The position numbers and the translations under genes are program-made. From a virus (taxonomy: Duplodnaviria > Caudoviricetes), in IMG/VR virus record IMGVR_UViG_3300047369_000502, positions 1-56,324 of that record: a stretch of 56,324 nt of DNA; one strand, written 5' to 3'. Shown here in pieces: positions 1 to 56,324 of this stretch. The notes below the pieces were generated by a model, which did no database searches, was not told where the DNA came from, and saw only the letters and a program-made list of their open reading frames with translations. How positions within the stretch are numbered: position 1 is the first letter of the stretch; each line of letters opens with the position of its first letter.

Positions 1-196
1 AAATGTAGAAGATAAAACATGTTTCTTCTATAAACACATTGCGATTAGTCATGGCATTAAGTCACCTACAAAGAGAATTCCATATACTTGGATATTCGAT
101 GGTAACTTTAATTTAGCTAAACATCCAAAAAAAGAAATATTAGTTAATGCTAACACAACTAAATATTTGTGGGGCAGAGACTATCCAAACGAATAA
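1..196 (+). CDS. Partial ORF (C-terminus only); possible amino acid:DNA transferase / aGPT-pyrophosphorylase-like protein
   Basis: Frame 2 is open from the window start to TAA at 194-196 and reads NVEDKTCFFYKHIAISHG...DYPNE. The ExxxCxxxK motif resembles the C-terminal ExxLCExxKY motif of this family. It lies upstream of a PLP enzyme. Confidence 0.4.
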   Translation, partial: NVEDKTCFFYKHIAISHGIKSPTKRIPYTWIFDGNFNLAKHPKKEILVNANTTKYLWGRDYPNE

Positions 197-198
197 AA

Positions 199-654
199 AT
201 GGAAGATAATAAAAAATACGACATCGTTGTAGTTAGTGGAGGATTTGACCCCGTACATAAAGGTCATGTTAGAATGTTCAAAGCTGCTAAAAACATGGGC
301 CATAAAGTTATATGTGGCTTAAATTCTAATCAATGGTTAGTTAATAAAAAGGGTAAAGCATTTATGTCATTTGCAGAAAGAGCCGAAATATTAGAAGCAT
401 TCAAATATGTGGATGATGTTATGTCATTTAAGGACGATGATGCTGGTTCGGCAATTGAATTACTTATGAGAGTACATTCTCTTTATCCTGAACGTTCTAT
501 TGCGTTTGCAAATGGAGGTGATAGAACAAATAAGAATACACCAGAAATGGGCTTTTGTAGCGCGTATAACATAGATATGATATGGAATATTGGAGGTGGT
601 AAAATACAATCATCTTCTGAATTGATAAACAAAGCAAACGAATATGGCTCATAA
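199..654 (+). CDS. Cytidylyltransferase-like nucleotidyltransferase (RfaE domain II/TagD-like, HxGH)
   Basis: SGGFDPVHKGH motif, FANGGDR, C-terminal KIQSSS. ATG at 199 preferred over GTG at 169. Confidence 0.85.
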   Translation: MEDNKKYDIVVVSGGFDPVHKGHVRMFKAAKNMGHKVICGLNSNQWLVNKKGKAFMSFAERAEILEAFKYVDDVMSFKDDDAGSAIELLMRVHSLYPERSIAFANGGDRTNKNTPEMGFCSAYNIDMIWNIGGGKIQSSSELINKANEYGS

Positions 655-1561
655 TAAACACACTGAAAGTCTTTTTAATCAAGACATAAATTTAATGATG
701 CCAAATCGACAAGCATGGTTGGACCTTGCGGGTGATTGGGTTGACCCTTTTCCTGCACCGGAATTAGTAGACCACGATGGATTTAAAGTAGTAAGAGAAG
801 ACTTAATGGGATTTGGTTCAAAGTGTAGGTTTGGAGATATTTTAGTACAAACATGTCCAAAAGATACTTTAGTATACGTACAGCCGAGATATGGTTTTGC
901 TGGAATTTCACTTGCATATTTAGCCAAAAAATATAATAAGAAATTAGTTTTATTTAGTCCATCTCAAAAAGAGATTTCCGATCATCAAGCTATTTGTGTT
1001 GAAAGAGGGGCAGAAATGAAATTTAGAAGAGTCGCGGCGATGCCAAATCTAAATAGAATCGCAAAACAATGGGCAGAAGATAATAATGCGTTTTTTATTC
1101 CACTAGGACTTAAACATGAACTAGTCACTGCAGCTGCGGTAAAGGTAGCGTATGATTTAGCAGAAAAATATGGATATCCAGATGAAGTTTGGTCTGCTAT
1201 TTCAACTGGAGTATTACAACGTTCTTTACAAATAGCTTGGCCTGACGCTAAATTTAATGCAGTCGCTGTTGCTAGAAATATAAAAGCCGGCGAAAGAGGT
1301 AGGGCTACGATGTGGTCTCATCCAAAAGCGTTTAATCAAGATGTCAACAAAGAATATAATCCACCGTTTCCATCTGCTATGAATTACGATGCTAAAGCAT
1401 GGGAGTTTATGACAAAGCATGGTTCACCAGGTGCTTGGTTTTGGAATGTAGGTGGAGACCCAAAGCCAGAATTAGAAGATACGAAAATTATTACAGATTC
1501 TAGAAGAGACTGGGGAGAAATAAGAGATGAAAAAATGAAACAACCCACAGTAAATTCATAA
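644..1561 (+). CDS. PLP-dependent enzyme, fold type II (Trp synthase beta/ACC deaminase-like), of the type found in phage DNA hypermodification loci
   Basis: VREDLMGFGSK (Schiff-base Lys), GFAGISLAYLA, AISTGVL phosphate loop, NYDAKAW, FWNVG. Confidence 0.8.
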   Translation: MAHNKHTESLFNQDINLMMPNRQAWLDLAGDWVDPFPAPELVDHDGFKVVREDLMGFGSKCRFGDILVQTCPKDTLVYVQPRYGFAGISLAYLAKKYNKKLVLFSPSQKEISDHQAICVERGAEMKFRRVAAMPNLNRIAKQWAEDNNAFFIPLGLKHELVTAAAVKVAYDLAEKYGYPDEVWSAISTGVLQRSLQIAWPDAKFNAVAVARNIKAGERGRATMWSHPKAFNQDVNKEYNPPFPSAMNYDAKAWEFMTKHGSPGAWFWNVGGDPKPELEDTKIITDSRRDWGEIRDEKMKQPTVNS

Positions 1562-1584
1562 AATTAATATACAAATAAAAATAT

Positions 1585-2049
1585 ATGGCAAATTCAGATA
1601 ACAAATGTGCAGATTTAGAAGTTACAAACTTCTACGATACCGACAACGATACTTTAGGTTTGATTTACAATAAACAAATTGAACTACAAAAACGTTTAGG
1701 TTTTGATTTTACAGGTTGGACTCTTAAAGAGATAGCCGATTTTTGGTGTGTAAACAAACACGCAATGTCAGACGAACTAAATGAAATGTTTGATGCACTT
1801 GGAGGCATTAATGACGGCATTGGTTCAGCAGCTTGGAAATATTGGAAAGGTACGCACAAAGATGCTGCTAATATGAAAGTTGAAGATTTGTCAGAGGCTG
1901 ATAGGTTAGAATTATTTTATGAGTGGATTGATGGATTGCACTTTTATATGAATTTTGCAATTTCTATTGGAATGACAGCTAAAGATATTGTTAACTTGTA
2001 CATGGCAAAGAATGCAGAAAATCATGACAGACAAAACCGAGGCTATTAA
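1585..2049 (+). CDS. Dimeric all-alpha dUTPase/dCTPase (T4 gp56-like, MazG superfamily)
   Basis: DELNEM...WKYWK...EWIDGLHF...YMAKNAENHDRQNRGY. Confidence 0.85.
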   Translation: MANSDNKCADLEVTNFYDTDNDTLGLIYNKQIELQKRLGFDFTGWTLKEIADFWCVNKHAMSDELNEMFDALGGINDGIGSAAWKYWKGTHKDAANMKVEDLSEADRLELFYEWIDGLHFYMNFAISIGMTAKDIVNLYMAKNAENHDRQNRGY

Positions 2050-3452
2050 TGTTATTAGACATTGAACAAACAGATAAAGAATTAATTATCTCCTACTACA
2101 ATAAGGAAGGTAAAGTTTCTTTTAAAAGATATCCAGTCAGCCAATTCCAAAATTGGGTAGTGACTGAAGAAAAAGACAAATGGAAAGATGGTACAGTTAG
2201 AAACTGGGACGGGAGGCCACTTAAGAGAAGTTTGTCAAGAGGATTTAATAAGTTTTCTCTTCTTTATTTTATGGACAGTTTACCTGAAAAGGATAGAGAA
2301 GAAATTTATGAATTCAATATGCCAAGAACATACTTTGTCGATATTGAGACAGAGATTGTCGATGGTTTCCCTAAACCAGAAGAAGCTAAGTCAAGAATCT
2401 TAACTTTTTCCATTATTACACCCGAAAGAAAAGCAATTGTATTAGGTCTAGAAGACCTTTCTTCAGAGCAAATTAAAAAGATTGAAGACGATACAAATGC
2501 ACATATGAAAAATTATGACCAAGATTGGGAATTTAGCTATTACAAATTCGATAACGAATATAATATGTTATATACATTCTTGCATAAGTTTTTACCTAAG
2601 TTCCCAATGATGACAGGGTGGAATTTCATTAACTATGACTGGCAGTATATCGTTAATAGATGTAAAAGACTACAAATCGACCTGACTGAGGTGGCTATCA
2701 CTGGACAGTTAGATAGAAATGATAGTAGACCAGTTCATATGGGAATCTTAGATTACATGCAACTTTATGACAAATATGATAGGTCTGTTGCTGTAAAAGA
2801 ATCCAACTCACTTGATTTTGTATCAGGTGCAGTATTGGATGTACAGAAAATCAAATATACAGGTTCACTTCAAGATTTGTATGAAAATGATTTTCAAAAG
2901 TATGTTTACTATAACGTAGTCGACTCCGTGTTGGTTTACTATATAGATAAACAACTTAGATCGATGGAAGTTCTATTAACTCTTGCTACTATTACTAAAA
3001 TGCCTCTTTACAAAGCTGCGTCTCCCGTGGCAGTAACAGAATCGTTAATTGCAAGAAAATTAGCAGAACAAAACAAAAAGATCGGTATTGAATATGGTAG
3101 AGAAGACGCGAAAAAAGACGGTAAGTTTCAAGGCGCGTTTGTTAAACAACCGATTGTTGGATATTATAGTGGAGTAAGCGCCTTTGATTTCGCTTCTCTA
3201 TATCCTTCAATTATGAGACAGTTTAATATTTCTCCAGATTCATTTGTCGAACAAGTCAACGAAATCGATATAGCTGAGCGAAGAAAGGATAAAAATGTAA
3301 TTGTATGTGAGAATGGAGTAGTCTATAAAAAAGAAGATTCTATTCTTAAGAAAATCTTAAGTGACCTTTATGCACAACGTAAAGAATACAAAAAGACTTC
3401 TTATTCATATTATGAGAAAGCTCACGAAATTAAAAAAAAATTTAGGGTCTAA
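2049..3452 (+). CDS. Family-B DNA polymerase, N-terminal subunit (3'-5' exonuclease + motif A); gp43A-like
   Basis: ExoI DIET, ExoII GWNFINYD, ExoIII YNVVD, motif A DFASLYPSIM...NISP. Ends in the fingers helix and lacks motifs B and C. Confidence 0.9.
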   Translation: MLLDIEQTDKELIISYYNKEGKVSFKRYPVSQFQNWVVTEEKDKWKDGTVRNWDGRPLKRSLSRGFNKFSLLYFMDSLPEKDREEIYEFNMPRTYFVDIETEIVDGFPKPEEAKSRILTFSIITPERKAIVLGLEDLSSEQIKKIEDDTNAHMKNYDQDWEFSYYKFDNEYNMLYTFLHKFLPKFPMMTGWNFINYDWQYIVNRCKRLQIDLTEVAITGQLDRNDSRPVHMGILDYMQLYDKYDRSVAVKESNSLDFVSGAVLDVQKIKYTGSLQDLYENDFQKYVYYNVVDSVLVYYIDKQLRSMEVLLTLATITKMPLYKAASPVAVTESLIARKLAEQNKKIGIEYGREDAKKDGKFQGAFVKQPIVGYYSGVSAFDFASLYPSIMRQFNISPDSFVEQVNEIDIAERRKDKNVIVCENGVVYKKEDSILKKILSDLYAQRKEYKKTSYSYYEKAHEIKKKFRV

Positions 3453-3454
3453 TT

Positions 3455-3526
3455 TTAGAAGTTTTCAAATAGTAGCGCGATATATAAATTAACACATAGC
3501 AGCGCTGCTATTATTTAAACTTCTAA
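3455..3526. repeat. Long imperfect inverted repeat with a late-promoter motif in its loop and an internal 16-bp perfect palindrome
   Basis: TTAGAAGTTT(3455-64)/AAACTTCTAA(3517-26); AATAGTAGCGC/GCGCTGCTATT; ATAGCAGCGCTGCTAT at 3496-3511. Confidence 0.7.
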
Positions 3527-3606
3527 GAGATTGAAACTGGCCTATAGGCCTTTTTTAGTCTAAAGACCATTACGTCAAAAATATAATTAAAAAAAATAAT
3601 AGCAAT

Positions 3607-4611
3607 ATGTCATCACTCTTTAAAGAAAGAATAGAATTTAAGCCTTTTGAGTACCCAGAGTACTACACTGAAGGTTGGTTAAAACAAGCTCAAGCTTTTT
3701 GGTTACACACTGAAATTTCAATGCAAGGCGACGTCAAGGATTGGAATGAAAATCTTATGCCACATGAAAAGAATATCGTAGGAAATATTCTTTTAGGTTT
3801 TGCACAAACTGAATGTGCAGTATCTGATTATTGGACAACTATGGTAACTAGATGGTTTCCTAAACACGAAATCAAACAAATGGCAATGATGTTTGGTTCT
3901 CAAGAAACAATACACGCTACAGCTTATTCTTATTTAAACGAGACATTGGGTCTAGAAGATTTCGCAGCATTTCTTCATGAACCAGCAATTGCTGAAAAAT
4001 TTGAACTTTTAACTTCTACTTCTGCAGATTACACACATGAAGATTTGGCCACAAATCCCCAAGCAAGAAAGGAAGTTGCAAGGTCTTTAGCTATTTTTTC
4101 TGCGTTTGCAGAAGGTGTATCTCTTTATTCTTCATTTGCAGTATTATATTCATTTCAAATGAGAAACCTTCTTAAAGGTATCGGTCAACAAATGAAATGG
4201 TCAGTAAGAGATGAATCTTTACATTCAAAAATGGGATGTCAATTATTTAATCATATGTGTCAAGAATATCCTGAGCTGAAACAATCTGTAGAAAATGATG
4301 TAAAAGAAGCAGCTAAACTTATGAAAGACATGGAACATAAGTTTATTAATAAAATGTTTGAACAGGGTGATTTAGATAATATGAAAGCTGACGATCTTAA
4401 GCATTTTATTACTAAAAGAACTAATGAAAAATTAATGGAGTTAGGTTATGATTCTATTTTTGAGTTTAGCGAAGATAAAGCTTCTGAGTTAGATTGGTTT
4501 TATCACCTTACAGGTGGTCATACTCACACTGACTTTTTTGCGGTTAGACCAACTGATTACGCAAAAGCAGGTGAAGATGAAAACTGGGACGAAGACGATT
4601 TATTTGATTAA
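3607..4611 (+). CDS. nrdB: Ribonucleotide reductase class I beta subunit
   Basis: FKPFEYP, AFWLHTEI, ETIHATAY, EGVSLYSSF, RDESLH, HTDFF. Confidence 0.95.
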   Translation: MSSLFKERIEFKPFEYPEYYTEGWLKQAQAFWLHTEISMQGDVKDWNENLMPHEKNIVGNILLGFAQTECAVSDYWTTMVTRWFPKHEIKQMAMMFGSQETIHATAYSYLNETLGLEDFAAFLHEPAIAEKFELLTSTSADYTHEDLATNPQARKEVARSLAIFSAFAEGVSLYSSFAVLYSFQMRNLLKGIGQQMKWSVRDESLHSKMGCQLFNHMCQEYPELKQSVENDVKEAAKLMKDMEHKFINKMFEQGDLDNMKADDLKHFITKRTNEKLMELGYDSIFEFSEDKASELDWFYHLTGGHTHTDFFAVRPTDYAKAGEDENWDEDDLFD

Positions 4612-4624
4612 TACTAACTAAAAA

Positions 4625-6460
4625 ATGAACATGGCAAAAAAACAAACTAATGTAGTAAATCATGGCGAAGAACTAGGATGGGAACTTGGCGTTGATTTTC
4701 CTACATGGGCAAATACTGAAATTTACGTTAAAACAATAAGTAATGGTTACTTATACTATGATGAGAAACCAAAAGACGCTTATTGGAGAGTTGCAACTAC
4801 AATTGCAAGAAGACTTGGTAAACCAGAAATGGCTAGCAAGTTTTTTGATTATATATGGAAAGGCTGGTTAAATTTAGCATCTCCAGTTTTATCAAATACA
4901 GGTTTAGAAAGAGGTCTTCCTATTTCTTGCTTTGGTATCGACGTTGCTGATTCTATTCACGACATTGGTGCTAAAAACCTAGAAATGATGCTATTGGCAA
5001 AACATGGAGGAGGAGTTGGAATTGGAATCAATCAAATCAGACCAGCAGGCGCACAAATTAAAGGAAACGGAACATCAGATGGAGTTGTACCTTTCTGTAA
5101 AATCTATGACTCAACAATATTGGCAACCAATCAAGGTTCTGTGCGTAGAGGAGCAGCATCAGTTAACATTGATATTGAACATGATGATTTTTGGGAATGG
5201 CTAGAAATTAGAGAACCTAAAGGTGATGTAAATAGACAATCTTTAAACTTACATCAATGTGTTGTGGTTCCAGATGGTTTTATGCAAAAAGTAGAAGCTG
5301 GTGATAAAGAATCAAGAAAGCGTTGGGCTGCAGTTTTAAGAAAACGTAGAGCAACAGGCGAGCCATATATTTTCTTTAAAGGTAATATCAATCGTCAGAA
5401 TCCGGATGCTTACAAGAAAAATGGATTAAAGGTGTTTATGACGAACATATGTTCAGAGATTACACTACATACAGATGAAAATCACAGTTTTGTTTGTTGT
5501 TTATCATCTGTAAATTTAGCCAAATACGACGAGTGGAAAGATACCGACCTTATTTATACTGCAACTTGGTTTTTAGATGGTGTTCTTGAAGAATTTATTC
5601 AAAAGGCTAAATTTATGAGAGGATTTGAAAATTCAATCAGATCTGCAGAGAAAGGTAGAGCTCTTGGATTGGGTGTTCTTGGATGGCATACATATTTACA
5701 AGATAGAGGAATTCCATTTGAAGGCCTTTCTGCTCAATTTGAAACTCGTAAGATTTTTCAACAGTTAAGAACAGAAACAGAAAAAGCATCAAGGGATATG
5801 GCGTTGGAATTTGGTGAACCACTATGGTGTAGAGATACTGGAATGAGAAACACTCACTTAAGAGCGGTTGCACCTACAGTTTCTAATTCTAAATTAAGCG
5901 GCAATGTTTCTCCAGGTATTGAACCATGGGCAGCCAATGTTTTTACAGAGCAAACGGCTAAAGGTACATTTATTAGAAAAAATAAAACACTAGAAAGCGT
6001 TTTAAAAATAATTAACAAAGACACTAAGGCTACTTGGAATAAAATTCTAGAAGACGGAGGCTCAGTACAAGGTTTAGATTTCTTGCAAGATTATTATGTT
6101 GAAGTGGGTACAGTTATTACAAATAAAGAAAATGTAATATCTAAAGCAAAATACGATGCGCTTAATGAAATGCAAAAAGATAAATGGATTGTTGTTAAAA
6201 ATGTATTTAAAACATTTAAAGAAATTAATCAACTAGATTTAGTAAAGCAAGCGGGCGTAAGACAACAATATGTCGATCAATCTGTTAGTTTAAATTTAGC
6301 ATTTCCAAAAGAAGCTGAACCTAAGTTTATTAACCAAGTACATTTAGAAGCATATCGACAAGGTGTAAAAACACTTTATTATATGAGAACAGAATCGGTG
6401 TTGAGAGGAGATATAGCAAAAGCAGCTATAGACCCAGATTGCCTATCATGTGATGGATAA
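4625..6460 (+). CDS. nrdA: Ribonucleotide reductase class I alpha subunit (no ATP cone)
   Basis: ASPVLSN, PISCF, GGGVG, RRGA, TNICSEI, VCCLSS, APTVSNS, KTLYYMR, C-terminal CLSC. Confidence 0.95.
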   Translation: MNMAKKQTNVVNHGEELGWELGVDFPTWANTEIYVKTISNGYLYYDEKPKDAYWRVATTIARRLGKPEMASKFFDYIWKGWLNLASPVLSNTGLERGLPISCFGIDVADSIHDIGAKNLEMMLLAKHGGGVGIGINQIRPAGAQIKGNGTSDGVVPFCKIYDSTILATNQGSVRRGAASVNIDIEHDDFWEWLEIREPKGDVNRQSLNLHQCVVVPDGFMQKVEAGDKESRKRWAAVLRKRRATGEPYIFFKGNINRQNPDAYKKNGLKVFMTNICSEITLHTDENHSFVCCLSSVNLAKYDEWKDTDLIYTATWFLDGVLEEFIQKAKFMRGFENSIRSAEKGRALGLGVLGWHTYLQDRGIPFEGLSAQFETRKIFQQLRTETEKASRDMALEFGEPLWCRDTGMRNTHLRAVAPTVSNSKLSGNVSPGIEPWAANVFTEQTAKGTFIRKNKTLESVLKIINKDTKATWNKILEDGGSVQGLDFLQDYYVEVGTVITNKENVISKAKYDALNEMQKDKWIVVKNVFKTFKEINQLDLVKQAGVRQQYVDQSVSLNLAFPKEAEPKFINQVHLEAYRQGVKTLYYMRTESVLRGDIAKAAIDPDCLSCDG

Positions 6461-6511
6461 AGGTGTGGTTTGAAGACCACGTCTTAGGACCGAGATAGTT
6501 CTCGGAAAAAA

Positions 6512-6549
6512 AAGGCCAGGAGTTCGCTACTTCCTGGCCTTACTTTTTT
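6512..6549 (+). terminator. Intrinsic terminator after nrdA
   Basis: AAGGCCAGGA/TCCTGGCCTT stem followed by a T-tract. Confidence 0.75.
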
Positions 6550-6576
6550 GAAACATTTTATTTCCCCACGATATAA
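6550..6576 (+). promoter_or_regulatory. Middle-type promoter GAAAC-N17-TATAA
   Basis: GAAAC 6550-54 and TATAA 6572-76; the motif recurs about 15 times in intergenic positions. Confidence 0.7.
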
Positions 6577-6611
6577 TCTATGTTGTCGCAAATTAAAAAT
6601 ACAACAAAATT

Positions 6612-7016
6612 ATGGAAACATTATATTTTATTTTAGGTGCTCTTTCTGTGGTAACTTCGATTGCTATTTTGAGAGTGTTTATGATTAAGAAAGAACTTAA
6701 AGAGTTCACAAACGACCGGCTTAAAAGAGCTGAACTATATTTCGACGAATCAACAGATATGCTCGATCGAAGGATCGATCAAGAAATTGATAGAGTTGAT
6801 AGAATAGAAAGTAAATTATTTGAACATATCGATAAACTAGATAGTGATCGATATAAAAAATTAGAAGAAATCTATACTTATATTGATTCAAGAACTGATA
6901 AATTAGAGAATAGAATTGAAACTAAATTTAAAGACAACACATCATTTGTGGATAATATATTCCACGAACTAAATTCACTTAAATCGAGATTTGTTTCTGA
7001 GAAAGAAACTGTCTAA
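6612..7016 (+). CDS. Hypothetical protein, N-terminal transmembrane helix plus coiled coil
   Basis: Hydrophobic LYFILGALSVVTSIAILRVF followed by a charged heptad-like region; has its own promoter and terminator. Confidence 0.7.
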   Translation: METLYFILGALSVVTSIAILRVFMIKKELKEFTNDRLKRAELYFDESTDMLDRRIDQEIDRVDRIESKLFEHIDKLDSDRYKKLEEIYTYIDSRTDKLENRIETKFKDNTSFVDNIFHELNSLKSRFVSEKETV

Positions 7017-7037
7017 TTAACCCCAGCGACAACATTT

Positions 7038-7063
7038 GAAAGGGCTTCGGCCCTTTCTTTTTT
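7038..7063 (+). terminator. Intrinsic terminator
   Basis: GAAAGGGC-TTCG-GCCCTTTC followed by a T-tract. Confidence 0.85.
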
Positions 7064-7066
7064 ATT

Positions 7067-7093
7067 GAAACATTTTAACAAGACCAAGTATAA
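7067..7093 (+). promoter_or_regulatory. Middle-type promoter GAAAC-N17-TATAA
   Basis: GAAAC 7067-71, TATAA 7089-93. Confidence 0.7.
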
Positions 7094-7125
7094 TAATCAA
7101 ACATCATTAAATAATAATATTCATT

Positions 7126-7869
7126 ATGAAATTACAAATTAATCGCATTGACCAACATGCACTACCTGGATTTATTAATCGAGTTAAATTAATCGACTCT
7201 TTTGTTTACATGAAGATAAACAATGGACAAATTGAATCTACTGTATATCTTCCACAAAGAGATGCGGTAAAACATCACTCTGTAGAAGCTAATTCTATTT
7301 TTCAAGTAGATGAGTGGCCAGAAACCGATAAAGAAATGAAAATTGCATTCTTTGAAGGTTCTAAAGTTATTGATGCACTTAAGCACTTTGAAAGCGACGC
7401 TATTAAAGGTGAGTTAGAATTCGTAGAGAACGAAGGAGAATTAGTAGCATCTACTCTTAGAATTTTCAATGATGAATTAGAAATCACACTTGCGTGTTCA
7501 GAGCCATCTCTTGGCTTTAAAGACCTAACTCAAGAACAAAGAGATGTTATCTTTGCACGTAACGATGCAGAGTTTGACTTTAGCTTTGATACTCACATGA
7601 TTAACAAAGTTAAAAATCTATTCTCTCTTGACAAAGAAGAAACATTCGGTATTAAATCTGATGTTTCAGGTGTAAATGTAGACGGTAAATCATTTAACGT
7701 ACTATTGACACCAGACACTAGTGGTAACGGTAATGTTACCGTGTATAAAAAATATCTAAACTTATTAGACAAAGAAGAGCAAACTGTTTATGTTTCTGGT
7801 TCTAAAGTTGTTTTTGAATCAAACGACTCTACGACTTTATTGACAGTATCAACTTGCCAAACTGCCTAA
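7126..7869 (+). CDS. Probable DNA polymerase sliding clamp (gp45/PCNA-like)
   Basis: 247 aa, acidic, two-domain beta-alpha-beta pattern, directly upstream of the polymerase C-subunit; no diagnostic motif. Confidence 0.55.
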   Translation: MKLQINRIDQHALPGFINRVKLIDSFVYMKINNGQIESTVYLPQRDAVKHHSVEANSIFQVDEWPETDKEMKIAFFEGSKVIDALKHFESDAIKGELEFVENEGELVASTLRIFNDELEITLACSEPSLGFKDLTQEQRDVIFARNDAEFDFSFDTHMINKVKNLFSLDKEETFGIKSDVSGVNVDGKSFNVLLTPDTSGNGNVTVYKKYLNLLDKEEQTVYVSGSKVVFESNDSTTLLTVSTCQTA

Positions 7870-7872
7870 TAT

Positions 7873-9081
7873 ATGGATATTAAGGGGTTAGAACAAAAAC
7901 CAATAGATGAATTATCTAATGATGAGGCGAAGCTGCTCGTAGACCATTACGAGCAGCTTTCTGCCAAATATACTGCATATGAACAAGCAGTTAAGTTGAC
8001 ACTTAACTCTATCTATGGAGCATTCGGTAATAAATGGTTTCACTTCTTTAACATCGATATTGCAGAATCTATTACTAAACAAGGTAAAAATGCAATTCTT
8101 TATTCTGAATCAATACTCAACAAATATGTTAATGATTTTTGGCATAAAGATACTGCTGTTCACCAACAATTTGGTATTAAAGTAAAAGGTAAAATAGAAA
8201 AACCTGCAGTAATCTATATTGACACAGATTCTTGTTATGTTCAGTTCCAAGACCTTTATGAGTCTATTATTTGGGAAGACGAATCTAAGCAATTAACAAT
8301 TGATGAATTTATCTTAGCATTTTATGCTTTTAGACTAAAGGATTACATTGTTAAATGTATGGAAAAATATGCAGATAAAAGAAATACAGATAATTTCTTA
8401 ATATTTGAACTAGAATCTCTTGCTTACAATGGTATTTGGATGAGTAAAAAGAAATACATTCAAAATATTGCATGGGATGATAAATTAGAAGTAACAGATC
8501 GACACCCTTCTTTGAAAAAAGTAAAAACAATTGGATTTGATACGATTCAATCTTCAACGCCTAAATTTGTAAGAGAAAAATTAGTAGAAGCTCTTAAGAT
8601 TTTATTTAAGTCTAGAGTTACACCAACATCTAAAGATTTACAAACTTTAGTTGAGTTTATGAAACAAACAAAAAAAGAGTTTGCTCTTATAGACGTAGAC
8701 GATATATCTTTTAATCGTAGAACTAATAACATTGACAAATATATTGTAGATGACCAAATAGAATTACAAGTTGGCCTAAAATGTCCAGCTAACGTAAAAG
8801 CTGCAGGTTATTACAATTATCTTCTTAATAATAATAAGAAGTACAAAAATAAGTATAAACTCATTGGTAATGGTGAAAAACTAAAAATTTACAACTGTAA
8901 ATCACCCATATCAGAAGTTTATGCATATATGCCTAATGAGCATCCATATGAAATTGCTCCTCCGGTAGATTATGACACTCAATTCGAAAAGTCCATGATC
9001 GACCCATTAAATAGAGTTTTAACAGCAATTGGATTGCAAACATTAGATACAAATCTAATTTACGCTTCGGCACTATTTTAA
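7873..9081 (+). CDS. Family-B DNA polymerase, C-terminal subunit (motifs B and C, thumb); gp43B-like
   Basis: KLTLNSIYGAFGN, AESITKQG, YIDTDSCY, KKKY, IQSSTP; C-terminal clamp-binding-like ASALF. Confidence 0.92.
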   Translation: MDIKGLEQKPIDELSNDEAKLLVDHYEQLSAKYTAYEQAVKLTLNSIYGAFGNKWFHFFNIDIAESITKQGKNAILYSESILNKYVNDFWHKDTAVHQQFGIKVKGKIEKPAVIYIDTDSCYVQFQDLYESIIWEDESKQLTIDEFILAFYAFRLKDYIVKCMEKYADKRNTDNFLIFELESLAYNGIWMSKKKYIQNIAWDDKLEVTDRHPSLKKVKTIGFDTIQSSTPKFVREKLVEALKILFKSRVTPTSKDLQTLVEFMKQTKKEFALIDVDDISFNRRTNNIDKYIVDDQIELQVGLKCPANVKAAGYYNYLLNNNKKYKNKYKLIGNGEKLKIYNCKSPISEVYAYMPNEHPYEIAPPVDYDTQFEKSMIDPLNRVLTAIGLQTLDTNLIYASALF

Positions 9082-9085
9082 ACAA

Positions 9086-9280
9086 ATGACAAATATTCTA
9101 TCACACAAAACAATTATCGATTTGGTAAAAAAATATCCAAACGACATGGAATTGGGCAAACATGTTAGACAATTAGTCTGGCAATTAAATGAACAAAACC
9201 CAAAAAATGAAAAGCAATTATCTATATTCGACGACTACGATGAGGATGTTGATACAATTGCACAAAGAGGCATAGACTAA
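9086..9280 (+). CDS. Hypothetical protein
   Basis: 64-aa ORF tightly packed in the operon; YPNDMELG motif. Confidence 0.65.
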   Translation: MTNILSHKTIIDLVKKYPNDMELGKHVRQLVWQLNEQNPKNEKQLSIFDDYDEDVDTIAQRGID

Positions 9281-9281
9281 T

Positions 9282-9491
9282 ATGGAAGTAAAATTAAATA
9301 AAGAGCAACATGATTTTGTAGAAAACTACAGAAGAATTTTGCATAAATTAGCCGATATTCAATATCAAGTAGATGAGCTTCAAACAGAGGCTAAAAAGTA
9401 TATTAAAGAATTAAATGATTTAAGAGAACAAGAAAGAGCTCTTTTTCCAGACCAAGATGTACTTGATATAAATGAAGAAACAAAGGGCTAA
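9282..9491 (+). CDS. Hypothetical coiled-coil protein
   Basis: 69-aa ORF packed in the operon. Confidence 0.65.
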   Translation: MEVKLNKEQHDFVENYRRILHKLADIQYQVDELQTEAKKYIKELNDLREQERALFPDQDVLDINEETKG

Positions 9492-9503
9492 TTTAACATA
9501 TAA
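9477..9503 (+). promoter_or_regulatory. Middle-type promoter for uvsX
   Basis: GAAAC 9477-81, TATAA 9499-9503. Confidence 0.65.
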
Positions 9504-9522
9504 CTAAAAACAATATCATAAT

Positions 9523-10632
9523 ATGGCAAAGAAAGATTTCAGTTTTGACGACATAAATGCAGAATTAAAACAATTGAATCCAATGGGTTCAGTTATGGAA
9601 AATTCTACATTCAGTGAGGTTACAGAGTGGATTGACACTGGTAATTATCACTTAAACGCATGTGTAAGTGGTTCGCTTTTTGGTGGCTGGCCAAATAGTA
9701 GAACATGTTCAATTGCAGGACCATCAGGTACTGGTAAAACGTTCTTAGTTTTAAACTCAGTTAAAAGAGCAATTGATATGGGATATAGTGTAATTTACTA
9801 TGACTCAGAAGCTGCTGTTGATAAAGACCAAATGATTAAGTTTGGCATTGATACATCTAAAGTTAACTATCAGCCAATCAATACTGTTCAAGAGTTTAGA
9901 ACTTCAGTTACTACATTAACTAGCAAAATGCAAGAAATCAAAAGAATTGGTGGTAAAACACCAAAAGTTATGATGATTCTTGATTCTGCAGGTAACTTAG
10001 CAACACAGAAGGAAATTGAAGATGCAAAATCAGGTAGTGAAAAAGCTGACATGACAAGGTCTAAAGTTCTTAAATCTATTTTTAGAATTATTATGACACC
10101 ATTGGCAGACTTAAAGATTCCATTTATTTTTACTAATCACACATACCAAACTCAAGATTTTATTTCTAGACAAGTTGCTGGTGGTGGAACAGGACCAGAA
10201 TATGCTGCATCGATTGTTTTATTCTTAAACAAAGCACAGCTTAAAGAGTCTAGTGGAGAAAAAGCAGGTATTATTGTTACAGCAAAACCAAATAAAAATA
10301 GATTTGCTAAACCACACAATATCAAATTCCATTTACATTTTACAAAGGGCATGAACAGATATGTTGGTTTAGAACAATATATCGATTGGGAAGAAATAGG
10401 TATTACTAAAGGTGTAATTGAAAAAGGTGAAAAGATTCCTAAAAAGACCGCAAGAAATTGGATTTGTAAACATTTAGACGAATCAGTACCTAACAAAGAT
10501 TTCTTCTCAGAAAAAGTCTTTACTCAAGAGGTTTTAGAAAAGATTGAGGCAAGAATTAAACATGTGTTTAATTACAACACAGAAGAGCGTGAAATAGATT
10601 TAGACGAAATTTTAGAAGAGGATGCAAATTAA
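9523..10632 (+). CDS. uvsX: RecA-like recombinase UvsX
   Basis: IDTGNYHLN, Walker A GPSGTGKT, YYDSE, Walker B ILDS, TNHTY, GGG. Confidence 0.92.
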   Translation: MAKKDFSFDDINAELKQLNPMGSVMENSTFSEVTEWIDTGNYHLNACVSGSLFGGWPNSRTCSIAGPSGTGKTFLVLNSVKRAIDMGYSVIYYDSEAAVDKDQMIKFGIDTSKVNYQPINTVQEFRTSVTTLTSKMQEIKRIGGKTPKVMMILDSAGNLATQKEIEDAKSGSEKADMTRSKVLKSIFRIIMTPLADLKIPFIFTNHTYQTQDFISRQVAGGGTGPEYAASIVLFLNKAQLKESSGEKAGIIVTAKPNKNRFAKPHNIKFHLHFTKGMNRYVGLEQYIDWEEIGITKGVIEKGEKIPKKTARNWICKHLDESVPNKDFFSEKVFTQEVLEKIEARIKHVFNYNTEEREIDLDEILEEDAN

Positions 10633-10921
10633 TGAGGATAAGTTACCTATAAAATACATTTTAGGTATTGAAAAGGACTTACCCAATTATCCAACATCTT
10701 TTGACATATTACTAGCTGAAGTTAAGCTATGTGTTAGAATGCCAGATAGACACAAGGGTAATTTTACTCTACATGCCTTAAAAACTTATAGGTTTCCAGA
10801 AACAAGTGAAGACCATTTATTAGATTCAATTGAAGAACTACTTAAATTGGATTTGATCGAAAGTGTCAATGAAACTCCAGGTAAATTATCTTGGAAAATT
10901 AAAGAAAACCCATTTGGGTAA
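10622..10921 (+). CDS. Hypothetical protein (possible winged helix)
   Basis: 99-aa ORF overlapping the uvsX stop. Confidence 0.6.
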   Translation: MQINEDKLPIKYILGIEKDLPNYPTSFDILLAEVKLCVRMPDRHKGNFTLHALKTYRFPETSEDHLLDSIEELLKLDLIESVNETPGKLSWKIKENPFG

Positions 10922-10967
10922 ACAATATGTGATTTTCACATACAATAATAAACGAAAAATATATTAA

Positions 10968-12284
10968 ATGGAATTTGGACAGGATTTTGAAAAGATTTTC
11001 TTCAAGCTTTCTTTAGCAAAGCCAAAATATTTACAGAGCATTAAAGCTGGGTTTTATACATCTGAAGAGATCGATATTTTAAGTAGAATATCTAACCAAT
11101 TCTATACAAAATATAATGAAACTCCAACTAAAGAAAACCTATCACTATTAACTCAAAGAAATCAAAGAGCTAAAGAAAAGATATCTGAAAATATATTAGA
11201 TATTTTATTTGAAGTTGATTTAGACCAATATGACGAAGATTGGTTAACTTCTACCGCTGAATCTTGGATTAAATGGCGTACATTTGACACTTCTTTAGTA
11301 GATACTATAGAATTTATTAAGACTACACAGGTTACTCCTGAGAATGTAGACAGTATTGTTACTAAAGTTAAAGGTCTTATTAATGATAGAAATAATCTTA
11401 GTTTTAATTCTGATTTAGGTTTAGACTTCTTCGATGTCGATTCACACGACCAAAGAGAAACAGAAAAAGTAAGTACAGGTTACAATTTTATTGATAGAAT
11501 GTTAGGTGGTGGTTATGACAAAGGTGGTAACCTCGTCGTTTATGCAGGTGAGCAGAATATCGGTAAGTCAATTTACTTGGCAAACGATGCTGCCAACTTT
11601 GTAAAAATGGGAACCAATACTGTAGTAATTACCGCAGAAATGGCAGCACACAAGTTTGTAAAAAGAATCGGTTCAAATTTGTTAACCATTGATATCAATG
11701 ATTATGCAGAAAAAGCAAAAAGTAAAGATTCTATTAAAAGAAAATTAGAAACAGTTGGAGATGGCTTTACCCCTCCAGGCCAACTGTTTATTAAACAATT
11801 TCCAACATCGCAAGCAACAGTATTAGATATTGAAGCATACGTTAGTCAAATTGAAGAAGAAAGACAAATTAAAATAGGAGCAGTTGTAGTTGACTATATT
11901 AATATTTTGGCAAATTACAGAAATCAAAATACTGAAAATACTTATATGAAGATTAAGCAAATCGCTGAAGACCTTCGAGCTATGGGTATTAGAAACGATT
12001 GGTTAATTGTTACAGCAACACAAATCACCAGATCTGGCTATAATTCATCAGATATTACAATGACAGATATTGCAGAATCTGCAGGTCTTTCACACACGGC
12101 TGATGTTATGTTAGGTATTATTCAAGATGATTTAATGAGAGCCAATAATGAGTATTGGTTAAAGGTTCTCAAAATAAGAGATGGAGAAGGTAAAGGAACT
12201 AAATGTAAGTTAAACATTAATTGGAATTACATGAGACTTGTCGAAACAGACGATATTACTAATTCTAATTTACACAGTATATAA
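10968..12284 (+). CDS. Replicative DnaB-like helicase (T4 gp41-like)
   Basis: STGYNFID, Walker A GEQNIGKS, TAEM, VVDYINI, IAEDLR, TATQ, AESAGL, KIRDG. Confidence 0.93.
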   Translation: MEFGQDFEKIFFKLSLAKPKYLQSIKAGFYTSEEIDILSRISNQFYTKYNETPTKENLSLLTQRNQRAKEKISENILDILFEVDLDQYDEDWLTSTAESWIKWRTFDTSLVDTIEFIKTTQVTPENVDSIVTKVKGLINDRNNLSFNSDLGLDFFDVDSHDQRETEKVSTGYNFIDRMLGGGYDKGGNLVVYAGEQNIGKSIYLANDAANFVKMGTNTVVITAEMAAHKFVKRIGSNLLTIDINDYAEKAKSKDSIKRKLETVGDGFTPPGQLFIKQFPTSQATVLDIEAYVSQIEEERQIKIGAVVVDYINILANYRNQNTENTYMKIKQIAEDLRAMGIRNDWLIVTATQITRSGYNSSDITMTDIAESAGLSHTADVMLGIIQDDLMRANNEYWLKVLKIRDGEGKGTKCKLNINWNYMRLVETDDITNSNLHSI

Positions 12285-12286
12285 TT

Positions 12287-12724
12287 ATGGCAAACGATAA
12301 AATATTTAATAATTCATTTGATTCTCCTGATTTTGAATTAAACGGTAGTATAAATTTTGATTTAGACCCTTCTATAAAACAGAATCAAGACCAAGAAGAG
12401 AAGATTCATTACGATATGATTGCTAGAAAGATTCATGAATTAATTGGACTTTCTAGATTTAAAGTGTTTAATGAAGTCGATGAATTAGGTAAATGTAATA
12501 ATCTCAAGAAGGCAGATATAAACGCGGTATATGGCTATATAGTAGATGAGATGGGTTCTAAATTTAGTAGAATAGATTTGTTTAGCGAATCATGTGTTTA
12601 TTTTGACATTAACCCTTCAAAGTTTTATAGTTCACTATCTAATGTCTATAAAGAAGACCTTATTCAAGAACTTGACGATAGAACAGGTATTTTAGAAAAG
12701 AAAAACATTAAAAGATTATTTTAA
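12287..12724 (+). CDS. Probable late-transcription coactivator (T4 gp33-like)
   Basis: C-terminal pattern IDLFSESCVYFDINPSKFYSSLSNVYKEDLIQEL...KRLF resembles the gp33 core plus a clamp-binding tail. Confidence 0.45.
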   Translation: MANDKIFNNSFDSPDFELNGSINFDLDPSIKQNQDQEEKIHYDMIARKIHELIGLSRFKVFNEVDELGKCNNLKKADINAVYGYIVDEMGSKFSRIDLFSESCVYFDINPSKFYSSLSNVYKEDLIQELDDRTGILEKKNIKRLF

Positions 12725-13840
12725 ATGATTGATTCCAAAGTAATCAAACAAGGTGCCAAAAGAGTTTGGGTTCTTGGAGATTTACATTTTGGTGTTAGAG
12801 CCAATTCAACAGAATGGCTTAATATTCAAAAACATTTCTTTGAAGAACTTTTTATTCCAACTCTTAAGAAACATGTCAAACCAGGTGACGTTTTAGTACA
12901 AGTCGGTGACACGTTCGATAACAGGCAAAGTATTAACATTAAGGTACTTAATTATGCAGTTGACTTATTCGAAAGATTAGGTGAAATCTTACCTGTTCAC
13001 ATTATATGTGGTAATCATGATATTTGGGCCAAAAGTTCAAATGAAGTAACTTCTATTGATAGTTTAAAATGGATTCCTAATGTTCAAATATACAAAGACC
13101 CCAAACTATTAGATTGGTCAGGAAGAAAAGTATTAATGATGCCTTGGAGAAGAGACGCATCACATGAAGCTGAAACATTAGCGGAATATCCACAAGCTGA
13201 AATAGTCTATTGTCATTCAGAAGTAAGAGGTATTTACCTAAATGCAAAGGTAAAAAACGATCACGGTACAGATTCCAATATTTATGATAAGTATACTAGA
13301 GTTTATTCTGGCCATATTCACTTTAGACAAAATAAAGGAAAGCTTTTAATGGTTGGTGTACCATATCAATTGACCAGATCTGATTCTAATAATACAAAGG
13401 GATTTGACCTCGTTGACTTAGAGACAATGGAAGAGACTTTCTTTGAAAACGATATATCACCTAAGTTTTTAAAGTATAATTTAACACAGTTATACGATAT
13501 GCCACTGGGACAGTTTAAGAATCAGATAGAGAATAATTTTATCGATCTTTTTGTTCCTTCTAAAATAGCTACAACTAATTCATTAAGTAAGTTAATCAAT
13601 AAGATACAACATATTGGTAGAAAACTAGAACCAAATATTTATCAAGAAGACAACTATATCGATAAAGATTTTTACGATATTGATGAGATAGAAGATATGT
13701 ATAAAAATTACAACATATTAAATTTATGTAATATGTATGTTGAAGGTTTAAACGAAGATGAAGATATTAAAGAAAAATTAAAAAAGAAACTAAAACAATT
13801 GTACACACAGTGTGCATATAATTACGATATAGAAAAATGA
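12725..13840 (+). CDS. Recombination endonuclease, Mre11/SbcD-like (gp47)
   Basis: GDLHFG, GDTFDNR, GNHD, HSE, SGHIH. Confidence 0.92.
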   Translation: MIDSKVIKQGAKRVWVLGDLHFGVRANSTEWLNIQKHFFEELFIPTLKKHVKPGDVLVQVGDTFDNRQSINIKVLNYAVDLFERLGEILPVHIICGNHDIWAKSSNEVTSIDSLKWIPNVQIYKDPKLLDWSGRKVLMMPWRRDASHEAETLAEYPQAEIVYCHSEVRGIYLNAKVKNDHGTDSNIYDKYTRVYSGHIHFRQNKGKLLMVGVPYQLTRSDSNNTKGFDLVDLETMEETFFENDISPKFLKYNLTQLYDMPLGQFKNQIENNFIDLFVPSKIATTNSLSKLINKIQHIGRKLEPNIYQEDNYIDKDFYDIDEIEDMYKNYNILNLCNMYVEGLNEDEDIKEKLKKKLKQLYTQCAYNYDIEK

Positions 13841-15507
13841 GAATAGATTACGTTGAATTTAAAAACTTTTCTTCATACGGAAATCAAATACAAAGATTAG
13901 AGTTTGAAAAGGACCAATCTAAATTGTTTTTAACGCTGGGTAAAAACGGCGATGGTAAAACCACTATTGCCAATGCAATCATTTATGCACTATATGGAAA
14001 AGTAGAAGGCGTTAAGTTATCTGATTTACCTAATAGAATTAACAAAGAGCTTTATGTAAAAATAGGGTTAGAATGTAATTCTATGAAAGTAGAAATTGAA
14101 AGAGGTTTAATGCCAAATAAATTTACAGTCTTATTAAATGGAGTAGAATTTGATAAAGCTGGTAAAAAATCTGTTCAAGACTATTTGGAAGAAGAAATAT
14201 TTGGAATACCATATCATGTATTTAAAAATATAATTATCCTCTCTGTAAATGATTTCAAATCATTTTTAACCATGTCAAATCAAGATAAAAAACAAATTAT
14301 CGATAAGATGTTTGGTTTTTCTATTCTTAATGATATGCAAAAACAAATAAAAGAGGAAAGAAGAGATATTAAATATGATATAGACTCATATGATGCTGAG
14401 TTAAATCAAATTATGGATTCAATTGCTTCTGTTAGAGGTAAATTAAATACTTTACTAGAAGAGTCTGCGACTGCCAACGCATCTAAAATAGAAGAATTAA
14501 AATCACAGCTATTATCTTTGAATGAGACTGTTAATGAGCTTCAAACTGGTCGTCAAAAAGAAGAAGATGCCATGAATAAGTTCAACACAGAATACAATGA
14601 AAAAAGAACAGAAGCTGGAGATTTAAAAAGAGAAATAGATTATCTGAATAAAAAATTAAAACTATACGAAAGTGGACATTGTCCAACTTGTGAAACTAAA
14701 TTAACTTCTGATTGGCACGTAAAACAAAAAGATTCTTTTACTGAAAAGATTGATGCCAGCACAAATGATATTAAGTCTATTAAAACAGAGATGGATGCTC
14801 TGCAAGATAAAGTTTTAAACGCTAGAGATTCTAAACTAGAATTAGAAACACAAATATCAGATAACAAAGTTGCAATGAGAGGTTTAAAGTCAGAACTTAT
14901 TAAATTAAAAGATAGTTCACAAGGTGCAGACTTCGATCATATGCGAAATTTGATTCAAGAATTTGAAGATAAAGAGGCTGAAAAGTCTAAAAATATGGGC
15001 GTATTAAACGCTGACTATAATTTTATGGAAATTGTAGAACAAGTATTAGGTGAAGATGGTGTAAAAAACCTAGCAGTTAAAACTATATTACCTGGACTTA
15101 ATACTAACATTGCAGCTATGGCTCAAACCATGCACTTACCGTTCCATATTAGATTTGATGAAAAATTTAATTGTATTATCAATCATTTAGGAGAAGAAAT
15201 AAATCCAATGACTCTTTCTACTGGTGAAAGAAAAAAAGCAGACTTTATTATCATTATTGCTATTATTAAAATCTTAAAACTAAGATTCCCGCAGTTAAAC
15301 CTCCTTTTCTTAGATGAGTTATTATCTTCGGTAGACCATGACGGTGTTTACAATATTCTTAAGATTTTAAACCAAGTTATTAAAGAGAATAAAATTAATA
15401 CATTTGTTATTAATCACTCTGTTCTTCCGCATGAAATATTTGATAAGAAAATTCAGATATACAGAGAAAATGGCTTTTCTAAGTTTACGATTGAGAACAT
15501 AGATTAA
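13837..15507 (+). CDS. Recombination ATPase, Rad50/SbcC-like (gp46)
   Basis: FKNFSSYG, GKNGDGKTT, coiled coil with CPTC zinc hook, LSTGE signature, LDE, H-loop. Confidence 0.93.
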   Translation: MRIDYVEFKNFSSYGNQIQRLEFEKDQSKLFLTLGKNGDGKTTIANAIIYALYGKVEGVKLSDLPNRINKELYVKIGLECNSMKVEIERGLMPNKFTVLLNGVEFDKAGKKSVQDYLEEEIFGIPYHVFKNIIILSVNDFKSFLTMSNQDKKQIIDKMFGFSILNDMQKQIKEERRDIKYDIDSYDAELNQIMDSIASVRGKLNTLLEESATANASKIEELKSQLLSLNETVNELQTGRQKEEDAMNKFNTEYNEKRTEAGDLKREIDYLNKKLKLYESGHCPTCETKLTSDWHVKQKDSFTEKIDASTNDIKSIKTEMDALQDKVLNARDSKLELETQISDNKVAMRGLKSELIKLKDSSQGADFDHMRNLIQEFEDKEAEKSKNMGVLNADYNFMEIVEQVLGEDGVKNLAVKTILPGLNTNIAAMAQTMHLPFHIRFDEKFNCIINHLGEEINPMTLSTGERKKADFIIIIAIIKILKLRFPQLNLLFLDELLSSVDHDGVYNILKILNQVIKENKINTFVINHSVLPHEIFDKKIQIYRENGFSKFTIENID

Positions 15508-15511
15508 AAAT

Positions 15512-15519
15512 GATATATA
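15512..15519 (+). promoter_or_regulatory. Late-type promoter GATATATA
   Basis: Motif found upstream of nearly every structural gene. Confidence 0.65.
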
Positions 15520-15523
15520 ATTA

Positions 15524-16594
15524 ATGGCAACATATAATTTAAAATTCAATAAAGACGATTCTGTTATTAGACACCTTGTAGTTGGTCTTCTTGCAGATTT
15601 AAACAGTAAGCTTAGTTTTTGGAGACAAGTCTCTAATGACGAAAGAGTTGTCGTTGATGTTCCCTTTTTCTATTCAGTCACTGGAGATGAAAACTTTTTA
15701 AAAGATGCTTTTTTATTTTCAAACGTAAACGGATTAAGTTGTGACCCAGATGGTCAATTTGCAGATGGCAATTACGATAAGGTACCAAGAGGTATTGTAA
15801 ACTTAACTTCTTTTAATGTAGACCCTTCTAAATTAATTAACAAAAGAAATTTAGGACAATATTCTATGATGAATGAAAGAGGTTTAATGGAAGGTTTTGT
15901 AGCTGAGTTTGAAATGATTCCTGTTGTTTTAGGGGTTGATGTTGAAATTTTAGTATCAAGTCAATTAGATTTGTTCAAAGTTACTGAAGCTATAGTTAAA
16001 AAAATGTACAAAGCTAATTTCTATCACGTCGACGCAGGTCACTTAGAAGATGGTACTTATAGAATTTCATCTGAATATATGATGCCAGATGATTATACAC
16101 AAGAGAGACCAGTTGAATATTCATTTGACGATAAAGAAAACCATAAAGTTACGTTTAGCTTAGAGGTTAATTCGTTTATACCTTCATTTGATTTTGAAGA
16201 AGACATTTATCAAAAATTTACTAGAACTTCATTTGCAAATGGTATAACTGGAAACTATGGAGACCCTAACGGATTCTTAGACCCAACTGTACCACCTAGT
16301 ATTTACATAGATTGCATCAATAACACCAAATGGGAATCAGATGGTACAAAATGGATTTTAATTGAAGAGGGTGTTTCTTGTGAATCTCAAAACGATTTCC
16401 TAGGTAATCAACAAACAACTGAAACTCAATTAAAAAGAGTTAGCAGAAGAAAGAAACAATCTAATAGAATGTTTACAATTGGTAACAGTGGATTAAACGA
16501 AAAAGGTATAAAAGACGAAGAGATTCAAAGGAATAATTCTATGCTAGAAGACCAATATGGTGTCGAGGGAACTGAATTACCATTCGACGAATAA
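15524..16594 (+). CDS. Tail sheath stabiliser/completion protein (T4 gp15-like) with C-terminal extension
   Basis: IRHLVVGLLADLN...VPFFY...PRGIVNLTSFNVDP...PVVLGVDVEILV...DLFKVTE parallels gp15. Confidence 0.7.
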   Translation: MATYNLKFNKDDSVIRHLVVGLLADLNSKLSFWRQVSNDERVVVDVPFFYSVTGDENFLKDAFLFSNVNGLSCDPDGQFADGNYDKVPRGIVNLTSFNVDPSKLINKRNLGQYSMMNERGLMEGFVAEFEMIPVVLGVDVEILVSSQLDLFKVTEAIVKKMYKANFYHVDAGHLEDGTYRISSEYMMPDDYTQERPVEYSFDDKENHKVTFSLEVNSFIPSFDFEEDIYQKFTRTSFANGITGNYGDPNGFLDPTVPPSIYIDCINNTKWESDGTKWILIEEGVSCESQNDFLGNQQTTETQLKRVSRRKKQSNRMFTIGNSGLNEKGIKDEEIQRNNSMLEDQYGVEGTELPFDE

Positions 16595-16630
16595 AATAAG
16601 GATATATATTAAAAATCAAAGACCAAAACA

Positions 16631-17815
16631 ATGGGAAAATTAAATAAAGCAATTTTATCACCAGTAGTTGAAGAACAAGGTACAACTTGGTTCAATGTAG
16701 CTGGTCATAATTTTAAAATGGCAAACCAAAATATTGAATTGACAGATGATGTTAATTCAACTTTTGTGTCATTAGTAGAAGCTGTAAATACTTTTTCATT
16801 TGATGAGAATTCTATTTCATTTTTATATGATTACAATAATAAAACCAGAATTTCTAAAACATCTAATGCAGCTTTAGAATCTTTTGATAAACTAGTAGAA
16901 CTAGAAGCAAAAGCAAAATTCTTAAATGAATCAAGAAAGAAAGTAAGTTTAAATTCAAAAACAAAAACAGCAGTCGGTACAGTGCAGGAAGAATTATCTT
17001 TAGTTGAATCAGAAATTAATTCAATTAAAAAATCTTCAATTGCAGTAAGATTTTCATATAATGTAACTGAAAACAAATTTTACGCTAATAATATAGAAAT
17101 GCTAAATGTAGGCTTATCATTATCTGAAAGCGTATTTTCTGCAGGTTATATTAAGTATGAAGATAAAGCTATTTTTAATTTATTTGAGCTAGCTTCTAAC
17201 CACTTTAATTTATTTAAAACGTTAGATTTCGTTACAGAGACTAGAGATAATGATATTGTTTCTGTTGCAATGAGATCGGGCAATAATACATTTGTTTTCG
17301 ATTTAAACGAGTCTACTAGAATTTCAGCATTTAAAAGACTATTAGCTGACGAAGCTATTGAGTATGTTGCTGAAAGAACGGGAGCAGATATTACTTTTAT
17401 GGTTGAAGATATTTTAGAATCTTTCGTTGCAAGAAGAGAAGCTAAAACAAAAAAACTATCACTAATGCAAGAAATGATTTTCTTCTTGAAGGACCAAAAG
17501 GGTAGATTAGCCGAAGCAAATAGAAACCTAACAGATATCAAAGCAGCTGATAATTTATTAGATTCTGAAATAAAAAGAATTTCAGAAGAAATTACTGAAT
17601 TGGAAAATGAAGATTTACTAACAACTGCAGATGGATATATTGATGCTACTTTATCAAGAGAAGTTGATGGAGTTGCAGCAGATACTGAACTTAAAGTTGA
17701 TGCATTAGAATATACTAGTGCAGGTAAAAACGACATTTTAACTGTATTTTTAAACGACGAACCTTTTAGAGTTGAAAAACACAGTATAAACATCCCAAGT
17801 AAAGAAGGTATTTAA
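16631..17815 (+). CDS. Hypothetical protein, probably virion/late
   Basis: 394-aa ORF preceded by GATATATA (16601-08); coiled-coil segments. Confidence 0.7.
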   Translation: MGKLNKAILSPVVEEQGTTWFNVAGHNFKMANQNIELTDDVNSTFVSLVEAVNTFSFDENSISFLYDYNNKTRISKTSNAALESFDKLVELEAKAKFLNESRKKVSLNSKTKTAVGTVQEELSLVESEINSIKKSSIAVRFSYNVTENKFYANNIEMLNVGLSLSESVFSAGYIKYEDKAIFNLFELASNHFNLFKTLDFVTETRDNDIVSVAMRSGNNTFVFDLNESTRISAFKRLLADEAIEYVAERTGADITFMVEDILESFVARREAKTKKLSLMQEMIFFLKDQKGRLAEANRNLTDIKAADNLLDSEIKRISEEITELENEDLLTTADGYIDATLSREVDGVAADTELKVDALEYTSAGKNDILTVFLNDEPFRVEKHSINIPSKEGI

Positions 17816-17854
17816 TATCCCTCACAGCTTAGAGCTTTACTTACAAATTAATAG

Positions 17855-17885
17855 AAGCTCGTTTGGAAACAAACGAGCTTTTTTT
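17855..17885 (+). terminator. Intrinsic terminator overlapping the gp55 promoter
   Basis: AAGCTCGTTTG-GAAA-CAAACGAGCTT followed by a T-tract. Confidence 0.8.
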
Positions 17886-17892
17886 CGTATAA
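17866..17892 (+). promoter_or_regulatory. Middle-type promoter driving the late sigma gene
   Basis: GAAAC 17866-70, TATAA 17888-92. Confidence 0.65.
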
Positions 17893-17914
17893 AAACAAAT
17901 AAAGCAATTTAAAC

Positions 17915-18295
17915 ATGCCTAGAAAGAAGAATTATTTAAACAATAAAGATTTATATAATGCAATTGTAGAATCTAAACAACAAGATAAGTTAACGCCCAC
18001 TGCAGAAAAAATGTTAGTTCTTTTAGCAGAGCGAACAATTAGAAAATTAACTTATGTAAACGAAGACGATAGGCAAGATTGTTTGCAATTTGCTCTATTA
18101 GACCTTTTAAAATATTGGCGTAATTTTAATCCAAAATATACTAACGCATTTGCTTATTTTACAGAAATAGCAAAAAGAGGTTATGCGAAGGGTTGGAATA
18201 AAATTCACCCACAAAAATATAAAAATACAATGTCTATTGATAGAATCACCACAGGAAAAGGTGGAGATGATGGAGGTGGAATGTTCAATATATAA
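17915..18295 (+). CDS. Late-transcription sigma factor (T4 gp55-like)
   Basis: NYLNNKDL...KYWRNFNP...NAFAYFTEIA matches the gp55 YVNNK...NFDP...NPFAYFTQI pattern. Confidence 0.85.
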   Translation: MPRKKNYLNNKDLYNAIVESKQQDKLTPTAEKMLVLLAERTIRKLTYVNEDDRQDCLQFALLDLLKYWRNFNPKYTNAFAYFTEIAKRGYAKGWNKIHPQKYKNTMSIDRITTGKGGDDGGGMFNI

Positions 18296-18768
18296 TGTCT
18301 ATAAAAAACTTAAAACCCACCGGTAATTCGGGTTTTGTACAAGGTTATTTTACACCGACAAATCCAGATAAGTATATTGGGCCAACGCCTATAATATACA
18401 GATCGTCATGGGAACGTAAGTTTTGTATTATGTGTGATACTAAAGAAACGGTAGTTAAGTGGTCCAGTGAGCCTGTAGAGATTAAATATATAAGTACAGC
18501 AGATAAAAGAGAACACAAGTATTATCCTGACTTTTATATGAAAACTAAAACCGATGAAGGTTATGAAGAGTTTTTAGTCGAGATAAAACCTGAAGCTCAA
18601 ATCAAAAAACCAAAACCACCAAAAAAGAAAAGTCAAAAGGCACTTAAATCGTATAAATTTTTAGCGGAGCAATTTATCAAAAATAGAGATAAGTATGCAT
18701 ATGCTAAAGCCTGGGCAGAAAATAGAGGTTGGAGATTTATAGTTTTAACTGAGAAGACACTTAAATAA
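18295..18768 (+). CDS. Head completion nuclease (T4 gp4-like, TnsA-like PD-(D/E)xK)
   Basis: PDKYIG...YRSSWERKF...WSSE...YYPDF...VEIKP...FIVLTE. Confidence 0.9.
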   Translation: MSIKNLKPTGNSGFVQGYFTPTNPDKYIGPTPIIYRSSWERKFCIMCDTKETVVKWSSEPVEIKYISTADKREHKYYPDFYMKTKTDEGYEEFLVEIKPEAQIKKPKPPKKKSQKALKSYKFLAEQFIKNRDKYAYAKAWAENRGWRFIVLTEKTLK

Positions 18769-19373
18769 TGGGTCAAATTAGAAAAGACATAAGAAAATTA
18801 TCAAAAGAGGCTGGTAGTAAAACTAAAGCTAGAAGACAGTCTGAAGATTGGTTTGCAAAATCATCTAAATCTATTAGAGAAAGTGCAGTAAAAAATTATG
18901 CTCGTCCATTTAAAACTGGCATGATTCATGTTTTTAGATATGATAAACCCAAACATATTGAAAGGTTACCGTGGTGGGATTCAAACCCAGTGGTATTGGC
19001 TTTAGACCCAACTGAAGCTGGAAATGATTTAGGTATTAATTTAAATTTATTGCCAGTAAGAGTTAAAGAGGATATGTTAGATATGATATATGATAGGATG
19101 AAAGGAGAGATTAAATCTCAAACATCTGGCGGCCGAAGTAACAATGCATTAAAACAAGGTCAAATTAAATTTACATATGATGGTGCCAAAAAATATTTAG
19201 AGCAATTCGGATTAGATTTTGCTATTAGACAATACATTCCCCAACTTAAATCAAATCAAAAAATAGTGGCCTATGAACATTGGGCTAAAATAGTACTATG
19301 TGATTTTATCGAGTTAAATGGAACTACTATTGGTAAGATAAAATATGCGTTTAGAAACCACCTTAAAAAATAA
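18768..19373 (+). CDS. DNA end protector (T4 gp2-like)
   Basis: GMIHVFRYD.PKH..LPWWD..PVV...GINLNLLP...IRQY. Confidence 0.8.
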   Translation: MGQIRKDIRKLSKEAGSKTKARRQSEDWFAKSSKSIRESAVKNYARPFKTGMIHVFRYDKPKHIERLPWWDSNPVVLALDPTEAGNDLGINLNLLPVRVKEDMLDMIYDRMKGEIKSQTSGGRSNNALKQGQIKFTYDGAKKYLEQFGLDFAIRQYIPQLKSNQKIVAYEHWAKIVLCDFIELNGTTIGKIKYAFRNHLKK

Positions 19374-19381
19374 GATATATA
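19374..19381 (+). promoter_or_regulatory. Late-type promoter GATATATA (portal)
   Basis: Recurrent motif. Confidence 0.65.
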
Positions 19382-19406
19382 AAAAAGAATATAATAATAA
19401 AACAAT

Positions 19407-20999
19407 ATGGCAGGATTTACAGACAGAAATGGACCATTAAGTAATAGTTCAAAACCGTTTAGCCTTTCAAACTCTTTGAAAACGCTATCTAGTTTTGGTA
19501 TGCGTTATGATGATTTGGTTCTAAGACAATCTCAAGCTATTGGTCCGATGGAAGCAGAAATCGGATATGGCCAAATGAATCCTTATGGTGTTGATAGCGA
19601 TGACATCTATGGTGCATTTGCCGCAATGTCCATGACGGACACGAATCTTAAGAAGAACATACCATTTTTCGACCAAGCTTATCCAGCTAAAAGAGACGAA
19701 CTAAGAGCATTTTCATTAAACGATGAAGTAGAAGATATTTTAGATATTCTATGTGATGAAACTATAGTATATGATGATAAAAACTTCTTTTGTCAACCTG
19801 AGATTTTAGGGCTTGATGTATCTAACGATGTAGAAAAGGACTTAAACAAATACTTTAGACAAATCTATCACTATTTTGGTTTTAATTCTGACCAATCTGC
19901 ATGGTATTATTTTAGAAAATTCTTAATTGATGGTTATCTAACATTTGAGATAATTTATTCCCCCGATCAAAAAGAAATTATTGGATTTAAAGAATTAGAC
20001 CCAATCACACTTATTCCAGGTTACAATCACGATGATGGTAAAAAGGTTTGGGTACAATATAAAGACGATCCAGTAAAAGAAAGAAAATTATATGATTCAC
20101 AAATCATTTATCTTTCTTATTCTTCAATTACCACTGCATCTAGAGTTTCATATATTGAGAGATTAACAAGAGCATTTAACTTGTTAAGAATTATGGAACA
20201 CACTAGAGTTATCTGGGCTGTAACTAACGCTTCATTCAGAATGAAGTTTATTATTCCGGTTGGTGGTAAATCTAAAACAAGAGCAAAACAATCACTTGCT
20301 CAATTAATGAATTCATATAAAGAAACGGTTGATTTTGATTGGGAATCAGCAACGTTGGCCACAGACGGTAAACCAATGTTACAATTCTCAAAAGAATATT
20401 GGTTACCTTCTAAAGATGGTGAAACTCCAGAAATTGAAACACTTGGAGGTGAAGGTCCAGACCTATCAGATACAGAAGCACTTAAATACTTCTCTGATAA
20501 ATTAAAGCATGTTTCTAAAATTCCATATTCTAGATTTTTATACGAAGATGGCGGAGGTGACTTTAACCTTGCTGCCGATGGTATGATTAGAGATGAAATC
20601 AAATTTGGTAAATTTATCAAAAGATTAAGATCGGTTTTCCAAGAAATTATGGTGAAACCTCTTTATATTCAAATGTGTCTAAAATATCCTGAGTTTACTA
20701 ATGACCCTCAGTTCAAAACACAAGTTGCACTGAGATTTAATGAAGAAAATGTCTTTGCTGAATTAAAGACAATGGAAATCATGGAACGTAGATTAGAATT
20801 TATCGGCTCTATGAGAGATTCATTAATGACAACTAATCAAGAAACAATGGAAGAAGAATATTACTTCGATCAAGAGTACTTAGTTAAGAAATATCTTAAA
20901 CTAACTGATGATGAGATTAGGGCTAATAATGCTGCTAAATCAAAGCAAGCTAAAGATGACGCTGAAGCGCCAGAGCCAGAAGACCCATTCGCAATGTAA
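19407..20999 (+). CDS. Portal protein (T4 gp20-like)
   Basis: FRKFLIDG, SYIERL.RAFNLLRIME, EYWLP...EIETLGG, IRDEIKFGKFIKRLR. Confidence 0.93.
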   Translation: MAGFTDRNGPLSNSSKPFSLSNSLKTLSSFGMRYDDLVLRQSQAIGPMEAEIGYGQMNPYGVDSDDIYGAFAAMSMTDTNLKKNIPFFDQAYPAKRDELRAFSLNDEVEDILDILCDETIVYDDKNFFCQPEILGLDVSNDVEKDLNKYFRQIYHYFGFNSDQSAWYYFRKFLIDGYLTFEIIYSPDQKEIIGFKELDPITLIPGYNHDDGKKVWVQYKDDPVKERKLYDSQIIYLSYSSITTASRVSYIERLTRAFNLLRIMEHTRVIWAVTNASFRMKFIIPVGGKSKTRAKQSLAQLMNSYKETVDFDWESATLATDGKPMLQFSKEYWLPSKDGETPEIETLGGEGPDLSDTEALKYFSDKLKHVSKIPYSRFLYEDGGGDFNLAADGMIRDEIKFGKFIKRLRSVFQEIMVKPLYIQMCLKYPEFTNDPQFKTQVALRFNEENVFAELKTMEIMERRLEFIGSMRDSLMTTNQETMEEEYYFDQEYLVKKYLKLTDDEIRANNAAKSKQAKDDAEAPEPEDPFAM

Positions 21000-21029
21000 T
21001 ATCTTAAAAAAGGAAAGAATATATAAACT

Positions 21030-21368
21030 ATGAAGATTATACAAACATTTGAAGAATTCATTCAAGAGGACGCTCTTAAAGCAGGCGAAGAATCTAAATT
21101 ATATGTCGATGATGTTAAACTAGATTCAGGTCCTACGATTAAGGCGGCAGAGATTTTGGGTGCTATTACAACAGCTAAAACCGAAGATGAATTTAAAGAC
21201 TATTTTTACGCAGAGTATGGTGAAGCTGCATTTGCAGAAGGAGAAATGGACGTTATAGTTGGGTTCTATTTAGATAAGGCTGCCGAAGACGCAGAGGCCG
21301 AAAAAGAGGCTGAAAAAGAGGAAGAAGGAGCTGAAGGAGGGGACGACGATCCACTGGCAGACATATAA
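21030..21368 (+). CDS. Small acidic prohead core/internal protein
   Basis: Lies between portal and protease; N-terminal IQTFEEFIQE resembles the T4 capsid-targeting sequence. Confidence 0.55.
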   Translation: MKIIQTFEEFIQEDALKAGEESKLYVDDVKLDSGPTIKAAEILGAITTAKTEDEFKDYFYAEYGEAAFAEGEMDVIVGFYLDKAAEDAEAEKEAEKEEEGAEGGDDDPLADI

Positions 21369-21423
21369 TAAGATATTTCAATAATAAAATAGGATATATA
21401 TTAAAAATAGAAAAACTATAAAT

Positions 21424-23706
21424 ATGAAAAATACAAACGATTTATTAATCGTCGAAATGTCGTCTTCAGCACTGAGCTCAGTTCAGAACGAAGAAAAAGC
21501 GTACATTCTCGAAGGTATTTTTGGTCAAATCGATCAGAAAAATAGAAACAACCGTATCTATACGGAGTCTGAATATGTTCCACAGATCGAAGCACTTCAA
21601 GCTAAGATCGACGCTTCTAAACTTTTAGGAGAATTGGACCACCCTACTTCATTTGATACTTCACTTAAAAACGTATCTCACATCATTGAAGAACTTCATT
21701 ATGATAAAGACACAAAGCAAGTAAGAGGTAGAATTAGATTATTAGATACTGATGCTGGTAGACAAGCTAAGGCTTTAGTTGATGCTGGTATTCCTTTACA
21801 AATTTCATCAAGAGCAGCAGGTGCCGTTGAATCTAACGGTAAAGTAAAAATCAAACAATTATTTACTTACGACCTGGTTGCCGATCCTGGTTTTGAAAAT
21901 GCAGAATTAAAGAGAGTTAACGAATCTTATGGATTTGATAATGATTCTGGTTTATGGATTTACGAAATGAACAACGAAGGTAAGGTTGAAAAAGAAAACA
22001 TTGAAACTATAACAACACAAATAAAAGAAAATAAAAACATGGCAGAATTTGTAAAGGCTGAAGACTTCAACAAGTACTCAGAGTATTTAGCGAACGAAAT
22101 CAAGTCGATTAAAGAAGATATCAACGCTAAGCAAGAAGAAGCTGGCGAAGATAAAACAGTTGAGAATTTAACTCATCATAACGATCACATTGTTGAAAGC
22201 GTTAATAAATTATCAGATTACGTTGGTTATCTAGCTGAAAAACTAGATGAATCTATTCAGTATACAGAACATGTTGCTGAAAAAACAGACCAAGGTATTT
22301 CTTATAGTGAATCTATTGCTGAAAAACTAGATAAAGGTATTCAATATTCAGAGCACTTAGCTGAAGCAGTTAGTAAAGTAAAAGACTTTGCTGATTATTT
22401 AGCTGAAGCACACAATGAAGGTGCTGCAACACATGAAACACTTGTTGGTTATGTTGAATATTTAAAAGAAAACTTACAATCAGTTTCAGAATATGCTGAA
22501 TATATCGCTGAATCAATTAATGAAAACTTTGTTACAGAAGAAGACGAAGCTGAAGAGCCAGGTCTAGAAAAAGAAGATGCTGAATCTGCAGAAGAAATCG
22601 TTGATAACGATGGAGAAGGTGACGTTGAAGGCGAAGAAGTAGCAAAAGAAGCTGGTGAAGATAATGAAGATGAATTAGAAGACGTTACGGAAGTTGGACC
22701 AGAAGGTGAAACTGAATCACAAGACGAAGCTGTTGAAGTTGAAGCTGAAGAAGAAGTTGAAGAAGAACTAGAAGGTGAAGTTGAAGCTGAAGAGTCTGAC
22801 GATGATGACGATGATGACGACGATGACGACGATGATGATGACGATGACGATGAAATTGAAGAAGTTGAAGAATCTGATGAAGGCGCAAAAGATGTTGAAG
22901 ATATCGAAGACGAAGAAGTTGAAGCAGGTGATAACTCTGAAGAGGGTGATGTATCTGAAGAAGGTGAAGGTAAATCAGTAGAAGATATCGAAGGCGAAGA
23001 AGTTGAAGCAGGTGATAACTCTGAAGAGGGTGACGTTGAAGGCGAAGACTTCGAAGAAGCTGAAGAATTAGAAGATGAATCAGAAGAATCTGATGCACAA
23101 GTTGAAGATGAATCAGAAGAAGTTGAAGCAGGTGAAGGCGAAGAAGAAGCTGAAGGCGAAGAAGGAGCACACGATCCTTTGGAAGCATATAAAACTGAAA
23201 TCTCTTCTAAACTAGATAAATTAGTTGAAAATGCTCAAGCTAAAGAAAATGAAAATCCTTCATTCTTTAGAGTAGTTTCATCTAAAACAAGAGAAGCATA
23301 TAACACATTAAGTGAAGATGCTAAAACAAACGTTAGACAAAGAGTTGCAAAAAGAGGCTTTATGACAGAAAGAGAAATCTTAGCACACATTAACGAATCA
23401 CAATTAATCGTTGAAAGTGCTGGTCAAGCTCCTTTATATGTTTCAGCAATGCCAACAGAGTATGCTGAAAAATGGGAAAACTTAAGTGAAGCTAAGCAAA
23501 ATCAGATTCACGCTCAGGCAAAGTATCACACTTTAAATACTGAGTATCAAGTTAGCAATTTCTGGCAAACTAGAGATTTAAGAGAAACTCCAGTTAATTT
23601 AGAAAAAGTTGAAATGGTAAAAGAATCTAAGCAAGTAGAAGAAAAGAAGGACTTATATGACACTTCTAAGTACGCTGAAGCTTTCAAGAAAAGATTTAAC
23701 AAATAA
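21424..23706 (+). CDS. Prohead protease (gp21-like) fused to an acidic scaffold/core domain (gp22-like)
   Basis: LEGIF..NRNNRIY, GELDHP, VSHII, ISSRAAG, TYDLVADPGF in the first ~165 aa, then helical repeats and an Asp/Glu-rich tract. Confidence 0.85.
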   Translation: MKNTNDLLIVEMSSSALSSVQNEEKAYILEGIFGQIDQKNRNNRIYTESEYVPQIEALQAKIDASKLLGELDHPTSFDTSLKNVSHIIEELHYDKDTKQVRGRIRLLDTDAGRQAKALVDAGIPLQISSRAAGAVESNGKVKIKQLFTYDLVADPGFENAELKRVNESYGFDNDSGLWIYEMNNEGKVEKENIETITTQIKENKNMAEFVKAEDFNKYSEYLANEIKSIKEDINAKQEEAGEDKTVENLTHHNDHIVESVNKLSDYVGYLAEKLDESIQYTEHVAEKTDQGISYSESIAEKLDKGIQYSEHLAEAVSKVKDFADYLAEAHNEGAATHETLVGYVEYLKENLQSVSEYAEYIAESINENFVTEEDEAEEPGLEKEDAESAEEIVDNDGEGDVEGEEVAKEAGEDNEDELEDVTEVGPEGETESQDEAVEVEAEEEVEEELEGEVEAEESDDDDDDDDDDDDDDDDDDEIEEVEESDEGAKDVEDIEDEEVEAGDNSEEGDVSEEGEGKSVEDIEGEEVEAGDNSEEGDVEGEDFEEAEELEDESEESDAQVEDESEEVEAGEGEEEAEGEEGAHDPLEAYKTEISSKLDKLVENAQAKENENPSFFRVVSSKTREAYNTLSEDAKTNVRQRVAKRGFMTEREILAHINESQLIVESAGQAPLYVSAMPTEYAEKWENLSEAKQNQIHAQAKYHTLNTEYQVSNFWQTRDLRETPVNLEKVEMVKESKQVEEKKDLYDTSKYAEAFKKRFNK
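22798..22851 (+). repeat. GAY trinucleotide run encoding 18 consecutive Asp
   Basis: gac/gat x18. Confidence 0.9.
22897..23033 (+). repeat. Two-copy direct repeat (~53 bp, period 84 nt) encoding EDIExEEVEAGDNSEEGD
   Basis: Copies start at 22897 and 22981. Confidence 0.85.
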
Positions 23707-23708
23707 AA

Positions 23709-23716
23709 GATATATA
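23709..23716 (+). promoter_or_regulatory. Late-type promoter GATATATA (major capsid)
   Basis: Recurrent motif. Confidence 0.7.
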
Positions 23717-23807
23717 ATAATATAATCGACGATAGGGTGACAGAAGCAGAAAACCCAAGTATGTCGAGTTTTTAACTAAACACAAATAAAAAAAACGATC
23801 ATTAAAA

Positions 23808-25217
23808 ATGGCAAATTTATTAAACGAAGCTGAGATCAGAAATACTTGGGCGCCAATCATCGAAGAGGCAACTGGTATTAATGAATCAGAAAAATTAGCG
23901 TGGATGTCGCAATACTGCCACAACCACAAACTGTATGAAGACGCAAACATTATGTCTTTATCAGACAACCCTGGCCCAATGAACCTTTCAGGTATGGGTG
24001 CAGTAACATTCCCAGGTAGCATTTCACAAGGTGCTGCTGACGGTGCTACTGGTTCAGGTGACAAAGCTCCAACTTTACTTCCTTTAGCGATGCAAGTTGC
24101 AGCTCAAACAATTGGTTTAGACTTAGTTCCTGTTGTACCAATGGCAGGTCCTATGGGCTTATTATCTTACCTAGACTTCACTTACCAAGGTGGTAGATTA
24201 GATAACGCTCAAGCTCCAACTTACGTTAAGACTGACGGTACTCCGGCAGACGCAACTAAAGAAGTTGAAGTAGGTACTTCAAGAATCGACGGTTTAAAAA
24301 TCTACTCAGTAGGTTCAGCCTTAAGCGCTGGTCAAACTATTGCTGACTTATTCACTGGTGAAACTACTATTGAATTAGTTGCTGCATTAGAAGACCACGT
24401 TCCTGGATTCTCAGGTGGTACTGACGTCTTAGACGCAAACGATGAAGTTCTTTACAGAAAGCCTTTCAATAGAGATGCTGGTGAAAAGACTGCTGACAAA
24501 GTAATGGGTCTTTCATTATTCAGTAAATCAGTTGCTGCGGAAACTTTCCAAGTAGCTGCTGCTGTAACTAGAGAGCAAATCCAAGACTTAAAACAATTCG
24601 GTGTTGACGCTGTAGCTCAAGTTGAGTCAGTATTAACTAACGAATTAACTCAGTCAATCAACCAACACATCTTAGGTAAAATGAGAGAAATCGCTAAATC
24701 TGATTTATTAAGCGGTGTAGCTCTTGATTTAACTTTAGACGGTGGAGAAACTAGAGGTGATGCTCATAGAAGAATCTTAACAAACATTTTAGCTGCTGCT
24801 AACTTAATTGCTATCAGAGGTAGAAGAGGTGCTGGTAACTTCGCTGTCGTAGGTGGTAAAGTTGCATCTGCATTACAAGGTGTTGCAGGATTCGTACCAA
24901 ACCCAATGGCTAACACTTTCAACCAAGTTGCAGGTGCTATCTTCCCAGTAGGTTCGGTTGCAGGTATCAACGTATACACTGACCCTAACTTAGGCTTTGG
25001 TGAAGCTGAAATCTTAGTTGGTAGAAAAGGTGACGGAAACGGTCCTGGTCTAGTATTCATGCCTTACTTAATGGCTGAATCAGTACAAGCGATCGCTGAA
25101 GGTACAATGGCTCCAAAAGTAGCTGTGAAATCAAGATACGCTTTAGTTGAAGCTGGTTTCCACACTGCTGAGCAGTACCAGAAGTTCTCTTTAGACGCTT
25201 CTAAATTCTCACTATAA
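23808..25217 (+). CDS. Major capsid protein (T4 gp23-like)
   Basis: WAPIIE, DLVPVVPMAGPMG, EQIQDLK..GVDA, ELTQSINQHI, RRGAGNF, FMPY, KSRYAL. Confidence 0.92.
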   Translation: MANLLNEAEIRNTWAPIIEEATGINESEKLAWMSQYCHNHKLYEDANIMSLSDNPGPMNLSGMGAVTFPGSISQGAADGATGSGDKAPTLLPLAMQVAAQTIGLDLVPVVPMAGPMGLLSYLDFTYQGGRLDNAQAPTYVKTDGTPADATKEVEVGTSRIDGLKIYSVGSALSAGQTIADLFTGETTIELVAALEDHVPGFSGGTDVLDANDEVLYRKPFNRDAGEKTADKVMGLSLFSKSVAAETFQVAAAVTREQIQDLKQFGVDAVAQVESVLTNELTQSINQHILGKMREIAKSDLLSGVALDLTLDGGETRGDAHRRILTNILAAANLIAIRGRRGAGNFAVVGGKVASALQGVAGFVPNPMANTFNQVAGAIFPVGSVAGINVYTDPNLGFGEAEILVGRKGDGNGPGLVFMPYLMAESVQAIAEGTMAPKVAVKSRYALVEAGFHTAEQYQKFSLDASKFSL

Positions 25218-25240
25218 TCTAGATTAGAGATTTTAATATT

Positions 25241-25270
25241 AAAGGCCCTCGAAATGAGGGCCTTTTTTTT
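25241..25270 (+). terminator. Intrinsic terminator after major capsid gene
   Basis: AAAGGCCCTC-GAAAT-GAGGGCCTTT followed by a T-tract. Confidence 0.85.
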
Positions 25271-25342
25271 GTTTGGAAATTAAGCAAATTAGAACAGATA
25301 TATAAAGTATAATCTAATATTAAGTTTAAAAAAAATATAACA

Positions 25343-27058
25343 ATGATGAAATTAACTAAAAAGATAATGTTATTTGAAGACTTCTCAGCAAGTGCATCAG
25401 ATAAACAAAATGCACAAGCAAGTGCACCTACTACAGCTAATTCTGTTGCAGTTGATGCAACTGCTCAAGATGCTGCTGGAGAAACTTTAAGAACTGAAAT
25501 CGTAAAAGATGTTGATTCTATTTTAACAAGACTTTCTGAGTTATCAGACAATATTAAAGAGGGTTTAAATATTCACGAAGCTTTTAACGAATATGAAATT
25601 TTATTAGAAGAACTAATAGAAGAAGATGAAGAGTTAAATGAAAAAATCATTGATATTATTAAAAGCCCTATAAAATACACTAAGATTAAAAACAATCTTA
25701 AAAAGTATCAAAAAGCTTTAGTGCAAATATCTATCAATGATGTAGATTTTGCAAAGAAAATGCAAGCATCTGATGCAGATTCAGGTAAAGGTACCGAAAG
25801 AAGAGCTACATTAGACGCTGCAAATACTGCAAAGAACAAGGCACTAAAAGACCAAGCTGATGCTATTTCAGCTAGAATGGATGAATTAGCAATATCACAA
25901 GGATTAAAACTTATTGTTACGTCGGGTAAAAATAAAGCTAAACTACAAGCAGCTAAAATTGTAATGAAAGCAACTTCAGGTGAAGAAGCAAAGCAGTTAA
26001 AATTAAAGATAGAAACTTTAGAGGACAGAATTGCTAATGATGGTAAATCACTAAAAGATTACGCTAAAGAAAATCCAGCTGAAGGAGCTCCAAAAACCGA
26101 TGATGGTAATTCTTCTAAAACTGCTCAAGATGCAATGGATGCAAATGCTAAAAAATCTAAAGAAGACGCCAAGAAAGAAGACGGTGGCAAAAAAGACGGT
26201 GGCAAGAAAGAAGACGGTGGTAAAAAAGAAGACGGTGGTAAAAAAGAAGAAGATGGCAAGAAAGAAGAGGAGGTTGAAAAGATTAAACAAGCTTCTCAAA
26301 AAGTTAAAACTGAAATCGACGATTTACCAAAAGGACCAAATGGTCAACCTACAAGTGGGCCAAAGAAAGCTGAAGTTGAGCTAAAAAAATTAGAATTAGA
26401 CCTTAAAGCTGCTGAAAAAGAAGGTGACCAAGAAAAGGTAAAAGAATTAAAAGATAAAATAGCAGCCGCTAAAACAACAGCTAGCTTAAAACCAAGTGGA
26501 GTTTCAGGTAAGAAAGAAGACGGTGGTAATGAAGAGACTCCTGAAGTAAAAAAGCATAAAGCTAAAATCAAAGAGTATGAAGATGCTATTGAAGCTTTAA
26601 AAGATAAGAAAGACAAAAGCTCTAAAGATAAATTAGGGATTATTCAGTCAGCTTTAAAATCCGAAAAAGATAAATTAGCAAAAGCTAAAGGAACCGGAGT
26701 AACTGAAGAAAGTTTAGAAATCATAGAAGAAGCTACATTGCCTGAATTAATGGCATATGACGCTGATGAAGATAACTACGCATATTTAAAATCTAAAGCT
26801 AAAGAATTCGGTGTAAAAGTAGCAGTTGCTACGGGCGATGATTCTTTATATTGGGATATGGGATATGATACACTAACATATACTGGTAAAAAGGATGCTA
26901 TCTTAAAATTAGCTGCAATTTCAGGTCACGATCAAGATATTTGTTCAGAACCAGATTGTGGCGGATATGAATTAACTGAAAACGTTATTGAATTACCTAA
27001 AACAGTTAAGTTGACTGAAGGTATGTCAATTGCTCAGAAATTTAAAGCATTAATGTAA
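25343..27058 (+). CDS. Lys/Glu-rich low-complexity late protein, probable internal head protein
   Basis: Late motif at 25297; N-terminal IMLFEDF; KKEDGG repeats; several L/I/V-x-E sites. Confidence 0.6.
   Translation: MMKLTKKIMLFEDFSASASDKQNAQASAPTTANSVAVDATAQDAAGETLRTEIVKDVDSILTRLSELSDNIKEGLNIHEAFNEYEILLEELIEEDEELNEKIIDIIKSPIKYTKIKNNLKKYQKALVQISINDVDFAKKMQASDADSGKGTERRATLDAANTAKNKALKDQADAISARMDELAISQGLKLIVTSGKNKAKLQAAKIVMKATSGEEAKQLKLKIETLEDRIANDGKSLKDYAKENPAEGAPKTDDGNSSKTAQDAMDANAKKSKEDAKKEDGGKKDGGKKEDGGKKEDGGKKEEDGKKEEEVEKIKQASQKVKTEIDDLPKGPNGQPTSGPKKAEVELKKLELDLKAAEKEGDQEKVKELKDKIAAAKTTASLKPSGVSGKKEDGGNEETPEVKKHKAKIKEYEDAIEALKDKKDKSSKDKLGIIQSALKSEKDKLAKAKGTGVTEESLEIIEEATLPELMAYDADEDNYAYLKSKAKEFGVKVAVATGDDSLYWDMGYDTLTYTGKKDAILKLAAISGHDQDICSEPDCGGYELTENVIELPKTVKLTEGMSIAQKFKALM
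26171..26269 (+). repeat. Tandem 15-21-bp repeats encoding KK(E)DGG
   Basis: aagaaagaagacggtggc and variants, about 5 copies. Confidence 0.85.
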
Positions 27059-27060
27059 TA

Positions 27061-27570
27061 TTAAAGCGAGCGTTTAGCTCCTTTTTTAACAAGTTTAAGA
27101 AACTCTTCTCGTTCTTCGAGCAAGAGTTTTTTACATTTCTTGCGAAACTCAATTGAAGATTTTAAAATACGACTGTCTACCATTGGAGCTTTTAAAATAT
27201 CTCTATATTCTGGATGAACAAAATTTTCTAAATCAAAGTTCATAAATTTAGCCTTAATATGCTTTAAACTTATTGCACATTGCCAATCTATTTGATTGTA
27301 ATTATTTTCTAATGTTTTAAAATTTACTAAGGTTTCTGACTGAGCATCCCAAAATCCTCTAACTTGATTTTGATTTTGTTTTACGGGTCTTTGCGTTTTA
27401 AGAATGCACTCTATGACCCGATCGTCATCTGCCCATCTCCTAACGTGTCTATTCTCCACCAAGAATTTACGATAAAACTTTTGCAAAGGTGCAAGTATAA
27501 TACCATATCGATTACGAGGATTTGGACCATTGGTCCTATTAAGGATAATATGTAGATATGATTTAGCCAT
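27061..27570 (-). CDS. Hypothetical basic protein; the only convincing minus-strand gene
   Basis: 169-aa ORF exactly fills the gap between two + strand genes; minus-strand AGATAAATA late motif upstream. Confidence 0.75.
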   Translation of the reverse strand: MAKSYLHIILNRTNGPNPRNRYGIILAPLQKFYRKFLVENRHVRRWADDDRVIECILKTQRPVKQNQNQVRGFWDAQSETLVNFKTLENNYNQIDWQCAISLKHIKAKFMNFDLENFVHPEYRDILKAPMVDSRILKSSIEFRKKCKKLLLEEREEFLKLVKKGAKRSL

Positions 27571-27587
27571 ATATTATATTTATCTCT

Positions 27588-27615
27588 GAAACAAATCTAA
27601 GCCTTGAGAGTATAA
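27588..27615 (+). promoter_or_regulatory. Middle-type promoter (GAAAC-N18-TATAA) for the clamp loader
   Basis: GAAAC 27588-92, TATAA 27611-15. Confidence 0.6.
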
Positions 27616-27635
27616 CCAGTAAACAAAATAAATAT

Positions 27636-28592
27636 ATGCAATCAGTAAATCAACTTTTTACAGAGAAGTACAGACCTAAGAATTTAGAAGAGCTAATTCT
27701 ACCAGATAGAGTAATGTCTAAATTTAAAGATGGTTTAGTTCAAAATATGTTATTTGCAGGTTCACCGGGAACAGGTAAAACTTCAACAGCAAAGGCACTT
27801 GTTAATCAATTTGAATTACCGTATCTTTATATTAATGCTTCTACAGATACATCGGTTGATGTAATTAGAACTAGAATTACAGATTTTTGTTCTACTGTTT
27901 CTATTATGGATAAACCAGGTATGTTTAAAGTAGTAATTTTAGATGAGGTCGATGGAGTATCTGACCAATTCTTTAAAGCACTTCGTGCAACTATGGAAAC
28001 TTTTGCCAGTAATTCTAGATTTATTGCAACATGTAATTATATTAATAAATTACCCGATCCAATTCTTTCAAGATTTGAAGTTATTGATTTTGATTTTGAC
28101 AAAGAAGAAGAAACAGAATTAACTAAAAAGTATATTCGTAGAGTTTACGATATTTGTAACGGTGAAGATATGTCTATTGAAAAACCAGCTTTGGTTGAAT
28201 TTGTTAGACGTAATTTCCCAGATCTGAGATCGACTTTAAATAAATTACAAGGCTATAAAACACAAGGTACTTCTAATATCACAATAGAAGATGTTAAGAA
28301 ATTTAATTCAGTTTACAAAGACGTATTTGAATTAGTTTTTAATGAAACTGACCCTGCTAAAAATTACCAACTTTTAGTTAGTAATTACTCTAATAGAGTT
28401 GATGATGTTTTACAATCTTTAGGTGAAGAGTTTGTAGAATATATACAACAAGAACAATTGCAAAGTGTTAAAGACATTCCACAGATTATTATTTCTGTTG
28501 CTAAACACCAAGCTCAAAGAGTTCATGTTATAGACCCAGTAATTACAATGTTGAGTTGTGTTTATGAATTACAAAGTATTGTTAAAGGTTAA
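27636..28592 (+). CDS. Clamp loader AAA+ ATPase (T4 gp44/RFC small subunit-like)
   Basis: EKYRP, GSPGTGKT, INAS, ILDEVD, TCNY, SRF, PDLR. Confidence 0.93.
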   Translation: MQSVNQLFTEKYRPKNLEELILPDRVMSKFKDGLVQNMLFAGSPGTGKTSTAKALVNQFELPYLYINASTDTSVDVIRTRITDFCSTVSIMDKPGMFKVVILDEVDGVSDQFFKALRATMETFASNSRFIATCNYINKLPDPILSRFEVIDFDFDKEEETELTKKYIRRVYDICNGEDMSIEKPALVEFVRRNFPDLRSTLNKLQGYKTQGTSNITIEDVKKFNSVYKDVFELVFNETDPAKNYQLLVSNYSNRVDDVLQSLGEEFVEYIQQEQLQSVKDIPQIIISVAKHQAQRVHVIDPVITMLSCVYELQSIVKG

Positions 28593-28614
28593 AATAAACA
28601 GCAAATAATTTTAC

Positions 28615-28640
28615 CATGTCAATTATTTTTAGTATATTGG
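28615..28640 (+). promoter_or_regulatory. Early-type promoter ATGTCA-N10-GTATATTNG
   Basis: CATGTCA 28615-21, GTATATTGG 28632-40. Confidence 0.55.
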
Positions 28641-28663
28641 CTAAGTAATAAGAATCATAAGAT

Positions 28664-29923
28664 ATGAAAGTGGGAAAACATACACTACTAATAGACGGAA
28701 ACTACTTTGTATTTAGTAGATTATTCGTCTTACCTAAGCCAAAAAATGGCCAAAAATTGTTAGGTGACGACAAACAAAAGTCACAATTTATGCGTAAGTT
28801 ATCTATTGACTTTGCTTCAGAAATGCGCAAGCTTAAAATGTTTGTAGATGATGTTGTATTGACAGTAGATTCTAAATCATGGAGAAAAGACCTATATCCA
28901 GAAGCGGAATATAAAGGTACAAGAAAACAAAGCTCTAACGTAGATTGGACTGCAGTCTATGGTGTATATGAAGAATTTCAAAAAATTCTAGCATCACATG
29001 GTGTTACAGTACATCAAATCCAAGGTGCAGAAGCAGATGATGTTATCTTTGGTTGGTCTACTGCTCTTAATAATAGAGGTAAATCATGTATTGTTTGGTC
29101 AGGAGATAGAGACCTTATTCAATTAGTTAATTATTCTAATACAAATGACGCACACACTATTTGGTATTACAATACTAGAAAGTCATTGTATGGATATCAA
29201 GGTTTTGAACAAGACATGATTACTTCAGCTGCATCTGAAATGACTAATGAAGATATGTTATTTAACATGGGTGGCGAACACATGTCTAGAGACCAATATC
29301 AAAATAATATTTTAGGTTGGGTTCAAGCAAATAAAATTGGCATTACTGAAATAGACTGTGATGAGTTTATCTTTAAGAAAATTCTAGTCGGTGATAAATC
29401 AGATAATATCCCATCTGTTGTTACTTGGCAAAAAGAAATGAAAAGTGGTAAACTAAGAACATATTCAATTACTGATAAAATGGCTGATACCATTTACACA
29501 CAGTTTATTAAAGAGTTTGATAACTTTACTATTGATTATCTATTTAATAGTGAATATAAAGATAAATTAGCAGATGTTGTTTATAGAGTTGTTGGTCATA
29601 GTAATATTGGCCTAATTAAGATTGCTATTCAGAATAATATTTCATTAATGTTATTGCACGTTAAAACAATTCCAGACCCGATTCAAAAGGCTATTTATGA
29701 GTCTATAGAAAGAGATTGGGAAGGTGCATTAGATAATATAGATAATGTAATGGATATGGAGAAAATCCTAAAGGGCACAGCCTGGTTAAACAAGGAAGCT
29801 TCGTTCGGACCAGATGCATTTGCAGGTATGGATATTCCATCTGAAGAAAATAAATCACCTATTAAATTAGTTGGTAAAAAAACAAAAACGGAAGAAAAAC
29901 CAAAATCTAAGAAGTTATTCTAA
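28664..29923 (+). CDS. rnh: 5'-3' exonuclease/RNase H (T4 Rnh, FEN-like)
   Basis: LLIDGN, SWRK..YP.YKGTRK, EADDVI, SGDRDLIQL, GDKSDNIP. Confidence 0.9.
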   Translation: MKVGKHTLLIDGNYFVFSRLFVLPKPKNGQKLLGDDKQKSQFMRKLSIDFASEMRKLKMFVDDVVLTVDSKSWRKDLYPEAEYKGTRKQSSNVDWTAVYGVYEEFQKILASHGVTVHQIQGAEADDVIFGWSTALNNRGKSCIVWSGDRDLIQLVNYSNTNDAHTIWYYNTRKSLYGYQGFEQDMITSAASEMTNEDMLFNMGGEHMSRDQYQNNILGWVQANKIGITEIDCDEFIFKKILVGDKSDNIPSVVTWQKEMKSGKLRTYSITDKMADTIYTQFIKEFDNFTIDYLFNSEYKDKLADVVYRVVGHSNIGLIKIAIQNNISLMLLHVKTIPDPIQKAIYESIERDWEGALDNIDNVMDMEKILKGTAWLNKEASFGPDAFAGMDIPSEENKSPIKLVGKKTKTEEKPKSKKLF

Positions 29924-30093
29924 TGAGTATACCAGAATTAAGTATAGAAAAACAAATAGAAGAAATTATTGAAGAGGCCAAAGCACATGGCCTACATTTA
30001 GAGGTAATAGATGCTGCTAGAAAAAGTATCGACCAAGGTGACGTAGATATTTTACAAGCATATGTCGCAGCCTTTGACGAATGGATTAAGTAA
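29923..30093 (+). CDS. Hypothetical protein (56 aa, not in ORF track)
   Basis: TAATG coupling to rnh; MSIPELSIEKQIEEIIEEAKAHGL...FDEWIK. Confidence 0.7.
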   Translation: MSIPELSIEKQIEEIIEEAKAHGLHLEVIDAARKSIDQGDVDILQAYVAAFDEWIK

Positions 30094-30122
30094 ACATTAA
30101 TCAACTTTCACATATAATTAAT

Positions 30123-30551
30123 ATGCTAGACGAGACTAAATTATTTGATTTCGTAAAAATCATGTTTACGAAAAGACCTCTTTATTCTAAAATTAAGAAT
30201 CATAATAAAAAGAGACATCATTTTATGATTAATAGATTTTTTGCTATTAAATTTCCATCTAATGCCAATTTATTTAATGTAAATGGAATTAACGGTGCAA
30301 ATGTAGTAGAATCTTGGGCAATGGTAGCTCAGCGATTTAAGTCTGTTCCAGGATGGTTTTATACTAAAACTAAAAAGGCACAGAAAAAACAAAAGGATAA
30401 ATATATTCCAGGAGAAAAGGCAATTCAATTGTTCTTAGATAAGAATGAAATTGGTATGAGAGAGTTTGAAGAATTAAAACACTTTGCCAAAGATGAGCTT
30501 TACTCTGATTTACAAAAAATCGAAGAGCAAATAGATGTCTACAGAAATTAA
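30123..30551 (+). CDS. Probable clamp loader small subunit (T4 gp62-like)
   Basis: LFDFV...FMINRFFA...ANLFN...W..K pattern; size; near gp44; TAAAC-N17-TATAA promoter at 30091-30117. Confidence 0.55.
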   Translation: MLDETKLFDFVKIMFTKRPLYSKIKNHNKKRHHFMINRFFAIKFPSNANLFNVNGINGANVVESWAMVAQRFKSVPGWFYTKTKKAQKKQKDKYIPGEKAIQLFLDKNEIGMREFEELKHFAKDELYSDLQKIEEQIDVYRN

Positions 30552-31185
30552 AGATAGTTTTACAGAGATAGTTGATATTACACTTTACAAATACAATTCA
30601 ATTGATTTAAAATTGTGGGGTATAATGTCAAGAGACGGTGCAATAAGACGCGCAGGCGACGATGCATTGTTAATTCATGCAAATAGACTTAACTCCTTTC
30701 TATTAAAATATTTTAGAACAGATATAAATAGATTTCAATCTGTAAGTGATGTAACTATTCATAAAGAGGCAACTTCTATTTACTTTTTATATCAGTCGCT
30801 ACAAACAATGCCTAATTTAACTTGGATTAAATGTAATTTAAATAAAAATTCAAGTTACAATAGAATTGTAAATGTAGACCAAATTAAAACGATTAAATAC
30901 AGTATTAAAATTCTTAGAGGTAGTTTAAGATTATTTGACATATTCAATGAACATGAAATGGAATTGGCTAATAAAATTTTAGCTAATTGTGGACTTTTAA
31001 AAGAAAATGAACATTATTTAGTAGTTAAAGTAAAAAAGTTTCTAAATATATTAGATGTATATTTGTCTGAAAATAATACAGCTGAGCTTTTTACTATTTT
31101 AAATGTCATGATTCAAACTCTAGAACCATATGAACCTGATGACCCAGAAATGTATTTAATCACTGACAGAAAGTCAGATATATAA
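30535..31185 (+). CDS. Hypothetical protein
   Basis: 216-aa ORF overlapping the upstream gene. Confidence 0.7.
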   Translation: MSTEIKDSFTEIVDITLYKYNSIDLKLWGIMSRDGAIRRAGDDALLIHANRLNSFLLKYFRTDINRFQSVSDVTIHKEATSIYFLYQSLQTMPNLTWIKCNLNKNSSYNRIVNVDQIKTIKYSIKILRGSLRLFDIFNEHEMELANKILANCGLLKENEHYLVVKVKKFLNILDVYLSENNTAELFTILNVMIQTLEPYEPDDPEMYLITDRKSDI

Positions 31186-31216
31186 ATAAAAATAAGACGT
31201 TGCGTCATCAAATTTA

Positions 31217-33187
31217 ATGGTAAATAACTTTACAGCCGATGAGATCGGTGATATTCTTTTTGCTAGATTAGTAGAACCATATCAAAATGTAACTGGGATT
31301 AATTCTTGGTCTGTTTTAGTAGGTCTAAGTAATCCAAATACAGTTGGTGGATTAACAATGGTTGGTGGTACCAATTCGGTTTTTGGTATAAACACAAATC
31401 TTAATTTAGCATCAGGGGATAAATTTATAGTTGTAAATCATGTTTTAACAGTAGATAACGTAATTTCTCCAACTGAATTTACAATAGTTGAGCCAGCACC
31501 CTTTACAGCAGAAAATATAGAATTTTATTTAACTCCAGACCCAAATAATCAATTTGAAATGGAGTTTAGATGGTCTCAAAATCCATTAGATTCAGATGGA
31601 GGCCAAATGTCAGAATTAAGGCCTTTGAATATAGGTGCAGGGCCTAGAGATATTTTAGGTTTAACTTTTGACGGAACTAAACCTCTTTGGATAGATTTAA
31701 AATTTACAGTAGATAGATTGTCTTCTTTAAGTAGTTTAACTTTAATATCTACAGAGTTTGAAGTGGAACAAGTAGATGGTACAATTGAATCATGTCCTCA
31801 GTTTTGTACAGATTGTGTAGACCCTTATTTAGCAAATGGGTGTGCAAATATAGTAGCAGAATGTACTGATGCTATGTGGAACCCATATGATTTAGCAAAA
31901 CCATCTAAGATTTACTCTCAAATAAGTGATATTTCTACAGAAATGTGGGGTCATCCTGTTAAATATTTTAGAGTAGAGCCTGATAAAAGATCGAGTGATG
32001 TGATTTTGATGGAATATTCACTATATAATGTAAAAGAACAGGGCGAGTTTAAAATCATGGTACCGGATAACGCTATGCCAGAACAAACGTTCCAATATGA
32101 TATTTTTGGAATGGGCTTTGAAGATTTTGAAATTCATATTACTAAAACTCAATTTGAATCTGCGTTTGGACCTAATTTAAGTCCAATAAGCAGAGATTAT
32201 CTTTATTTTCCATTAATGAATAGAATGTATGAAGTAAGTTCAGTTGCCTTTGCAGATGAATTTAATATGGACATGACATATTGGAGAGTATTACTTAAAA
32301 AATATGAAGAGCGTACAAGTACTTTATTTAATTCAGGTGACCCTTCTAATGATGCTATTTTAGAATCAGAATTAGATGATTTAACAACAGGTGTTGAAGA
32401 AGTTTTTGGAGAAGAAATTAAAAAAGAATATCAACAAACCTCAAAACCAGAACAATATCAAACTGTATTTACACCAGTCGGTGATGGTATTAGAGATAGA
32501 ATTCATAATCAACTTTTAATTTCTGATAAACAAATAAGAAACAAGTGGACTATTATTAGTAAAAATTTCTATGATTTAAGCACTATCAAAGATTTAGGCA
32601 TAGAAGCGTTAGTTTACAAAAGAGCTTCAAAACTTTCAACTAGTGAAAATTTAGCAGTAACGCTTTGGTTTAGACCTAATTTTACATCAAATATTGGGCA
32701 GCAAACACTTATTAGTGGTAAAGTTGGTAACGAAGGTTTAGAAATATCAACAAATCAATCTGAAATAAACATTAAAATTAATTCAGATATACAATCATAT
32801 AATTTTGATTCTCCTTTAGAAAATGGAACATGGTATGGTTTAGTATTTAATCTAAACAATAAATATGGGTCGATGAATACAAATTTATATAGATTAGACC
32901 CAATGAATAATTGGCAAACTGCTAATTCAACACAAGAAACTATTACAAGTGTATTAAACCAAACACACGATTACAATTTACCATATAATTGGAATACTAG
33001 TAAACAATGGTCACTTATGCCAGGTAAATTAGAAATGACTAATGTTAGATTATTCTCTAAGGTAATAGAATCAGAACAACATGTTAATATTCTTCAACAA
33101 TATGTTGTTAGAGATAATCATCTTGCTAAAATCATAGATAATGCAATTCCTTCTATTCAATTAAGAAGGTATAATCAAAACAGGTAA
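31217..33187 (+). CDS. Neck protein (T4 gp14-like core) with extra N-terminal beta-rich and C-terminal LamG/concanavalin-like domains
   Basis: EMWGHPVKYF...DVILME...FGMGF...P..RDYLYFPLMNRMYEV parallels gp14; C-terminal AVTLWFRP...GTWYGLVF...NVRLF. Confidence 0.7.
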   Translation: MVNNFTADEIGDILFARLVEPYQNVTGINSWSVLVGLSNPNTVGGLTMVGGTNSVFGINTNLNLASGDKFIVVNHVLTVDNVISPTEFTIVEPAPFTAENIEFYLTPDPNNQFEMEFRWSQNPLDSDGGQMSELRPLNIGAGPRDILGLTFDGTKPLWIDLKFTVDRLSSLSSLTLISTEFEVEQVDGTIESCPQFCTDCVDPYLANGCANIVAECTDAMWNPYDLAKPSKIYSQISDISTEMWGHPVKYFRVEPDKRSSDVILMEYSLYNVKEQGEFKIMVPDNAMPEQTFQYDIFGMGFEDFEIHITKTQFESAFGPNLSPISRDYLYFPLMNRMYEVSSVAFADEFNMDMTYWRVLLKKYEERTSTLFNSGDPSNDAILESELDDLTTGVEEVFGEEIKKEYQQTSKPEQYQTVFTPVGDGIRDRIHNQLLISDKQIRNKWTIISKNFYDLSTIKDLGIEALVYKRASKLSTSENLAVTLWFRPNFTSNIGQQTLISGKVGNEGLEISTNQSEINIKINSDIQSYNFDSPLENGTWYGLVFNLNNKYGSMNTNLYRLDPMNNWQTANSTQETITSVLNQTHDYNLPYNWNTSKQWSLMPGKLEMTNVRLFSKVIESEQHVNILQQYVVRDNHLAKIIDNAIPSIQLRRYNQNR

Positions 33188-33249
33188 CAATTTTTGACTA
33201 AATTTGTTACAAGTATTTTTCTTAGATATATAGAATATAATATAATAAT

Positions 33250-33921
33250 ATGAGCGAAGAAAACAATAAGAAACGAACTATTTCTGAACAAGCAGATGAG
33301 ATTCGTAAAGAATTGGACGATTTAATAGGTGATAATACACTAGATGTTGAAAGCGATCCTCGAGATTTACCTATAAAATCTCGTCCAACAGATATGGCTC
33401 CGATCGTCAATTATACTGAATTAAAATCAGGTGCAACTAAAAAGGCACAAAAGACAATTACCAGTTTAATGAAGTTTTATTTAGATGCAGATATCATTGA
33501 AAAGGATGAATATATTGCAGCCAAAAAGAAAATGGACGAAATGACAATGTCTTCTTTAATTTATCAATTACAAGCAGGTGAAAAGGCATTGACTACTCTT
33601 TTAGAAACTATTGATTCTGGTGAATTAGCTCCAAGAATGTTTGAGGTTCTTGCAACTTTACAAAAATCAATGTTAGATATAATTAAATCTCAAACAATGT
33701 ATTTAATGGCAGCTGAAGAATCTACTAAAAGAATTGCTAGAGATATTGAAATCTATAAAAAGAGAGAAGATACTAGAGAAATTGAAGAGGCAGGCGGTTC
33801 AACTGAAAATAAAAATATTCAAAGAGGGACAAAGGATTTAATGGCTGCAATTCAAGCAGGAATTAATGGTGGAACTACTGAAGAGGATGATATAGAGGAC
33901 GTAGAAGCAGAAGAAAACTAA
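33250..33921 (+). CDS. Terminase small subunit (gp16-like)
   Basis: APRMFEVLATLQK motif and GTKDLM; directly upstream of terL. Confidence 0.75.
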   Translation: MSEENNKKRTISEQADEIRKELDDLIGDNTLDVESDPRDLPIKSRPTDMAPIVNYTELKSGATKKAQKTITSLMKFYLDADIIEKDEYIAAKKKMDEMTMSSLIYQLQAGEKALTTLLETIDSGELAPRMFEVLATLQKSMLDIIKSQTMYLMAAEESTKRIARDIEIYKKREDTREIEEAGGSTENKNIQRGTKDLMAAIQAGINGGTTEEDDIEDVEAEEN

Positions 33922-33924
33922 TAA

Positions 33925-35751
33925 ATGAGCGATTACGTAGGAGATAATAAATGGATTCCAAAGGATGAAACTGAGGTTGCATCAGAAAGAATCGTGTGGT
34001 CAACAAAGCAAGTTAATGACTTGTTATTGGCTATGGACCAAGGTTTTAGACCTAAGGTTGCCATGCCCTTTTATGAAGGTAAACAATTTTTACGTAAAGG
34101 TAATATAGTTTTTGAATACACAGACGAAGAAGTTGCAGAATTAGCTAGATGTGCAACAGATATTGTATATTTTGCAGAAAAGTATGCAGTAGTTATGACC
34201 GATAACGGCATTCAACAAGTAAAGTTAAGAGATTATCAAAAAAAAATGTTAAGAAACTTTCAACATGAAAGATTTAACATTGTACTAGCTTCTCGTCAAA
34301 TGGGTAAAACAGTTACTGCCAGTATTTTTAATGCATGGTATTTAACTTTTAATACAGATAAGAATACACTTCTTTTAGCTAACAAATCTGATTCAACTAA
34401 AGAAATTATTGATAAAGCAAAAACGGTTGTAGAAAATCTTCCATTTTTTATGAAACCTGGTATTATCAAATATGATGTGATGAACGTAAGATGTGATAAT
34501 GGTTGTCGTTTGATGGGTCAATCAACTACTGCAAAATCAGGTATTGGTTTTACGATTCATAATTTATATCTTGATGAGTTTGCCCATATACACCCTTCTA
34601 TTGCCGATTCATTTTATGAAAACGTATATCCTACACTGTCGGCTTCTAAGGTTTCTAGAATTACAATTACATCAACACCAAATGGATTCAATAAATTTTA
34701 CGAAATATACGCAGCAGCAGATAGAGGCGATAATGAATATCATGCTATGCGTATCGACTGGTGGGAACATCCTGACAGAGACGACGCATGGTACCAAAGA
34801 GAACTTGGAAACCTAGGTTCTATTGAAGCATTTAATAAACAATATGGTAATGAATTCGTTTCAAGTTCTAATTTACTATTAGACCCAGTAGATATGAAAA
34901 AAATGAGAAAAAGAATGAAAGACTATGTCTATCATGATTTTGAAGAATTTGAAAATATATCAATTGACGTTGAAGGCCATTTAAAATGGAGACCTGATTT
35001 TGATACAGAAGATACAAAGAATAAACAAAAGTTTTGGTTATTTTCTGTAGATATTGCTGAAGGAAACGGAGGAGACGCATCCGTAATCAATATTTTTGAA
35101 ATATCACCTATGAATAAAACTGAAATAGAAAATTCAATTAATCCTGGTGCAATGTATGATTTTTTTAAATTCGAACAAGTAGCGTGCTTTAGATCGAACG
35201 AACATGTAATAGAAGATTTTGCTAAAGTATTATATACATTATCTGTTGATTTATTTTATTCAGAGAATGTAAAAATGATTGTAGAATATAACACATACGG
35301 TTCTGTATTGTTTCAATATTTAAAATCTGTTTTTCCACAAAGAAACGACTTTGATGATGAAATGGTAGTTAAATTTAGGCATCGTCACGATTCTAAAACT
35401 TTAAAACCAGGAATTAAAATTAAATCAGATAATAAAGCTATATTTTGTCAGAATTTTGCTAAACTTTACAAGATAAATAGATTAGATTTAACACACGATG
35501 AAACTATCAGCGAAGCTAGTTTATTTGGTGCTTTACCTAGAGGTGGTTATGGTGCACAAATGGGTAACGACGATATAATCATGACAGTGATTAGTTCTAC
35601 TGAATTTTTTAACACAACGGATTATGCAGATTTTGTAGAAGAGTTATTAGATTTTATAGAACCAGACATACATGACGTAATGGAAAAAGTACTATATAAA
35701 GACAATGCAACTGACGGAGATTTACAATATGACATTTATGACTTGATATAA
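33925..35751 (+). CDS. terL: Terminase large subunit (gp17-like)
   Basis: LRDYQ, SRQMGKT, LDEFAH, TSTPNG, VDIAEG.GGD, DDIIM. Confidence 0.95.
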   Translation: MSDYVGDNKWIPKDETEVASERIVWSTKQVNDLLLAMDQGFRPKVAMPFYEGKQFLRKGNIVFEYTDEEVAELARCATDIVYFAEKYAVVMTDNGIQQVKLRDYQKKMLRNFQHERFNIVLASRQMGKTVTASIFNAWYLTFNTDKNTLLLANKSDSTKEIIDKAKTVVENLPFFMKPGIIKYDVMNVRCDNGCRLMGQSTTAKSGIGFTIHNLYLDEFAHIHPSIADSFYENVYPTLSASKVSRITITSTPNGFNKFYEIYAAADRGDNEYHAMRIDWWEHPDRDDAWYQRELGNLGSIEAFNKQYGNEFVSSSNLLLDPVDMKKMRKRMKDYVYHDFEEFENISIDVEGHLKWRPDFDTEDTKNKQKFWLFSVDIAEGNGGDASVINIFEISPMNKTEIENSINPGAMYDFFKFEQVACFRSNEHVIEDFAKVLYTLSVDLFYSENVKMIVEYNTYGSVLFQYLKSVFPQRNDFDDEMVVKFRHRHDSKTLKPGIKIKSDNKAIFCQNFAKLYKINRLDLTHDETISEASLFGALPRGGYGAQMGNDDIIMTVISSTEFFNTTDYADFVEELLDFIEPDIHDVMEKVLYKDNATDGDLQYDIYDLI

Positions 35752-35812
35752 ATAAATTCGAGATTTAGAATAGATATATAATAAAAGAACAAAAAAATAA
35801 AATAGAACAACT

Positions 35813-38641
35813 ATGGCATTAAGTCCTCAATTACAACAGTTCAAGAGCTCAGGCGTATATCGTCTAGAGTTTGACAAATCACAGACGGTTAATATCCCTG
35901 CTGAAACTATTAGATTGGTTGTTGGTAGATCGAAAAAAGGTCCATACAACATCCCAGTTTACATTGAAAATGTTGAGCAATTTACTCAAATTTTCGGCGG
36001 AATTGACAAGTCATTAGAGAAAAAAGGAATGTACTTCCACAGATCGGCAATTGAAACTCTTTCAAGAGGGCCAATTTTAGCGCTTAATTTAACGATTGCT
36101 GATACTGCAGATAGAGTTGCTTTAGTTTCTCCAGCTACAAACTCTTCTCAAGAAGGTTTAAGCGATATTCCACAAAGCGTACAATACAGTTCAGTATTTG
36201 ACACTGATAAATTCTGGGTTCCTTCAGATTTAAAAGTATTGCAATCTGCAAACAACACTGAATCTTCTTCAAATAACGCAATTTCTTTTGTAAATATCAA
36301 ACAAGACCCGATTACTATTATCGTAAGACAAGCTGCTAACACAGCTGGTTTTGAAATGACAGCAAGAGAATGGTACGGAGAAGCAAACATTCCAGAAGGT
36401 ATCGATCCTTTAGAATACGTATCAGATTACATGGTAGATGTTTTCATCTTCAAAGGTAAATTTGATGCAAGCGAATTAAATAACGATCCAACATATGGTG
36501 GAATGTTTACATCTCAAGGTCTATTAAGATCTGAATTAGCTAAATTTACTAATTTAAGAGAAGTATCATTATTGGCACAATATTCTGGTTCATTAATTCC
36601 TGAATTTATGGATAATGAAGGTCGTCAATTATACATTGAAACTTTAATTAACATAGAAGCAAGAAGAACAGGTTTATTCTGTGCAGTTAACGAAGATGCT
36701 TTATCACAAATTGATTTAGTAGGTAACGGATTTAACATATATCAAGATTATCAACTACTTTCACATAGAGTTAATCAAGCTATATCACCTAACACAGTTG
36801 CTAATTTAAATAAAGTTGTAGAAATTAATGGTTCTTCATTAACTATTAAAGATTACGACGGCACAGGAGTTAGTGCAGATATTTTAGTAGGAAGCTGGTT
36901 TGTTTCAGCAGTAGACGGTGAGTATGTACAAGTTACAGATATCGATTTAGTAGGTTCTGATACAGTTTATACATTATCAGGTGCAGCAGACGTTTCAATT
37001 TACGAAAATTATTCACAAGCAGGACAAGTAGCTGCAGAGTTTGGTGCTAGTGTGCCAGTAACAGTTAACGCAGAAGGTGTTATCATTGTTGATACTGCAA
37101 CTATTACAGCTAACGGCTTATCAGGTAAGTTCTTAAAGAGTACTAACTCAGGAGAATTTGTTGAAGTAGGTATTATTACTGAAAATGTTGATTACAACGG
37201 TACTTTGAAAACTGAAATCAACCCAGTTGGTGCAGTTGGATTCGATGCAACAGAATATACTGGTAACTTATCAACTATTTTACCATTCGTACACGTTGCA
37301 ACTGAAGACTTTGTACAATATGACATTTCAGCAAATGACAGAGCAGTAATGTTCCCAGCAGGTGGCGGTGCATATACACACAACAATACTTCAGCTGGAG
37401 AATTTACTTTCACTGTAGCTACAGCATCAGATGTCTTTGACTGGTCAACCATCAAAGTTGGTATGTATGTAAAAGCAGACGGAGGCAAAGCTGCAAGAAT
37501 TAAAAGAATCAAAAAAGAAACAGTTGGTGATAACACAATTTATAGATTTAGTGTTTCTAGACATATTATTGACAAACCATTATATGCTCTTAAGAGATAT
37601 GAAGAATCTACGTCAACATATACTATGTTCCCATTAGATGGTGCAACTCAATCTGAGAAAACTATCAAAGAATTATTAGATGCAATGATTCCGGGTACAG
37701 GTTTAGCAAATACATTAATTGACAAAGACGCAATTACATTTAGATACATCATTGACACATTCGGTTCATTAGGCCAAGGCGGTACAATCTTAAACAAAGA
37801 GCAATTATCGCAACTTTGTAAAGAAAGACAAAACGCTTCAGCTATCTTAAACGCACCGATGGTTAAAGAATTTAAAGCTGCAACTAATCCTTCATTCTTA
37901 GACTCACAAGGTGTGTTCCAAGCAAGATTAGTTTCAACTGGAGGTAATTTAGACCTTAACCCTGATGCAATCTACACATTACCTTCTATCAATGAAGGCG
38001 CAAACTACGGATTCTACTATGGTCCTGGTCTTAATGTGTTAGAAAATGGTAGAGTTAAAGTAATTCCACCAGCAGCTTACGTATCTAACAATTATATCGA
38101 CAAATATTTAGACGCATTACCATGGTCAATCATCGCAGGCCCAAGAAGAGGTGTTGTAGGTGGTACAGGTGTACAAGGTCTAGAATTTGCATTCGATAAA
38201 TCAGATAGAGATTTCTTAGAGCCATTTGGTTACAACCCAATCGTTTTCGAAAGAGGCGTTGGTTTAACAATCAAAGGTAATAAGACTGCACAGCAAGGAA
38301 TTCAATCAGCATTGTCTTCAGCTCACGTAAGAGAAGCAATGATTTACATTGAAGACGGTTTAGCAGAAATCTTAAAGAACTACTTATTCGAGTTTAACAA
38401 TGCTCAAACGAGATTAGAGATTAAAACTTTAGCAGATTCATTTATGGAATCAGTGAAAAAGGACGGAGGTGTTTACGACTATAGAAACATTATGGACGGT
38501 ACAAACAACACTAACGAGGTAATCGATAATAATATGGGTATTTTAGATACATTTGTTGAGCCAGTTAAAGGTCTTGAAATCTTAGTATCGAGAGTAACAA
38601 TCTTAAATACTGGAGAAATCGCAACTGGAAACTTCGCATAA
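35813..38641 (+). CDS. Contractile tail sheath protein (gp18-like) with large inserted domains
   Basis: SSGVY..EFD.S, GPYN.P, PW...AGPRRG, YNPI, GNKT, YLFEFN. Confidence 0.92.
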   Translation: MALSPQLQQFKSSGVYRLEFDKSQTVNIPAETIRLVVGRSKKGPYNIPVYIENVEQFTQIFGGIDKSLEKKGMYFHRSAIETLSRGPILALNLTIADTADRVALVSPATNSSQEGLSDIPQSVQYSSVFDTDKFWVPSDLKVLQSANNTESSSNNAISFVNIKQDPITIIVRQAANTAGFEMTAREWYGEANIPEGIDPLEYVSDYMVDVFIFKGKFDASELNNDPTYGGMFTSQGLLRSELAKFTNLREVSLLAQYSGSLIPEFMDNEGRQLYIETLINIEARRTGLFCAVNEDALSQIDLVGNGFNIYQDYQLLSHRVNQAISPNTVANLNKVVEINGSSLTIKDYDGTGVSADILVGSWFVSAVDGEYVQVTDIDLVGSDTVYTLSGAADVSIYENYSQAGQVAAEFGASVPVTVNAEGVIIVDTATITANGLSGKFLKSTNSGEFVEVGIITENVDYNGTLKTEINPVGAVGFDATEYTGNLSTILPFVHVATEDFVQYDISANDRAVMFPAGGGAYTHNNTSAGEFTFTVATASDVFDWSTIKVGMYVKADGGKAARIKRIKKETVGDNTIYRFSVSRHIIDKPLYALKRYEESTSTYTMFPLDGATQSEKTIKELLDAMIPGTGLANTLIDKDAITFRYIIDTFGSLGQGGTILNKEQLSQLCKERQNASAILNAPMVKEFKAATNPSFLDSQGVFQARLVSTGGNLDLNPDAIYTLPSINEGANYGFYYGPGLNVLENGRVKVIPPAAYVSNNYIDKYLDALPWSIIAGPRRGVVGGTGVQGLEFAFDKSDRDFLEPFGYNPIVFERGVGLTIKGNKTAQQGIQSALSSAHVREAMIYIEDGLAEILKNYLFEFNNAQTRLEIKTLADSFMESVKKDGGVYDYRNIMDGTNNTNEVIDNNMGILDTFVEPVKGLEILVSRVTILNTGEIATGNFA

Positions 38642-38679
38642 TAAAAACAGATATATAAATAAAATAAGAAATTAAAGAT

Positions 38680-39237
38680 ATGGCTTTACCACATTATTCA
38701 GAGGACCAAACGTCCAAAAAGGGCAAAAATTTTGAACCAGTACAGGCTAACCTATTTGAGGTGACAATACTACCTCCGGATGGTGTTGCTGGTCAAGAAT
38801 TATTGCTTCAGCATGTAAAAACAATTTCAGGACTAGAAGCTCTTCATAGAGATGTAGGTCCAATTGAGCAAAAGTACAAGTTTAGTACAAGATCGTATGC
38901 AGGTATGGCAGACCAAACTGCACTAGATATTACAGTTGCATTTACATTAAACTTAAATGACTCTAACCAAGCTTACTTATACAAAACTATGAGACAATGG
39001 TACAGAGCTGCATACAACCCAGAAACTGGCGAAATGGGTCTTAAAAAGAACTACGTCGGTACTATGGTAATTGTACAGTTCAACAGAGAGGGTGACATCT
39101 ACAGAAAGATTACACTTGATGATTGTTTCATAACTTCAGGTTTACCATTAACAGGTACACTAGACTACTCTGCACCAGATGCTGCAGACCTAGAAGTTAC
39201 ATGGAGAGCAGATGTTTGGGCTGAAGAATTAAATTAA
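38680..39237 (+). CDS. Tail tube protein (gp19-like)
   Basis: Follows the sheath gene; NLFEV, RQWY...YNPETG, LDY...LEVTW; late motif at 38650. Confidence 0.85.
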   Translation: MALPHYSEDQTSKKGKNFEPVQANLFEVTILPPDGVAGQELLLQHVKTISGLEALHRDVGPIEQKYKFSTRSYAGMADQTALDITVAFTLNLNDSNQAYLYKTMRQWYRAAYNPETGEMGLKKNYVGTMVIVQFNREGDIYRKITLDDCFITSGLPLTGTLDYSAPDAADLEVTWRADVWAEELN

Positions 39238-39248
39238 TAAACTTTTTT

Positions 39249-39279
39249 AAAAGGAGGACACCTTATGGTTCCTCCTTTT
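39249..39279 (+). terminator. Intrinsic terminator after tail tube gene
   Basis: AAAAGGAGGA/TCCTCCTTTT stem. Confidence 0.7.
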
Positions 39280-39324
39280 ATTTTGTAAGATAAATATAAT
39301 ATATTATTAACATATCAAAATATT

Positions 39325-39546
39325 ATGACGAATCATAAATTAACAAAAAAACTCCAAGTTCTTCTAACTGAAGACGAAGTTGCTAGTGTTAATCGAGTCA
39401 TTTTAAATGAAGCGATAGAAAACGAAGAGCGACCAGTTTCGGTTAGCGCTTGGATTAGACAGTTAATTCAAGCAGAATTAAGTAAAAAAGACGTAGAACA
39501 AAAATCATTTATTAAACAAACTGTCAAAAACCTAAATAAAAAGTAA
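39325..39546 (+). CDS. Ribbon-helix-helix (CopG-like) DNA-binding protein
   Basis: KKLQVLLTEDE...SVSAWIRQLI beta-alpha-alpha pattern. Confidence 0.6.
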   Translation: MTNHKLTKKLQVLLTEDEVASVNRVILNEAIENEERPVSVSAWIRQLIQAELSKKDVEQKSFIKQTVKNLNKK

Positions 39547-39547
39547 T

Positions 39548-40549
39548 ATGAGCGATAGCAACAAAAATCAAGACAGCGATGCAATGAAGCATCTAGACGC
39601 CAAAGACCAAATTAATAAGAGAACTCAAGAAGAATCAAATTCTGGTGAAACAAATGCGATGATCGATGAGATTTCTTCAACTGGTTTAGGTAAAGTAAAA
39701 ATGGATAAATTTGGTCAACAAAGACCAGATAAATCTGCAGATGAAATGTTAGGATGGCACACTTTAGACAAAGAAACTTTGCCTTCTAAAGGTAAGTTTT
39801 ACCCAGCTGATTTAATTATTCAAATCAGATCGGCAAAAGCCAAAGAGATTAGACATTTCTCAACTATGGACGAAAACAACTATATCGACATGGAAGATAA
39901 GTTGAATTCTATTGTAGAATCATGTACACAGTTGACCGTGGATAATAAAAAATTATCTTACAAAGACCTTTTAGAAGAGGATAGAATTATTGTTTTATTA
40001 AGCATTAGAGATTTATCTTTTCCAGAACCTGAAAATAAAATTATTTTAAAGGGTAAAACTGAGAAAACAAAAAGACAAGTCGATATTGAACTTTCTATTA
40101 AAAATCTAGTACCTTCTGTTGTGCCTTCAGAAATTGAAGCATATTACAGCGAAAAAGAAAGAACTTATGTTATTAAAACTCGTTCTGCTGGTACTATTAG
40201 AATGCAACCACCTACAATAGGTGTTATGCAAGAAATAACACAGTATCTTAAAGATAGACAAGAAAAAGATGTAGATTTAGATAGAGCATTTGTACAAGTC
40301 TTGCCTTATATTGCAGATGACTGGAGAAAATTAAATCTTCCAGGTATTTTTAATCTAGAGGTTGACTATAAAGCTTGGGATGAGAAAAAGTTCATGGTAA
40401 TTTACAGATTAGCTGAAAAAATGAAAATCGGTGTTGAAACTACACTTGAGCAAGAATACGACGGGGAGATCGCAACTGCCCCTCTTGACTTCCCAGGTGG
40501 CATCAAAAGTCTTTTCATTATTTCAGATCTCGCTGGAGAATTACTTTAA
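39548..40549 (+). CDS. Baseplate hub/tail assembly chaperone (gp26-like)
   Basis: LPSKGKFY...IRS...E; DRIIVLLSIR; ends GGIKSLF; lies between tube and tape measure. Confidence 0.65.
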   Translation: MSDSNKNQDSDAMKHLDAKDQINKRTQEESNSGETNAMIDEISSTGLGKVKMDKFGQQRPDKSADEMLGWHTLDKETLPSKGKFYPADLIIQIRSAKAKEIRHFSTMDENNYIDMEDKLNSIVESCTQLTVDNKKLSYKDLLEEDRIIVLLSIRDLSFPEPENKIILKGKTEKTKRQVDIELSIKNLVPSVVPSEIEAYYSEKERTYVIKTRSAGTIRMQPPTIGVMQEITQYLKDRQEKDVDLDRAFVQVLPYIADDWRKLNLPGIFNLEVDYKAWDEKKFMVIYRLAEKMKIGVETTLEQEYDGEIATAPLDFPGGIKSLFIISDLAGELL

Positions 40550-40796
40550 GACTAAGTTCTACCTGGGCATACATCTTAGGATGCAACCTAGTGAGATTGA
40601 AGAAATGTACTACTATGAGTATTGGTATTACGTCAAAAATCTCCAAGAGTACATCAAAGCTAAGAATAAGCAATCAGAGGACCAACAAGAACAAGCGTCA
40701 AGTCAGCAGAATTCAATGAGTTCTCAGTACAAAACGCCAAAGATGCCAAAGGTCCAAACTCCTAAAATGCCATCTATGAAGATGCCAAGATTTTAG
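40512..40796 (+). CDS. gp51-like tail chaperone partner (T domain), start uncertain; probably reached by frameshift, or from ATG at 40581
   Basis: LENYFKTKFYLGIHLRMQPSEIEEMYYYEYWYYV parallels the gp51 LENYY..NF.L......SE.E.M..WE pattern; +1 frame relative to the upstream ORF. Confidence 0.6.
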   Translation, partial: FSLFQISLENYFKTKFYLGIHLRMQPSEIEEMYYYEYWYYVKNLQEYIKAKNKQSEDQQEQASSQQNSMSSQYKTPKMPKVQTPKMPSMKMPRF

Positions 40797-40871
40797 AGAT
40801 ATATAATATAGTAATAATGGAGCGCCACGAAAGTGGCGTTCCTATATACTTAAAAAATAGTTTACAAACGT

Positions 40872-43800
40872 TTGCAACTTCCAAAATTTCTACAAAGTGC
40901 ATTTGATCGATTAGGCAATGACCAAGAGTCAATGAAATCTATCTCCAAGAACACAGAGGTTACAGCAACTTCTGTTTCAAAGGGTGGTGATTTATACAAT
41001 AGAATAGATGACTTAGTCAAGGCCATTGAAAAAATGGAATCAGGTGTTGGTGGAACTACCAATATTAAAGAAGCATTAGCACTTAGAATTGTTACACCTG
41101 CTCTTAAGCCAATTGGACTTGGTCTAGGATTTATCGTAGATGCCTTAAATAGAGCACCAGAGGGTAAAGAACTCGGTAAGAAAATGGATGCTTTAGTGGG
41201 TGGATTAGCCAAACTAGGAGAAGTTGGTAAATCTATCTTAGCATTTGCAGGTTACATTATATTAGCAATACCATTTTTAGTAATTGCAGCATTAACAATG
41301 CCTATTTGGGCACCAGCTGTTTATGGTATAGTTAGAGCACTTATGTGGGCTTCAGAACCTTTGGATAAAAAGGCGATGGAAAAGATGGAACGCCTCGGAG
41401 AAGTAGGTATAAATCTTTTAGTCTTAGGTGTTTCTTTAGCTCTTTTAAGTTTAATGGCAATGCCAATACTTAAAGGTACAGTAGTTGCAGCAGGGATGAT
41501 ACTTGCTGTTGCAGGTATATTTTATCTATTGAACGAAATGGGCATAGCTGAGTCTATGGAAGAGACTGGAAAATCTCTCGTATTTGCAGCTGCAGGTATT
41601 TTATCAGTTGCAGTTTCATTAGTTTTAGCATCGTTTCTTTTATCTGCTATTGGATTTGAACAAGTATTTACAACTTTAGCTGTTGTTTTAGGAGTAGCTG
41701 GCGCATTTTGGTTGATAGGTAAAATGTCCAAAAACATGGATAAGGGTGCAATTGGTCTAATGTTGGCCGCAGGTGCTATTATTGCAGTTGGTTTGGCTAT
41801 CCTATTTATGAAATATGTCTTAGGTCCTCTTTCTCCAGAAGATGTGTTACAATCATTTGTTGTATTATTAGTTATTGGTGGTATAGCTGCGACATTCTTT
41901 TTAATTGGTACACAAGCAATGAATATTGTTAAAGGTGCATTAGCAATGATTGCTGTTTCATTCTCATTATTCTTCTTATCATTAGGTATAAAAATGATAG
42001 CTAATGCAGTCCCTAATTTAAAAACATCACTTGGGATTATTGCGTTAATCGCAGGGTTAGGTATTACATTTGCATTAATTGGTGCATATGAAGCAGGTAT
42101 GATGACTGGGGTACCTTTAACTATTACACTCGGTTCTATCGCAATGTTAGCCGTAGGTGTATCATTATTAGTGTTGGCTGCTGGTATTTCTGTAATAGGA
42201 GGAGTAGTTAGTGAAATGACATTAGAACAAGCTGGTATGATTGCTTTAATCATAGGCGGTTTGGCAGTTGGTTTTGCTGCAGCTGGTTTAGCTTCTCCAC
42301 TTATATTATTAGGTTCTGCTGCTATGTTAGTAGCTGGAGCTGCAACATTAGGTGTAGGTTTAGGTTTATTGGCAATTAGTAAATTAGACTTTAAGGCGTT
42401 AGGTACTATTAATGAAAAAGGTAATAAACCATTTAACTGGTCAGGACAAGAGACTTCAGGATTCTTCGGTTTAGGTGCTAGAAAGAAAACTAACTTTGAA
42501 GTTGCAATGGACGCTATTGCAGACGGTATGTCATTAGGTCCATTATCTGTCGCAGCGATTGCACTTGGTGCTCCAACATTAATTATGGCTGGTGCTGCAT
42601 TAGTAGGTGTAGTAGCAGGTATTAAAGCATTTACAGGAATTGCTAAAGAAGCTGATTTACCTGGATTATCTGAAAATGTTAGATATATCGTTAGTGGTTT
42701 AGCAGACACATTCGCTGAAGTAGGAACTAAATACCCAGGTGGTGGTTCTTCTCTTCTATCAATGTTAACTGGAAGTACTAAAGGACAATCAGTAGTTGCA
42801 CAAGGTATTTCAGCTGTTGGAGGTATGGGTAGAGCATTAACAGGAATTGCCAAAGGTGTTCAAGCTATGGCAGACCTTAAATTCCCAACTGGTTTTGATA
42901 AAGAAGGAAATCCTACAGGATATGAAACTATTAATCTAACAAAAGCTGTACCAGCTTTAACGGCGAATACTAGAGAATTAGTTGCTGGTTTAAGTGCTAC
43001 ATTTGCTGAGGTTGGAGAATCTAAAGCGGCACAAGGTAGTTCTTGGTTTACATCATCTACATATGAAAAGGGTGTAAAAGTAGTTAAGCAAATGGGTGAA
43101 CCTCTTGCTAATTTAGCTAAAGGTGTACAATCTATGGCAAACCTTAAGTTTCCTACAGAATATGATAAAGATGGTAATCCAACTAAATATGAATCTATTG
43201 GAAATATAAGCGCACTTATTGCTAAATTATCATCCAATACAAAGGCCATTATTATTGGTTTAGCTGGAGTTTTCGAAGAAGTTGGTAAATCTGACGCAGC
43301 AGATACTGGTTGGTTTAGTAAAAATAATTTTGAAAAAGGTATAATGGTCACTCAAATGTTGGCCGAGCCATATTCAAGTTTAGCAGAAACGGTTGATAAT
43401 GTTGTAGCGATTACTGGTAAAATTACAGATGCAGAAGGAGTTAGAGATAAAGTAACTGCAATGATAGAAGCTGTAACCAATGCTGGAGATACAGACACTG
43501 CACTTGTTAATGCTAAAAATCAATTTATTGGAACATTAGGTACAACATATGAAAAGATAGGAACAGCAGTACCATTAATTATAGATGCGATTGCTAGATT
43601 TACAGTAGATAAAGCCAAAGCATTTGCTAGTATATTTGGTGGAGAATCTCCAGCAGAGCTTTTTGAGCAAAAGTCTAAGTTTATGCTTTCATTAACAGGG
43701 TCATATCTTAGAATGGCGGTTGCTATTCCATTAATAGTTGGTTCTATTAATACTGTACAAGCAGAACAATTATCGGCATTTTCTACTATTTATGGTGGAC

Positions 43801-44462
43801 CAATGACTGAAGTTGAAGAAGGTACACTAAATACAAGAGGTAGATTATTTGTTGCGGTTGGAGATGCTTATGAACAAATAGGTAGTGCATCTGGTCAAAT
43901 AACTAATGCAATAAATGCAGTTGATTCAGATAAATTAGTAGAATATAAAGGTTTATTTGTTGGTAGAGTTAGTATGCTTAGACCTGTTGCCGGATATGAA
44001 GCGCAAACTGAGCTTTGGAATGCAATTGGAGAAAATTCAATGACGATGTCTTCTAGTATGCCTTCAGTTACTGAAGCTATCAATTCTATGGATATGGCCA
44101 AATTGGTTGAATCTAGAAAAATGTTTGAAGCACTGGGTGTACTTTCAAATGGAGGTTCAGCAAGTGATATTTTAGAAAAAATGGGAGAATCTCTTGAAGA
44201 TGCTCTTAATAATTTAGTAGAAATGTTAGAACAATTTAAAACTGCAGTTGGAGAAAGTGTTGAAGGAAATCAATCTGTAGTTGAAGGTGTTGCATCAACA
44301 GTTGGTGGTGCAGTCGGTGCATTTAGAGATGCTGTAACTGGTGGTAGAAGTCAAAAAGAAGTTGTTGCAGCAATTAGTAAACTTAAAACAGCATTAACAT
44401 CATCAGGTATTAAAGTTAAAGAATTGCCACCTGCTAGTCCTCTTGATTCTTTAAACCAATAA
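40872..44462 (+). CDS. Tape measure protein
   Basis: 1196 aa, Ala/Gly-rich with many hydrophobic helices and internal repeats (LKFPT..DK.GNPT.YE); follows the chaperones; TTG start; late motif at 40798. Confidence 0.8.
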   Translation: MQLPKFLQSAFDRLGNDQESMKSISKNTEVTATSVSKGGDLYNRIDDLVKAIEKMESGVGGTTNIKEALALRIVTPALKPIGLGLGFIVDALNRAPEGKELGKKMDALVGGLAKLGEVGKSILAFAGYIILAIPFLVIAALTMPIWAPAVYGIVRALMWASEPLDKKAMEKMERLGEVGINLLVLGVSLALLSLMAMPILKGTVVAAGMILAVAGIFYLLNEMGIAESMEETGKSLVFAAAGILSVAVSLVLASFLLSAIGFEQVFTTLAVVLGVAGAFWLIGKMSKNMDKGAIGLMLAAGAIIAVGLAILFMKYVLGPLSPEDVLQSFVVLLVIGGIAATFFLIGTQAMNIVKGALAMIAVSFSLFFLSLGIKMIANAVPNLKTSLGIIALIAGLGITFALIGAYEAGMMTGVPLTITLGSIAMLAVGVSLLVLAAGISVIGGVVSEMTLEQAGMIALIIGGLAVGFAAAGLASPLILLGSAAMLVAGAATLGVGLGLLAISKLDFKALGTINEKGNKPFNWSGQETSGFFGLGARKKTNFEVAMDAIADGMSLGPLSVAAIALGAPTLIMAGAALVGVVAGIKAFTGIAKEADLPGLSENVRYIVSGLADTFAEVGTKYPGGGSSLLSMLTGSTKGQSVVAQGISAVGGMGRALTGIAKGVQAMADLKFPTGFDKEGNPTGYETINLTKAVPALTANTRELVAGLSATFAEVGESKAAQGSSWFTSSTYEKGVKVVKQMGEPLANLAKGVQSMANLKFPTEYDKDGNPTKYESIGNISALIAKLSSNTKAIIIGLAGVFEEVGKSDAADTGWFSKNNFEKGIMVTQMLAEPYSSLAETVDNVVAITGKITDAEGVRDKVTAMIEAVTNAGDTDTALVNAKNQFIGTLGTTYEKIGTAVPLIIDAIARFTVDKAKAFASIFGGESPAELFEQKSKFMLSLTGSYLRMAVAIPLIVGSINTVQAEQLSAFSTIYGGPMTEVEEGTLNTRGRLFVAVGDAYEQIGSASGQITNAINAVDSDKLVEYKGLFVGRVSMLRPVAGYEAQTELWNAIGENSMTMSSSMPSVTEAINSMDMAKLVESRKMFEALGVLSNGGSASDILEKMGESLEDALNNLVEMLEQFKTAVGESVEGNQSVVEGVASTVGGAVGAFRDAVTGGRSQKEVVAAISKLKTALTSSGIKVKELPPASPLDSLNQ

Positions 44463-44509
44463 TTGAAACTTTAAGATAAGACATAATATAACAATTAAAT
44501 AAGTTATTT

Positions 44510-44806
44510 ATGATTACTTCAACAACATCACATTATGATAGTTCTACTTTGACATCAGCAGAGTATAATTACAAAACAAAAACACTAATTGTAAATTTTA
44601 ATCATGCTAGTTATTTATACAATAATGTTGAGCATGCTGACTTTGAGGCTTTTAATCAAGCTGATTCTCAAGGTAAAGCGTTAAATCAATTTATTAAAGG
44701 TAAATACGAGTATGATAAATTAGTTGATGAGAATATAGATACTAAATATCCAAAGGGTAGTCTATTAAATGAATTACCACCTGCCGACTATCAATTAGAT
44801 AATTAA
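44510..44806 (+). CDS. KTSC domain protein
   Basis: SSTL.SAEY....TL.V.F....Y.Y.NV......F..A.S.GK..N..IKG.Y; middle promoter at 44465-91. Confidence 0.85.
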   Translation: MITSTTSHYDSSTLTSAEYNYKTKTLIVNFNHASYLYNNVEHADFEAFNQADSQGKALNQFIKGKYEYDKLVDENIDTKYPKGSLLNELPPADYQLDN

Positions 44807-44807
44807 T

Positions 44808-44909
44808 ATGATAAAAAGATTAAAAAAAATATGGGCATATATGTCATGGATTGAGGAGCAAAGAATGAAAGCTGCTGAATATACATGTAGTGCAGGTCCA
44901 TTACTTTAA
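44808..44909 (+). CDS. Small hypothetical protein (33 aa)
   Basis: [33 protein letters not shown]; fills the gap between KTSC and tRNA. Confidence 0.55.
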
Positions 44910-44913
44910 AATA

Positions 44914-44998
44914 GGAGAGGTGGCAGAGTGGTCGAATGCACTGGTCTTGAAAACCAGCGTACTGCAAGGTACCGGGGGTTCGAATCCCTCCCTCTCCG
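44914..44998 (+). tRNA. tRNA-Ser(TGA)
   Basis: GGAGAGG/CCTCTCC acceptor, CTGGT-CT-TGA-AA-ACCAG, long variable arm, TTCGAAT. Confidence 0.95.
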
Positions 44999-45052
44999 CA
45001 AATATTTTGAAACAATAAAATATTTACATATATAAATTACAAATAATTAAAT

Positions 45053-45271
45053 ATGACAAAGGCAAAAATTGTACAAAGATTACTAGATTCAGAATTAATT
45101 AACGCTGAAGAAGCTGTTATTTTACTTCAAACATCTGAATCAATACCTTTTCATACTATAACATATCCATATTGGGTTTCAACATCAACTAACGATGACC
45201 CAGATCTAGATGTGACTAAAGAACCTTGGGCATACTCAGATACCAAGTTTACACCACCTTCAGAAAATTAA
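45053..45271 (+). CDS. Hypothetical protein
   Basis: 72-aa ORF; middle promoter at 45009-35. Confidence 0.65.
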   Translation: MTKAKIVQRLLDSELINAEEAVILLQTSESIPFHTITYPYWVSTSTNDDPDLDVTKEPWAYSDTKFTPPSEN

Positions 45272-45298
45272 CTCTTAAATTTTTAATCAATTCGCGTC

Positions 45299-45460
45299 AT
45301 GAAAAAGCGCAAAAACAACAAGGATTTCGAGGCAAATCCAGAAGAGCGTAAGCGTAAGCTCAACTTTAAAAGAAAAAAACAACGCAATCGAGAAAGAGAA
45401 ATCGATTATCGAAGAATGTCTAATTTAAAAGATTTTGATGAGTACGAACAATACGACTAA
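45299..45460 (+). CDS. Small highly basic hypothetical protein (53 aa)
   Basis: MKKRKNNKDFEANPEERKRKLNFKRKKQRNRE...EQYD. Confidence 0.55.
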   Translation: MKKRKNNKDFEANPEERKRKLNFKRKKQRNREREIDYRRMSNLKDFDEYEQYD

Positions 45461-45671
45461 AGAAGAAGCTGATTTTATTTGGCGACATATTGAATGTATT
45501 TTAGATGTGCCTGGTGATATTAGTTCTGGAGTCAACGGTTGTATACTTGCTAGAGTATATGATAAAGCCTGTGACATCTTAGAAGCCCATGGAGCTCCAA
45601 AACCAACTATAGTTGATATTATCAACGACCCAGAATGTGAACAGACTTATATTGTAGAAACAAATGCATAA
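45438..45671 (+). CDS. Hypothetical protein
   Basis: ORF in track; ATG at 45438. Confidence 0.55.
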   Translation: MSTNNTTKEEADFIWRHIECILDVPGDISSGVNGCILARVYDKACDILEAHGAPKPTIVDIINDPECEQTYIVETNA

Positions 45672-45750
45672 TAACGATCACATATATTGGGAGGAGAGTT
45701 GGAATACTACTCCACCAAAAAAGCCATGGAATGGCGAATACGAAGACTAA
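45664..45750 (+). CDS. Small hypothetical peptide (28 aa)
   Basis: MHNNDHIYWEESWNTTPPKKPWNGEYED; overlaps the previous stop. Confidence 0.35.
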   Translation: MHNNDHIYWEESWNTTPPKKPWNGEYED

Positions 45751-45784
45751 ATTAAACAAATGCTATTATTGGCATATAATATTT

Positions 45785-46123
45785 ATGAAACTACTTCAAA
45801 AAATCGCATGGCGAACTAGACGATGGAATTTAAAAATTAACTTTTTTGACCTGTTTCTTCATGATGGCGATGGGTGTTGGGGATTTACCCTACTAGAAGT
45901 GGTTCATAATTTTGAAACGCGCTCTTTATTAGCTCTTGAGTTTAGATTACCAAATGGAGCTAATATAAAGCAATTTACAATAGACAATTGGGATATTTTG
46001 TTTATTAGAAAATCACTGTATAATCACTATTCTGAATTAGACGATAGACAATTGTACTTAGGAGAAAGCAGTCTCACTGGTTGGGAAAAGTGTAAATTAT
46101 ATTATTTAAAGAAAATTCTTTAA
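45785..46123 (+). CDS. Hypothetical protein
   Basis: ATG at 45785 follows TAAAC-N17-TATAA (45753-79). Confidence 0.6.
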   Translation: MKLLQKIAWRTRRWNLKINFFDLFLHDGDGCWGFTLLEVVHNFETRSLLALEFRLPNGANIKQFTIDNWDILFIRKSLYNHYSELDDRQLYLGESSLTGWEKCKLYYLKKIL

Positions 46124-46154
46124 TTGTTCGTAAGTTTTTTCTTTTAAATTTTTT

Positions 46155-46180
46155 TATGTCAATAGAATTTTGTATATTAG
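46155..46180 (+). promoter_or_regulatory. Early-type promoter
   Basis: TATGTCA-N10-GTATATTAG, with upstream AATTGTTCGTAA shared with the 49751 copy. Confidence 0.65.
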
Positions 46181-46198
46181 TAATATAAAATTAAAACT

Positions 46199-46423
46199 AT
46201 GAGATATACCGTAACATTTGAAGTCTATGTCCAAGGTGACAACGACAAACATGCACTTTCTAAAGCAGAATTAATTGCAAGAAATCAAAATATGTTGCAC
46301 CCAAATCAACAATGGGATGTGACTGAATTACACAGAACTCCTTTTGCATCTTTACTTACAGAAAAAGTAAATATTGATGCAATTAAGACTGAAAAACTTT
46401 TAAAAGAAGATTTACCATTTTAA
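46199..46423 (+). CDS. Hypothetical protein
   Basis: 74-aa ORF ending DLPF. Confidence 0.65.
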   Translation: MRYTVTFEVYVQGDNDKHALSKAELIARNQNMLHPNQQWDVTELHRTPFASLLTEKVNIDAIKTEKLLKEDLPF

Positions 46424-46425
46424 TT

Positions 46426-47250
46426 ATGCCAGAATTAGCAGAACTTAAATTTACAGCAGACTATGTCAATGAATCATCAGGTGACATATCATATGTTAAT
46501 GTTAAGAAAAATCCAGTCCACAAGGGCGAAGAATTAAATATTCCATTTAAAAAGTGGAGAATGAGAGCCGAAACTAAAGGAAAAGAAATGGTATTGTATT
46601 GTTTAGATAAACATAGCGATCAATTTATTCCTATTAGAATTACAATGGGAATGGCAGGTCATTTTCAAGTAACTAACACTAACCAAGAACCTAAACATGC
46701 ACATCTTATGTTTTATAGAAACGATGGCACTACACTTTCATTTGTAGATGTTAGACGTTTTGGTAAATGGAAGCAAGGTTTTGCATGGTCAGATAATAGA
46801 GGTCCAGACCCAACCACAAACTATAAAGAGTTTTGGACAAATATCATGACCAATATTACAAAACTTAAAAAACCACTTTATGAAGTTTTAATGGACCAAA
46901 AATATTTTAATGGTATTGGTAATTATCTAAGAGCAGAAATTATTTATAGAGCAGATGATGTCGATCCGTTTCTTCCAGCATCTTGGCAACTTGCAAAATA
47001 TCCTAAAATCTTAGAACTTTGTCGAGATATTCCAATGTTGGCATACGCAAAAGGCGGAGGTTCTATCAAAGATTGGAATAATCCATTTGGAGAAAATGCC
47101 GTTCAAGAAAAATTTATGCTTTGTTATGGAAATGAAACAATGTCTAAGCGTAAAGATAGAACAGGTAGAACGTTTTGGTATGACCCTAAATGGGACAATA
47201 CTCCGATGAGTAGGGACGATCTAAAAGAACATTTATATGGAAACAACTAA
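46426..47250 (+). CDS. nei: Fpg/Nei-family DNA glycosylase/AP lyase, NEIL1-like
   Basis: N-terminal PELAE, KGKE, MGMAG, FVDVRRFG, H2TH MDQKYFNGIGNYLRAEI, zincless finger DRTGRTFWY. Confidence 0.9.
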   Translation: MPELAELKFTADYVNESSGDISYVNVKKNPVHKGEELNIPFKKWRMRAETKGKEMVLYCLDKHSDQFIPIRITMGMAGHFQVTNTNQEPKHAHLMFYRNDGTTLSFVDVRRFGKWKQGFAWSDNRGPDPTTNYKEFWTNIMTNITKLKKPLYEVLMDQKYFNGIGNYLRAEIIYRADDVDPFLPASWQLAKYPKILELCRDIPMLAYAKGGGSIKDWNNPFGENAVQEKFMLCYGNETMSKRKDRTGRTFWYDPKWDNTPMSRDDLKEHLYGNN

Positions 47251-47467
47251 GAAAATATTAGATTACACCAGACTTAACGGTGAATACCTAAATTGGTCTT
47301 TAAAATACGGAGATGGCAGAAATGACCAAGACCTTAGATTTGGTCAATTTTTACATACAAAATATTGGATGACCAGATTTAGAACAGATGTTTTCTACGA
47401 AGAGTCTTGTGAAAGGACATATTCTAGGTTACTAACAGAATTACAAGAAACAATTAAAACACAATAA
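47237..47467 (+). CDS. Hypothetical protein
   Basis: DLRFGQF motif; overlaps the nei stop. Confidence 0.65.
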   Translation: METTKKILDYTRLNGEYLNWSLKYGDGRNDQDLRFGQFLHTKYWMTRFRTDVFYEESCERTYSRLLTELQETIKTQ

Positions 47468-47468
47468 T

Positions 47469-47648
47469 ATGAACAAGTTTAAAAAAATCATGCTCAATTG
47501 GTACCCGATTATTTTAGCATTTATTTGCCTACTATATTCTGTAGGATTAGGTTTAGCGGGTCACACTGAAGAAGCTCAGTACTCAGCACACTGGCCAGGA
47601 ACTATCCTCCTCTTTGCGATAGCAATTAGACAAAGACGAACATCATGA
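47469..47648 (+). CDS. Small two-helix membrane protein (59 aa)
   Basis: MNKFKKIMLNWYPIILAFICLLYSVGLGLAG...HWPGTILLFAIAIRQRRTS; ATGA coupling to the next gene. Confidence 0.7.
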   Translation: MNKFKKIMLNWYPIILAFICLLYSVGLGLAGHTEEAQYSAHWPGTILLFAIAIRQRRTS

Positions 47649-47887
47649 GTTTAGGTTTTTTTATAGTAGGTGGTGTAATCTTCGCAGTTTACATGTACCT
47701 CACTATTTGGAATATATTTTATAGTTCTAAAAAACAAAGAGAAGAAAATTATCCAAATATAAGTAATGTAGATGACATTATGGATTATGATGGTATGGGT
47801 AATTATGGAAGATTTCCAAAAGAATTACAACCAAGAACTAGAGTAAGCAAAAAGATTTCTAAATCTAAAATGAAAGAAAAGGTATGA
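47645..47887 (+). CDS. Small membrane protein
   Basis: N-terminal TM helix; DYDGMGNYGRFP. Confidence 0.65.
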   Translation: MSLGFFIVGGVIFAVYMYLTIWNIFYSSKKQREENYPNISNVDDIMDYDGMGNYGRFPKELQPRTRVSKKISKSKMKEKV

Positions 47888-48129
47888 TGAAAAGATTATT
47901 TATGAAAATAAGGTCTTTCTTTGTAAACGACCCAGTTGAACCATATACTTGGACAGTTGAAGACTTTGAAGCTGCTAAAAAATGGGCTAAATCCCAACCA
48001 GACCCAGAAAATAAAAACCAATCTATTTGGGATAAAGCATATCAATCTGGATGGAACGAATCTGCATATATTTTAGCAGAAATTAATAAACACCTCAAAA
48101 ATAAAACAAATTCCAATATAACTATATAA
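47884..48129 (+). CDS. Hypothetical protein
   Basis: 81-aa ORF, ATGA coupling. Confidence 0.6.
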   Translation: MMKRLFMKIRSFFVNDPVEPYTWTVEDFEAAKKWAKSQPDPENKNQSIWDKAYQSGWNESAYILAEINKHLKNKTNSNITI

Positions 48130-48134
48130 GATAC

Positions 48135-48608
48135 ATGAAATTAATACTCGTAGGTAAAGCAGCCGCAGGCAAAGATTTTTTAAAGAATAGATTATCAAAT
48201 AAAGGATTTATTAGTGGCGTTAGTCATACAACTAGACCTCCAAGAGAAAATGAAGTTAATCATGTAGATTATCATTTTGTCGATAAGCAAGAATTTGAAG
48301 ATATGATTTCTTGTGGAGATTTTGTCGAGTATATGGAATTTAATGGATGGTATTATGGTCAAACCAAAAAGGATTTCGATCTTGCAGATGTAATGATTAT
48401 GAGTAAAGATGGTTTAGATATGTTACCAAAAGAATATAGAGACCAGTGTCTGGTAATTTGGTTAGACCCACCTAGAATTGCTAGAGTCGAAAGATTAGAA
48501 CATAGAAATGATAAAAACGATTCTATAGTTAGAAGAATGAACACTGATGATGAACAATTTAAAGGGTTTAAAGATTATGACCTACGTATAAAAAACGAAG
48601 ACTTTTAA
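48135..48608 (+). CDS. gmk: Guanylate kinase-like protein
   Basis: GKAAAGKD P-loop, SHTTRPPRENE..VDYHF, NGWYYG. Confidence 0.88.
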   Translation: MKLILVGKAAAGKDFLKNRLSNKGFISGVSHTTRPPRENEVNHVDYHFVDKQEFEDMISCGDFVEYMEFNGWYYGQTKKDFDLADVMIMSKDGLDMLPKEYRDQCLVIWLDPPRIARVERLEHRNDKNDSIVRRMNTDDEQFKGFKDYDLRIKNEDF

Positions 48609-48638
48609 AACAGAGATAGATAAATTAAATTAATAAAC

Positions 48639-49145
48639 ATGACAAATCTAGAACAAAAAAGAAAAGAGATTGTTGAGAATCTCGATCAATTGCAAGTTGA
48701 ATCTTCAGAAAAAAGATTTAACATCAATTTTGATGACATTAAGATGATTAAGACTTTGATGGAGCATCTTAATAAAGGTTATACTTGGAAAACAGCGAAC
48801 GCTGCAGTACTAGTTACACTATATGACCAATTAAAATCTCAACACAAAGAGTTAGTTAATGCTGAAGAAACTCCAGAAGTTTATTCTATTGCACTAAGAG
48901 GACATGAGTTGAATGCTCTTTATCAAGCACTTTTAAATGTGGAAGGAGTTGGTATCGCAAGTGCACGTAGATTTATTACAATGTTGACTCAAGTCGGTCA
49001 AACTGTAGGTGAAGCTATGGAAGAATTAGCAGCTAATAACACTGAAATCAACGCATTACATACACAACTTTCTGAAATAGAAGCTGAAATTAAAGCTGAA
49101 AACGCAGAAGAAGTTGAGCCTGAACTTGAAGCTTCAAGTAAGTAA
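48639..49145 (+). CDS. Hypothetical helical protein
   Basis: 168-aa ORF. Confidence 0.7.
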   Translation: MTNLEQKRKEIVENLDQLQVESSEKRFNINFDDIKMIKTLMEHLNKGYTWKTANAAVLVTLYDQLKSQHKELVNAEETPEVYSIALRGHELNALYQALLNVEGVGIASARRFITMLTQVGQTVGEAMEELAANNTEINALHTQLSEIEAEIKAENAEEVEPELEASSK

Positions 49146-49173
49146 TCATTTTAAGTAACAAATTAGATTAATT

Positions 49174-49203
49174 TCCGAAGGTGTTTATACGCCTTCGGAT
49201 TTT
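49174..49203 (+). terminator. Intrinsic terminator
   Basis: TCCGAAGGTGT-TTAT-ACGCCTTCGGA followed by TTTT. Confidence 0.75.
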
Positions 49204-49232
49204 AACGTTAAAATAAAAGTGGTATATACCAT

Positions 49233-49751
49233 ATGAAATACTTTGTAACATCTAACTTACAGCTTGGTAGACCAGGCGCAATTAAATTGTATAAAAGACC
49301 ATATTCTTCTGTTGAAGAAATGAATAAAGATTTAATTTCTAAATGGAACGAATTAGTCGAACCAAATGACACCGTTTATCATTTAGGTAATTTTGCGTGG
49401 GACCCTAAAACTGCACAAGATGCAATTACAAACTTAAATGGTAAAATATTTTTTATTTTAGGAGAATCAGACCAAGCTTTATTGACACTGAATGAAAAGA
49501 AAATGTTACCTAGTAAATGTCAAATTTTAAGGGACATTACTCGATCAGAACATCCAGATTGTCAATGTGTATTTTCATATTGGCCACTTGCATCTTGGGA
49601 AAAAGCAACTAAAAACTGGTCAGTTATTGGTTATCCTAAAAAATCATTTAAGTCCGATCCTAAGAAAAGGATTATTAATGCTTCCACAGATCTGTGGGGC
49701 AACAAACCTCAAGATTTAGAAAAACTCGTAGGTATTTTTCAAGACTTTTAA
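49233..49751 (+). CDS. Calcineurin-like metallophosphoesterase homologue with substituted metal ligands
   Basis: TSNLQLG, RPY.SVEEMN..LI.KWN..V...DTVYHLGNF, ILGESD, SYWPL. Confidence 0.75.
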   Translation: MKYFVTSNLQLGRPGAIKLYKRPYSSVEEMNKDLISKWNELVEPNDTVYHLGNFAWDPKTAQDAITNLNGKIFFILGESDQALLTLNEKKMLPSKCQILRDITRSEHPDCQCVFSYWPLASWEKATKNWSVIGYPKKSFKSDPKKRIINASTDLWGNKPQDLEKLVGIFQDF

Positions 49752-49783
49752 ATTGTTCGTAACTTTTTAAGCCCAGATTTTTT

Positions 49784-49809
49784 TATGTCAAAAATTTGTG
49801 GTATATTAG
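49784..49809 (+). promoter_or_regulatory. Early-type promoter
   Basis: TATGTCA-N10-GTATATTAG. Confidence 0.65.
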
Positions 49810-49835
49810 TACTGTATTTAAAAGCTGATAATAAT

Positions 49836-50060
49836 ATGATTAGAGAAAAACAACCAAAATCCGAAATTGTAATCGACCTGACAGGTCCAGATGGAAATGC
49901 ATTTGCCCTTATGGGTTATGCTAAAAGTTTTGGTAAGCAAGTTGGTATGAGTGAGTCTTATATCAAGGATATGTTAGACAGAATGATGAGTTCAGATTAT
50001 GAAAACTTAATTAAGGTTTTTGATGATGAATTTGGTTCTGTTGTAATTTTAGAAAGATAA
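49836..50060 (+). CDS. Conserved phage hypothetical protein
   Basis: IDLTGPDGNAFALMG...MMSSDYENLI; ATG at 49836 lies downstream of the promoter. Confidence 0.7.
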   Translation: MIREKQPKSEIVIDLTGPDGNAFALMGYAKSFGKQVGMSESYIKDMLDRMMSSDYENLIKVFDDEFGSVVILER

Positions 50061-50108
50061 TTTTAACTTTTATGTAAATTTTCCATAAAGTATGTAATTA
50101 TACTATAT

Positions 50109-50309
50109 ATGGAAAACAAAATTAAAACACCAATAACACAACTTATTGAGCAATTTGAGTCAGAGTTGCATTATGATACAACAAGACAAGGATTAAAGTA
50201 TGCTATTGAAATTGCAAAGAGAATGCTAAAAAAAGAACAGAAAATGATGTGCTGGTTTGCTCAAGAGTGGCACGAAGTAAAAACTAAAAATAAATTTGAA
50301 AAAAATTAA
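50109..50309 (+). CDS. Hypothetical protein
   Basis: 66-aa ORF. Confidence 0.6.
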   Translation: MENKIKTPITQLIEQFESELHYDTTRQGLKYAIEIAKRMLKKEQKMMCWFAQEWHEVKTKNKFEKN

Positions 50310-50322
50310 CCCAGAATTTTTT

Positions 50323-50348
50323 TATGTCATGGGAATTTTGTATATTTA
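50323..50348 (+). promoter_or_regulatory. Early-type promoter driving the ECF sigma gene
   Basis: TATGTCA-N10-GTATATTTA. Confidence 0.6.
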
Positions 50349-50379
50349 CTACTTATTAATAACTTAAAAACATATATTT

Positions 50380-50991
50380 ATGCCTAAACAAAAACAACTC
50401 ACGTACCGCGAACTATCTGAAAACTTTATTAAATCAAAATCTGAAAAAGATTACCTTGCGCTTTACAATCGTGTAAAACCAGGTCTTAGGAATTACATTA
50501 AGAATGTAGTTAAAGACATTGACGTCGCAGAAGATATTACCACAAATACTCTTACCAAAATGTGGACAAAAATCGATCAATACGATCCAAAATATCAAAT
50601 CACTACATGGCTCTATAGAATCGCGTTTAATGAATGTTTAGGTTGGATTCGTCAACGTAATAGCAAATATAGTTTAGATGCTATGAAAGAATATGGTATC
50701 GAAGTTTCTGAACATTACGCACATACAAGTGCCCATGACCTTTTGATAGAAACAGAAATGAAATCAGAACAAGATTGGTATGATGAAGATGCAGCTCTTA
50801 TGACTAGATATGAATTAGCTTTGACTAATATCAATAATCTTAAACCAATGTACAAGGGTATTATTGAAGATAGACTCATTAATAATATGAAATATGAAGA
50901 CATTGCAGCAAAACATAAGTTGCCACTTCAAACTATCAAAAATAGAATCCGTAGAGGTAAGGCAATTATTGCAGAAAAAATGGATTATTAA
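50380..50991 (+). CDS. ECF (group 4) sigma-70 factor
   Basis: Region 2 AEDI...TKMW..IDQYDP...TTWLYRIAFNECL; region 4 MKYEDIA....PLQTIKNRIRRGK. Confidence 0.9.
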   Translation: MPKQKQLTYRELSENFIKSKSEKDYLALYNRVKPGLRNYIKNVVKDIDVAEDITTNTLTKMWTKIDQYDPKYQITTWLYRIAFNECLGWIRQRNSKYSLDAMKEYGIEVSEHYAHTSAHDLLIETEMKSEQDWYDEDAALMTRYELALTNINNLKPMYKGIIEDRLINNMKYEDIAAKHKLPLQTIKNRIRRGKAIIAEKMDY

Positions 50992-50993
50992 AT

Positions 50994-51020
50994 GAAACCT
51001 CTTCATTTTACATGGTATAA
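50994..51020 (+). promoter_or_regulatory. Middle-type promoter
   Basis: GAAAC 50994-98, TATAA 51016-20. Confidence 0.65.
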
Positions 51021-51062
51021 TAATTGAAACATACCTAATTTACATTTCAAAATTATATTAAA

Positions 51063-52103
51063 ATGCGACAAGCACTTACTTACGATGACATTCAGCTCAT
51101 CCCTAATTACTCCGACGTGCAAACGCGTCAAACTATCGATCTAGCAACTTCAGTTAGTAGAAATTGGTCAATTAATATTCCAATTGTTGGTTCGTGTATG
51201 GACACTGTAACAGAATATGAAATGGCAGCAACGCTCATGGAAATGGGAGGAGTTGGTTGTATTCATCGATTTATGTCTATTGAAGAACAAGTAGCACAAG
51301 TGAAAAAACTAGTTGCATATCGAGACACTGACCTCACTCTTTCACATCTTCCTATTATGGCAGCAGTTGGAGTTGTTGGTGATTATCTTGATCGAGCAGT
51401 AGAACTTGAAAACGCAGGATGTAACATTATTTTAGTTGATGTTGCCCATGGCCACCACTCTAATATGGAAGTGGCATTGGCTGAATTAAAGGCAAATCTA
51501 ACTGAAGGAGTTACTGACGTAATTGCTGGAAATATTGCTACCGCAGAAGCTGCAGAAGATTTGATTAATTGGGGTGCAGATGGACTTCGAGTTGGTATTG
51601 GAGGAGGTTCTCTTTGTACCACTCGTATTAAAACAGGGTTTGGTGTTCCAAATGTAACTTCTATCGAAGAGGTATTTAAAGTAGCAGAAGGTGCAGGTGT
51701 GCCAATTATGGCAGATGGTGGAATCAAATCATCTGGAGATATCGCTAAAGCATTGGCAGTTGGAGCAGATTGCGTGATGGTTGGTTCGTTATTGGCTGGA
51801 ACTAAAGAATCTCCAGGCGCAATTTTGGAAACTCCACAGGGTCTTTACAAAAGATATCGAGGTTCTGCATCACTAGAAACTAAAGTCACACATGGTCAGA
51901 AGTCAAGAAATGTGGAAGGCGAGTCTACCACAATTCCATTTAAAGGTGGTGTCAAATTTATTATCAATGGTCTAACCGATGGAATTCGATCAGCATTTTC
52001 ATATGCAGGTTCTGACAATATTATTGATTATTACGCACGTGCAGATTACAATGTAGTAACTAACGCAGGTCTTGCTGAGGCAAAACCACACCTTATTAAA
52101 TAA
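51063..52103 (+). CDS. IMPDH/GMP reductase family enzyme without CBS domains; more likely GMP reductase
   Basis: LTYDDI, MDTVT, DVAHGH, GIGGGSLCTT, ADGGI, YRGSAS...NVEG; lacks the IMPDH flap RY dyad. Confidence 0.85.
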   Translation: MRQALTYDDIQLIPNYSDVQTRQTIDLATSVSRNWSINIPIVGSCMDTVTEYEMAATLMEMGGVGCIHRFMSIEEQVAQVKKLVAYRDTDLTLSHLPIMAAVGVVGDYLDRAVELENAGCNIILVDVAHGHHSNMEVALAELKANLTEGVTDVIAGNIATAEAAEDLINWGADGLRVGIGGGSLCTTRIKTGFGVPNVTSIEEVFKVAEGAGVPIMADGGIKSSGDIAKALAVGADCVMVGSLLAGTKESPGAILETPQGLYKRYRGSASLETKVTHGQKSRNVEGESTTIPFKGGVKFIINGLTDGIRSAFSYAGSDNIIDYYARADYNVVTNAGLAEAKPHLIK

Positions 52104-52290
52104 TTTTAACATTTAAAACTTTCGGGTTTAAAATTCTTGTGGTATATTAGTACTGTATTTAAAACAAACAACAAATGGTTTATCTAATTTATTTTGCGAT
52201 TGTGACTTACATGTTCTATCTTTCTTATCAACAAGAATTTTAACATTTAAAATTTTCAGATTTAAAATTTCTGTGGTATATTAGCCATGT
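52102..52290 (+). repeat. Duplicated ~50-bp promoter cassette (AATTTTAACATTTAAAA...TTTAAAATT...TGTGGTATATTAG)
   Basis: Copies at about 52102-52150 and 52236-52284. Confidence 0.8.
52175..52243 (+). CDS. Hydrophobic micropeptide (22 aa)
   Basis: MVYLIYFAIVTYMFYLSYQQEF; A-rich leader after the promoter cassette. Confidence 0.5.
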   Translation: MVYLIYFAIVTYMFYLSYQQEF

Positions 52291-52311
52291 ATCATTAATC
52301 AAAACAAAAAC

Positions 52312-52446
52312 ATGAATTACGAAATTGAACTTCTCCAAACTGCGGGTTACACTGCGAACGAAATTAATAACATGTCTCAGTACCGTCGCCGAAATTTGGC
52401 TCTTGAAATTGAGATGGAATTAGAGGCTATTGGGGAAAGTATTTAA
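52312..52446 (+). CDS. Small hypothetical protein (44 aa)
   Basis: MNYEIELLQTAGYTANEINNMSQYRRRNLALEIEMELEAIGESI; A-rich leader after the promoter cassette. Confidence 0.6.
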   Translation: MNYEIELLQTAGYTANEINNMSQYRRRNLALEIEMELEAIGESI

Positions 52447-52522
52447 AAAAACAAAAGAGTGGATAGTTAGTATAACTATTCCAATATGGTTCAGAGGTTT
52501 AAAGAAACCTAGAATCTGGAAC

Positions 52523-52533
52523 GTTCTTTGACA
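52523..52533 (+). promoter_or_regulatory. boxA-like antitermination element upstream of the tRNA array
   Basis: GTTCTTTGACA preceded by two hairpins. Confidence 0.5.
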
Positions 52534-52553
52534 TAATACATAGTACTACGAAT

Positions 52554-52639
52554 GCCCGAGTGGTGGAATTGGTAGACACGAGGGACTTAAAATCCCTTGG
52601 ACAGTAATGTCCGTGACGGTTCGAGCCCGTCCTCGGGTA
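52554..52639 (+). tRNA. tRNA-Leu(TAA) copy 1
   Basis: Cloverleaf with long variable arm; AGGGA-CT-TAA-AA-TCCCT. Confidence 0.95.
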
Positions 52640-52641
52640 CT

Positions 52642-52732
52642 AAAGAGAAGTAGTGAAGCTACAATGATATAGAAAAAGGTAAGGGTTAACCTCTATATCG
52701 TAGTAACCCCGAAAGACCCGAAACTTCTCTTT
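52642..52732 (+). ncRNA. Unassigned structured RNA between tRNAs, possible pseudoknot
   Basis: 10-bp closing stem, 8-bp inner stem, loop GGGTTA complementary to downstream TAACCC. Confidence 0.5.
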
Positions 52733-52737
52733 TTTAT

Positions 52738-52811
52738 GGACCAGTAGCTCAGCTGGATAGAGCATCTGCCTTCTAAGCAGACGGTCACAGGTTCGAATCC
52801 TGTCTGGTTCA
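52738..52811 (+). tRNA. tRNA-Arg(TCT)
   Basis: TCTGC-CT-TCT-AA-GCAGA; canonical D and T arms. Confidence 0.95.
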
Positions 52812-52820
52812 CTAAAACAT

Positions 52821-52936
52821 GGGGAGTTAGTCAAATAGGTACGACGCTCCAGCTATAAGGCCGAAAACATCATACTAGTTACGAGATGCGATTAGGCTTG
52901 TTGGCAGAAGTAGGGGTTCGAATCCCCTACTCCCCC
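52821..52936 (+). ncRNA. tRNA-like RNA with a ~61-nt elongated arm in place of the anticodon arm
   Basis: Acceptor GGGGAGT/ACTCCCC, D arm GTC..GG..GAC, T arm AGGGG-TTCGAAT-CCCCT; no 7-nt anticodon loop. Confidence 0.7.
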
Positions 52937-52939
52937 GCT

Positions 52940-53011
52940 CTTAGATAGGTTTAACAACCGAACAACGAGGCGTCAAATCTCACGCCTACAAGTCGAAAGA
53001 CGGAGTCTAAG
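52940..53011 (+). ncRNA. Unassigned multi-branch structured RNA between tRNA-like genes
   Basis: CTTAGA/TCTAAG closing three hairpins (GGTT/AACC, AGGCGT/ACGCCT, GTC-GAAA-GAC). Confidence 0.45.
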
Positions 53012-53023
53012 TGGAGTAAATAT

Positions 53024-53109
53024 GCCGGAATGGTGGAATTGGTAGACACGAGGGACTTAAAATCCCTTGGACAGTAATGTCCGTGACGGTTCGAGCCCGT
53101 CTTCCGGTA
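53024..53109 (+). tRNA. tRNA-Leu(TAA) copy 2
   Basis: Body identical to copy 1, different acceptor stem. Confidence 0.95.
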
Positions 53110-53167
53110 CAAATCACAACACACATCGAGTCTTGCACCTCTACAAAATTAAAGGTGTTATCAATAT

Positions 53168-53241
53168 GGGAATGTAGCTCAGTTGGTTAGAGCAGGACTC
53201 TTATATAGTCAAGGTCAGGGGTTCAAGTCCCTTCATTCCTA
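53168..53241 (+). tRNA. tRNA-Ile(TAT)
   Basis: GACT-CT-TAT-AT-AGTC anticodon arm; A73. Confidence 0.85.
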
Positions 53242-53259
53242 CCGCGTGTGAGGTGAATA

Positions 53260-53332
53260 GATTTCGTAGCTCAGTTGGTAGAGCATTTGACTTTTAATCA
53301 AAGGGTCGTGGGTTCGAGCCCCACCGGAATCA
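53260..53332 (+). tRNA. tRNA-Lys(TTT)
   Basis: TTTGA-CT-TTT-AA-TCAAA. Confidence 0.95.
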
Positions 53333-53339
53333 CATCGAT

Positions 53340-53414
53340 GGTGACTATAGCTCAGTTGGTTAGAGCGCCTGATTGTGGTTCAGGAGGTCGTCGGTTCGAA
53401 CCCGATTAGTCACC
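53340..53414 (+). tRNA. tRNA-His(GTG)
   Basis: Encoded G-1 and C73; CCTGA-TT-GTG-GT-TCAGG. Confidence 0.95.
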
Positions 53415-53462
53415 CTAACCTACCTTCGACGATATATACAATACCAAAAATAAAACATTAAC

Positions 53463-54185
53463 ATGCAAGGTATTGCTATTATTGGAAACGGAGAAATAGG
53501 TTCTTCTTTAGCTAGAGTTTATCAAGCAAAAGACATAGAACCTATGATTAAAGATTTAGATCTGGACACTGTAAATTCAAAGGTTAAGATTTTAAATATA
53601 TGTTTACCTTATTCGGTAAAATTTGTAGAAATTACAAATGCATATATTGAAGAATATCAACCTGAAATTACAATAATACATTCTACTGTTCCTGTTGGAA
53701 CTACTAAAGAATTAAATGGACCATGTGTTCATTCGCCAGTAAGAGGTGTACACCCAAATCTAAAACAAGGTATAGAAACGTTCTATAAATTTATTGGCTA
53801 TAATAATACTCAAGATTTAGAAGTCGTAAAAGAACATTATAGTCAATTAGATATAAAATGGATTGAGGTAGAAAACTCAGATGCAACGGAGTTAGCTAAA
53901 TTAACAAGTACTACGTATTATGGTTTATGTATTGCATGGCACGGAGAAATGAAGAAAATGTGTGATAAACACAATATTGATTTTGACGTGATTAATAAAT
54001 GGACAGAAACTTACAATTCAGGATATATTGAATTAGATATGCCAGGAGTTGTAAGACCGAATTTATATCCACCTTCAAATGGTATCGGTGGACATTGTGT
54101 AATTCAAAACACAGAGTTATTATTAACTCAATTTGAAAGTATGGCGCTCGATCTTATAGTACAATATAAGAAGGGTAACAAATAG
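53463..54185 (+). CDS. UDP-glucose/GDP-mannose dehydrogenase family protein (lacks the C-terminal UDP-binding domain)
   Basis: IIGNGEIG, ICLP, HSTVPVGTT, HSP.RG, ELAKL, GIGGHC; late motif at 53431. Confidence 0.8.
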   Translation: MQGIAIIGNGEIGSSLARVYQAKDIEPMIKDLDLDTVNSKVKILNICLPYSVKFVEITNAYIEEYQPEITIIHSTVPVGTTKELNGPCVHSPVRGVHPNLKQGIETFYKFIGYNNTQDLEVVKEHYSQLDIKWIEVENSDATELAKLTSTTYYGLCIAWHGEMKKMCDKHNIDFDVINKWTETYNSGYIELDMPGVVRPNLYPPSNGIGGHCVIQNTELLLTQFESMALDLIVQYKKGNK

Positions 54186-54258
54186 GTCTGGTAGTTCAGT
54201 TGGTTAGAATACATGCCTGTCACGCATGGGGTCGCGGGTTCGAGTCCCGTCCAGACCG
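54185..54258 (+). tRNA. tRNA-Asp(GTC)
   Basis: CATGC-CT-GTC-AC-GCATG; first G is shared with the upstream TAG stop. Confidence 0.95.
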
Positions 54259-54322
54259 CAAAATTGTACTTTGAAACAATTTTATCAAGACATATATAAA
54301 AATTGGCTGCCAGTCAAGTATT

Positions 54323-54394
54323 GGCCCCTTCGTCTATCGGTTAGGACGCCAGGTTTTCATCCTGGAAAGAGGAGTTCGATTCTCCTAGGGGCTA
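54323..54394 (+). tRNA. tRNA-Glu(TTC)
   Basis: CCAGG-TT-TTC-AT-CCTGG; middle promoter at 54273-99. Confidence 0.95.
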
Positions 54395-54403
54395 CAATTT
54401 AAT

Positions 54404-54476
54404 TGGGCTGTGGTGTAACTGGCAACACGTCTGGTTTTGGTCCAGAAGAGTCGGGGTTCGATCCCCTGCGGCCCAA
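54404..54476 (+). tRNA. tRNA-Gln(TTG)
   Basis: T1-A72; TCTGG-TT-TTG-GT-CCAGA. Confidence 0.93.
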
Positions 54477-54702
54477 CAATTTAAGAATTAACATATTGAC
54501 AATAATATGTTAATTTTTTTGATAAAATGTGAAACCTTTTTATTATATTGGGTATAATAGTCCAATTAACAAAGAATGAACAAAAATTCATTGAACACAT
54601 TAACAAAATCTGCAAAATACTTAAACGCAGTAAGCTTTATCAAGAATCCTAGAGTTGTTTTTACAGCCGGATAGAGTTTTATATTAACCAAATTAATTTA
54701 TT

Positions 54703-55119
54703 ATGAAAAATTATATTTTAACGTTGGCCCTTGCGGTCTTAACAACAATCGGTGCTAATGCACAAAACACAAAAGGTGACTGGTACGTAGGTACTGGCGA
54801 TATTACTAACACGGCTTGGACTGAGTTATCAATCCAACCAACAATCGGATATGCATTTGCTGACAACTATATGATCGGCATGAGTTTATCACAAGCAGAC
54901 TCGACTGAGGATATGAATCTTGGTTTAGAAGGTAGATACTTCTACAAAGGTTTCTTCGGTTACGTAGGCCTAAATGATTTTGATTTCGATCAAGCATCAT
55001 TAGGTGTAGGTAAAATGTTTGAGTTTCATAAAGGTGCAATGTACCTAGACCCAAAAGTTGTTTACGACTTAGGAGCAGAAACTACTAACCTTCAAATTGG
55101 ATTTGGTTTAAAGTTCTAA
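54703..55119 (+). CDS. Small outer-membrane beta-barrel protein (OmpA-like, Bacteroidota type)
   Basis: Sec signal ending ANA-Q, KGDW, amphipathic strands, C-terminal beta-signal QIGFGLKF; middle promoter at 54531-57. Confidence 0.8.
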   Translation: MKNYILTLALAVLTTIGANAQNTKGDWYVGTGDITNTAWTELSIQPTIGYAFADNYMIGMSLSQADSTEDMNLGLEGRYFYKGFFGYVGLNDFDFDQASLGVGKMFEFHKGAMYLDPKVVYDLGAETTNLQIGFGLKF

Positions 55120-55142
55120 ACTAAATCTAATTTGGTTAAGTT

Positions 55143-55174
55143 AAAGCCCAAGTTTCTAGGACTTGGGCTTTTTT
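55143..55174 (+). terminator. Intrinsic terminator
   Basis: AAAGCCCAAGT/ACTTGGGCTTT followed by a T-tract. Confidence 0.85.
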
Positions 55175-55226
55175 ATGAAACATAGTTAACGGGCTCACAT
55201 ATAACATATATTTAAAACATAATAAA

Positions 55227-55376
55227 ATGGAAGATAAAGATTGGAATCCAAATGACTGGCAAGGAAGGTCTAAAAAACAAGTAGAGACTAATGAGACATT
55301 AGCAGGTATTTCTGTGATAGGTTTAGTTGTTTTTGTAATTGGAACTTTGATTTACCAACTTATTACTAGTATTTAA
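55227..55376 (+). CDS. Small membrane protein (49 aa)
   Basis: MEDKDWNPNDWQGRSKKQVE plus C-terminal TM helix; promoter at 55177-55204. Confidence 0.65.
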   Translation: MEDKDWNPNDWQGRSKKQVETNETLAGISVIGLVVFVIGTLIYQLITSI

Positions 55377-55394
55377 AAACTAGATAAATAATAA

Positions 55395-55631
55395 GTGAAG
55401 CTAACTGATAGAGATATCGATAGAATTATCGAGATGGCGTGGGAAGACAGAACCCCATTTGAGGCCATAGAATTTCAGTTTGGTTTAAAAGAAAATGACG
55501 TAAGAAAATTAATGAGGTCAGAGATGAAAGAGTCCTCATTTAAGATGTGGAGAGAACGAGTTAAAGGTAGAAAAACTAAACACGGGAAAACAAATCCCGC
55601 TAATAGATTTAAATCAAAAAACCAAAAATAG
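55395..55631 (+). CDS. TIGR03643/DUF2805 family protein
   Basis: IDRIIEMAWEDRTPFEAI..QFGL.E..V..LMR......SFK.WR.RV. Confidence 0.85.
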   Translation: MKLTDRDIDRIIEMAWEDRTPFEAIEFQFGLKENDVRKLMRSEMKESSFKMWRERVKGRKTKHGKTNPANRFKSKNQK

Positions 55632-55643
55632 ACACCGTGCCAC

Positions 55644-55973
55644 ATGAAAAAGCACTTATTATTGATTACTATTATGTTAACAACATCCATGTCTGGACAA
55701 AATTTTATTTTACAAGAAAAAGATAAACAGGCACATTTTGCAGCAGGTATTGCAGTAGGAGCCTTAGGTTATCATTGGTCATATAAAAGGCATGGTAATA
55801 AAACAAGAGCACAAATAACAGCCGTGGCTGCTTCAATTTCCGCTGGTATATTAAAAGAACTATATGATAATAGAACTGGAGGAACAGTAGAAGGTAGAGA
55901 TGTTCTAGCTACTTCGATGGGCGGTGCCGTATTTACAGTTACCATACCATTATTTCAAAAGAAAAAGAAATGA
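55644..55973 (+). CDS. YfiM/DUF2279-like membrane protein
   Basis: Signal peptide, DKQAHFAAG, GILKELYD, D..AT..G. Confidence 0.7.
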   Translation: MKKHLLLITIMLTTSMSGQNFILQEKDKQAHFAAGIAVGALGYHWSYKRHGNKTRAQITAVAASISAGILKELYDNRTGGTVEGRDVLATSMGGAVFTVTIPLFQKKKK

Positions 55974-56324
55974 AAATAGGAATTACATGTTCTTCATTTG
56001 ACTTATTACATGCAGGTCATATTAAGATGTTAGAAGAGGCAAAACAACATTGCGACTTTTTAATTTGTGCGTTGCAAACTGACCCGACTATTGATCGACC
56101 AGAAAAGAATCAACCCATTCAATCTATTATTGAAAGATGGGTGCAATTAGATGCTTGTAAACATGTCGATCAGATCGTACCATATGCCACAGAAAAAGAT
56201 TTAGAAGATATTTTTATGTCATTTAAACTAGATTGTAGAATCATTGGAGATGAATATGAGACTAAGCATTTTACAGCAAAAGACATCTGTCTAAAAAGAG
56301 AAATAGAGATAATATATAATAGTC
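55970..56324 (+). CDS. Glycerol-3-phosphate cytidylyltransferase-like protein (TagD family), partial
   Basis: MKIGITCSSFDLLHAGHIKMLEEAK...LQTDPTIDRPEKN.P.QS..ER; runs off the window end. Confidence 0.85.
   Translation, partial: MKIGITCSSFDLLHAGHIKMLEEAKQHCDFLICALQTDPTIDRPEKNQPIQSIIERWVQLDACKHVDQIVPYATEKDLEDIFMSFKLDCRIIGDEYETKHFTAKDICLKREIEIIYNS

Follow-up and report, generated by a model that had tools for sequence, protein, structure and literature searches.

In a fragment of an uncultured, T4-related marine jumbo phage, we identified three classes of promoter motif, each with its own set of downstream genes. An early type, T6-TATGTCA-N11-TATATT, lies upstream of a gene for an ECF-type sigma factor; a middle type, TGAAAC-N17-TATAA, lies upstream of DNA polymerase, UvsX and clamp-loader genes and of a gene for a gp55-like late sigma factor; and a late type, GATATATA, lies upstream of virion genes. 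The three classes are defined by their motifs, strand bias, gene partners and conservation in relatives, and the two sigma factors by their domain make-up. Given this arrangement, the phage, which appears to lack an RNA polymerase of its own, probably reprograms the host core enzyme in three steps, with each class predicted to have its own reading protein and its own place in time.

The stretch of DNA analysed (56,324 nucleotides, hereafter the window) is an entire IMG/VR record, yet it amounts to only about 20% of a genome, too small a share for a gene missing from it to count as absent. For absences we relied on a complete relative, G002 (256,444 bp, with terminal repeats, rated 100% complete). 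Motifs were also counted in 53 sigma loci (852 kb) and 80 gp55 loci (1.03 Mb), many of which are near-identical, so that counts over loci are not independent. The virion and replication gene set of the window is T4-like. The Flavobacterium host named in the initial annotation was a guess, as the evidence supports Bacteroidota in general only. All three motifs of that annotation were found where it had placed them, in numbers well above chance. All sites given below are on the plus strand.

The middle motif, searched as GAAAC-N17-TATAA, has nine matches in the window, all on the plus strand, against 0.38 expected, and none of 100 shuffled sequences reached nine. These lie before a 134-aa ORF of no assigned function (6550..6576), before a 247-aa ORF and the C-terminal part of DNA polymerase (7067..7093), before UvsX, a DnaB-like helicase, SbcD and SbcC (9477..9503), before gp55 (17866..17892), before a 98-aa ORF (44465..44491), between tRNA-Ser and a 72-aa ORF (45009..45035), right after the stop codon of the sigma gene and before a GMP reductase/IMPDH-family gene (50994..51020), within a tRNA cluster before tRNA-Glu and tRNA-Gln (54273..54299), and before a 138-aa ORF (54531..54557). 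A site with an 18-nt spacer, which the initial annotation had missed, precedes the clamp-loader gene (27588..27615). Middle-class sites thus stand before genes for DNA polymerase, UvsX, helicase, clamp loader, GMP reductase, tRNAs and gp55. The strand bias extends to the relatives, with 133 forward and 0 reverse matches in the 53 sigma loci (control 3/0) and 112 forward and 0 reverse in the 80 gp55 loci (control 13/0).

A leave-one-out analysis of the -35 word of this class covered 161 distinct sites. Each of its three A's is kept in 151-161 of 163-171 sites and its C in 161 of 182, but the two leading T's are kept in just 84 and 108 of 161. Like ECF promoters, the class therefore has a word centred on AAC, within an AAAC core, and not on TTG. 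At the other end of the motif, a purine precedes TATAA in 165 of 177 sites and an A follows six nucleotides after it in 148 of 177. The TATAA box itself differs from the CGT-type -10 box usual for ECF sigmas.

Upstream of the sigma gene, the pattern originally described, TATGTCA-N10-GTATATTTA, is present at 50323-50348, 33 nt before the start codon at 50380. Taken alone, this exact pattern is weak: allowing up to three mismatches, it has five matches in the window against 2.17 expected, a number that 7 of 100 shuffles also reached. The refined core TATGTCA-N11-TATATT has three matches, all on the plus strand, against 0.00 expected. One is the promoter-like site before the sigma gene, made up of a T-run, TATGTCA, N11 and TATATT(TA) (50317..50348); another precedes a 74-aa and a 274-aa ORF (46155..46178); and the third (49784..49807) overlaps the listed start of ORF 49785-50060, which therefore must begin further downstream. 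A relaxed version, CATGTCA-N11-TATATT, precedes an exonuclease gene (28615..28638). Among 50 distinct early sites collected from the window, G002 and the sigma loci, the spacer is 11 nt in 49. The strict motif occurs 59 times forward and never in reverse in the 53 sigma loci (control 0/0), and was not found on either strand in the 1.03 Mb of the 80 gp55 loci. The class agrees with the Bacteroidota -7 consensus TAnnTTTG at five of its six specified positions, but the conserved TATGTCA block has no counterpart there.

The late word GATATATA, which had been assigned to the structural genes, has 13 copies in the window, all intergenic and all on the plus strand (4.13 expected; 0 of 100 shuffles reached 13). 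In the 80 gp55 loci the strict word is found 395 times forward and never in reverse (control 49/10). Eleven of the window copies span 15512..40805, where they precede a gp15-like gene (15512), a 394-aa ORF (16601), the portal gene (19374), the prohead protease gene (21393), the major head protein gene (23709), a 571-aa ORF (25297), a 656-aa ORF (31177), a 223-aa ORF plus TerL (33225), the tail sheath gene (35773), the tail tube gene (38650) and a 1196-aa ORF (40798). The two copies outside this span lie after tRNA-His and before a 240-aa ORF (53431..53438), and 119 nt before the RNR small-subunit gene (3479..3486), the latter a misfit to the class.

The wiring between the classes is that of a sigma cascade, as far as motifs can tell it: the sigma gene stands behind the early class and gp55 behind the middle class, as had been proposed from the window, and the relatives keep the arrangement. 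A TATATT(A/T) box precedes the sigma gene in 53 of 53 loci and the middle motif in none of them, while gp55 has the exact middle motif ahead of it in 79 of 80 related loci, the sole miss being one where the end of the contig cuts it off. These could be real promoters that nevertheless form no time-ordered cascade, for example if the sigma factor were packaged or made all through infection and the classes set expression level, not timing. Sites at which middle and late words are combined would fit such an arrangement, as would the late word before the RNR gene. We consider it quite unlikely, however, because the wiring is strictly one-way (0/53 at the sigma gene against 79/80 at gp55), because the genes sort by function as they do in T4, and because the early class is restricted to the neighbourhood of the sigma gene (59/0 against 0/0 in the gp55 loci).

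The sigma gene (50380..50991) encodes a 203-aa member of the sigma-70 family, and its description as ECF-type was borne out. It passes the ECF superfamily model TIGR02937 (55.3 bits, cut-off 42.9) and Pfam Sigma70_r2 (PF04542; 41.8 bits, cut-off 24); Sigma70_r4_2 (PF08281) scores 24.5 bits, slightly below the cut-off of 25.7, and the homologue in G002 scores 39.3 bits with the same profile. No subfamily or equivalog model is passed, even by the models that score highest (TIGR02985, 74.3 versus 126.4 bits; SigW, 70.1 versus 209). The protein lacks regions 1.1 and 3: its AF2 model (mean pLDDT 81.5) has two helical bundles, with pLDDT below 50 at residues 111-122, consistent with two domains and a short linker. 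In a Foldseek search with this model, the matches listed from rank 1 to rank 24 (22 rows) are all ECF sigmas. The fold superimposes on sigma-E region 4 bound to -35 DNA (2h27_D; TM 0.80, rmsd 1.0) and on sigma-E region 2 bound to -10 DNA (4lup_A; TM 0.85, rmsd 2.0), and 14 homologues, at 60-82% identity, share region 2 and the region 4 helix without any change. ECF sigma genes are typically, but not universally, preceded by a promoter of their own type and adjacent to an anti-sigma gene. Here the middle motif is absent before the sigma gene in all 53 loci, and no anti-sigma gene was identified beside it, its neighbours being a 66-aa ORF with no PHROG match and the GMP reductase gene.

By sequence, the best solved structure for the phage sigma is that of SigW (5wuq). 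This nearest characterised relative reads TGAAAC, its promoters having the form tGAAACnTTTt / CGTA (PMC5758882). SigW thus shares with the phage sigma a two-domain fold, and its -35 word is that of the middle class; unlike the CGTA of SigW (PMC5758882), the candidate -10 box of the phage sigma is R-TATAA. Only two sigma-type genes are present in G002, those for the ECF-type sigma and gp55, and the ECF-type sigma is the sole protein with a -35-reading domain found in that complete genome. It is therefore the putative reader of the GAAAC middle promoters, to judge from fold, motif and gene content. A phage polymerase is not apparent as an alternative, as the RNA polymerase beta-type profile PF00562 has no match in G002.

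The gp55-like gene (17915..18295) encodes 126 aa with a region-2-like domain only. The protein matches phrog_234, 'late sigma transcription factor' (E 5.3e-12), and, weakly, region 2 of TIGR02937; it has no Pfam match, and no sigma-4 domain was found in it with Pfam and NCBIfam profiles. T4 gp55 itself (7d7c_F) tops the matches among solved structures, at a weak E of 0.12, with an N-terminal KKNYLNNK block aligned. By sequence it is a candidate member of the T4 gp55 family, with which it shares a region-2-like domain without a sigma-4 domain and a single-box word, here GATATATA, ahead of the structural genes.

The middle motif before this gene was placed correctly in the initial annotation (17866-17892, 22 nt before the start at 17915), which had missed that its -35 word, GAAAC, sits in the 4-nt loop of a hairpin. 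This terminator-like structure (17853..17882), with 13 pairs, a GAAA loop and a T-run, ends the upstream late gene. Among 30 distinct relatives, pairing is intact in 97% of cells, and seven of ten pairs have changed on both sides, a level of covariation reached by none of 500 shuffles; the stem covaries while GAAAC is invariant. Since GAAAC is exactly the loop plus closing base of a covarying hairpin, it might be kept purely as a GNRA-type terminator tetraloop and not as a promoter element. This seems very improbable: the word lies in no hairpin at eight of nine other middle sites checked in the window, the 17-nt spacer to TATAA is kept among relatives whose T-runs differ in length, and G002 retains TAAAC-N17-TATAAT outside any hairpin loop. 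With its -35 word inside the terminator of the preceding late gene, we propose that gp55 is shielded from read-through and relies on its own middle promoter.

The terminator also bears on whether the phage uses sigma appropriation in the manner of T4, in which an overlooked phage activator would bind GAAAC while the host sigma or gp55 itself would read TATAA. T4 middle promoters do pair an upstream box with the sigma-70 -10 box, and the TATAA of the middle class overlaps the late core ATATATAA, with both present at some sites. On the other hand, gp55 could not start its own synthesis from a gp55-dependent promoter, a terminator lies directly upstream of its gene, and a 17-nt spacing that does not vary and a word centred on AAC are in keeping with a sigma-4 domain that reads the word directly. 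The profiles AsiA (PF09010) and MotA_activ (PF09114) had matches in none of five large relatives including the complete G002, in a search that covered these two profiles and had no positive control genome. We therefore regard appropriation as improbable.

Examination of other phages showed that the motif is not limited to those with an ECF sigma. TGAAAC-N17-TATAA occurs 23 times forward and never in reverse in PAU, and 29 times forward and once in reverse in CBB (control 1/1). Directly before gp55, no middle motif was found in PAU or LR756500. The sigma factors of PAU (gp1, 362 aa) and CBB (CBB_513, 330 aa, with regions 2, 3 and 4) are both non-ECF and have no significant similarity to the ECF-type sigma (hhalign probability 0.5% for CBB_513), and phmmer --max searches with the two proteins picked up no gene of that kind in either G002 or the window. 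The motif can thus be present outside the ECF sigma lineage, and motif and sigma do not pair one-to-one. Nor are the negative controls clean: PTm1 lacks the motif yet has a weak look-alike of PAU gp1 (E 4e-5), and Lak-C1 lacks the motif yet has a homologue of the ECF-type sigma at 25% identity.

Could a host sigma, either one of the many ECF sigmas of Bacteroidota or the primary sigma, read the middle promoters, leaving the phage sigma with, for example, the early class or a few sites? Cellular ECF sigmas commonly read AAC-type -35 words, TTGAAA-N18-TATAAT resembles the proteobacterial sigma-70 consensus, the CBB version was named 'divergent RpoD-like' when it was described (Buttimer et al. 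2017, PMC5259590), and PAU and CBB have the motif without the ECF sigma type. However, enrichment of the motif is seen in phages from three host groups with differing primary sigmas, namely Gammaproteobacteria, Alphaproteobacteria and probable Bacteroidota (TAnnTTTG is the flavobacterial -7 box), and this spread favours a reader encoded by the phage. Every motif-bearing genome examined has a sigma gene of its own whose product carries regions 2 and 4. AAAC, not TTG, forms the conserved core, and a host reader would leave a strictly conserved phage sigma without a promoter class. Reading by a host sigma is thus unlikely, if less so than the other alternatives considered here.

Under the preferred three-step cascade, the host holoenzyme would first read the T-run (at about -33), TATGTCA and the TATATT(A/T)(G/A) box, which resembles the Bacteroidota -7 box, and so drive small genes of no assigned function together with the phage ECF-type sigma. 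This sigma would then join the host core, its sigma-4 domain reading (T)TGAAAC and its sigma-2 domain R-TATAA 17 nt downstream, and would turn on replication, recombination and nucleotide-metabolism genes, tRNAs and the gp55-like gene. Finally, the region-2-like gp55-like protein would read the single-box (G/A)ATATATA(A/T) before virion genes.

In T4, early promoters are read by sigma-70, middle promoters depend on AsiA and MotA, and late transcription uses gp55, gp33 and gp45 on TATAAATA. Similar to T4, the phage has a gp55-like factor, a single-box late promoter, and replication genes and gene 55 in the middle class. Unlike T4, its middle class has a true -35/-10 layout, it has a sigma of its own with a sigma-4 domain, and AsiA and MotA_activ go unmatched in its relatives (0/5, with no positive control genome). 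The Bacillus phage SPO1 runs a cascade from host sigma-A to gp28 and then gp33/gp34. The resemblance, drawn here from motifs alone, is that successive phage sigma genes each lie behind a promoter of the previous class; the lineages are unrelated, and the predicted phage tiers of the window are an ECF-type sigma in the middle and a minimal gp55-type factor at the end.

The general three-class scheme was published for another phage group in 2017, when a near-identical version was described in silico for the Rak2-like phages vB_PcaM_CBB and GAP32 (Buttimer et al. 2017, PMC5259590). As set out in the available text of that paper, host-type early promoters lie around the phage sigma gene of CBB, a second class, pairing a TGAAACG -35 with a TATA -10, precedes DNA-synthesis genes and a gp55-like gene, and a T4-late-like word precedes structural genes; in the same text the phage sigma is not named as the reader of the second class (PMC5259590). 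The window resembles this scheme in its TGAAAC-type -35 and TATA -10 before DNA-synthesis genes and gp55 (PMC5259590). It differs in its ECF-type sigma, where CBB has a 330-aa sigma with regions 2, 3 and 4; in its probable host, Bacteroidota in general as opposed to a gammaproteobacterium; in its late word, GATATATA versus ATAAATA (PMC5259590); and in the -35 word inside a terminator loop, which is a feature of the window clade and is not described for CBB or GAP32 in the text available (PMC5259590).

The carriers of the middle motif, namely CBB (Gammaproteobacteria), PAU (Alphaproteobacteria) and the window clade with LR756500 (probable Bacteroidota), allow a tentative evolutionary reading, which we offer as possible but doubtful. 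TGAAAC-N17-(R)TATAA may be an old, host-independent code of a large T4-related jumbo phage branch, in which the reading sigma was swapped, from or to one with regions 2, 3 and 4 as in CBB and PAU and an ECF type as in the window clade, and the code was kept. On the same tentative reading, a -35 word built into a terminator loop would be a compact switch ahead of the late-sigma gene, added in this clade, at which transcription stops and then restarts under new control. One promoter code in three host groups with differing sigma types bears on how a regulatory code survives gene replacement. If the assignment of the middle class to the phage sigma is true, T4-related phages without MotA/AsiA would run their middle phase through a small ECF-type sigma, and a sigma with a well-defined promoter would give Bacteroidota, in which standard promoters do not work, a compact orthogonal pair for expression. 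It would also make a complete regulatory circuit readable from sequence in a widespread group of uncultured marine phages.

All three promoter motifs lie in the window at the positions assigned to them in the initial annotation, and the classes segregate by the function of the genes that they precede. The middle motif, GAAAC-N17-TATAA, occurs nine times, on the + strand every time, versus 0.38 expected, upstream of the C-terminal part of DNA polymerase, UvsX with a helicase and SbcCD, GMP reductase, tRNAs, and the gene for a gp55-like late sigma (17915-18295, + strand); the middle site of the clamp loader has a spacer of 18 nt. The single-box late word GATATATA is found 13 times, again always on the + strand, versus 4.13 expected, upstream of virion genes. 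One exception, a misfit with its class, is a perfect late word of the form GATATATAA at 3479-3487, 119 nt 5' of the non-virion gene for the ribonucleotide reductase small subunit. The early pattern as first written was weak once mismatches were allowed; its core, TATGTCA-N11-TATATT, held up (three sites versus 0.00 expected), and downstream of early sites lie small ORFs of unknown function, an exonuclease gene and the gene for an ECF-type sigma (50380-50991, + strand). Scanning 17000-19500 for generic sigma-70 promoters was uninformative, with 11 matches versus 11.9 expected. In a complete relative of 256,444 bp (G002), the TATAA of the middle motif at reverse-complement coordinates 14671, 46208, 162068 and 220354 closes a complete late word GATATATAA, and these combined sites may be dual middle/late promoters.

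The window is the entire IMG/VR virus record, which is linear, rated about 20% complete, and 33% G+C, with nearly all genes on the + strand. Its gene set is T4-like, with virion genes for portal gp20, gp4-type head completion, gp2-type end protector, prohead protease, major head protein, large terminase, tail sheath and tail tube, replication genes for a family-B DNA polymerase in two pieces, UvsX, a DnaB-like helicase, SbcCD and a clamp loader, and nucleotide genes for ribonucleotide reductase, guanylate kinase and a GMP reductase/IMPDH-family protein. The polymerase is split over two separate genes, the N-terminal part at 2049-3452 (matching PHROG positions 95-495) and the C-terminal part at 7873-9081 (matching positions 495-841), and between them lie both ribonucleotide reductase genes and a pair of ORFs without known function; short 'DNA polymerase' genes are annotated beside the gp55 region in Sphingomonas phage PAU and Tenacibaculum phage PTm1 too. 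The tRNA genes number ten, among them a pair of tRNA-Leu(taa) and one tRNA-Ile(tat), and lie at 44914-44999 and 52554-54477, with middle- and late-class words interspersed among them. The closest deposited records come from huge uncultured phages, Prevotella-infecting Lak phages, phages of Tenacibaculum, and PAU. At the DNA level, a search of phage records gave only short matches, at 66-71% identity, to huge uncultured phages, and therefore no cultured close relative is known. Among 58 genes, only three are preceded by a Shine-Dalgarno-like 4-mer (-20 to -4), and leaders are rich in A, as reported for Bacteroidota (PMC6847099). The scarcity of Shine-Dalgarno words, the hosts of the relatives, and the best-matching sigma model together point to a probable Bacteroidota host.

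The early class agrees in part with the Bacteroidota promoter consensus. A T-run occupies the place of the -33 box, and the TATATT(A/T)(G/A) box agrees with the -7 consensus TAnnTTTG at five of the six specified positions; the TATGTCA block is invariant and finds no explanation in that consensus. Two further elements accompany these sites. A conserved word, TTGTTCGTAAC (TGTTAATAAC in remoter relatives), stands roughly 20-30 nt 5' of the T-run in several early promoters (46124-46141 and 49752-49768 in the window, and about 90 nt 5' of the gene in the related sigma-gene contigs L009-L020), and could be an operator or a UP-like element. Many early sites, including those at 46179-46190 and 49808-49820 and at many further loci, also have a third block, (T/G)(A/G)TAATT, about 6 nt past the TATATT box, close to where transcripts would be expected to begin.

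Two proteins are candidates for reading the later classes. The 203-amino-acid sigma carries Sigma70_r2 and r4_2 domains and passes the ECF superfamily model but the threshold of no subfamily model; its top models are a Bacteroides expansion family and SigW, and SigW is also its best solved relative. Its predicted structure (pLDDT 81.5) matched ECF sigmas exclusively among the 22 Foldseek entries listed within ranks 1-24, including sigma-E region 4 on -35 DNA. The 126-amino-acid gp55-like protein matches the PHROG late-sigma family, with T4 gp55 itself matched weakly, and has no sigma-4 domain.

In a leave-one-out count over 161 distinct sites, the core of the -35 word proved to be AAAC, with the leading T's 52-67% conserved. 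Judged by sequence, an AAAC-centred word is an ECF pattern, not the TTG-centred pattern of a primary sigma. The -35 element described for SigW promoters reads tGAAACnTTTt, and several window sites read TGAAAC(A/C)TTTT. Reading a bipartite middle promoter would require a sigma-4 domain, and a gp55-type factor would suit the single-box late class. The ECF-type sigma is the only sigma-4-bearing protein found in G002; no additional sigma was detected there with PF04542, PF08281 and TIGR02937, or by phmmer --max with PAU gp1 and CBB_513 as queries. An RNA polymerase beta-type profile matched none of five relatives, which implies that the phage must rely on the core enzyme of its host; the single-subunit polymerase profile PF00940 gave zero matches, controls included, and is uninformative. 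The proposal that the ECF sigma replaces MotA/AsiA is consistent with the AsiA and MotA_activ profiles matching none of five large relatives, the complete one included, in a search run without a positive control. Reading of the middle promoters by this sigma, the step on which the interpretation turns, is an inference.

The arrangement is conserved among relatives. We retrieved 53 loci containing sigma homologues (57-81% identity) and 80 containing gp55 homologues (82-97% identity). The exact middle motif lies upstream of gp55 in 79 of the 80, the sole miss being at a contig end. All 53 sigma loci have TATATT(A/T) upstream of the gene; 15 of them have the strict early motif there, and none has the middle motif. 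Counted over these loci, which are redundant so that the counts overstate independence, the middle motif occurs 133 times (sigma loci) and 112 times (gp55 loci) forward and never in reverse, the early motif 59 times near the sigma gene and not once near gp55, and GATATATA 395 times forward and never in reverse in gp55 loci.

A terminator-like hairpin carries the GAAAC of the gp55 promoter in its loop. Across 30 distinct sequences, 97% of stem cells are paired, seven of ten pairs show compensatory changes, and alignment columns G17-A22 are invariant. Among relatives the T-run is 6 to 8 nt long, yet the spacer stays fixed at 17, indicating a promoter-geometry constraint beyond that of a tetraloop alone. 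In G002, the gp55 site reads TAAAC-N17-TATAAT and lies outside the hairpin.

The initial annotation had tied the middle motif to the ECF sigma, and across 11 whole or large records the co-occurrence is no more than suggestive. TGAAAC-N17-TATAA is enriched in Pectobacterium phage CBB (29 forward and 1 reverse, versus 1 and 1 in the control), in PAU (23 and 0 versus 0 and 0), and in LR756500, which carries several sigmas (6 and 17 versus 1 and 2). No enrichment was seen in Tenacibaculum phages pT24 and PTm1, Chryseobacterium phage MA9V-1, or Lak-C1. Of these, pT24 and PTm1 are imperfect controls for absence of both sigma and motif: a protein weakly resembling PAU gp1 is present in PTm1, and pT24 has no match to either sigma Pfam model. 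CBB and PAU carry the motif together with sigmas of another type, mutually only weakly alike (E 4e-5); direct similarity of the ECF sigma to PAU gp1 or CBB_513 was not significant. The motif is thus not tied to the ECF lineage, and its spread over host phyla argues for a phage-encoded reader. Its presence in phages with such unlike sigmas may reflect exchange of the sigma with its specificity preserved, extreme sequence divergence, or some other reader common to these phages. At the 23 PAU sites, both boxes and most of the spacer are conserved, and GAAACTTTCGAGGGTTTCGTAGTATAA recurs nearly unchanged, unlike in the window's clade.

Among 23 RNA runs, all as assembled contigs, four were compared against 15000-30000. 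One oligo-dT marine RNA library yielded contigs identical to the window, and two others yielded contigs of a relative that is about 90% similar; such contigs give no transcript starts, ends or levels and bear nothing on promoter use. Very many partly matching marine RNA contigs, with many joints and loose ends, pile up at 22500-23050, an acidic-residue-rich stretch inside the prohead protease-fusion gene (21424-23706), and are probably unrelated low-complexity sequence.

Three promoter classes were described in CBB and GAP32, from sequence alone, by Buttimer et al. 2017 (PMC5259590), who report a class with a TGAAACG -35 and a TATA -10 upstream of DNA-synthesis genes and a gp55-like gene, and a phage sigma located in the early region. 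The three-class scheme here is a variant of that in silico proposal. According to Iyer et al. 2021, jumbo phages of the T4 type have two sigmas, one minimal and one fuller. Our search of the literature on Bacteroidota phages found no promoter-level account, and the account of the Bacteroidota-linked aquatic 'moraphages', which counts a sigma factor as core, offers no promoter analysis (PMC12619734). The interpretation in the initial annotation is plausible and internally consistent, and we regard the cascade as a whole, from host sigma to phage ECF sigma to gp55, as moderately probable. What these phages add to the earlier scheme is a sigma of ECF type, a -35 word inside a terminator loop, and a motif that extends across host phyla.

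What the first reader, a model, noticed from the sequence alone, without database searches (positions are those of the whole stretch)
52821..52936. tRNA-shaped RNA whose anticodon arm is replaced by a ~61-nt extended stem-loop
Seen: a perfect 7-bp acceptor stem, T8-A9, a D arm with GG, a 4-nt variable loop and a canonical T arm. Positions 52847-52907 form a long interrupted helix (CT.CCAGC/GTTGG.AG; AAG.CC/GGCTT; CATC/GATG) instead of a 17-nt anticodon arm. It has a D stem and no G3-U70 pair or tag ORF, so it is not tmRNA; the insert is too short for a self-splicing intron; and the topology is not the YrlA permutation. Inference: RNase P/Z/CCA processing would give a stable tRNA mimic carrying a cargo arm, perhaps a decoy for anticodon nucleases or tRNA-sensing defences, a ribosome/synthetase inhibitor, or a protein-spliced intron. 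With the two neighbouring structured RNAs this may be an undescribed phage RNA module.
Basis: partly seen in the sequence, partly recalled or inferred. Interest (0 to 1): 0.8.

Follow-up and report, generated by a model that had tools for sequence, protein, structure and literature searches.

The report
Phage tRNA-like RNA with fused domain
This is a real, conserved tRNA-shaped RNA that cannot decode; it is the front half of a roughly 200-base phage RNA whose conserved back half also occurs alone in some tiny bacteria, and its long arm carries a self-pairing loop that probably joins copies together.

Summary
Window 52821-52936 has a 7-bp acceptor stem, D arm and T arm; Rfam's tRNA model scores it 42.5 bits (cut-off 29) with 57 extra bases where the anticodon arm belongs, and default ARAGORN does not call it.

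It is not a lone oddity. The element is directly fused to an ~80-nt four-way-junction RNA (52937-53016) that is more conserved than the tRNA-like part and matches no Rfam 15 family. An exact pattern from this 3' domain found 110 stretches in viral contigs, 47 in genomes and at least 120 in metagenomes. In phages it mostly follows a tRNA-like domain with an enlarged arm. In Patescibacteria it appears to stand alone.

Covariation supports the acceptor, D, T and arm helices and two of the four helices of the 3' domain. No consistent anticodon exists. The arm's apical loops carry 6-nt palindromes that change between relatives but stay palindromic, the signature used to argue for intermolecular kissing loops in OLE and GOLLD.

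Best reading: a non-decoding tRNA-shaped scaffold, probably self-pairing, that carries a conserved effector domain of unknown function. Processing and oligomerisation are inferred, not shown.

The parts
52821..52827 (+). acceptor stem, 5' strand (GGGGAGT)
   Evidence: Pairs 7 of 7 with 52929-52935. Acceptor pairs covary in relatives.
52830..52845 (+). D arm (3-bp stem plus an A.C mismatch; loop with G18 G19)
   Evidence: Rfam tRNA alignment. U11-A24 changes to C-G in 6 of 13 relatives.
52847..52907 (+). 61-nt interrupted arm in place of the anticodon arm (outer, middle and apical helices)
   Evidence: Minimum-energy folds. 93.8% of cells paired in the 8 closest relatives against 17-45% when slid; 2 pairs with compensatory changes.
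52874..52879 (+). self-complementary hexamer ACTAGT in the 13-nt apical loop (proposed kissing-loop site)
   Evidence: Self-complementary in 13 of 13 aligned relatives as ACUAGU, GCUAGC or GAUAUC. 46 of 89 predicted hairpin loops of family arms hold a 6-nt palindrome, against 9.1 +/- 2.7 in shuffled loops.
52912..52928 (+). T arm (AGGGG / TTCGAAT / CCCCT)
   Evidence: Rfam alignment. 3 of 5 T-stem pairs covary in A3 and 4 of 5 in A4.
52929..52936 (+). acceptor 3' strand plus discriminator C; no CCA is encoded
52937..53016 (+). conserved 3' domain, a four-way junction. One unpaired G, then P1 (52938-52945 with 53006-53010 and 53014-53016, with a GUG bulge), P2 (52948-52951 / 52956-52959), P3 (52969-52973 / 52982-52986), and P4 (52992-52994 / 52999-53001, GAAA loop). 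The junction strands UAG, GAACAACGA, UACAA and GGAG are invariant or nearly so.
   Evidence: The minimum-energy fold gives exactly this junction. Covariance model R1 scores 73.3 bits, E=1e-21, at 52935-53016. In 71 sequences, each of the 5 modelled P1 pairs has changes on both sides in 26-34 sequences, and 2 of 3 P2 pairs in 21-26. No Rfam family matches this stretch at E<=10 except a chance-level FsrA hit (11.8 bits against a cut-off of 80).
53017..53021 (+). short conserved tail (TAAAT region) before the next tRNA-Leu
   Evidence: Conserved up to GGAGTAA in close relatives. The end of the RNA is not known.

Best explanation
Window 52821-53016 encodes one composite, non-coding and non-decoding RNA of about 200 nt. 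It belongs to a widespread family that matches no Rfam 15 family.

The 5' half keeps a tRNA's acceptor stem, D arm and T arm, and so probably its L-shaped elbow. The anticodon arm is replaced by a long helix or, in other subgroups, a Y-shaped arm.

Inferred steps:
1. The tRNA shape lets host RNase P cut a precise 5' end within the phage tRNA operon, and gives a rigid scaffold.
2. The arm's apical loop exposes a self-complementary hexamer (ACUAGU here) that pairs with the same loop of a second copy, forming a kissing dimer. Relatives with two different palindromic loops could form rings or chains.
3. The 3' four-way junction begins one base after the discriminator. It is the conserved effector part, and probably stays attached rather than being trimmed for CCA addition. 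Its activity (ligand or protein binding, or catalysis) is unknown.

Shown: the fold, its conservation, the fusion of the two parts, the lack of an anticodon, and the palindrome-to-palindrome changes. Inferred: processing, dimerisation and the division of labour.

Rough odds: non-decoding composite family, 0.9; kissing-loop self-association, 0.55; the two halves stay joined in the mature RNA, 0.5.
For: Family and fusion:
- blastn and nhmmer with the element plus its downstream flank found relatives in which the downstream ~80 nt is better conserved than the tRNA-like part.
- An exact 34-mer from the 3' domain found 22 viral stretches, 17 of them distinct. All 17 have GGTTCRANTCC-type T arms just upstream.
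- Of 223 distinct sequences with at least 120 nt upstream, ARAGORN with introns allowed delimits a long tRNA-like domain directly upstream in 105. Rfam's tRNA model hits such domains with 57-76-nt insertions.

Structure:
- 3' domain: covariation in P1 and P2 in 71 sequences.
- A 15-sequence subgroup: 98.1% of cells paired against 38-48% when slid, and 24 of 36 pairs with compensatory changes, covering the acceptor, D, arm base, two arm hairpins and T stem.
- The window's own subgroup.

Non-decoding:
- ARAGORN's intron solutions for this one sequence differ with the intron length allowed: Val-tac with 0-120 nt, Leu-aag with 0-160 nt.
- They scatter over many amino acids and 'Stop' across relatives.

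Kissing loops:
- The hexamer is self-complementary in 13 of 13 sequences (A-U to G-C in 5, C-G to A-U in 1) and in 15 of 15 (double changes to UCUAGA and ACAUGU).
- 55 of 57 distinct arms hold a 6-nt palindrome; 200 shuffles gave a mean of 40 and a maximum of 49.
- 46 of 89 predicted hairpin loops hold one, against 9.1 +/- 2.7 in shuffled loops (maximum 19 in 1000).
- The same argument was used for OLE and GOLLD (preprint 10.1101/2024.12.08.627333, passages read).

One unit:
- A single unpaired G separates the discriminator from P1.
- There is one copy per record in 5 of 5 large viral records.
- Contigs from 4 metatranscriptome runs of 4 studies bridge the junction. This is weak evidence: contigs only, and DNA can be present in RNA libraries.
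Against: - Nothing shows the mature ends, so cleavage at the junction by RNase Z or by the RNA itself is not excluded.
- The 3' domain appears to work without any tRNA-like part in Patescibacteria, so the two halves may be separable.
- Two viral sequences (L204, L244) have a normal-length tRNA-like part in front of the domain.
- Arm stability is unimpressive: the mean z of 57 arms is -0.99, and 13 of 57 are above 0.
- Nearest-neighbour energies of the hexamer duplexes are modest: ACUAGU -4.8, UAAUUA -0.4 kcal/mol, against -10.9 for GCGCGC.
- Palindrome counts are inflated by shared ancestry. Over whole arms the excess is only 108 against 68.5 +/- 7.8.
- Palindromes could in principle be DNA-level sites.
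- The invariance of the 13 + 9 nt core across the large set is forced by the search pattern.
- Only 5 of 53 loci of sigma-factor relatives hold the domain within the DNA fetched, so it is an accessory cassette.
- ARAGORN delimits the tRNA-like part in fewer than half of the family sequences (105 of 223), and some of the remainder truly lack it.
Confidence: 0.55

Rival explanations
1. Processing handle. The tRNA-like part is only a cleavage signal. RNase P cuts at its 5' end and RNase Z (or RNase E) cuts after the discriminator. This releases the 3' four-way junction as the functional small RNA, and the tRNA-like piece is a by-product or a separate stable RNA. Known parallels, from my own recall: herpesvirus MHV68 tRNA-miRNA units, MALAT1/mascRNA, and the 3'ETS-leuZ sRNA of E. 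coli.
For: In Patescibacteria the 3' domain appears as a stand-alone gene, with promoter-like TTGACA/TATAAT boxes upstream and a hairpin plus U-run downstream (read by eye from the sequences printed). It is more conserved than the tRNA-like part. No CCA is encoded, as for the neighbouring tRNAs, so 3' endonucleolytic processing must exist in the host.
Against: This does not explain why the arm is enlarged, structured and carries conserved-yet-covarying palindromic loops; an ordinary tRNA would serve as a handle. P1 starts one base after the discriminator, a crowded substrate for RNase Z. Contigs from RNA libraries bridge the junction (weak).
Confidence: 0.25
2. Self-cleaving ribozyme. The 3' domain would be a new ribozyme class that cuts at or near its own 5' boundary and so trims the trailer of the upstream tRNA-like RNA, as the HDV-like theta ribozymes do behind phage tRNAs.
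For: About 23 junction nucleotides are invariant or nearly so around four variable helices, a pattern typical of catalytic or ligand-binding cores. The position directly behind a tRNA-shaped RNA parallels theta ribozymes (PMC10879173; search listing and start of abstract seen). The distribution across phages and a few bacteria is sporadic.
Against: The fold is a nested four-way junction, not the HDV double pseudoknot. No Rfam ribozyme family matches at E<=10. The stand-alone copies in Patescibacteria have no obvious substrate upstream. Contigs from four RNA libraries cross the presumed site (weak).
Confidence: 0.1
3. Decoy or sponge. The tRNA-shaped part would soak up a host tRNA-directed defence or processing factor, such as a nuclease, nucleotidyltransferase or toxin that reads the acceptor/T-arm elbow.
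For: The elbow-forming nucleotides are kept: U8, G18 G19 and the TTCRANY T loop in the 13 and 15 aligned relatives (alignments). In one subgroup a PolyA_pol/CCA-adding-family gene (PF01743, E=5.4e-18) follows the RNA by 68 nt (L154, L149). It lies about 1 kb away in L153 and 2.2 kb away in the window's closest relative. 8 of 9 loci checked from subgroups outside tRNA arrays have no ordinary tRNA gene.
Against: No anticodon loop is mimicked, so anticodon nucleases are unlikely targets. In 3 of the 4 large records that have PF01743, the gene lies 19-63 kb from the RNA. Other subgroups have unrelated neighbours: SNase, DNA ligase, gp32. Jumbo phages with tRNA sets often carry such enzymes anyway (my recall), and no control for this was run.
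Confidence: 0.1
4. A decoding tRNA whose anticodon loop carries an intron that is spliced out.
For: The Rfam tRNA model places the extra bases inside the anticodon arm. ARAGORN with introns allowed returns a 'tRNA'.
Against: The ARAGORN solutions are contrived: a poor anticodon stem and a 22-nt unpaired variable loop. They change with the settings and give no consistent anticodon across relatives. At 44-110 nt the insert is far below group I or II sizes. I saw no bulge-helix-bulge by eye. The insert is itself under structural selection. A conserved domain blocks the 3' end.
Confidence: 0.03
5. A decaying tRNA pseudogene with a chance insertion, the palindromes being DNA-level features.
For: Only 5 of 53 relatives' loci carry the 3' domain. 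Arm folding energies are modest.
Against: More than 200 distinct family members with compensatory changes in every helix. The element is nearly identical between contigs whose flanks differ. The palindrome changes identity while staying palindromic.
Confidence: 0.02

Closest known systems
Phage T4 stable RNAs species 1 and 2 (rnaC, rnaD)
   Same: They are non-decoding stable RNAs of 139 and 119 nt, encoded in the phage tRNA cluster directly after tRNA-Arg (annotation). rnaC has a GGTTCGAATCC T arm and paired ends with long internal arms. Their function is still unknown (my recall).
   Different: I saw no sequence likeness. Model R1 finds nothing in the T4 region. T4 rnaC has no canonical D arm in its fold and no four-way-junction 3' domain. 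No formal alignment of the tRNA-like parts was run.
ROOL, GOLLD, OLE and manA RNAs (self-assembling bacterial and phage RNAs)
   Same: ROOL and GOLLD are phage-encoded, often lie beside tRNA islands and have unknown function. Their homo-oligomers are held by kissing loops, and symmetric loops switch between palindromes (passages of 10.1101/2024.12.08.627333). RNAs under 200 nt, such as manA from cyanophages, also form cages through kissing loops and GNRA contacts (passages of 10.64898/2026.07.01.735769).
   Different: No Rfam hit to any of them in the window. This RNA is much smaller than ROOL or GOLLD, contains a tRNA-shaped domain, and its assembly is only predicted.
Theta (HDV-like) ribozymes behind phage tRNAs
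   Same: A small conserved RNA placed directly 3' of a tRNA-type gene in uncultivated phages (PMC10879173; listing and start of abstract).
   Different: Theta ribozymes have the HDV double-pseudoknot fold and follow real, often suppressor, tRNAs. Here the fold is a nested four-way junction, the upstream partner is not a decoding tRNA, and cleavage is untested.
tmRNA tRNA-like domain
   Same: An acceptor stem plus T arm, with a long interrupted helix where the anticodon arm would be. The 5' stretch GG-UACGACG resembles tmRNA's GGNUUCGACG (my recall; there is a weak Rfam tmRNA_permuted alignment of 15.7 bits against a cut-off of 47).
   Different: G3-C70 rather than G3.U70, a true D stem, no tag reading frame or pseudoknots, no encoded CCA, and no ARAGORN tmRNA call.
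Bacterial Y RNA-like YrlA
   Same: A non-coding RNA with a tRNA-mimicking module, also found in phages (PMC4201824; listing and start of abstract only).
   Different: YrlA is permuted: its ends lie in the Ro-binding stem. Rfam YrlA scores 14.7 bits against a cut-off of 69, and at other coordinates. I did not search for a Ro/Rsr gene.

Membership tests
tRNA (Rfam RF00005; decoding tRNA) | Score at or above the family's gathering cut-off | tested here: met
   42.5 bits against 29 at 52821-52936. The score comes from the acceptor, D and T parts only.
tRNA (Rfam RF00005; decoding tRNA) | 7-bp acceptor stem, D arm with G18 G19, 5-bp T stem with a TPsiC-type loop | tested here: met
   Read; alignment; covariation.
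tRNA (Rfam RF00005; decoding tRNA) | 5-bp anticodon stem with a 7-nt loop, U33 and a conserved anticodon | tested here: not met
   57 inserted bases replace 13 model positions. Default ARAGORN makes no call. The intron-mode 'anticodons' are inconsistent.
tRNA (Rfam RF00005; decoding tRNA) | Free 3' end carrying CCA; aminoacylation | not testable with these tools
   No CCA is encoded and a structured domain starts one base after the discriminator. Only contigs of older runs were available, not raw reads.
Intron-containing tRNA (group I or bulge-helix-bulge type) | A group I core of 200 nt or more, or a bulge-helix-bulge at the exon-intron borders; the same anticodon after removal in relatives | tested here: not met
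   The insert is 44-110 nt. No Rfam intron family hit. The ARAGORN splice solutions differ between settings and relatives. I looked for a bulge-helix-bulge by eye only.
tmRNA | G3.U70, tag reading frame, pseudoknots, ARAGORN or Rfam tmRNA call | tested here: not met
   G3-C70. No tmRNA in ARAGORN. Rfam tmRNA_permuted scores 15.7 bits against 47.
YrlA (Y RNA-like) | Rfam RF02553 score; ends in a Ro-binding stem | tested here: not met
   14.7 bits against 69, at 52759-52853. The ends here lie in the acceptor stem.
HDV-like / theta ribozyme | Nested double-pseudoknot fold with P1 starting at the cleavage site; self-cleavage | tested here: not met
   The fold is a simple four-way junction. No HDV-family Rfam hit at E<=10. 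Cleavage itself cannot be tested here.
ROOL / GOLLD / manA | Match to the Rfam models | tested here: not met
   No such hit in the window at gathering score or in the region at E<=10.
Symmetric kissing-loop RNAs (a mechanism, not a family) | A loop hexamer that stays self-complementary through double substitutions | tested here: met
   13 of 13 and 15 of 15 aligned sequences. 46 of 89 loops against 9.1 expected. Physical dimerisation was not tested.

The most novel reading that the evidence does not exclude
The family would be a new class of self-assembling phage RNA. A tRNA-shaped module would use palindromic kissing loops to build dimers, or, where two different palindromes are present, closed rings or cages. 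These would display a conserved four-way-junction core that is itself a new ribozyme or ligand- or protein-binding RNA class shared between aquatic phages and Patescibacteria, possibly acting on tRNA 3' ends or on CCA-adding enzymes.
Probability: 0.3. Interest if true: 0.9.

Novelty: new variant of a known kind. Interest (0 to 1): 0.78.

Why it matters
Phage tRNA clusters have held unexplained tRNA-like stable RNAs since the T4 species 1 and 2 RNAs were described. ROOL and GOLLD showed only recently that phage RNAs near tRNA islands can be large self-assembling machines.

This finding adds a compact (~200 nt), abundant and well-delimited family that links three things:
- a tRNA shape;
- loops with the sequence signature of homotypic kissing;
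- a very conserved four-way junction that also occurs as an apparently free-standing small-RNA gene in Patescibacteria.

The RNA is small enough for direct in-vitro tests of cleavage, dimerisation and cryo-EM, and for binding assays with RNase P, RNase Z and CCA-adding enzymes. It could therefore make the function of tRNA-associated phage RNAs experimentally approachable.

It is also an annotation trap. Rfam-based pipelines will call it a tRNA, and ARAGORN with introns allowed gives it arbitrary anticodons, including 'Stop' and 'SeC'. Those calls could be misread as suppressor tRNAs.

Tried and rejected
- Intron reading. ARAGORN with introns gave Val(tac) with a 27-nt intron and a 22-nt unpaired variable loop, and Leu(aag) under another length limit. 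Rejected as arbitrary.
- tmRNA and YrlA. Weak Rfam alignments far below the cut-offs. Rejected.
- Known ribozymes and riboswitches for the 3' domain. Nothing at E<=10 in the window region, in 9 small relatives' loci, or at gathering score in 10 genome loci.
- Pseudoknot between the P3 loop and the 3' tail. GGG/CCC looked promising by eye in Patescibacteria, but a permutation test over 76 loop/tail pairs was not significant: mean longest run 3.09 against 2.95, with 33 of 500 permutations as high.
- Coding reading of the 3' domain. Rejected by eye, because indels in P2 and P4 shift the frame.
- Housekeeping RNA of Patescibacteria. Only 3 of 151 sampled genomes matched, counting the starting genome, with strict filters and only 30 candidates scored per genome.
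- Conserved neighbour genes. None in Patescibacteria or across phage subgroups. PolyA_pol adjacency holds in one subgroup only.
- GenBank phages. blastn found no match to the composite of another subgroup or to the window's 3' domain. The first blastn found only ordinary tRNA pieces.
- Relatives at the same place. After Leu-Arg they carry another tRNA, a small ORF or an endonuclease-like ORF, not a normal version of this gene.
- T4 rnaC and rnaD. No R1 hit and no obvious likeness.
- Literature. Six searches found no description. No listed paper holds the 12- or 13-mer of the core. The IMG/VR catalogue of 10,006 candidate RNAs (PMC10690425; passages read) may contain it in supplementary tables that I could not open.
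- RNA libraries. All runs were contigs, with no raw reads, so ends, strand and level are unknown. Stretches without cover mean nothing.
Full report
**What is at the coordinates**

The window is a 56,324-base fragment of an uncultivated virus (CheckV completeness about 20%). It encodes a T4-type large terminase, a tail sheath, a prohead protease, a sigma factor and a GMP-reductase-family protein, so it is a large myovirus. Public runs that hold the stretch are labelled seawater, marine or freshwater metagenomes.

A tRNA array on the + strand runs from 52554 to 54477. Eight bases after tRNA-Arg(tct) lies the element, 52821-52936. Read, it has:
- a perfect 7-bp acceptor stem;
- U8 and A9;
- a 3-bp D stem with G18 G19;
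- a 4-nt variable loop;
- a canonical T arm;
- discriminator C, with no encoded CCA.

Rfam's tRNA model scores it 42.5 bits (cut-off 29), with 57 bases inserted in place of 13 anticodon-arm positions. Default ARAGORN ignores it. The 116 nt fold into the cloverleaf with a long arm (z = -2.47).

**It is the front half of a larger unit**

A relative on a 212-kb contig (L001) carries the same element with two changes. The ~80 nt after it are identical, although the spacer before tRNA-Arg is unrelated. blastn and nhmmer against loci fetched through the neighbouring sigma factor found five more relatives, in which this downstream stretch is better conserved than the tRNA-like part.

The downstream stretch folds on its own into a four-way junction:
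- P1, which starts one base after the discriminator;
- three hairpins, P2 to P4;
- the junction strands UAG, GAACAACGA, UACAA and GGAG.

An exact 34-mer from it found 22 viral stretches.

In 71 aligned 3' domains, each of the five modelled P1 pairs shows changes on both sides in 26-34 sequences, and two of three P2 pairs in 21-26. P3 is invariant, partly because the search pattern forces it. P4 varies in length and sequence but always pairs, as read by eye.

A covariance model, R1, scores the window copy at 73.3 bits (E = 1e-21; 52935-53016). It finds one copy per record in 5 of 5 large viral records and 5 of 5 genomes.

No Rfam 15 family matches the domain. No paper in the searchable library contains its 12- or 13-mer core.

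**The tRNA-like half across the family**

Of 223 distinct family sequences with enough upstream DNA, ARAGORN with introns allowed delimits a long tRNA-like domain ending just before the 3' domain in 105. Rfam's tRNA model hits several of these with 57-76-nt insertions.

Acceptor sequences differ freely between subgroups but stay paired. Some subgroups have one A.A mismatch.

In a 15-sequence subgroup the whole cloverleaf is supported by 24 of 36 pairs with compensatory changes. 98.1% of cells are paired, against 38-48% when partners are slid. In that subgroup the anticodon arm is replaced by a basal stem carrying two hairpins.

In the window's own subgroup the D, T and acceptor stems covary.

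The 'anticodons' ARAGORN proposes are inconsistent. For this one sequence it gives Val(tac) or Leu(aag), depending on the intron limit. Across relatives the calls range over many amino acids, 'Stop', 'SeC' and 'Pyl'. There is no conserved 7-nt loop with U33, so this is not a decoding tRNA, with or without an intron.

**Palindromic loops**

The apical loop of the window's arm contains ACUAGU (52874-52879). In the 13 aligned members of its subgroup, the same columns read ACUAGU (8), GCUAGC (4) or GAUAUC (1). The hexamer is always self-complementary, through paired substitutions at mirror positions.

In the other aligned subgroup the first hairpin loop reads ACUAGU (13), UCUAGA (1) or ACAUGU (1). 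The second loop reads UGAUCA in 13 of 15.

Family-wide counts:
- 55 of 57 distinct arms hold at least one 6-nt palindrome; dinucleotide shuffles gave a mean of 40 and a maximum of 49.
- 46 of 89 predicted hairpin loops of six or more bases hold one, against 9.1 +/- 2.7 for shuffled loops and a maximum of 19 in 1000.

Adjacent bases in a loop cannot pair with each other within one molecule. Kretsch and colleagues argued that a palindrome which changes yet stays a palindrome therefore points to pairing between two copies. They used that logic for OLE and GOLLD (passages read). Small phage RNAs such as manA have since been reported to assemble through kissing loops (passages read).

Caveats:
- The sequences are related, so the counts are not independent.
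- The whole-arm excess is modest: 108 against 68.5 +/- 7.8.
- Arm folding energies are weak: mean z = -0.99.
- Hexamer duplex energies are small: -4.8 kcal/mol for ACUAGU.

**Distribution and context**

The family is absent from GenBank phages at blastn sensitivity. It is present in only 5 of 53 loci of sigma-factor relatives. In the others, Leu-Arg is followed by another tRNA or a small ORF. It is thus an accessory cassette.

In several phage subgroups it is not in a tRNA array at all: 8 of 9 such loci have no ordinary tRNA gene.

In one subgroup a 241-aa PolyA_pol/CCA-adding-family gene follows it by 68 nt (L154, L149). The gene lies about 1 kb away in L153 and 2.2 kb away in L001's contig. 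In three other large records the gene is 19-63 kb away, one large record has none, and other subgroups have unrelated neighbours. I treat this as a hint only.

Thirty of the 47 genome hits are in assemblies whose titles name Patescibacteria lineages. There the 3' domain has no tRNA-like partner. It is flanked by promoter-like boxes and a hairpin with a U run (read by eye) and has no conserved neighbour gene. Only 3 of 151 sampled genomes of that phylum match R1, so it is not a housekeeping RNA there. Two of the genome hits are chance matches inside coding sequence (L262, L292).

**Expression**

Six metatranscriptome runs hold part of the stretch. In the four I laid, from four studies, contigs of 92-94%-identical relatives span the junction between the two halves: 52744-53060, 52830-53052 (in two runs) and 52775-53019. 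These are assembled contigs, and DNA can be present in such libraries. This shows presence only, not a transcript, its ends or its strand.

**Interpretation**

The simplest account of all the features is a single composite RNA:
- a tRNA-shaped scaffold with the elbow nucleotides kept, probably matured at its 5' end by RNase P;
- an arm built to self-associate;
- a conserved 3' core that carries the still unknown activity.

The main rival is that the tRNA-like part is a processing handle from which the 3' RNA is released. That fits the stand-alone Patescibacteria form, but does not explain the elaborate arm. A self-cleaving 3' domain, a decoy role and an intron reading are less likely, for the reasons given under the rival explanations.

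None of the processing or assembly steps is shown. The tests are listed under the next steps.

**Comparison and verdict**

The closest known things are:
- the T4 species 1 and 2 RNAs (same genomic habit, no detectable homology);
- the self-assembling ROOL, GOLLD and manA RNAs (same loop signature and tRNA neighbourhood, no homology);
- theta ribozymes (same position behind a tRNA-type gene, different fold).

The element fails the defining tests for a decoding tRNA, tmRNA, YrlA and the HDV-like ribozymes.

I rate it a new variant of a known kind, namely phage tRNA-associated structured RNA. Its 3' domain belongs to no described family. Interest is 0.78.

Noticed in passing
window 52641-52737: The 97-nt spacer between tRNA-Leu and tRNA-Arg folds into a long hairpin closed by AAAGAGAAGU/ACUUCUCUUU and followed by a U run (-23 kcal/mol, z = -3.2, 1 of 200 shuffles). 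It looks like an intrinsic terminator or a structured spacer. It is not conserved: L001 has an unrelated spacer, and L107 and L104 have 10-12 nt.
   Followed up: partly
window 52554-52640 and 53024-53110: Two copies of tRNA-Leu(taa) flank the Arg + odd-RNA cassette. They differ by compensatory changes in the acceptor stem (GCCCGAG/CUCGGGU against GCCGGAA/UUCCGGU). L001's single copy matches the second form and has a compensatory change in the variable arm.
   Followed up: no
window 53463-54185: A 240-aa ORF sits inside the tRNA array. It has only a weak match to the central domain of UDP-glucose/GDP-mannose dehydrogenases (PF00984, E=4.8e-7; PHROG 9148). It is not related to the PolyA_pol protein that follows the RNA in L154.
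   Followed up: partly
L154 7617-8342; L149 401-1126 (-); L095 9326-9961: Short (212-241 aa) PolyA_pol/CCA-adding-family proteins (PF01743) are encoded next to or near the composite RNA in some phages.
   Followed up: partly
L204 / L244 (viral contigs); L275 (Patescibacteria MAG): The 3' domain is preceded by normal-length but odd tRNAs. L204 and L244 have an anticodon loop UGAAAAU without U33 (ARAGORN: Phe-aaa). In L275, an 8-nt anticodon loop that ARAGORN reads as a 4-base anticodon 'atca' lies 43 nt upstream.
   Followed up: no
L086 / L087 10065-10140; L094 9801-9875: ARAGORN reports tRNAs of undetermined type in relatives' arrays, with a 4-base (gcaa) or 2-base (tt) anticodon.
   Followed up: no
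L085 7072-7396; L093 7094-7267: Small ORFs sit inside relatives' tRNA arrays at the place where the window has the odd RNA. By eye, one is cysteine- and histidine-rich and looks like endonuclease VII, and one looks like a lipoprotein signal peptide followed by a Thr/Ser-rich tail. Pfam was not run on either.
   Followed up: no
window 55970-56323 and 55395-55631: A cytidylyltransferase-like ORF (PF01467, E=8.4e-14) is cut by the window's end, and a DUF2805 ORF (E=4e-34) lies just upstream of it. Both are downstream of the tRNA array.
   Followed up: no
L184, L214, L255, L186 (3' domain P3 loop and 3' tail): In some members the P3 loop (UCAGUACA) and the tail after P1 (GGUACA) share GUAC, itself a palindrome. 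L191 has GAAC in the loop and GUUC in the tail. The family-wide test for loop-tail pairing was not significant.
   Followed up: partly
window 37155-37227: A weak second match to model R1 (14.2 bits, E=0.063) lies inside the tail-sheath gene. It is most likely chance.
   Followed up: no
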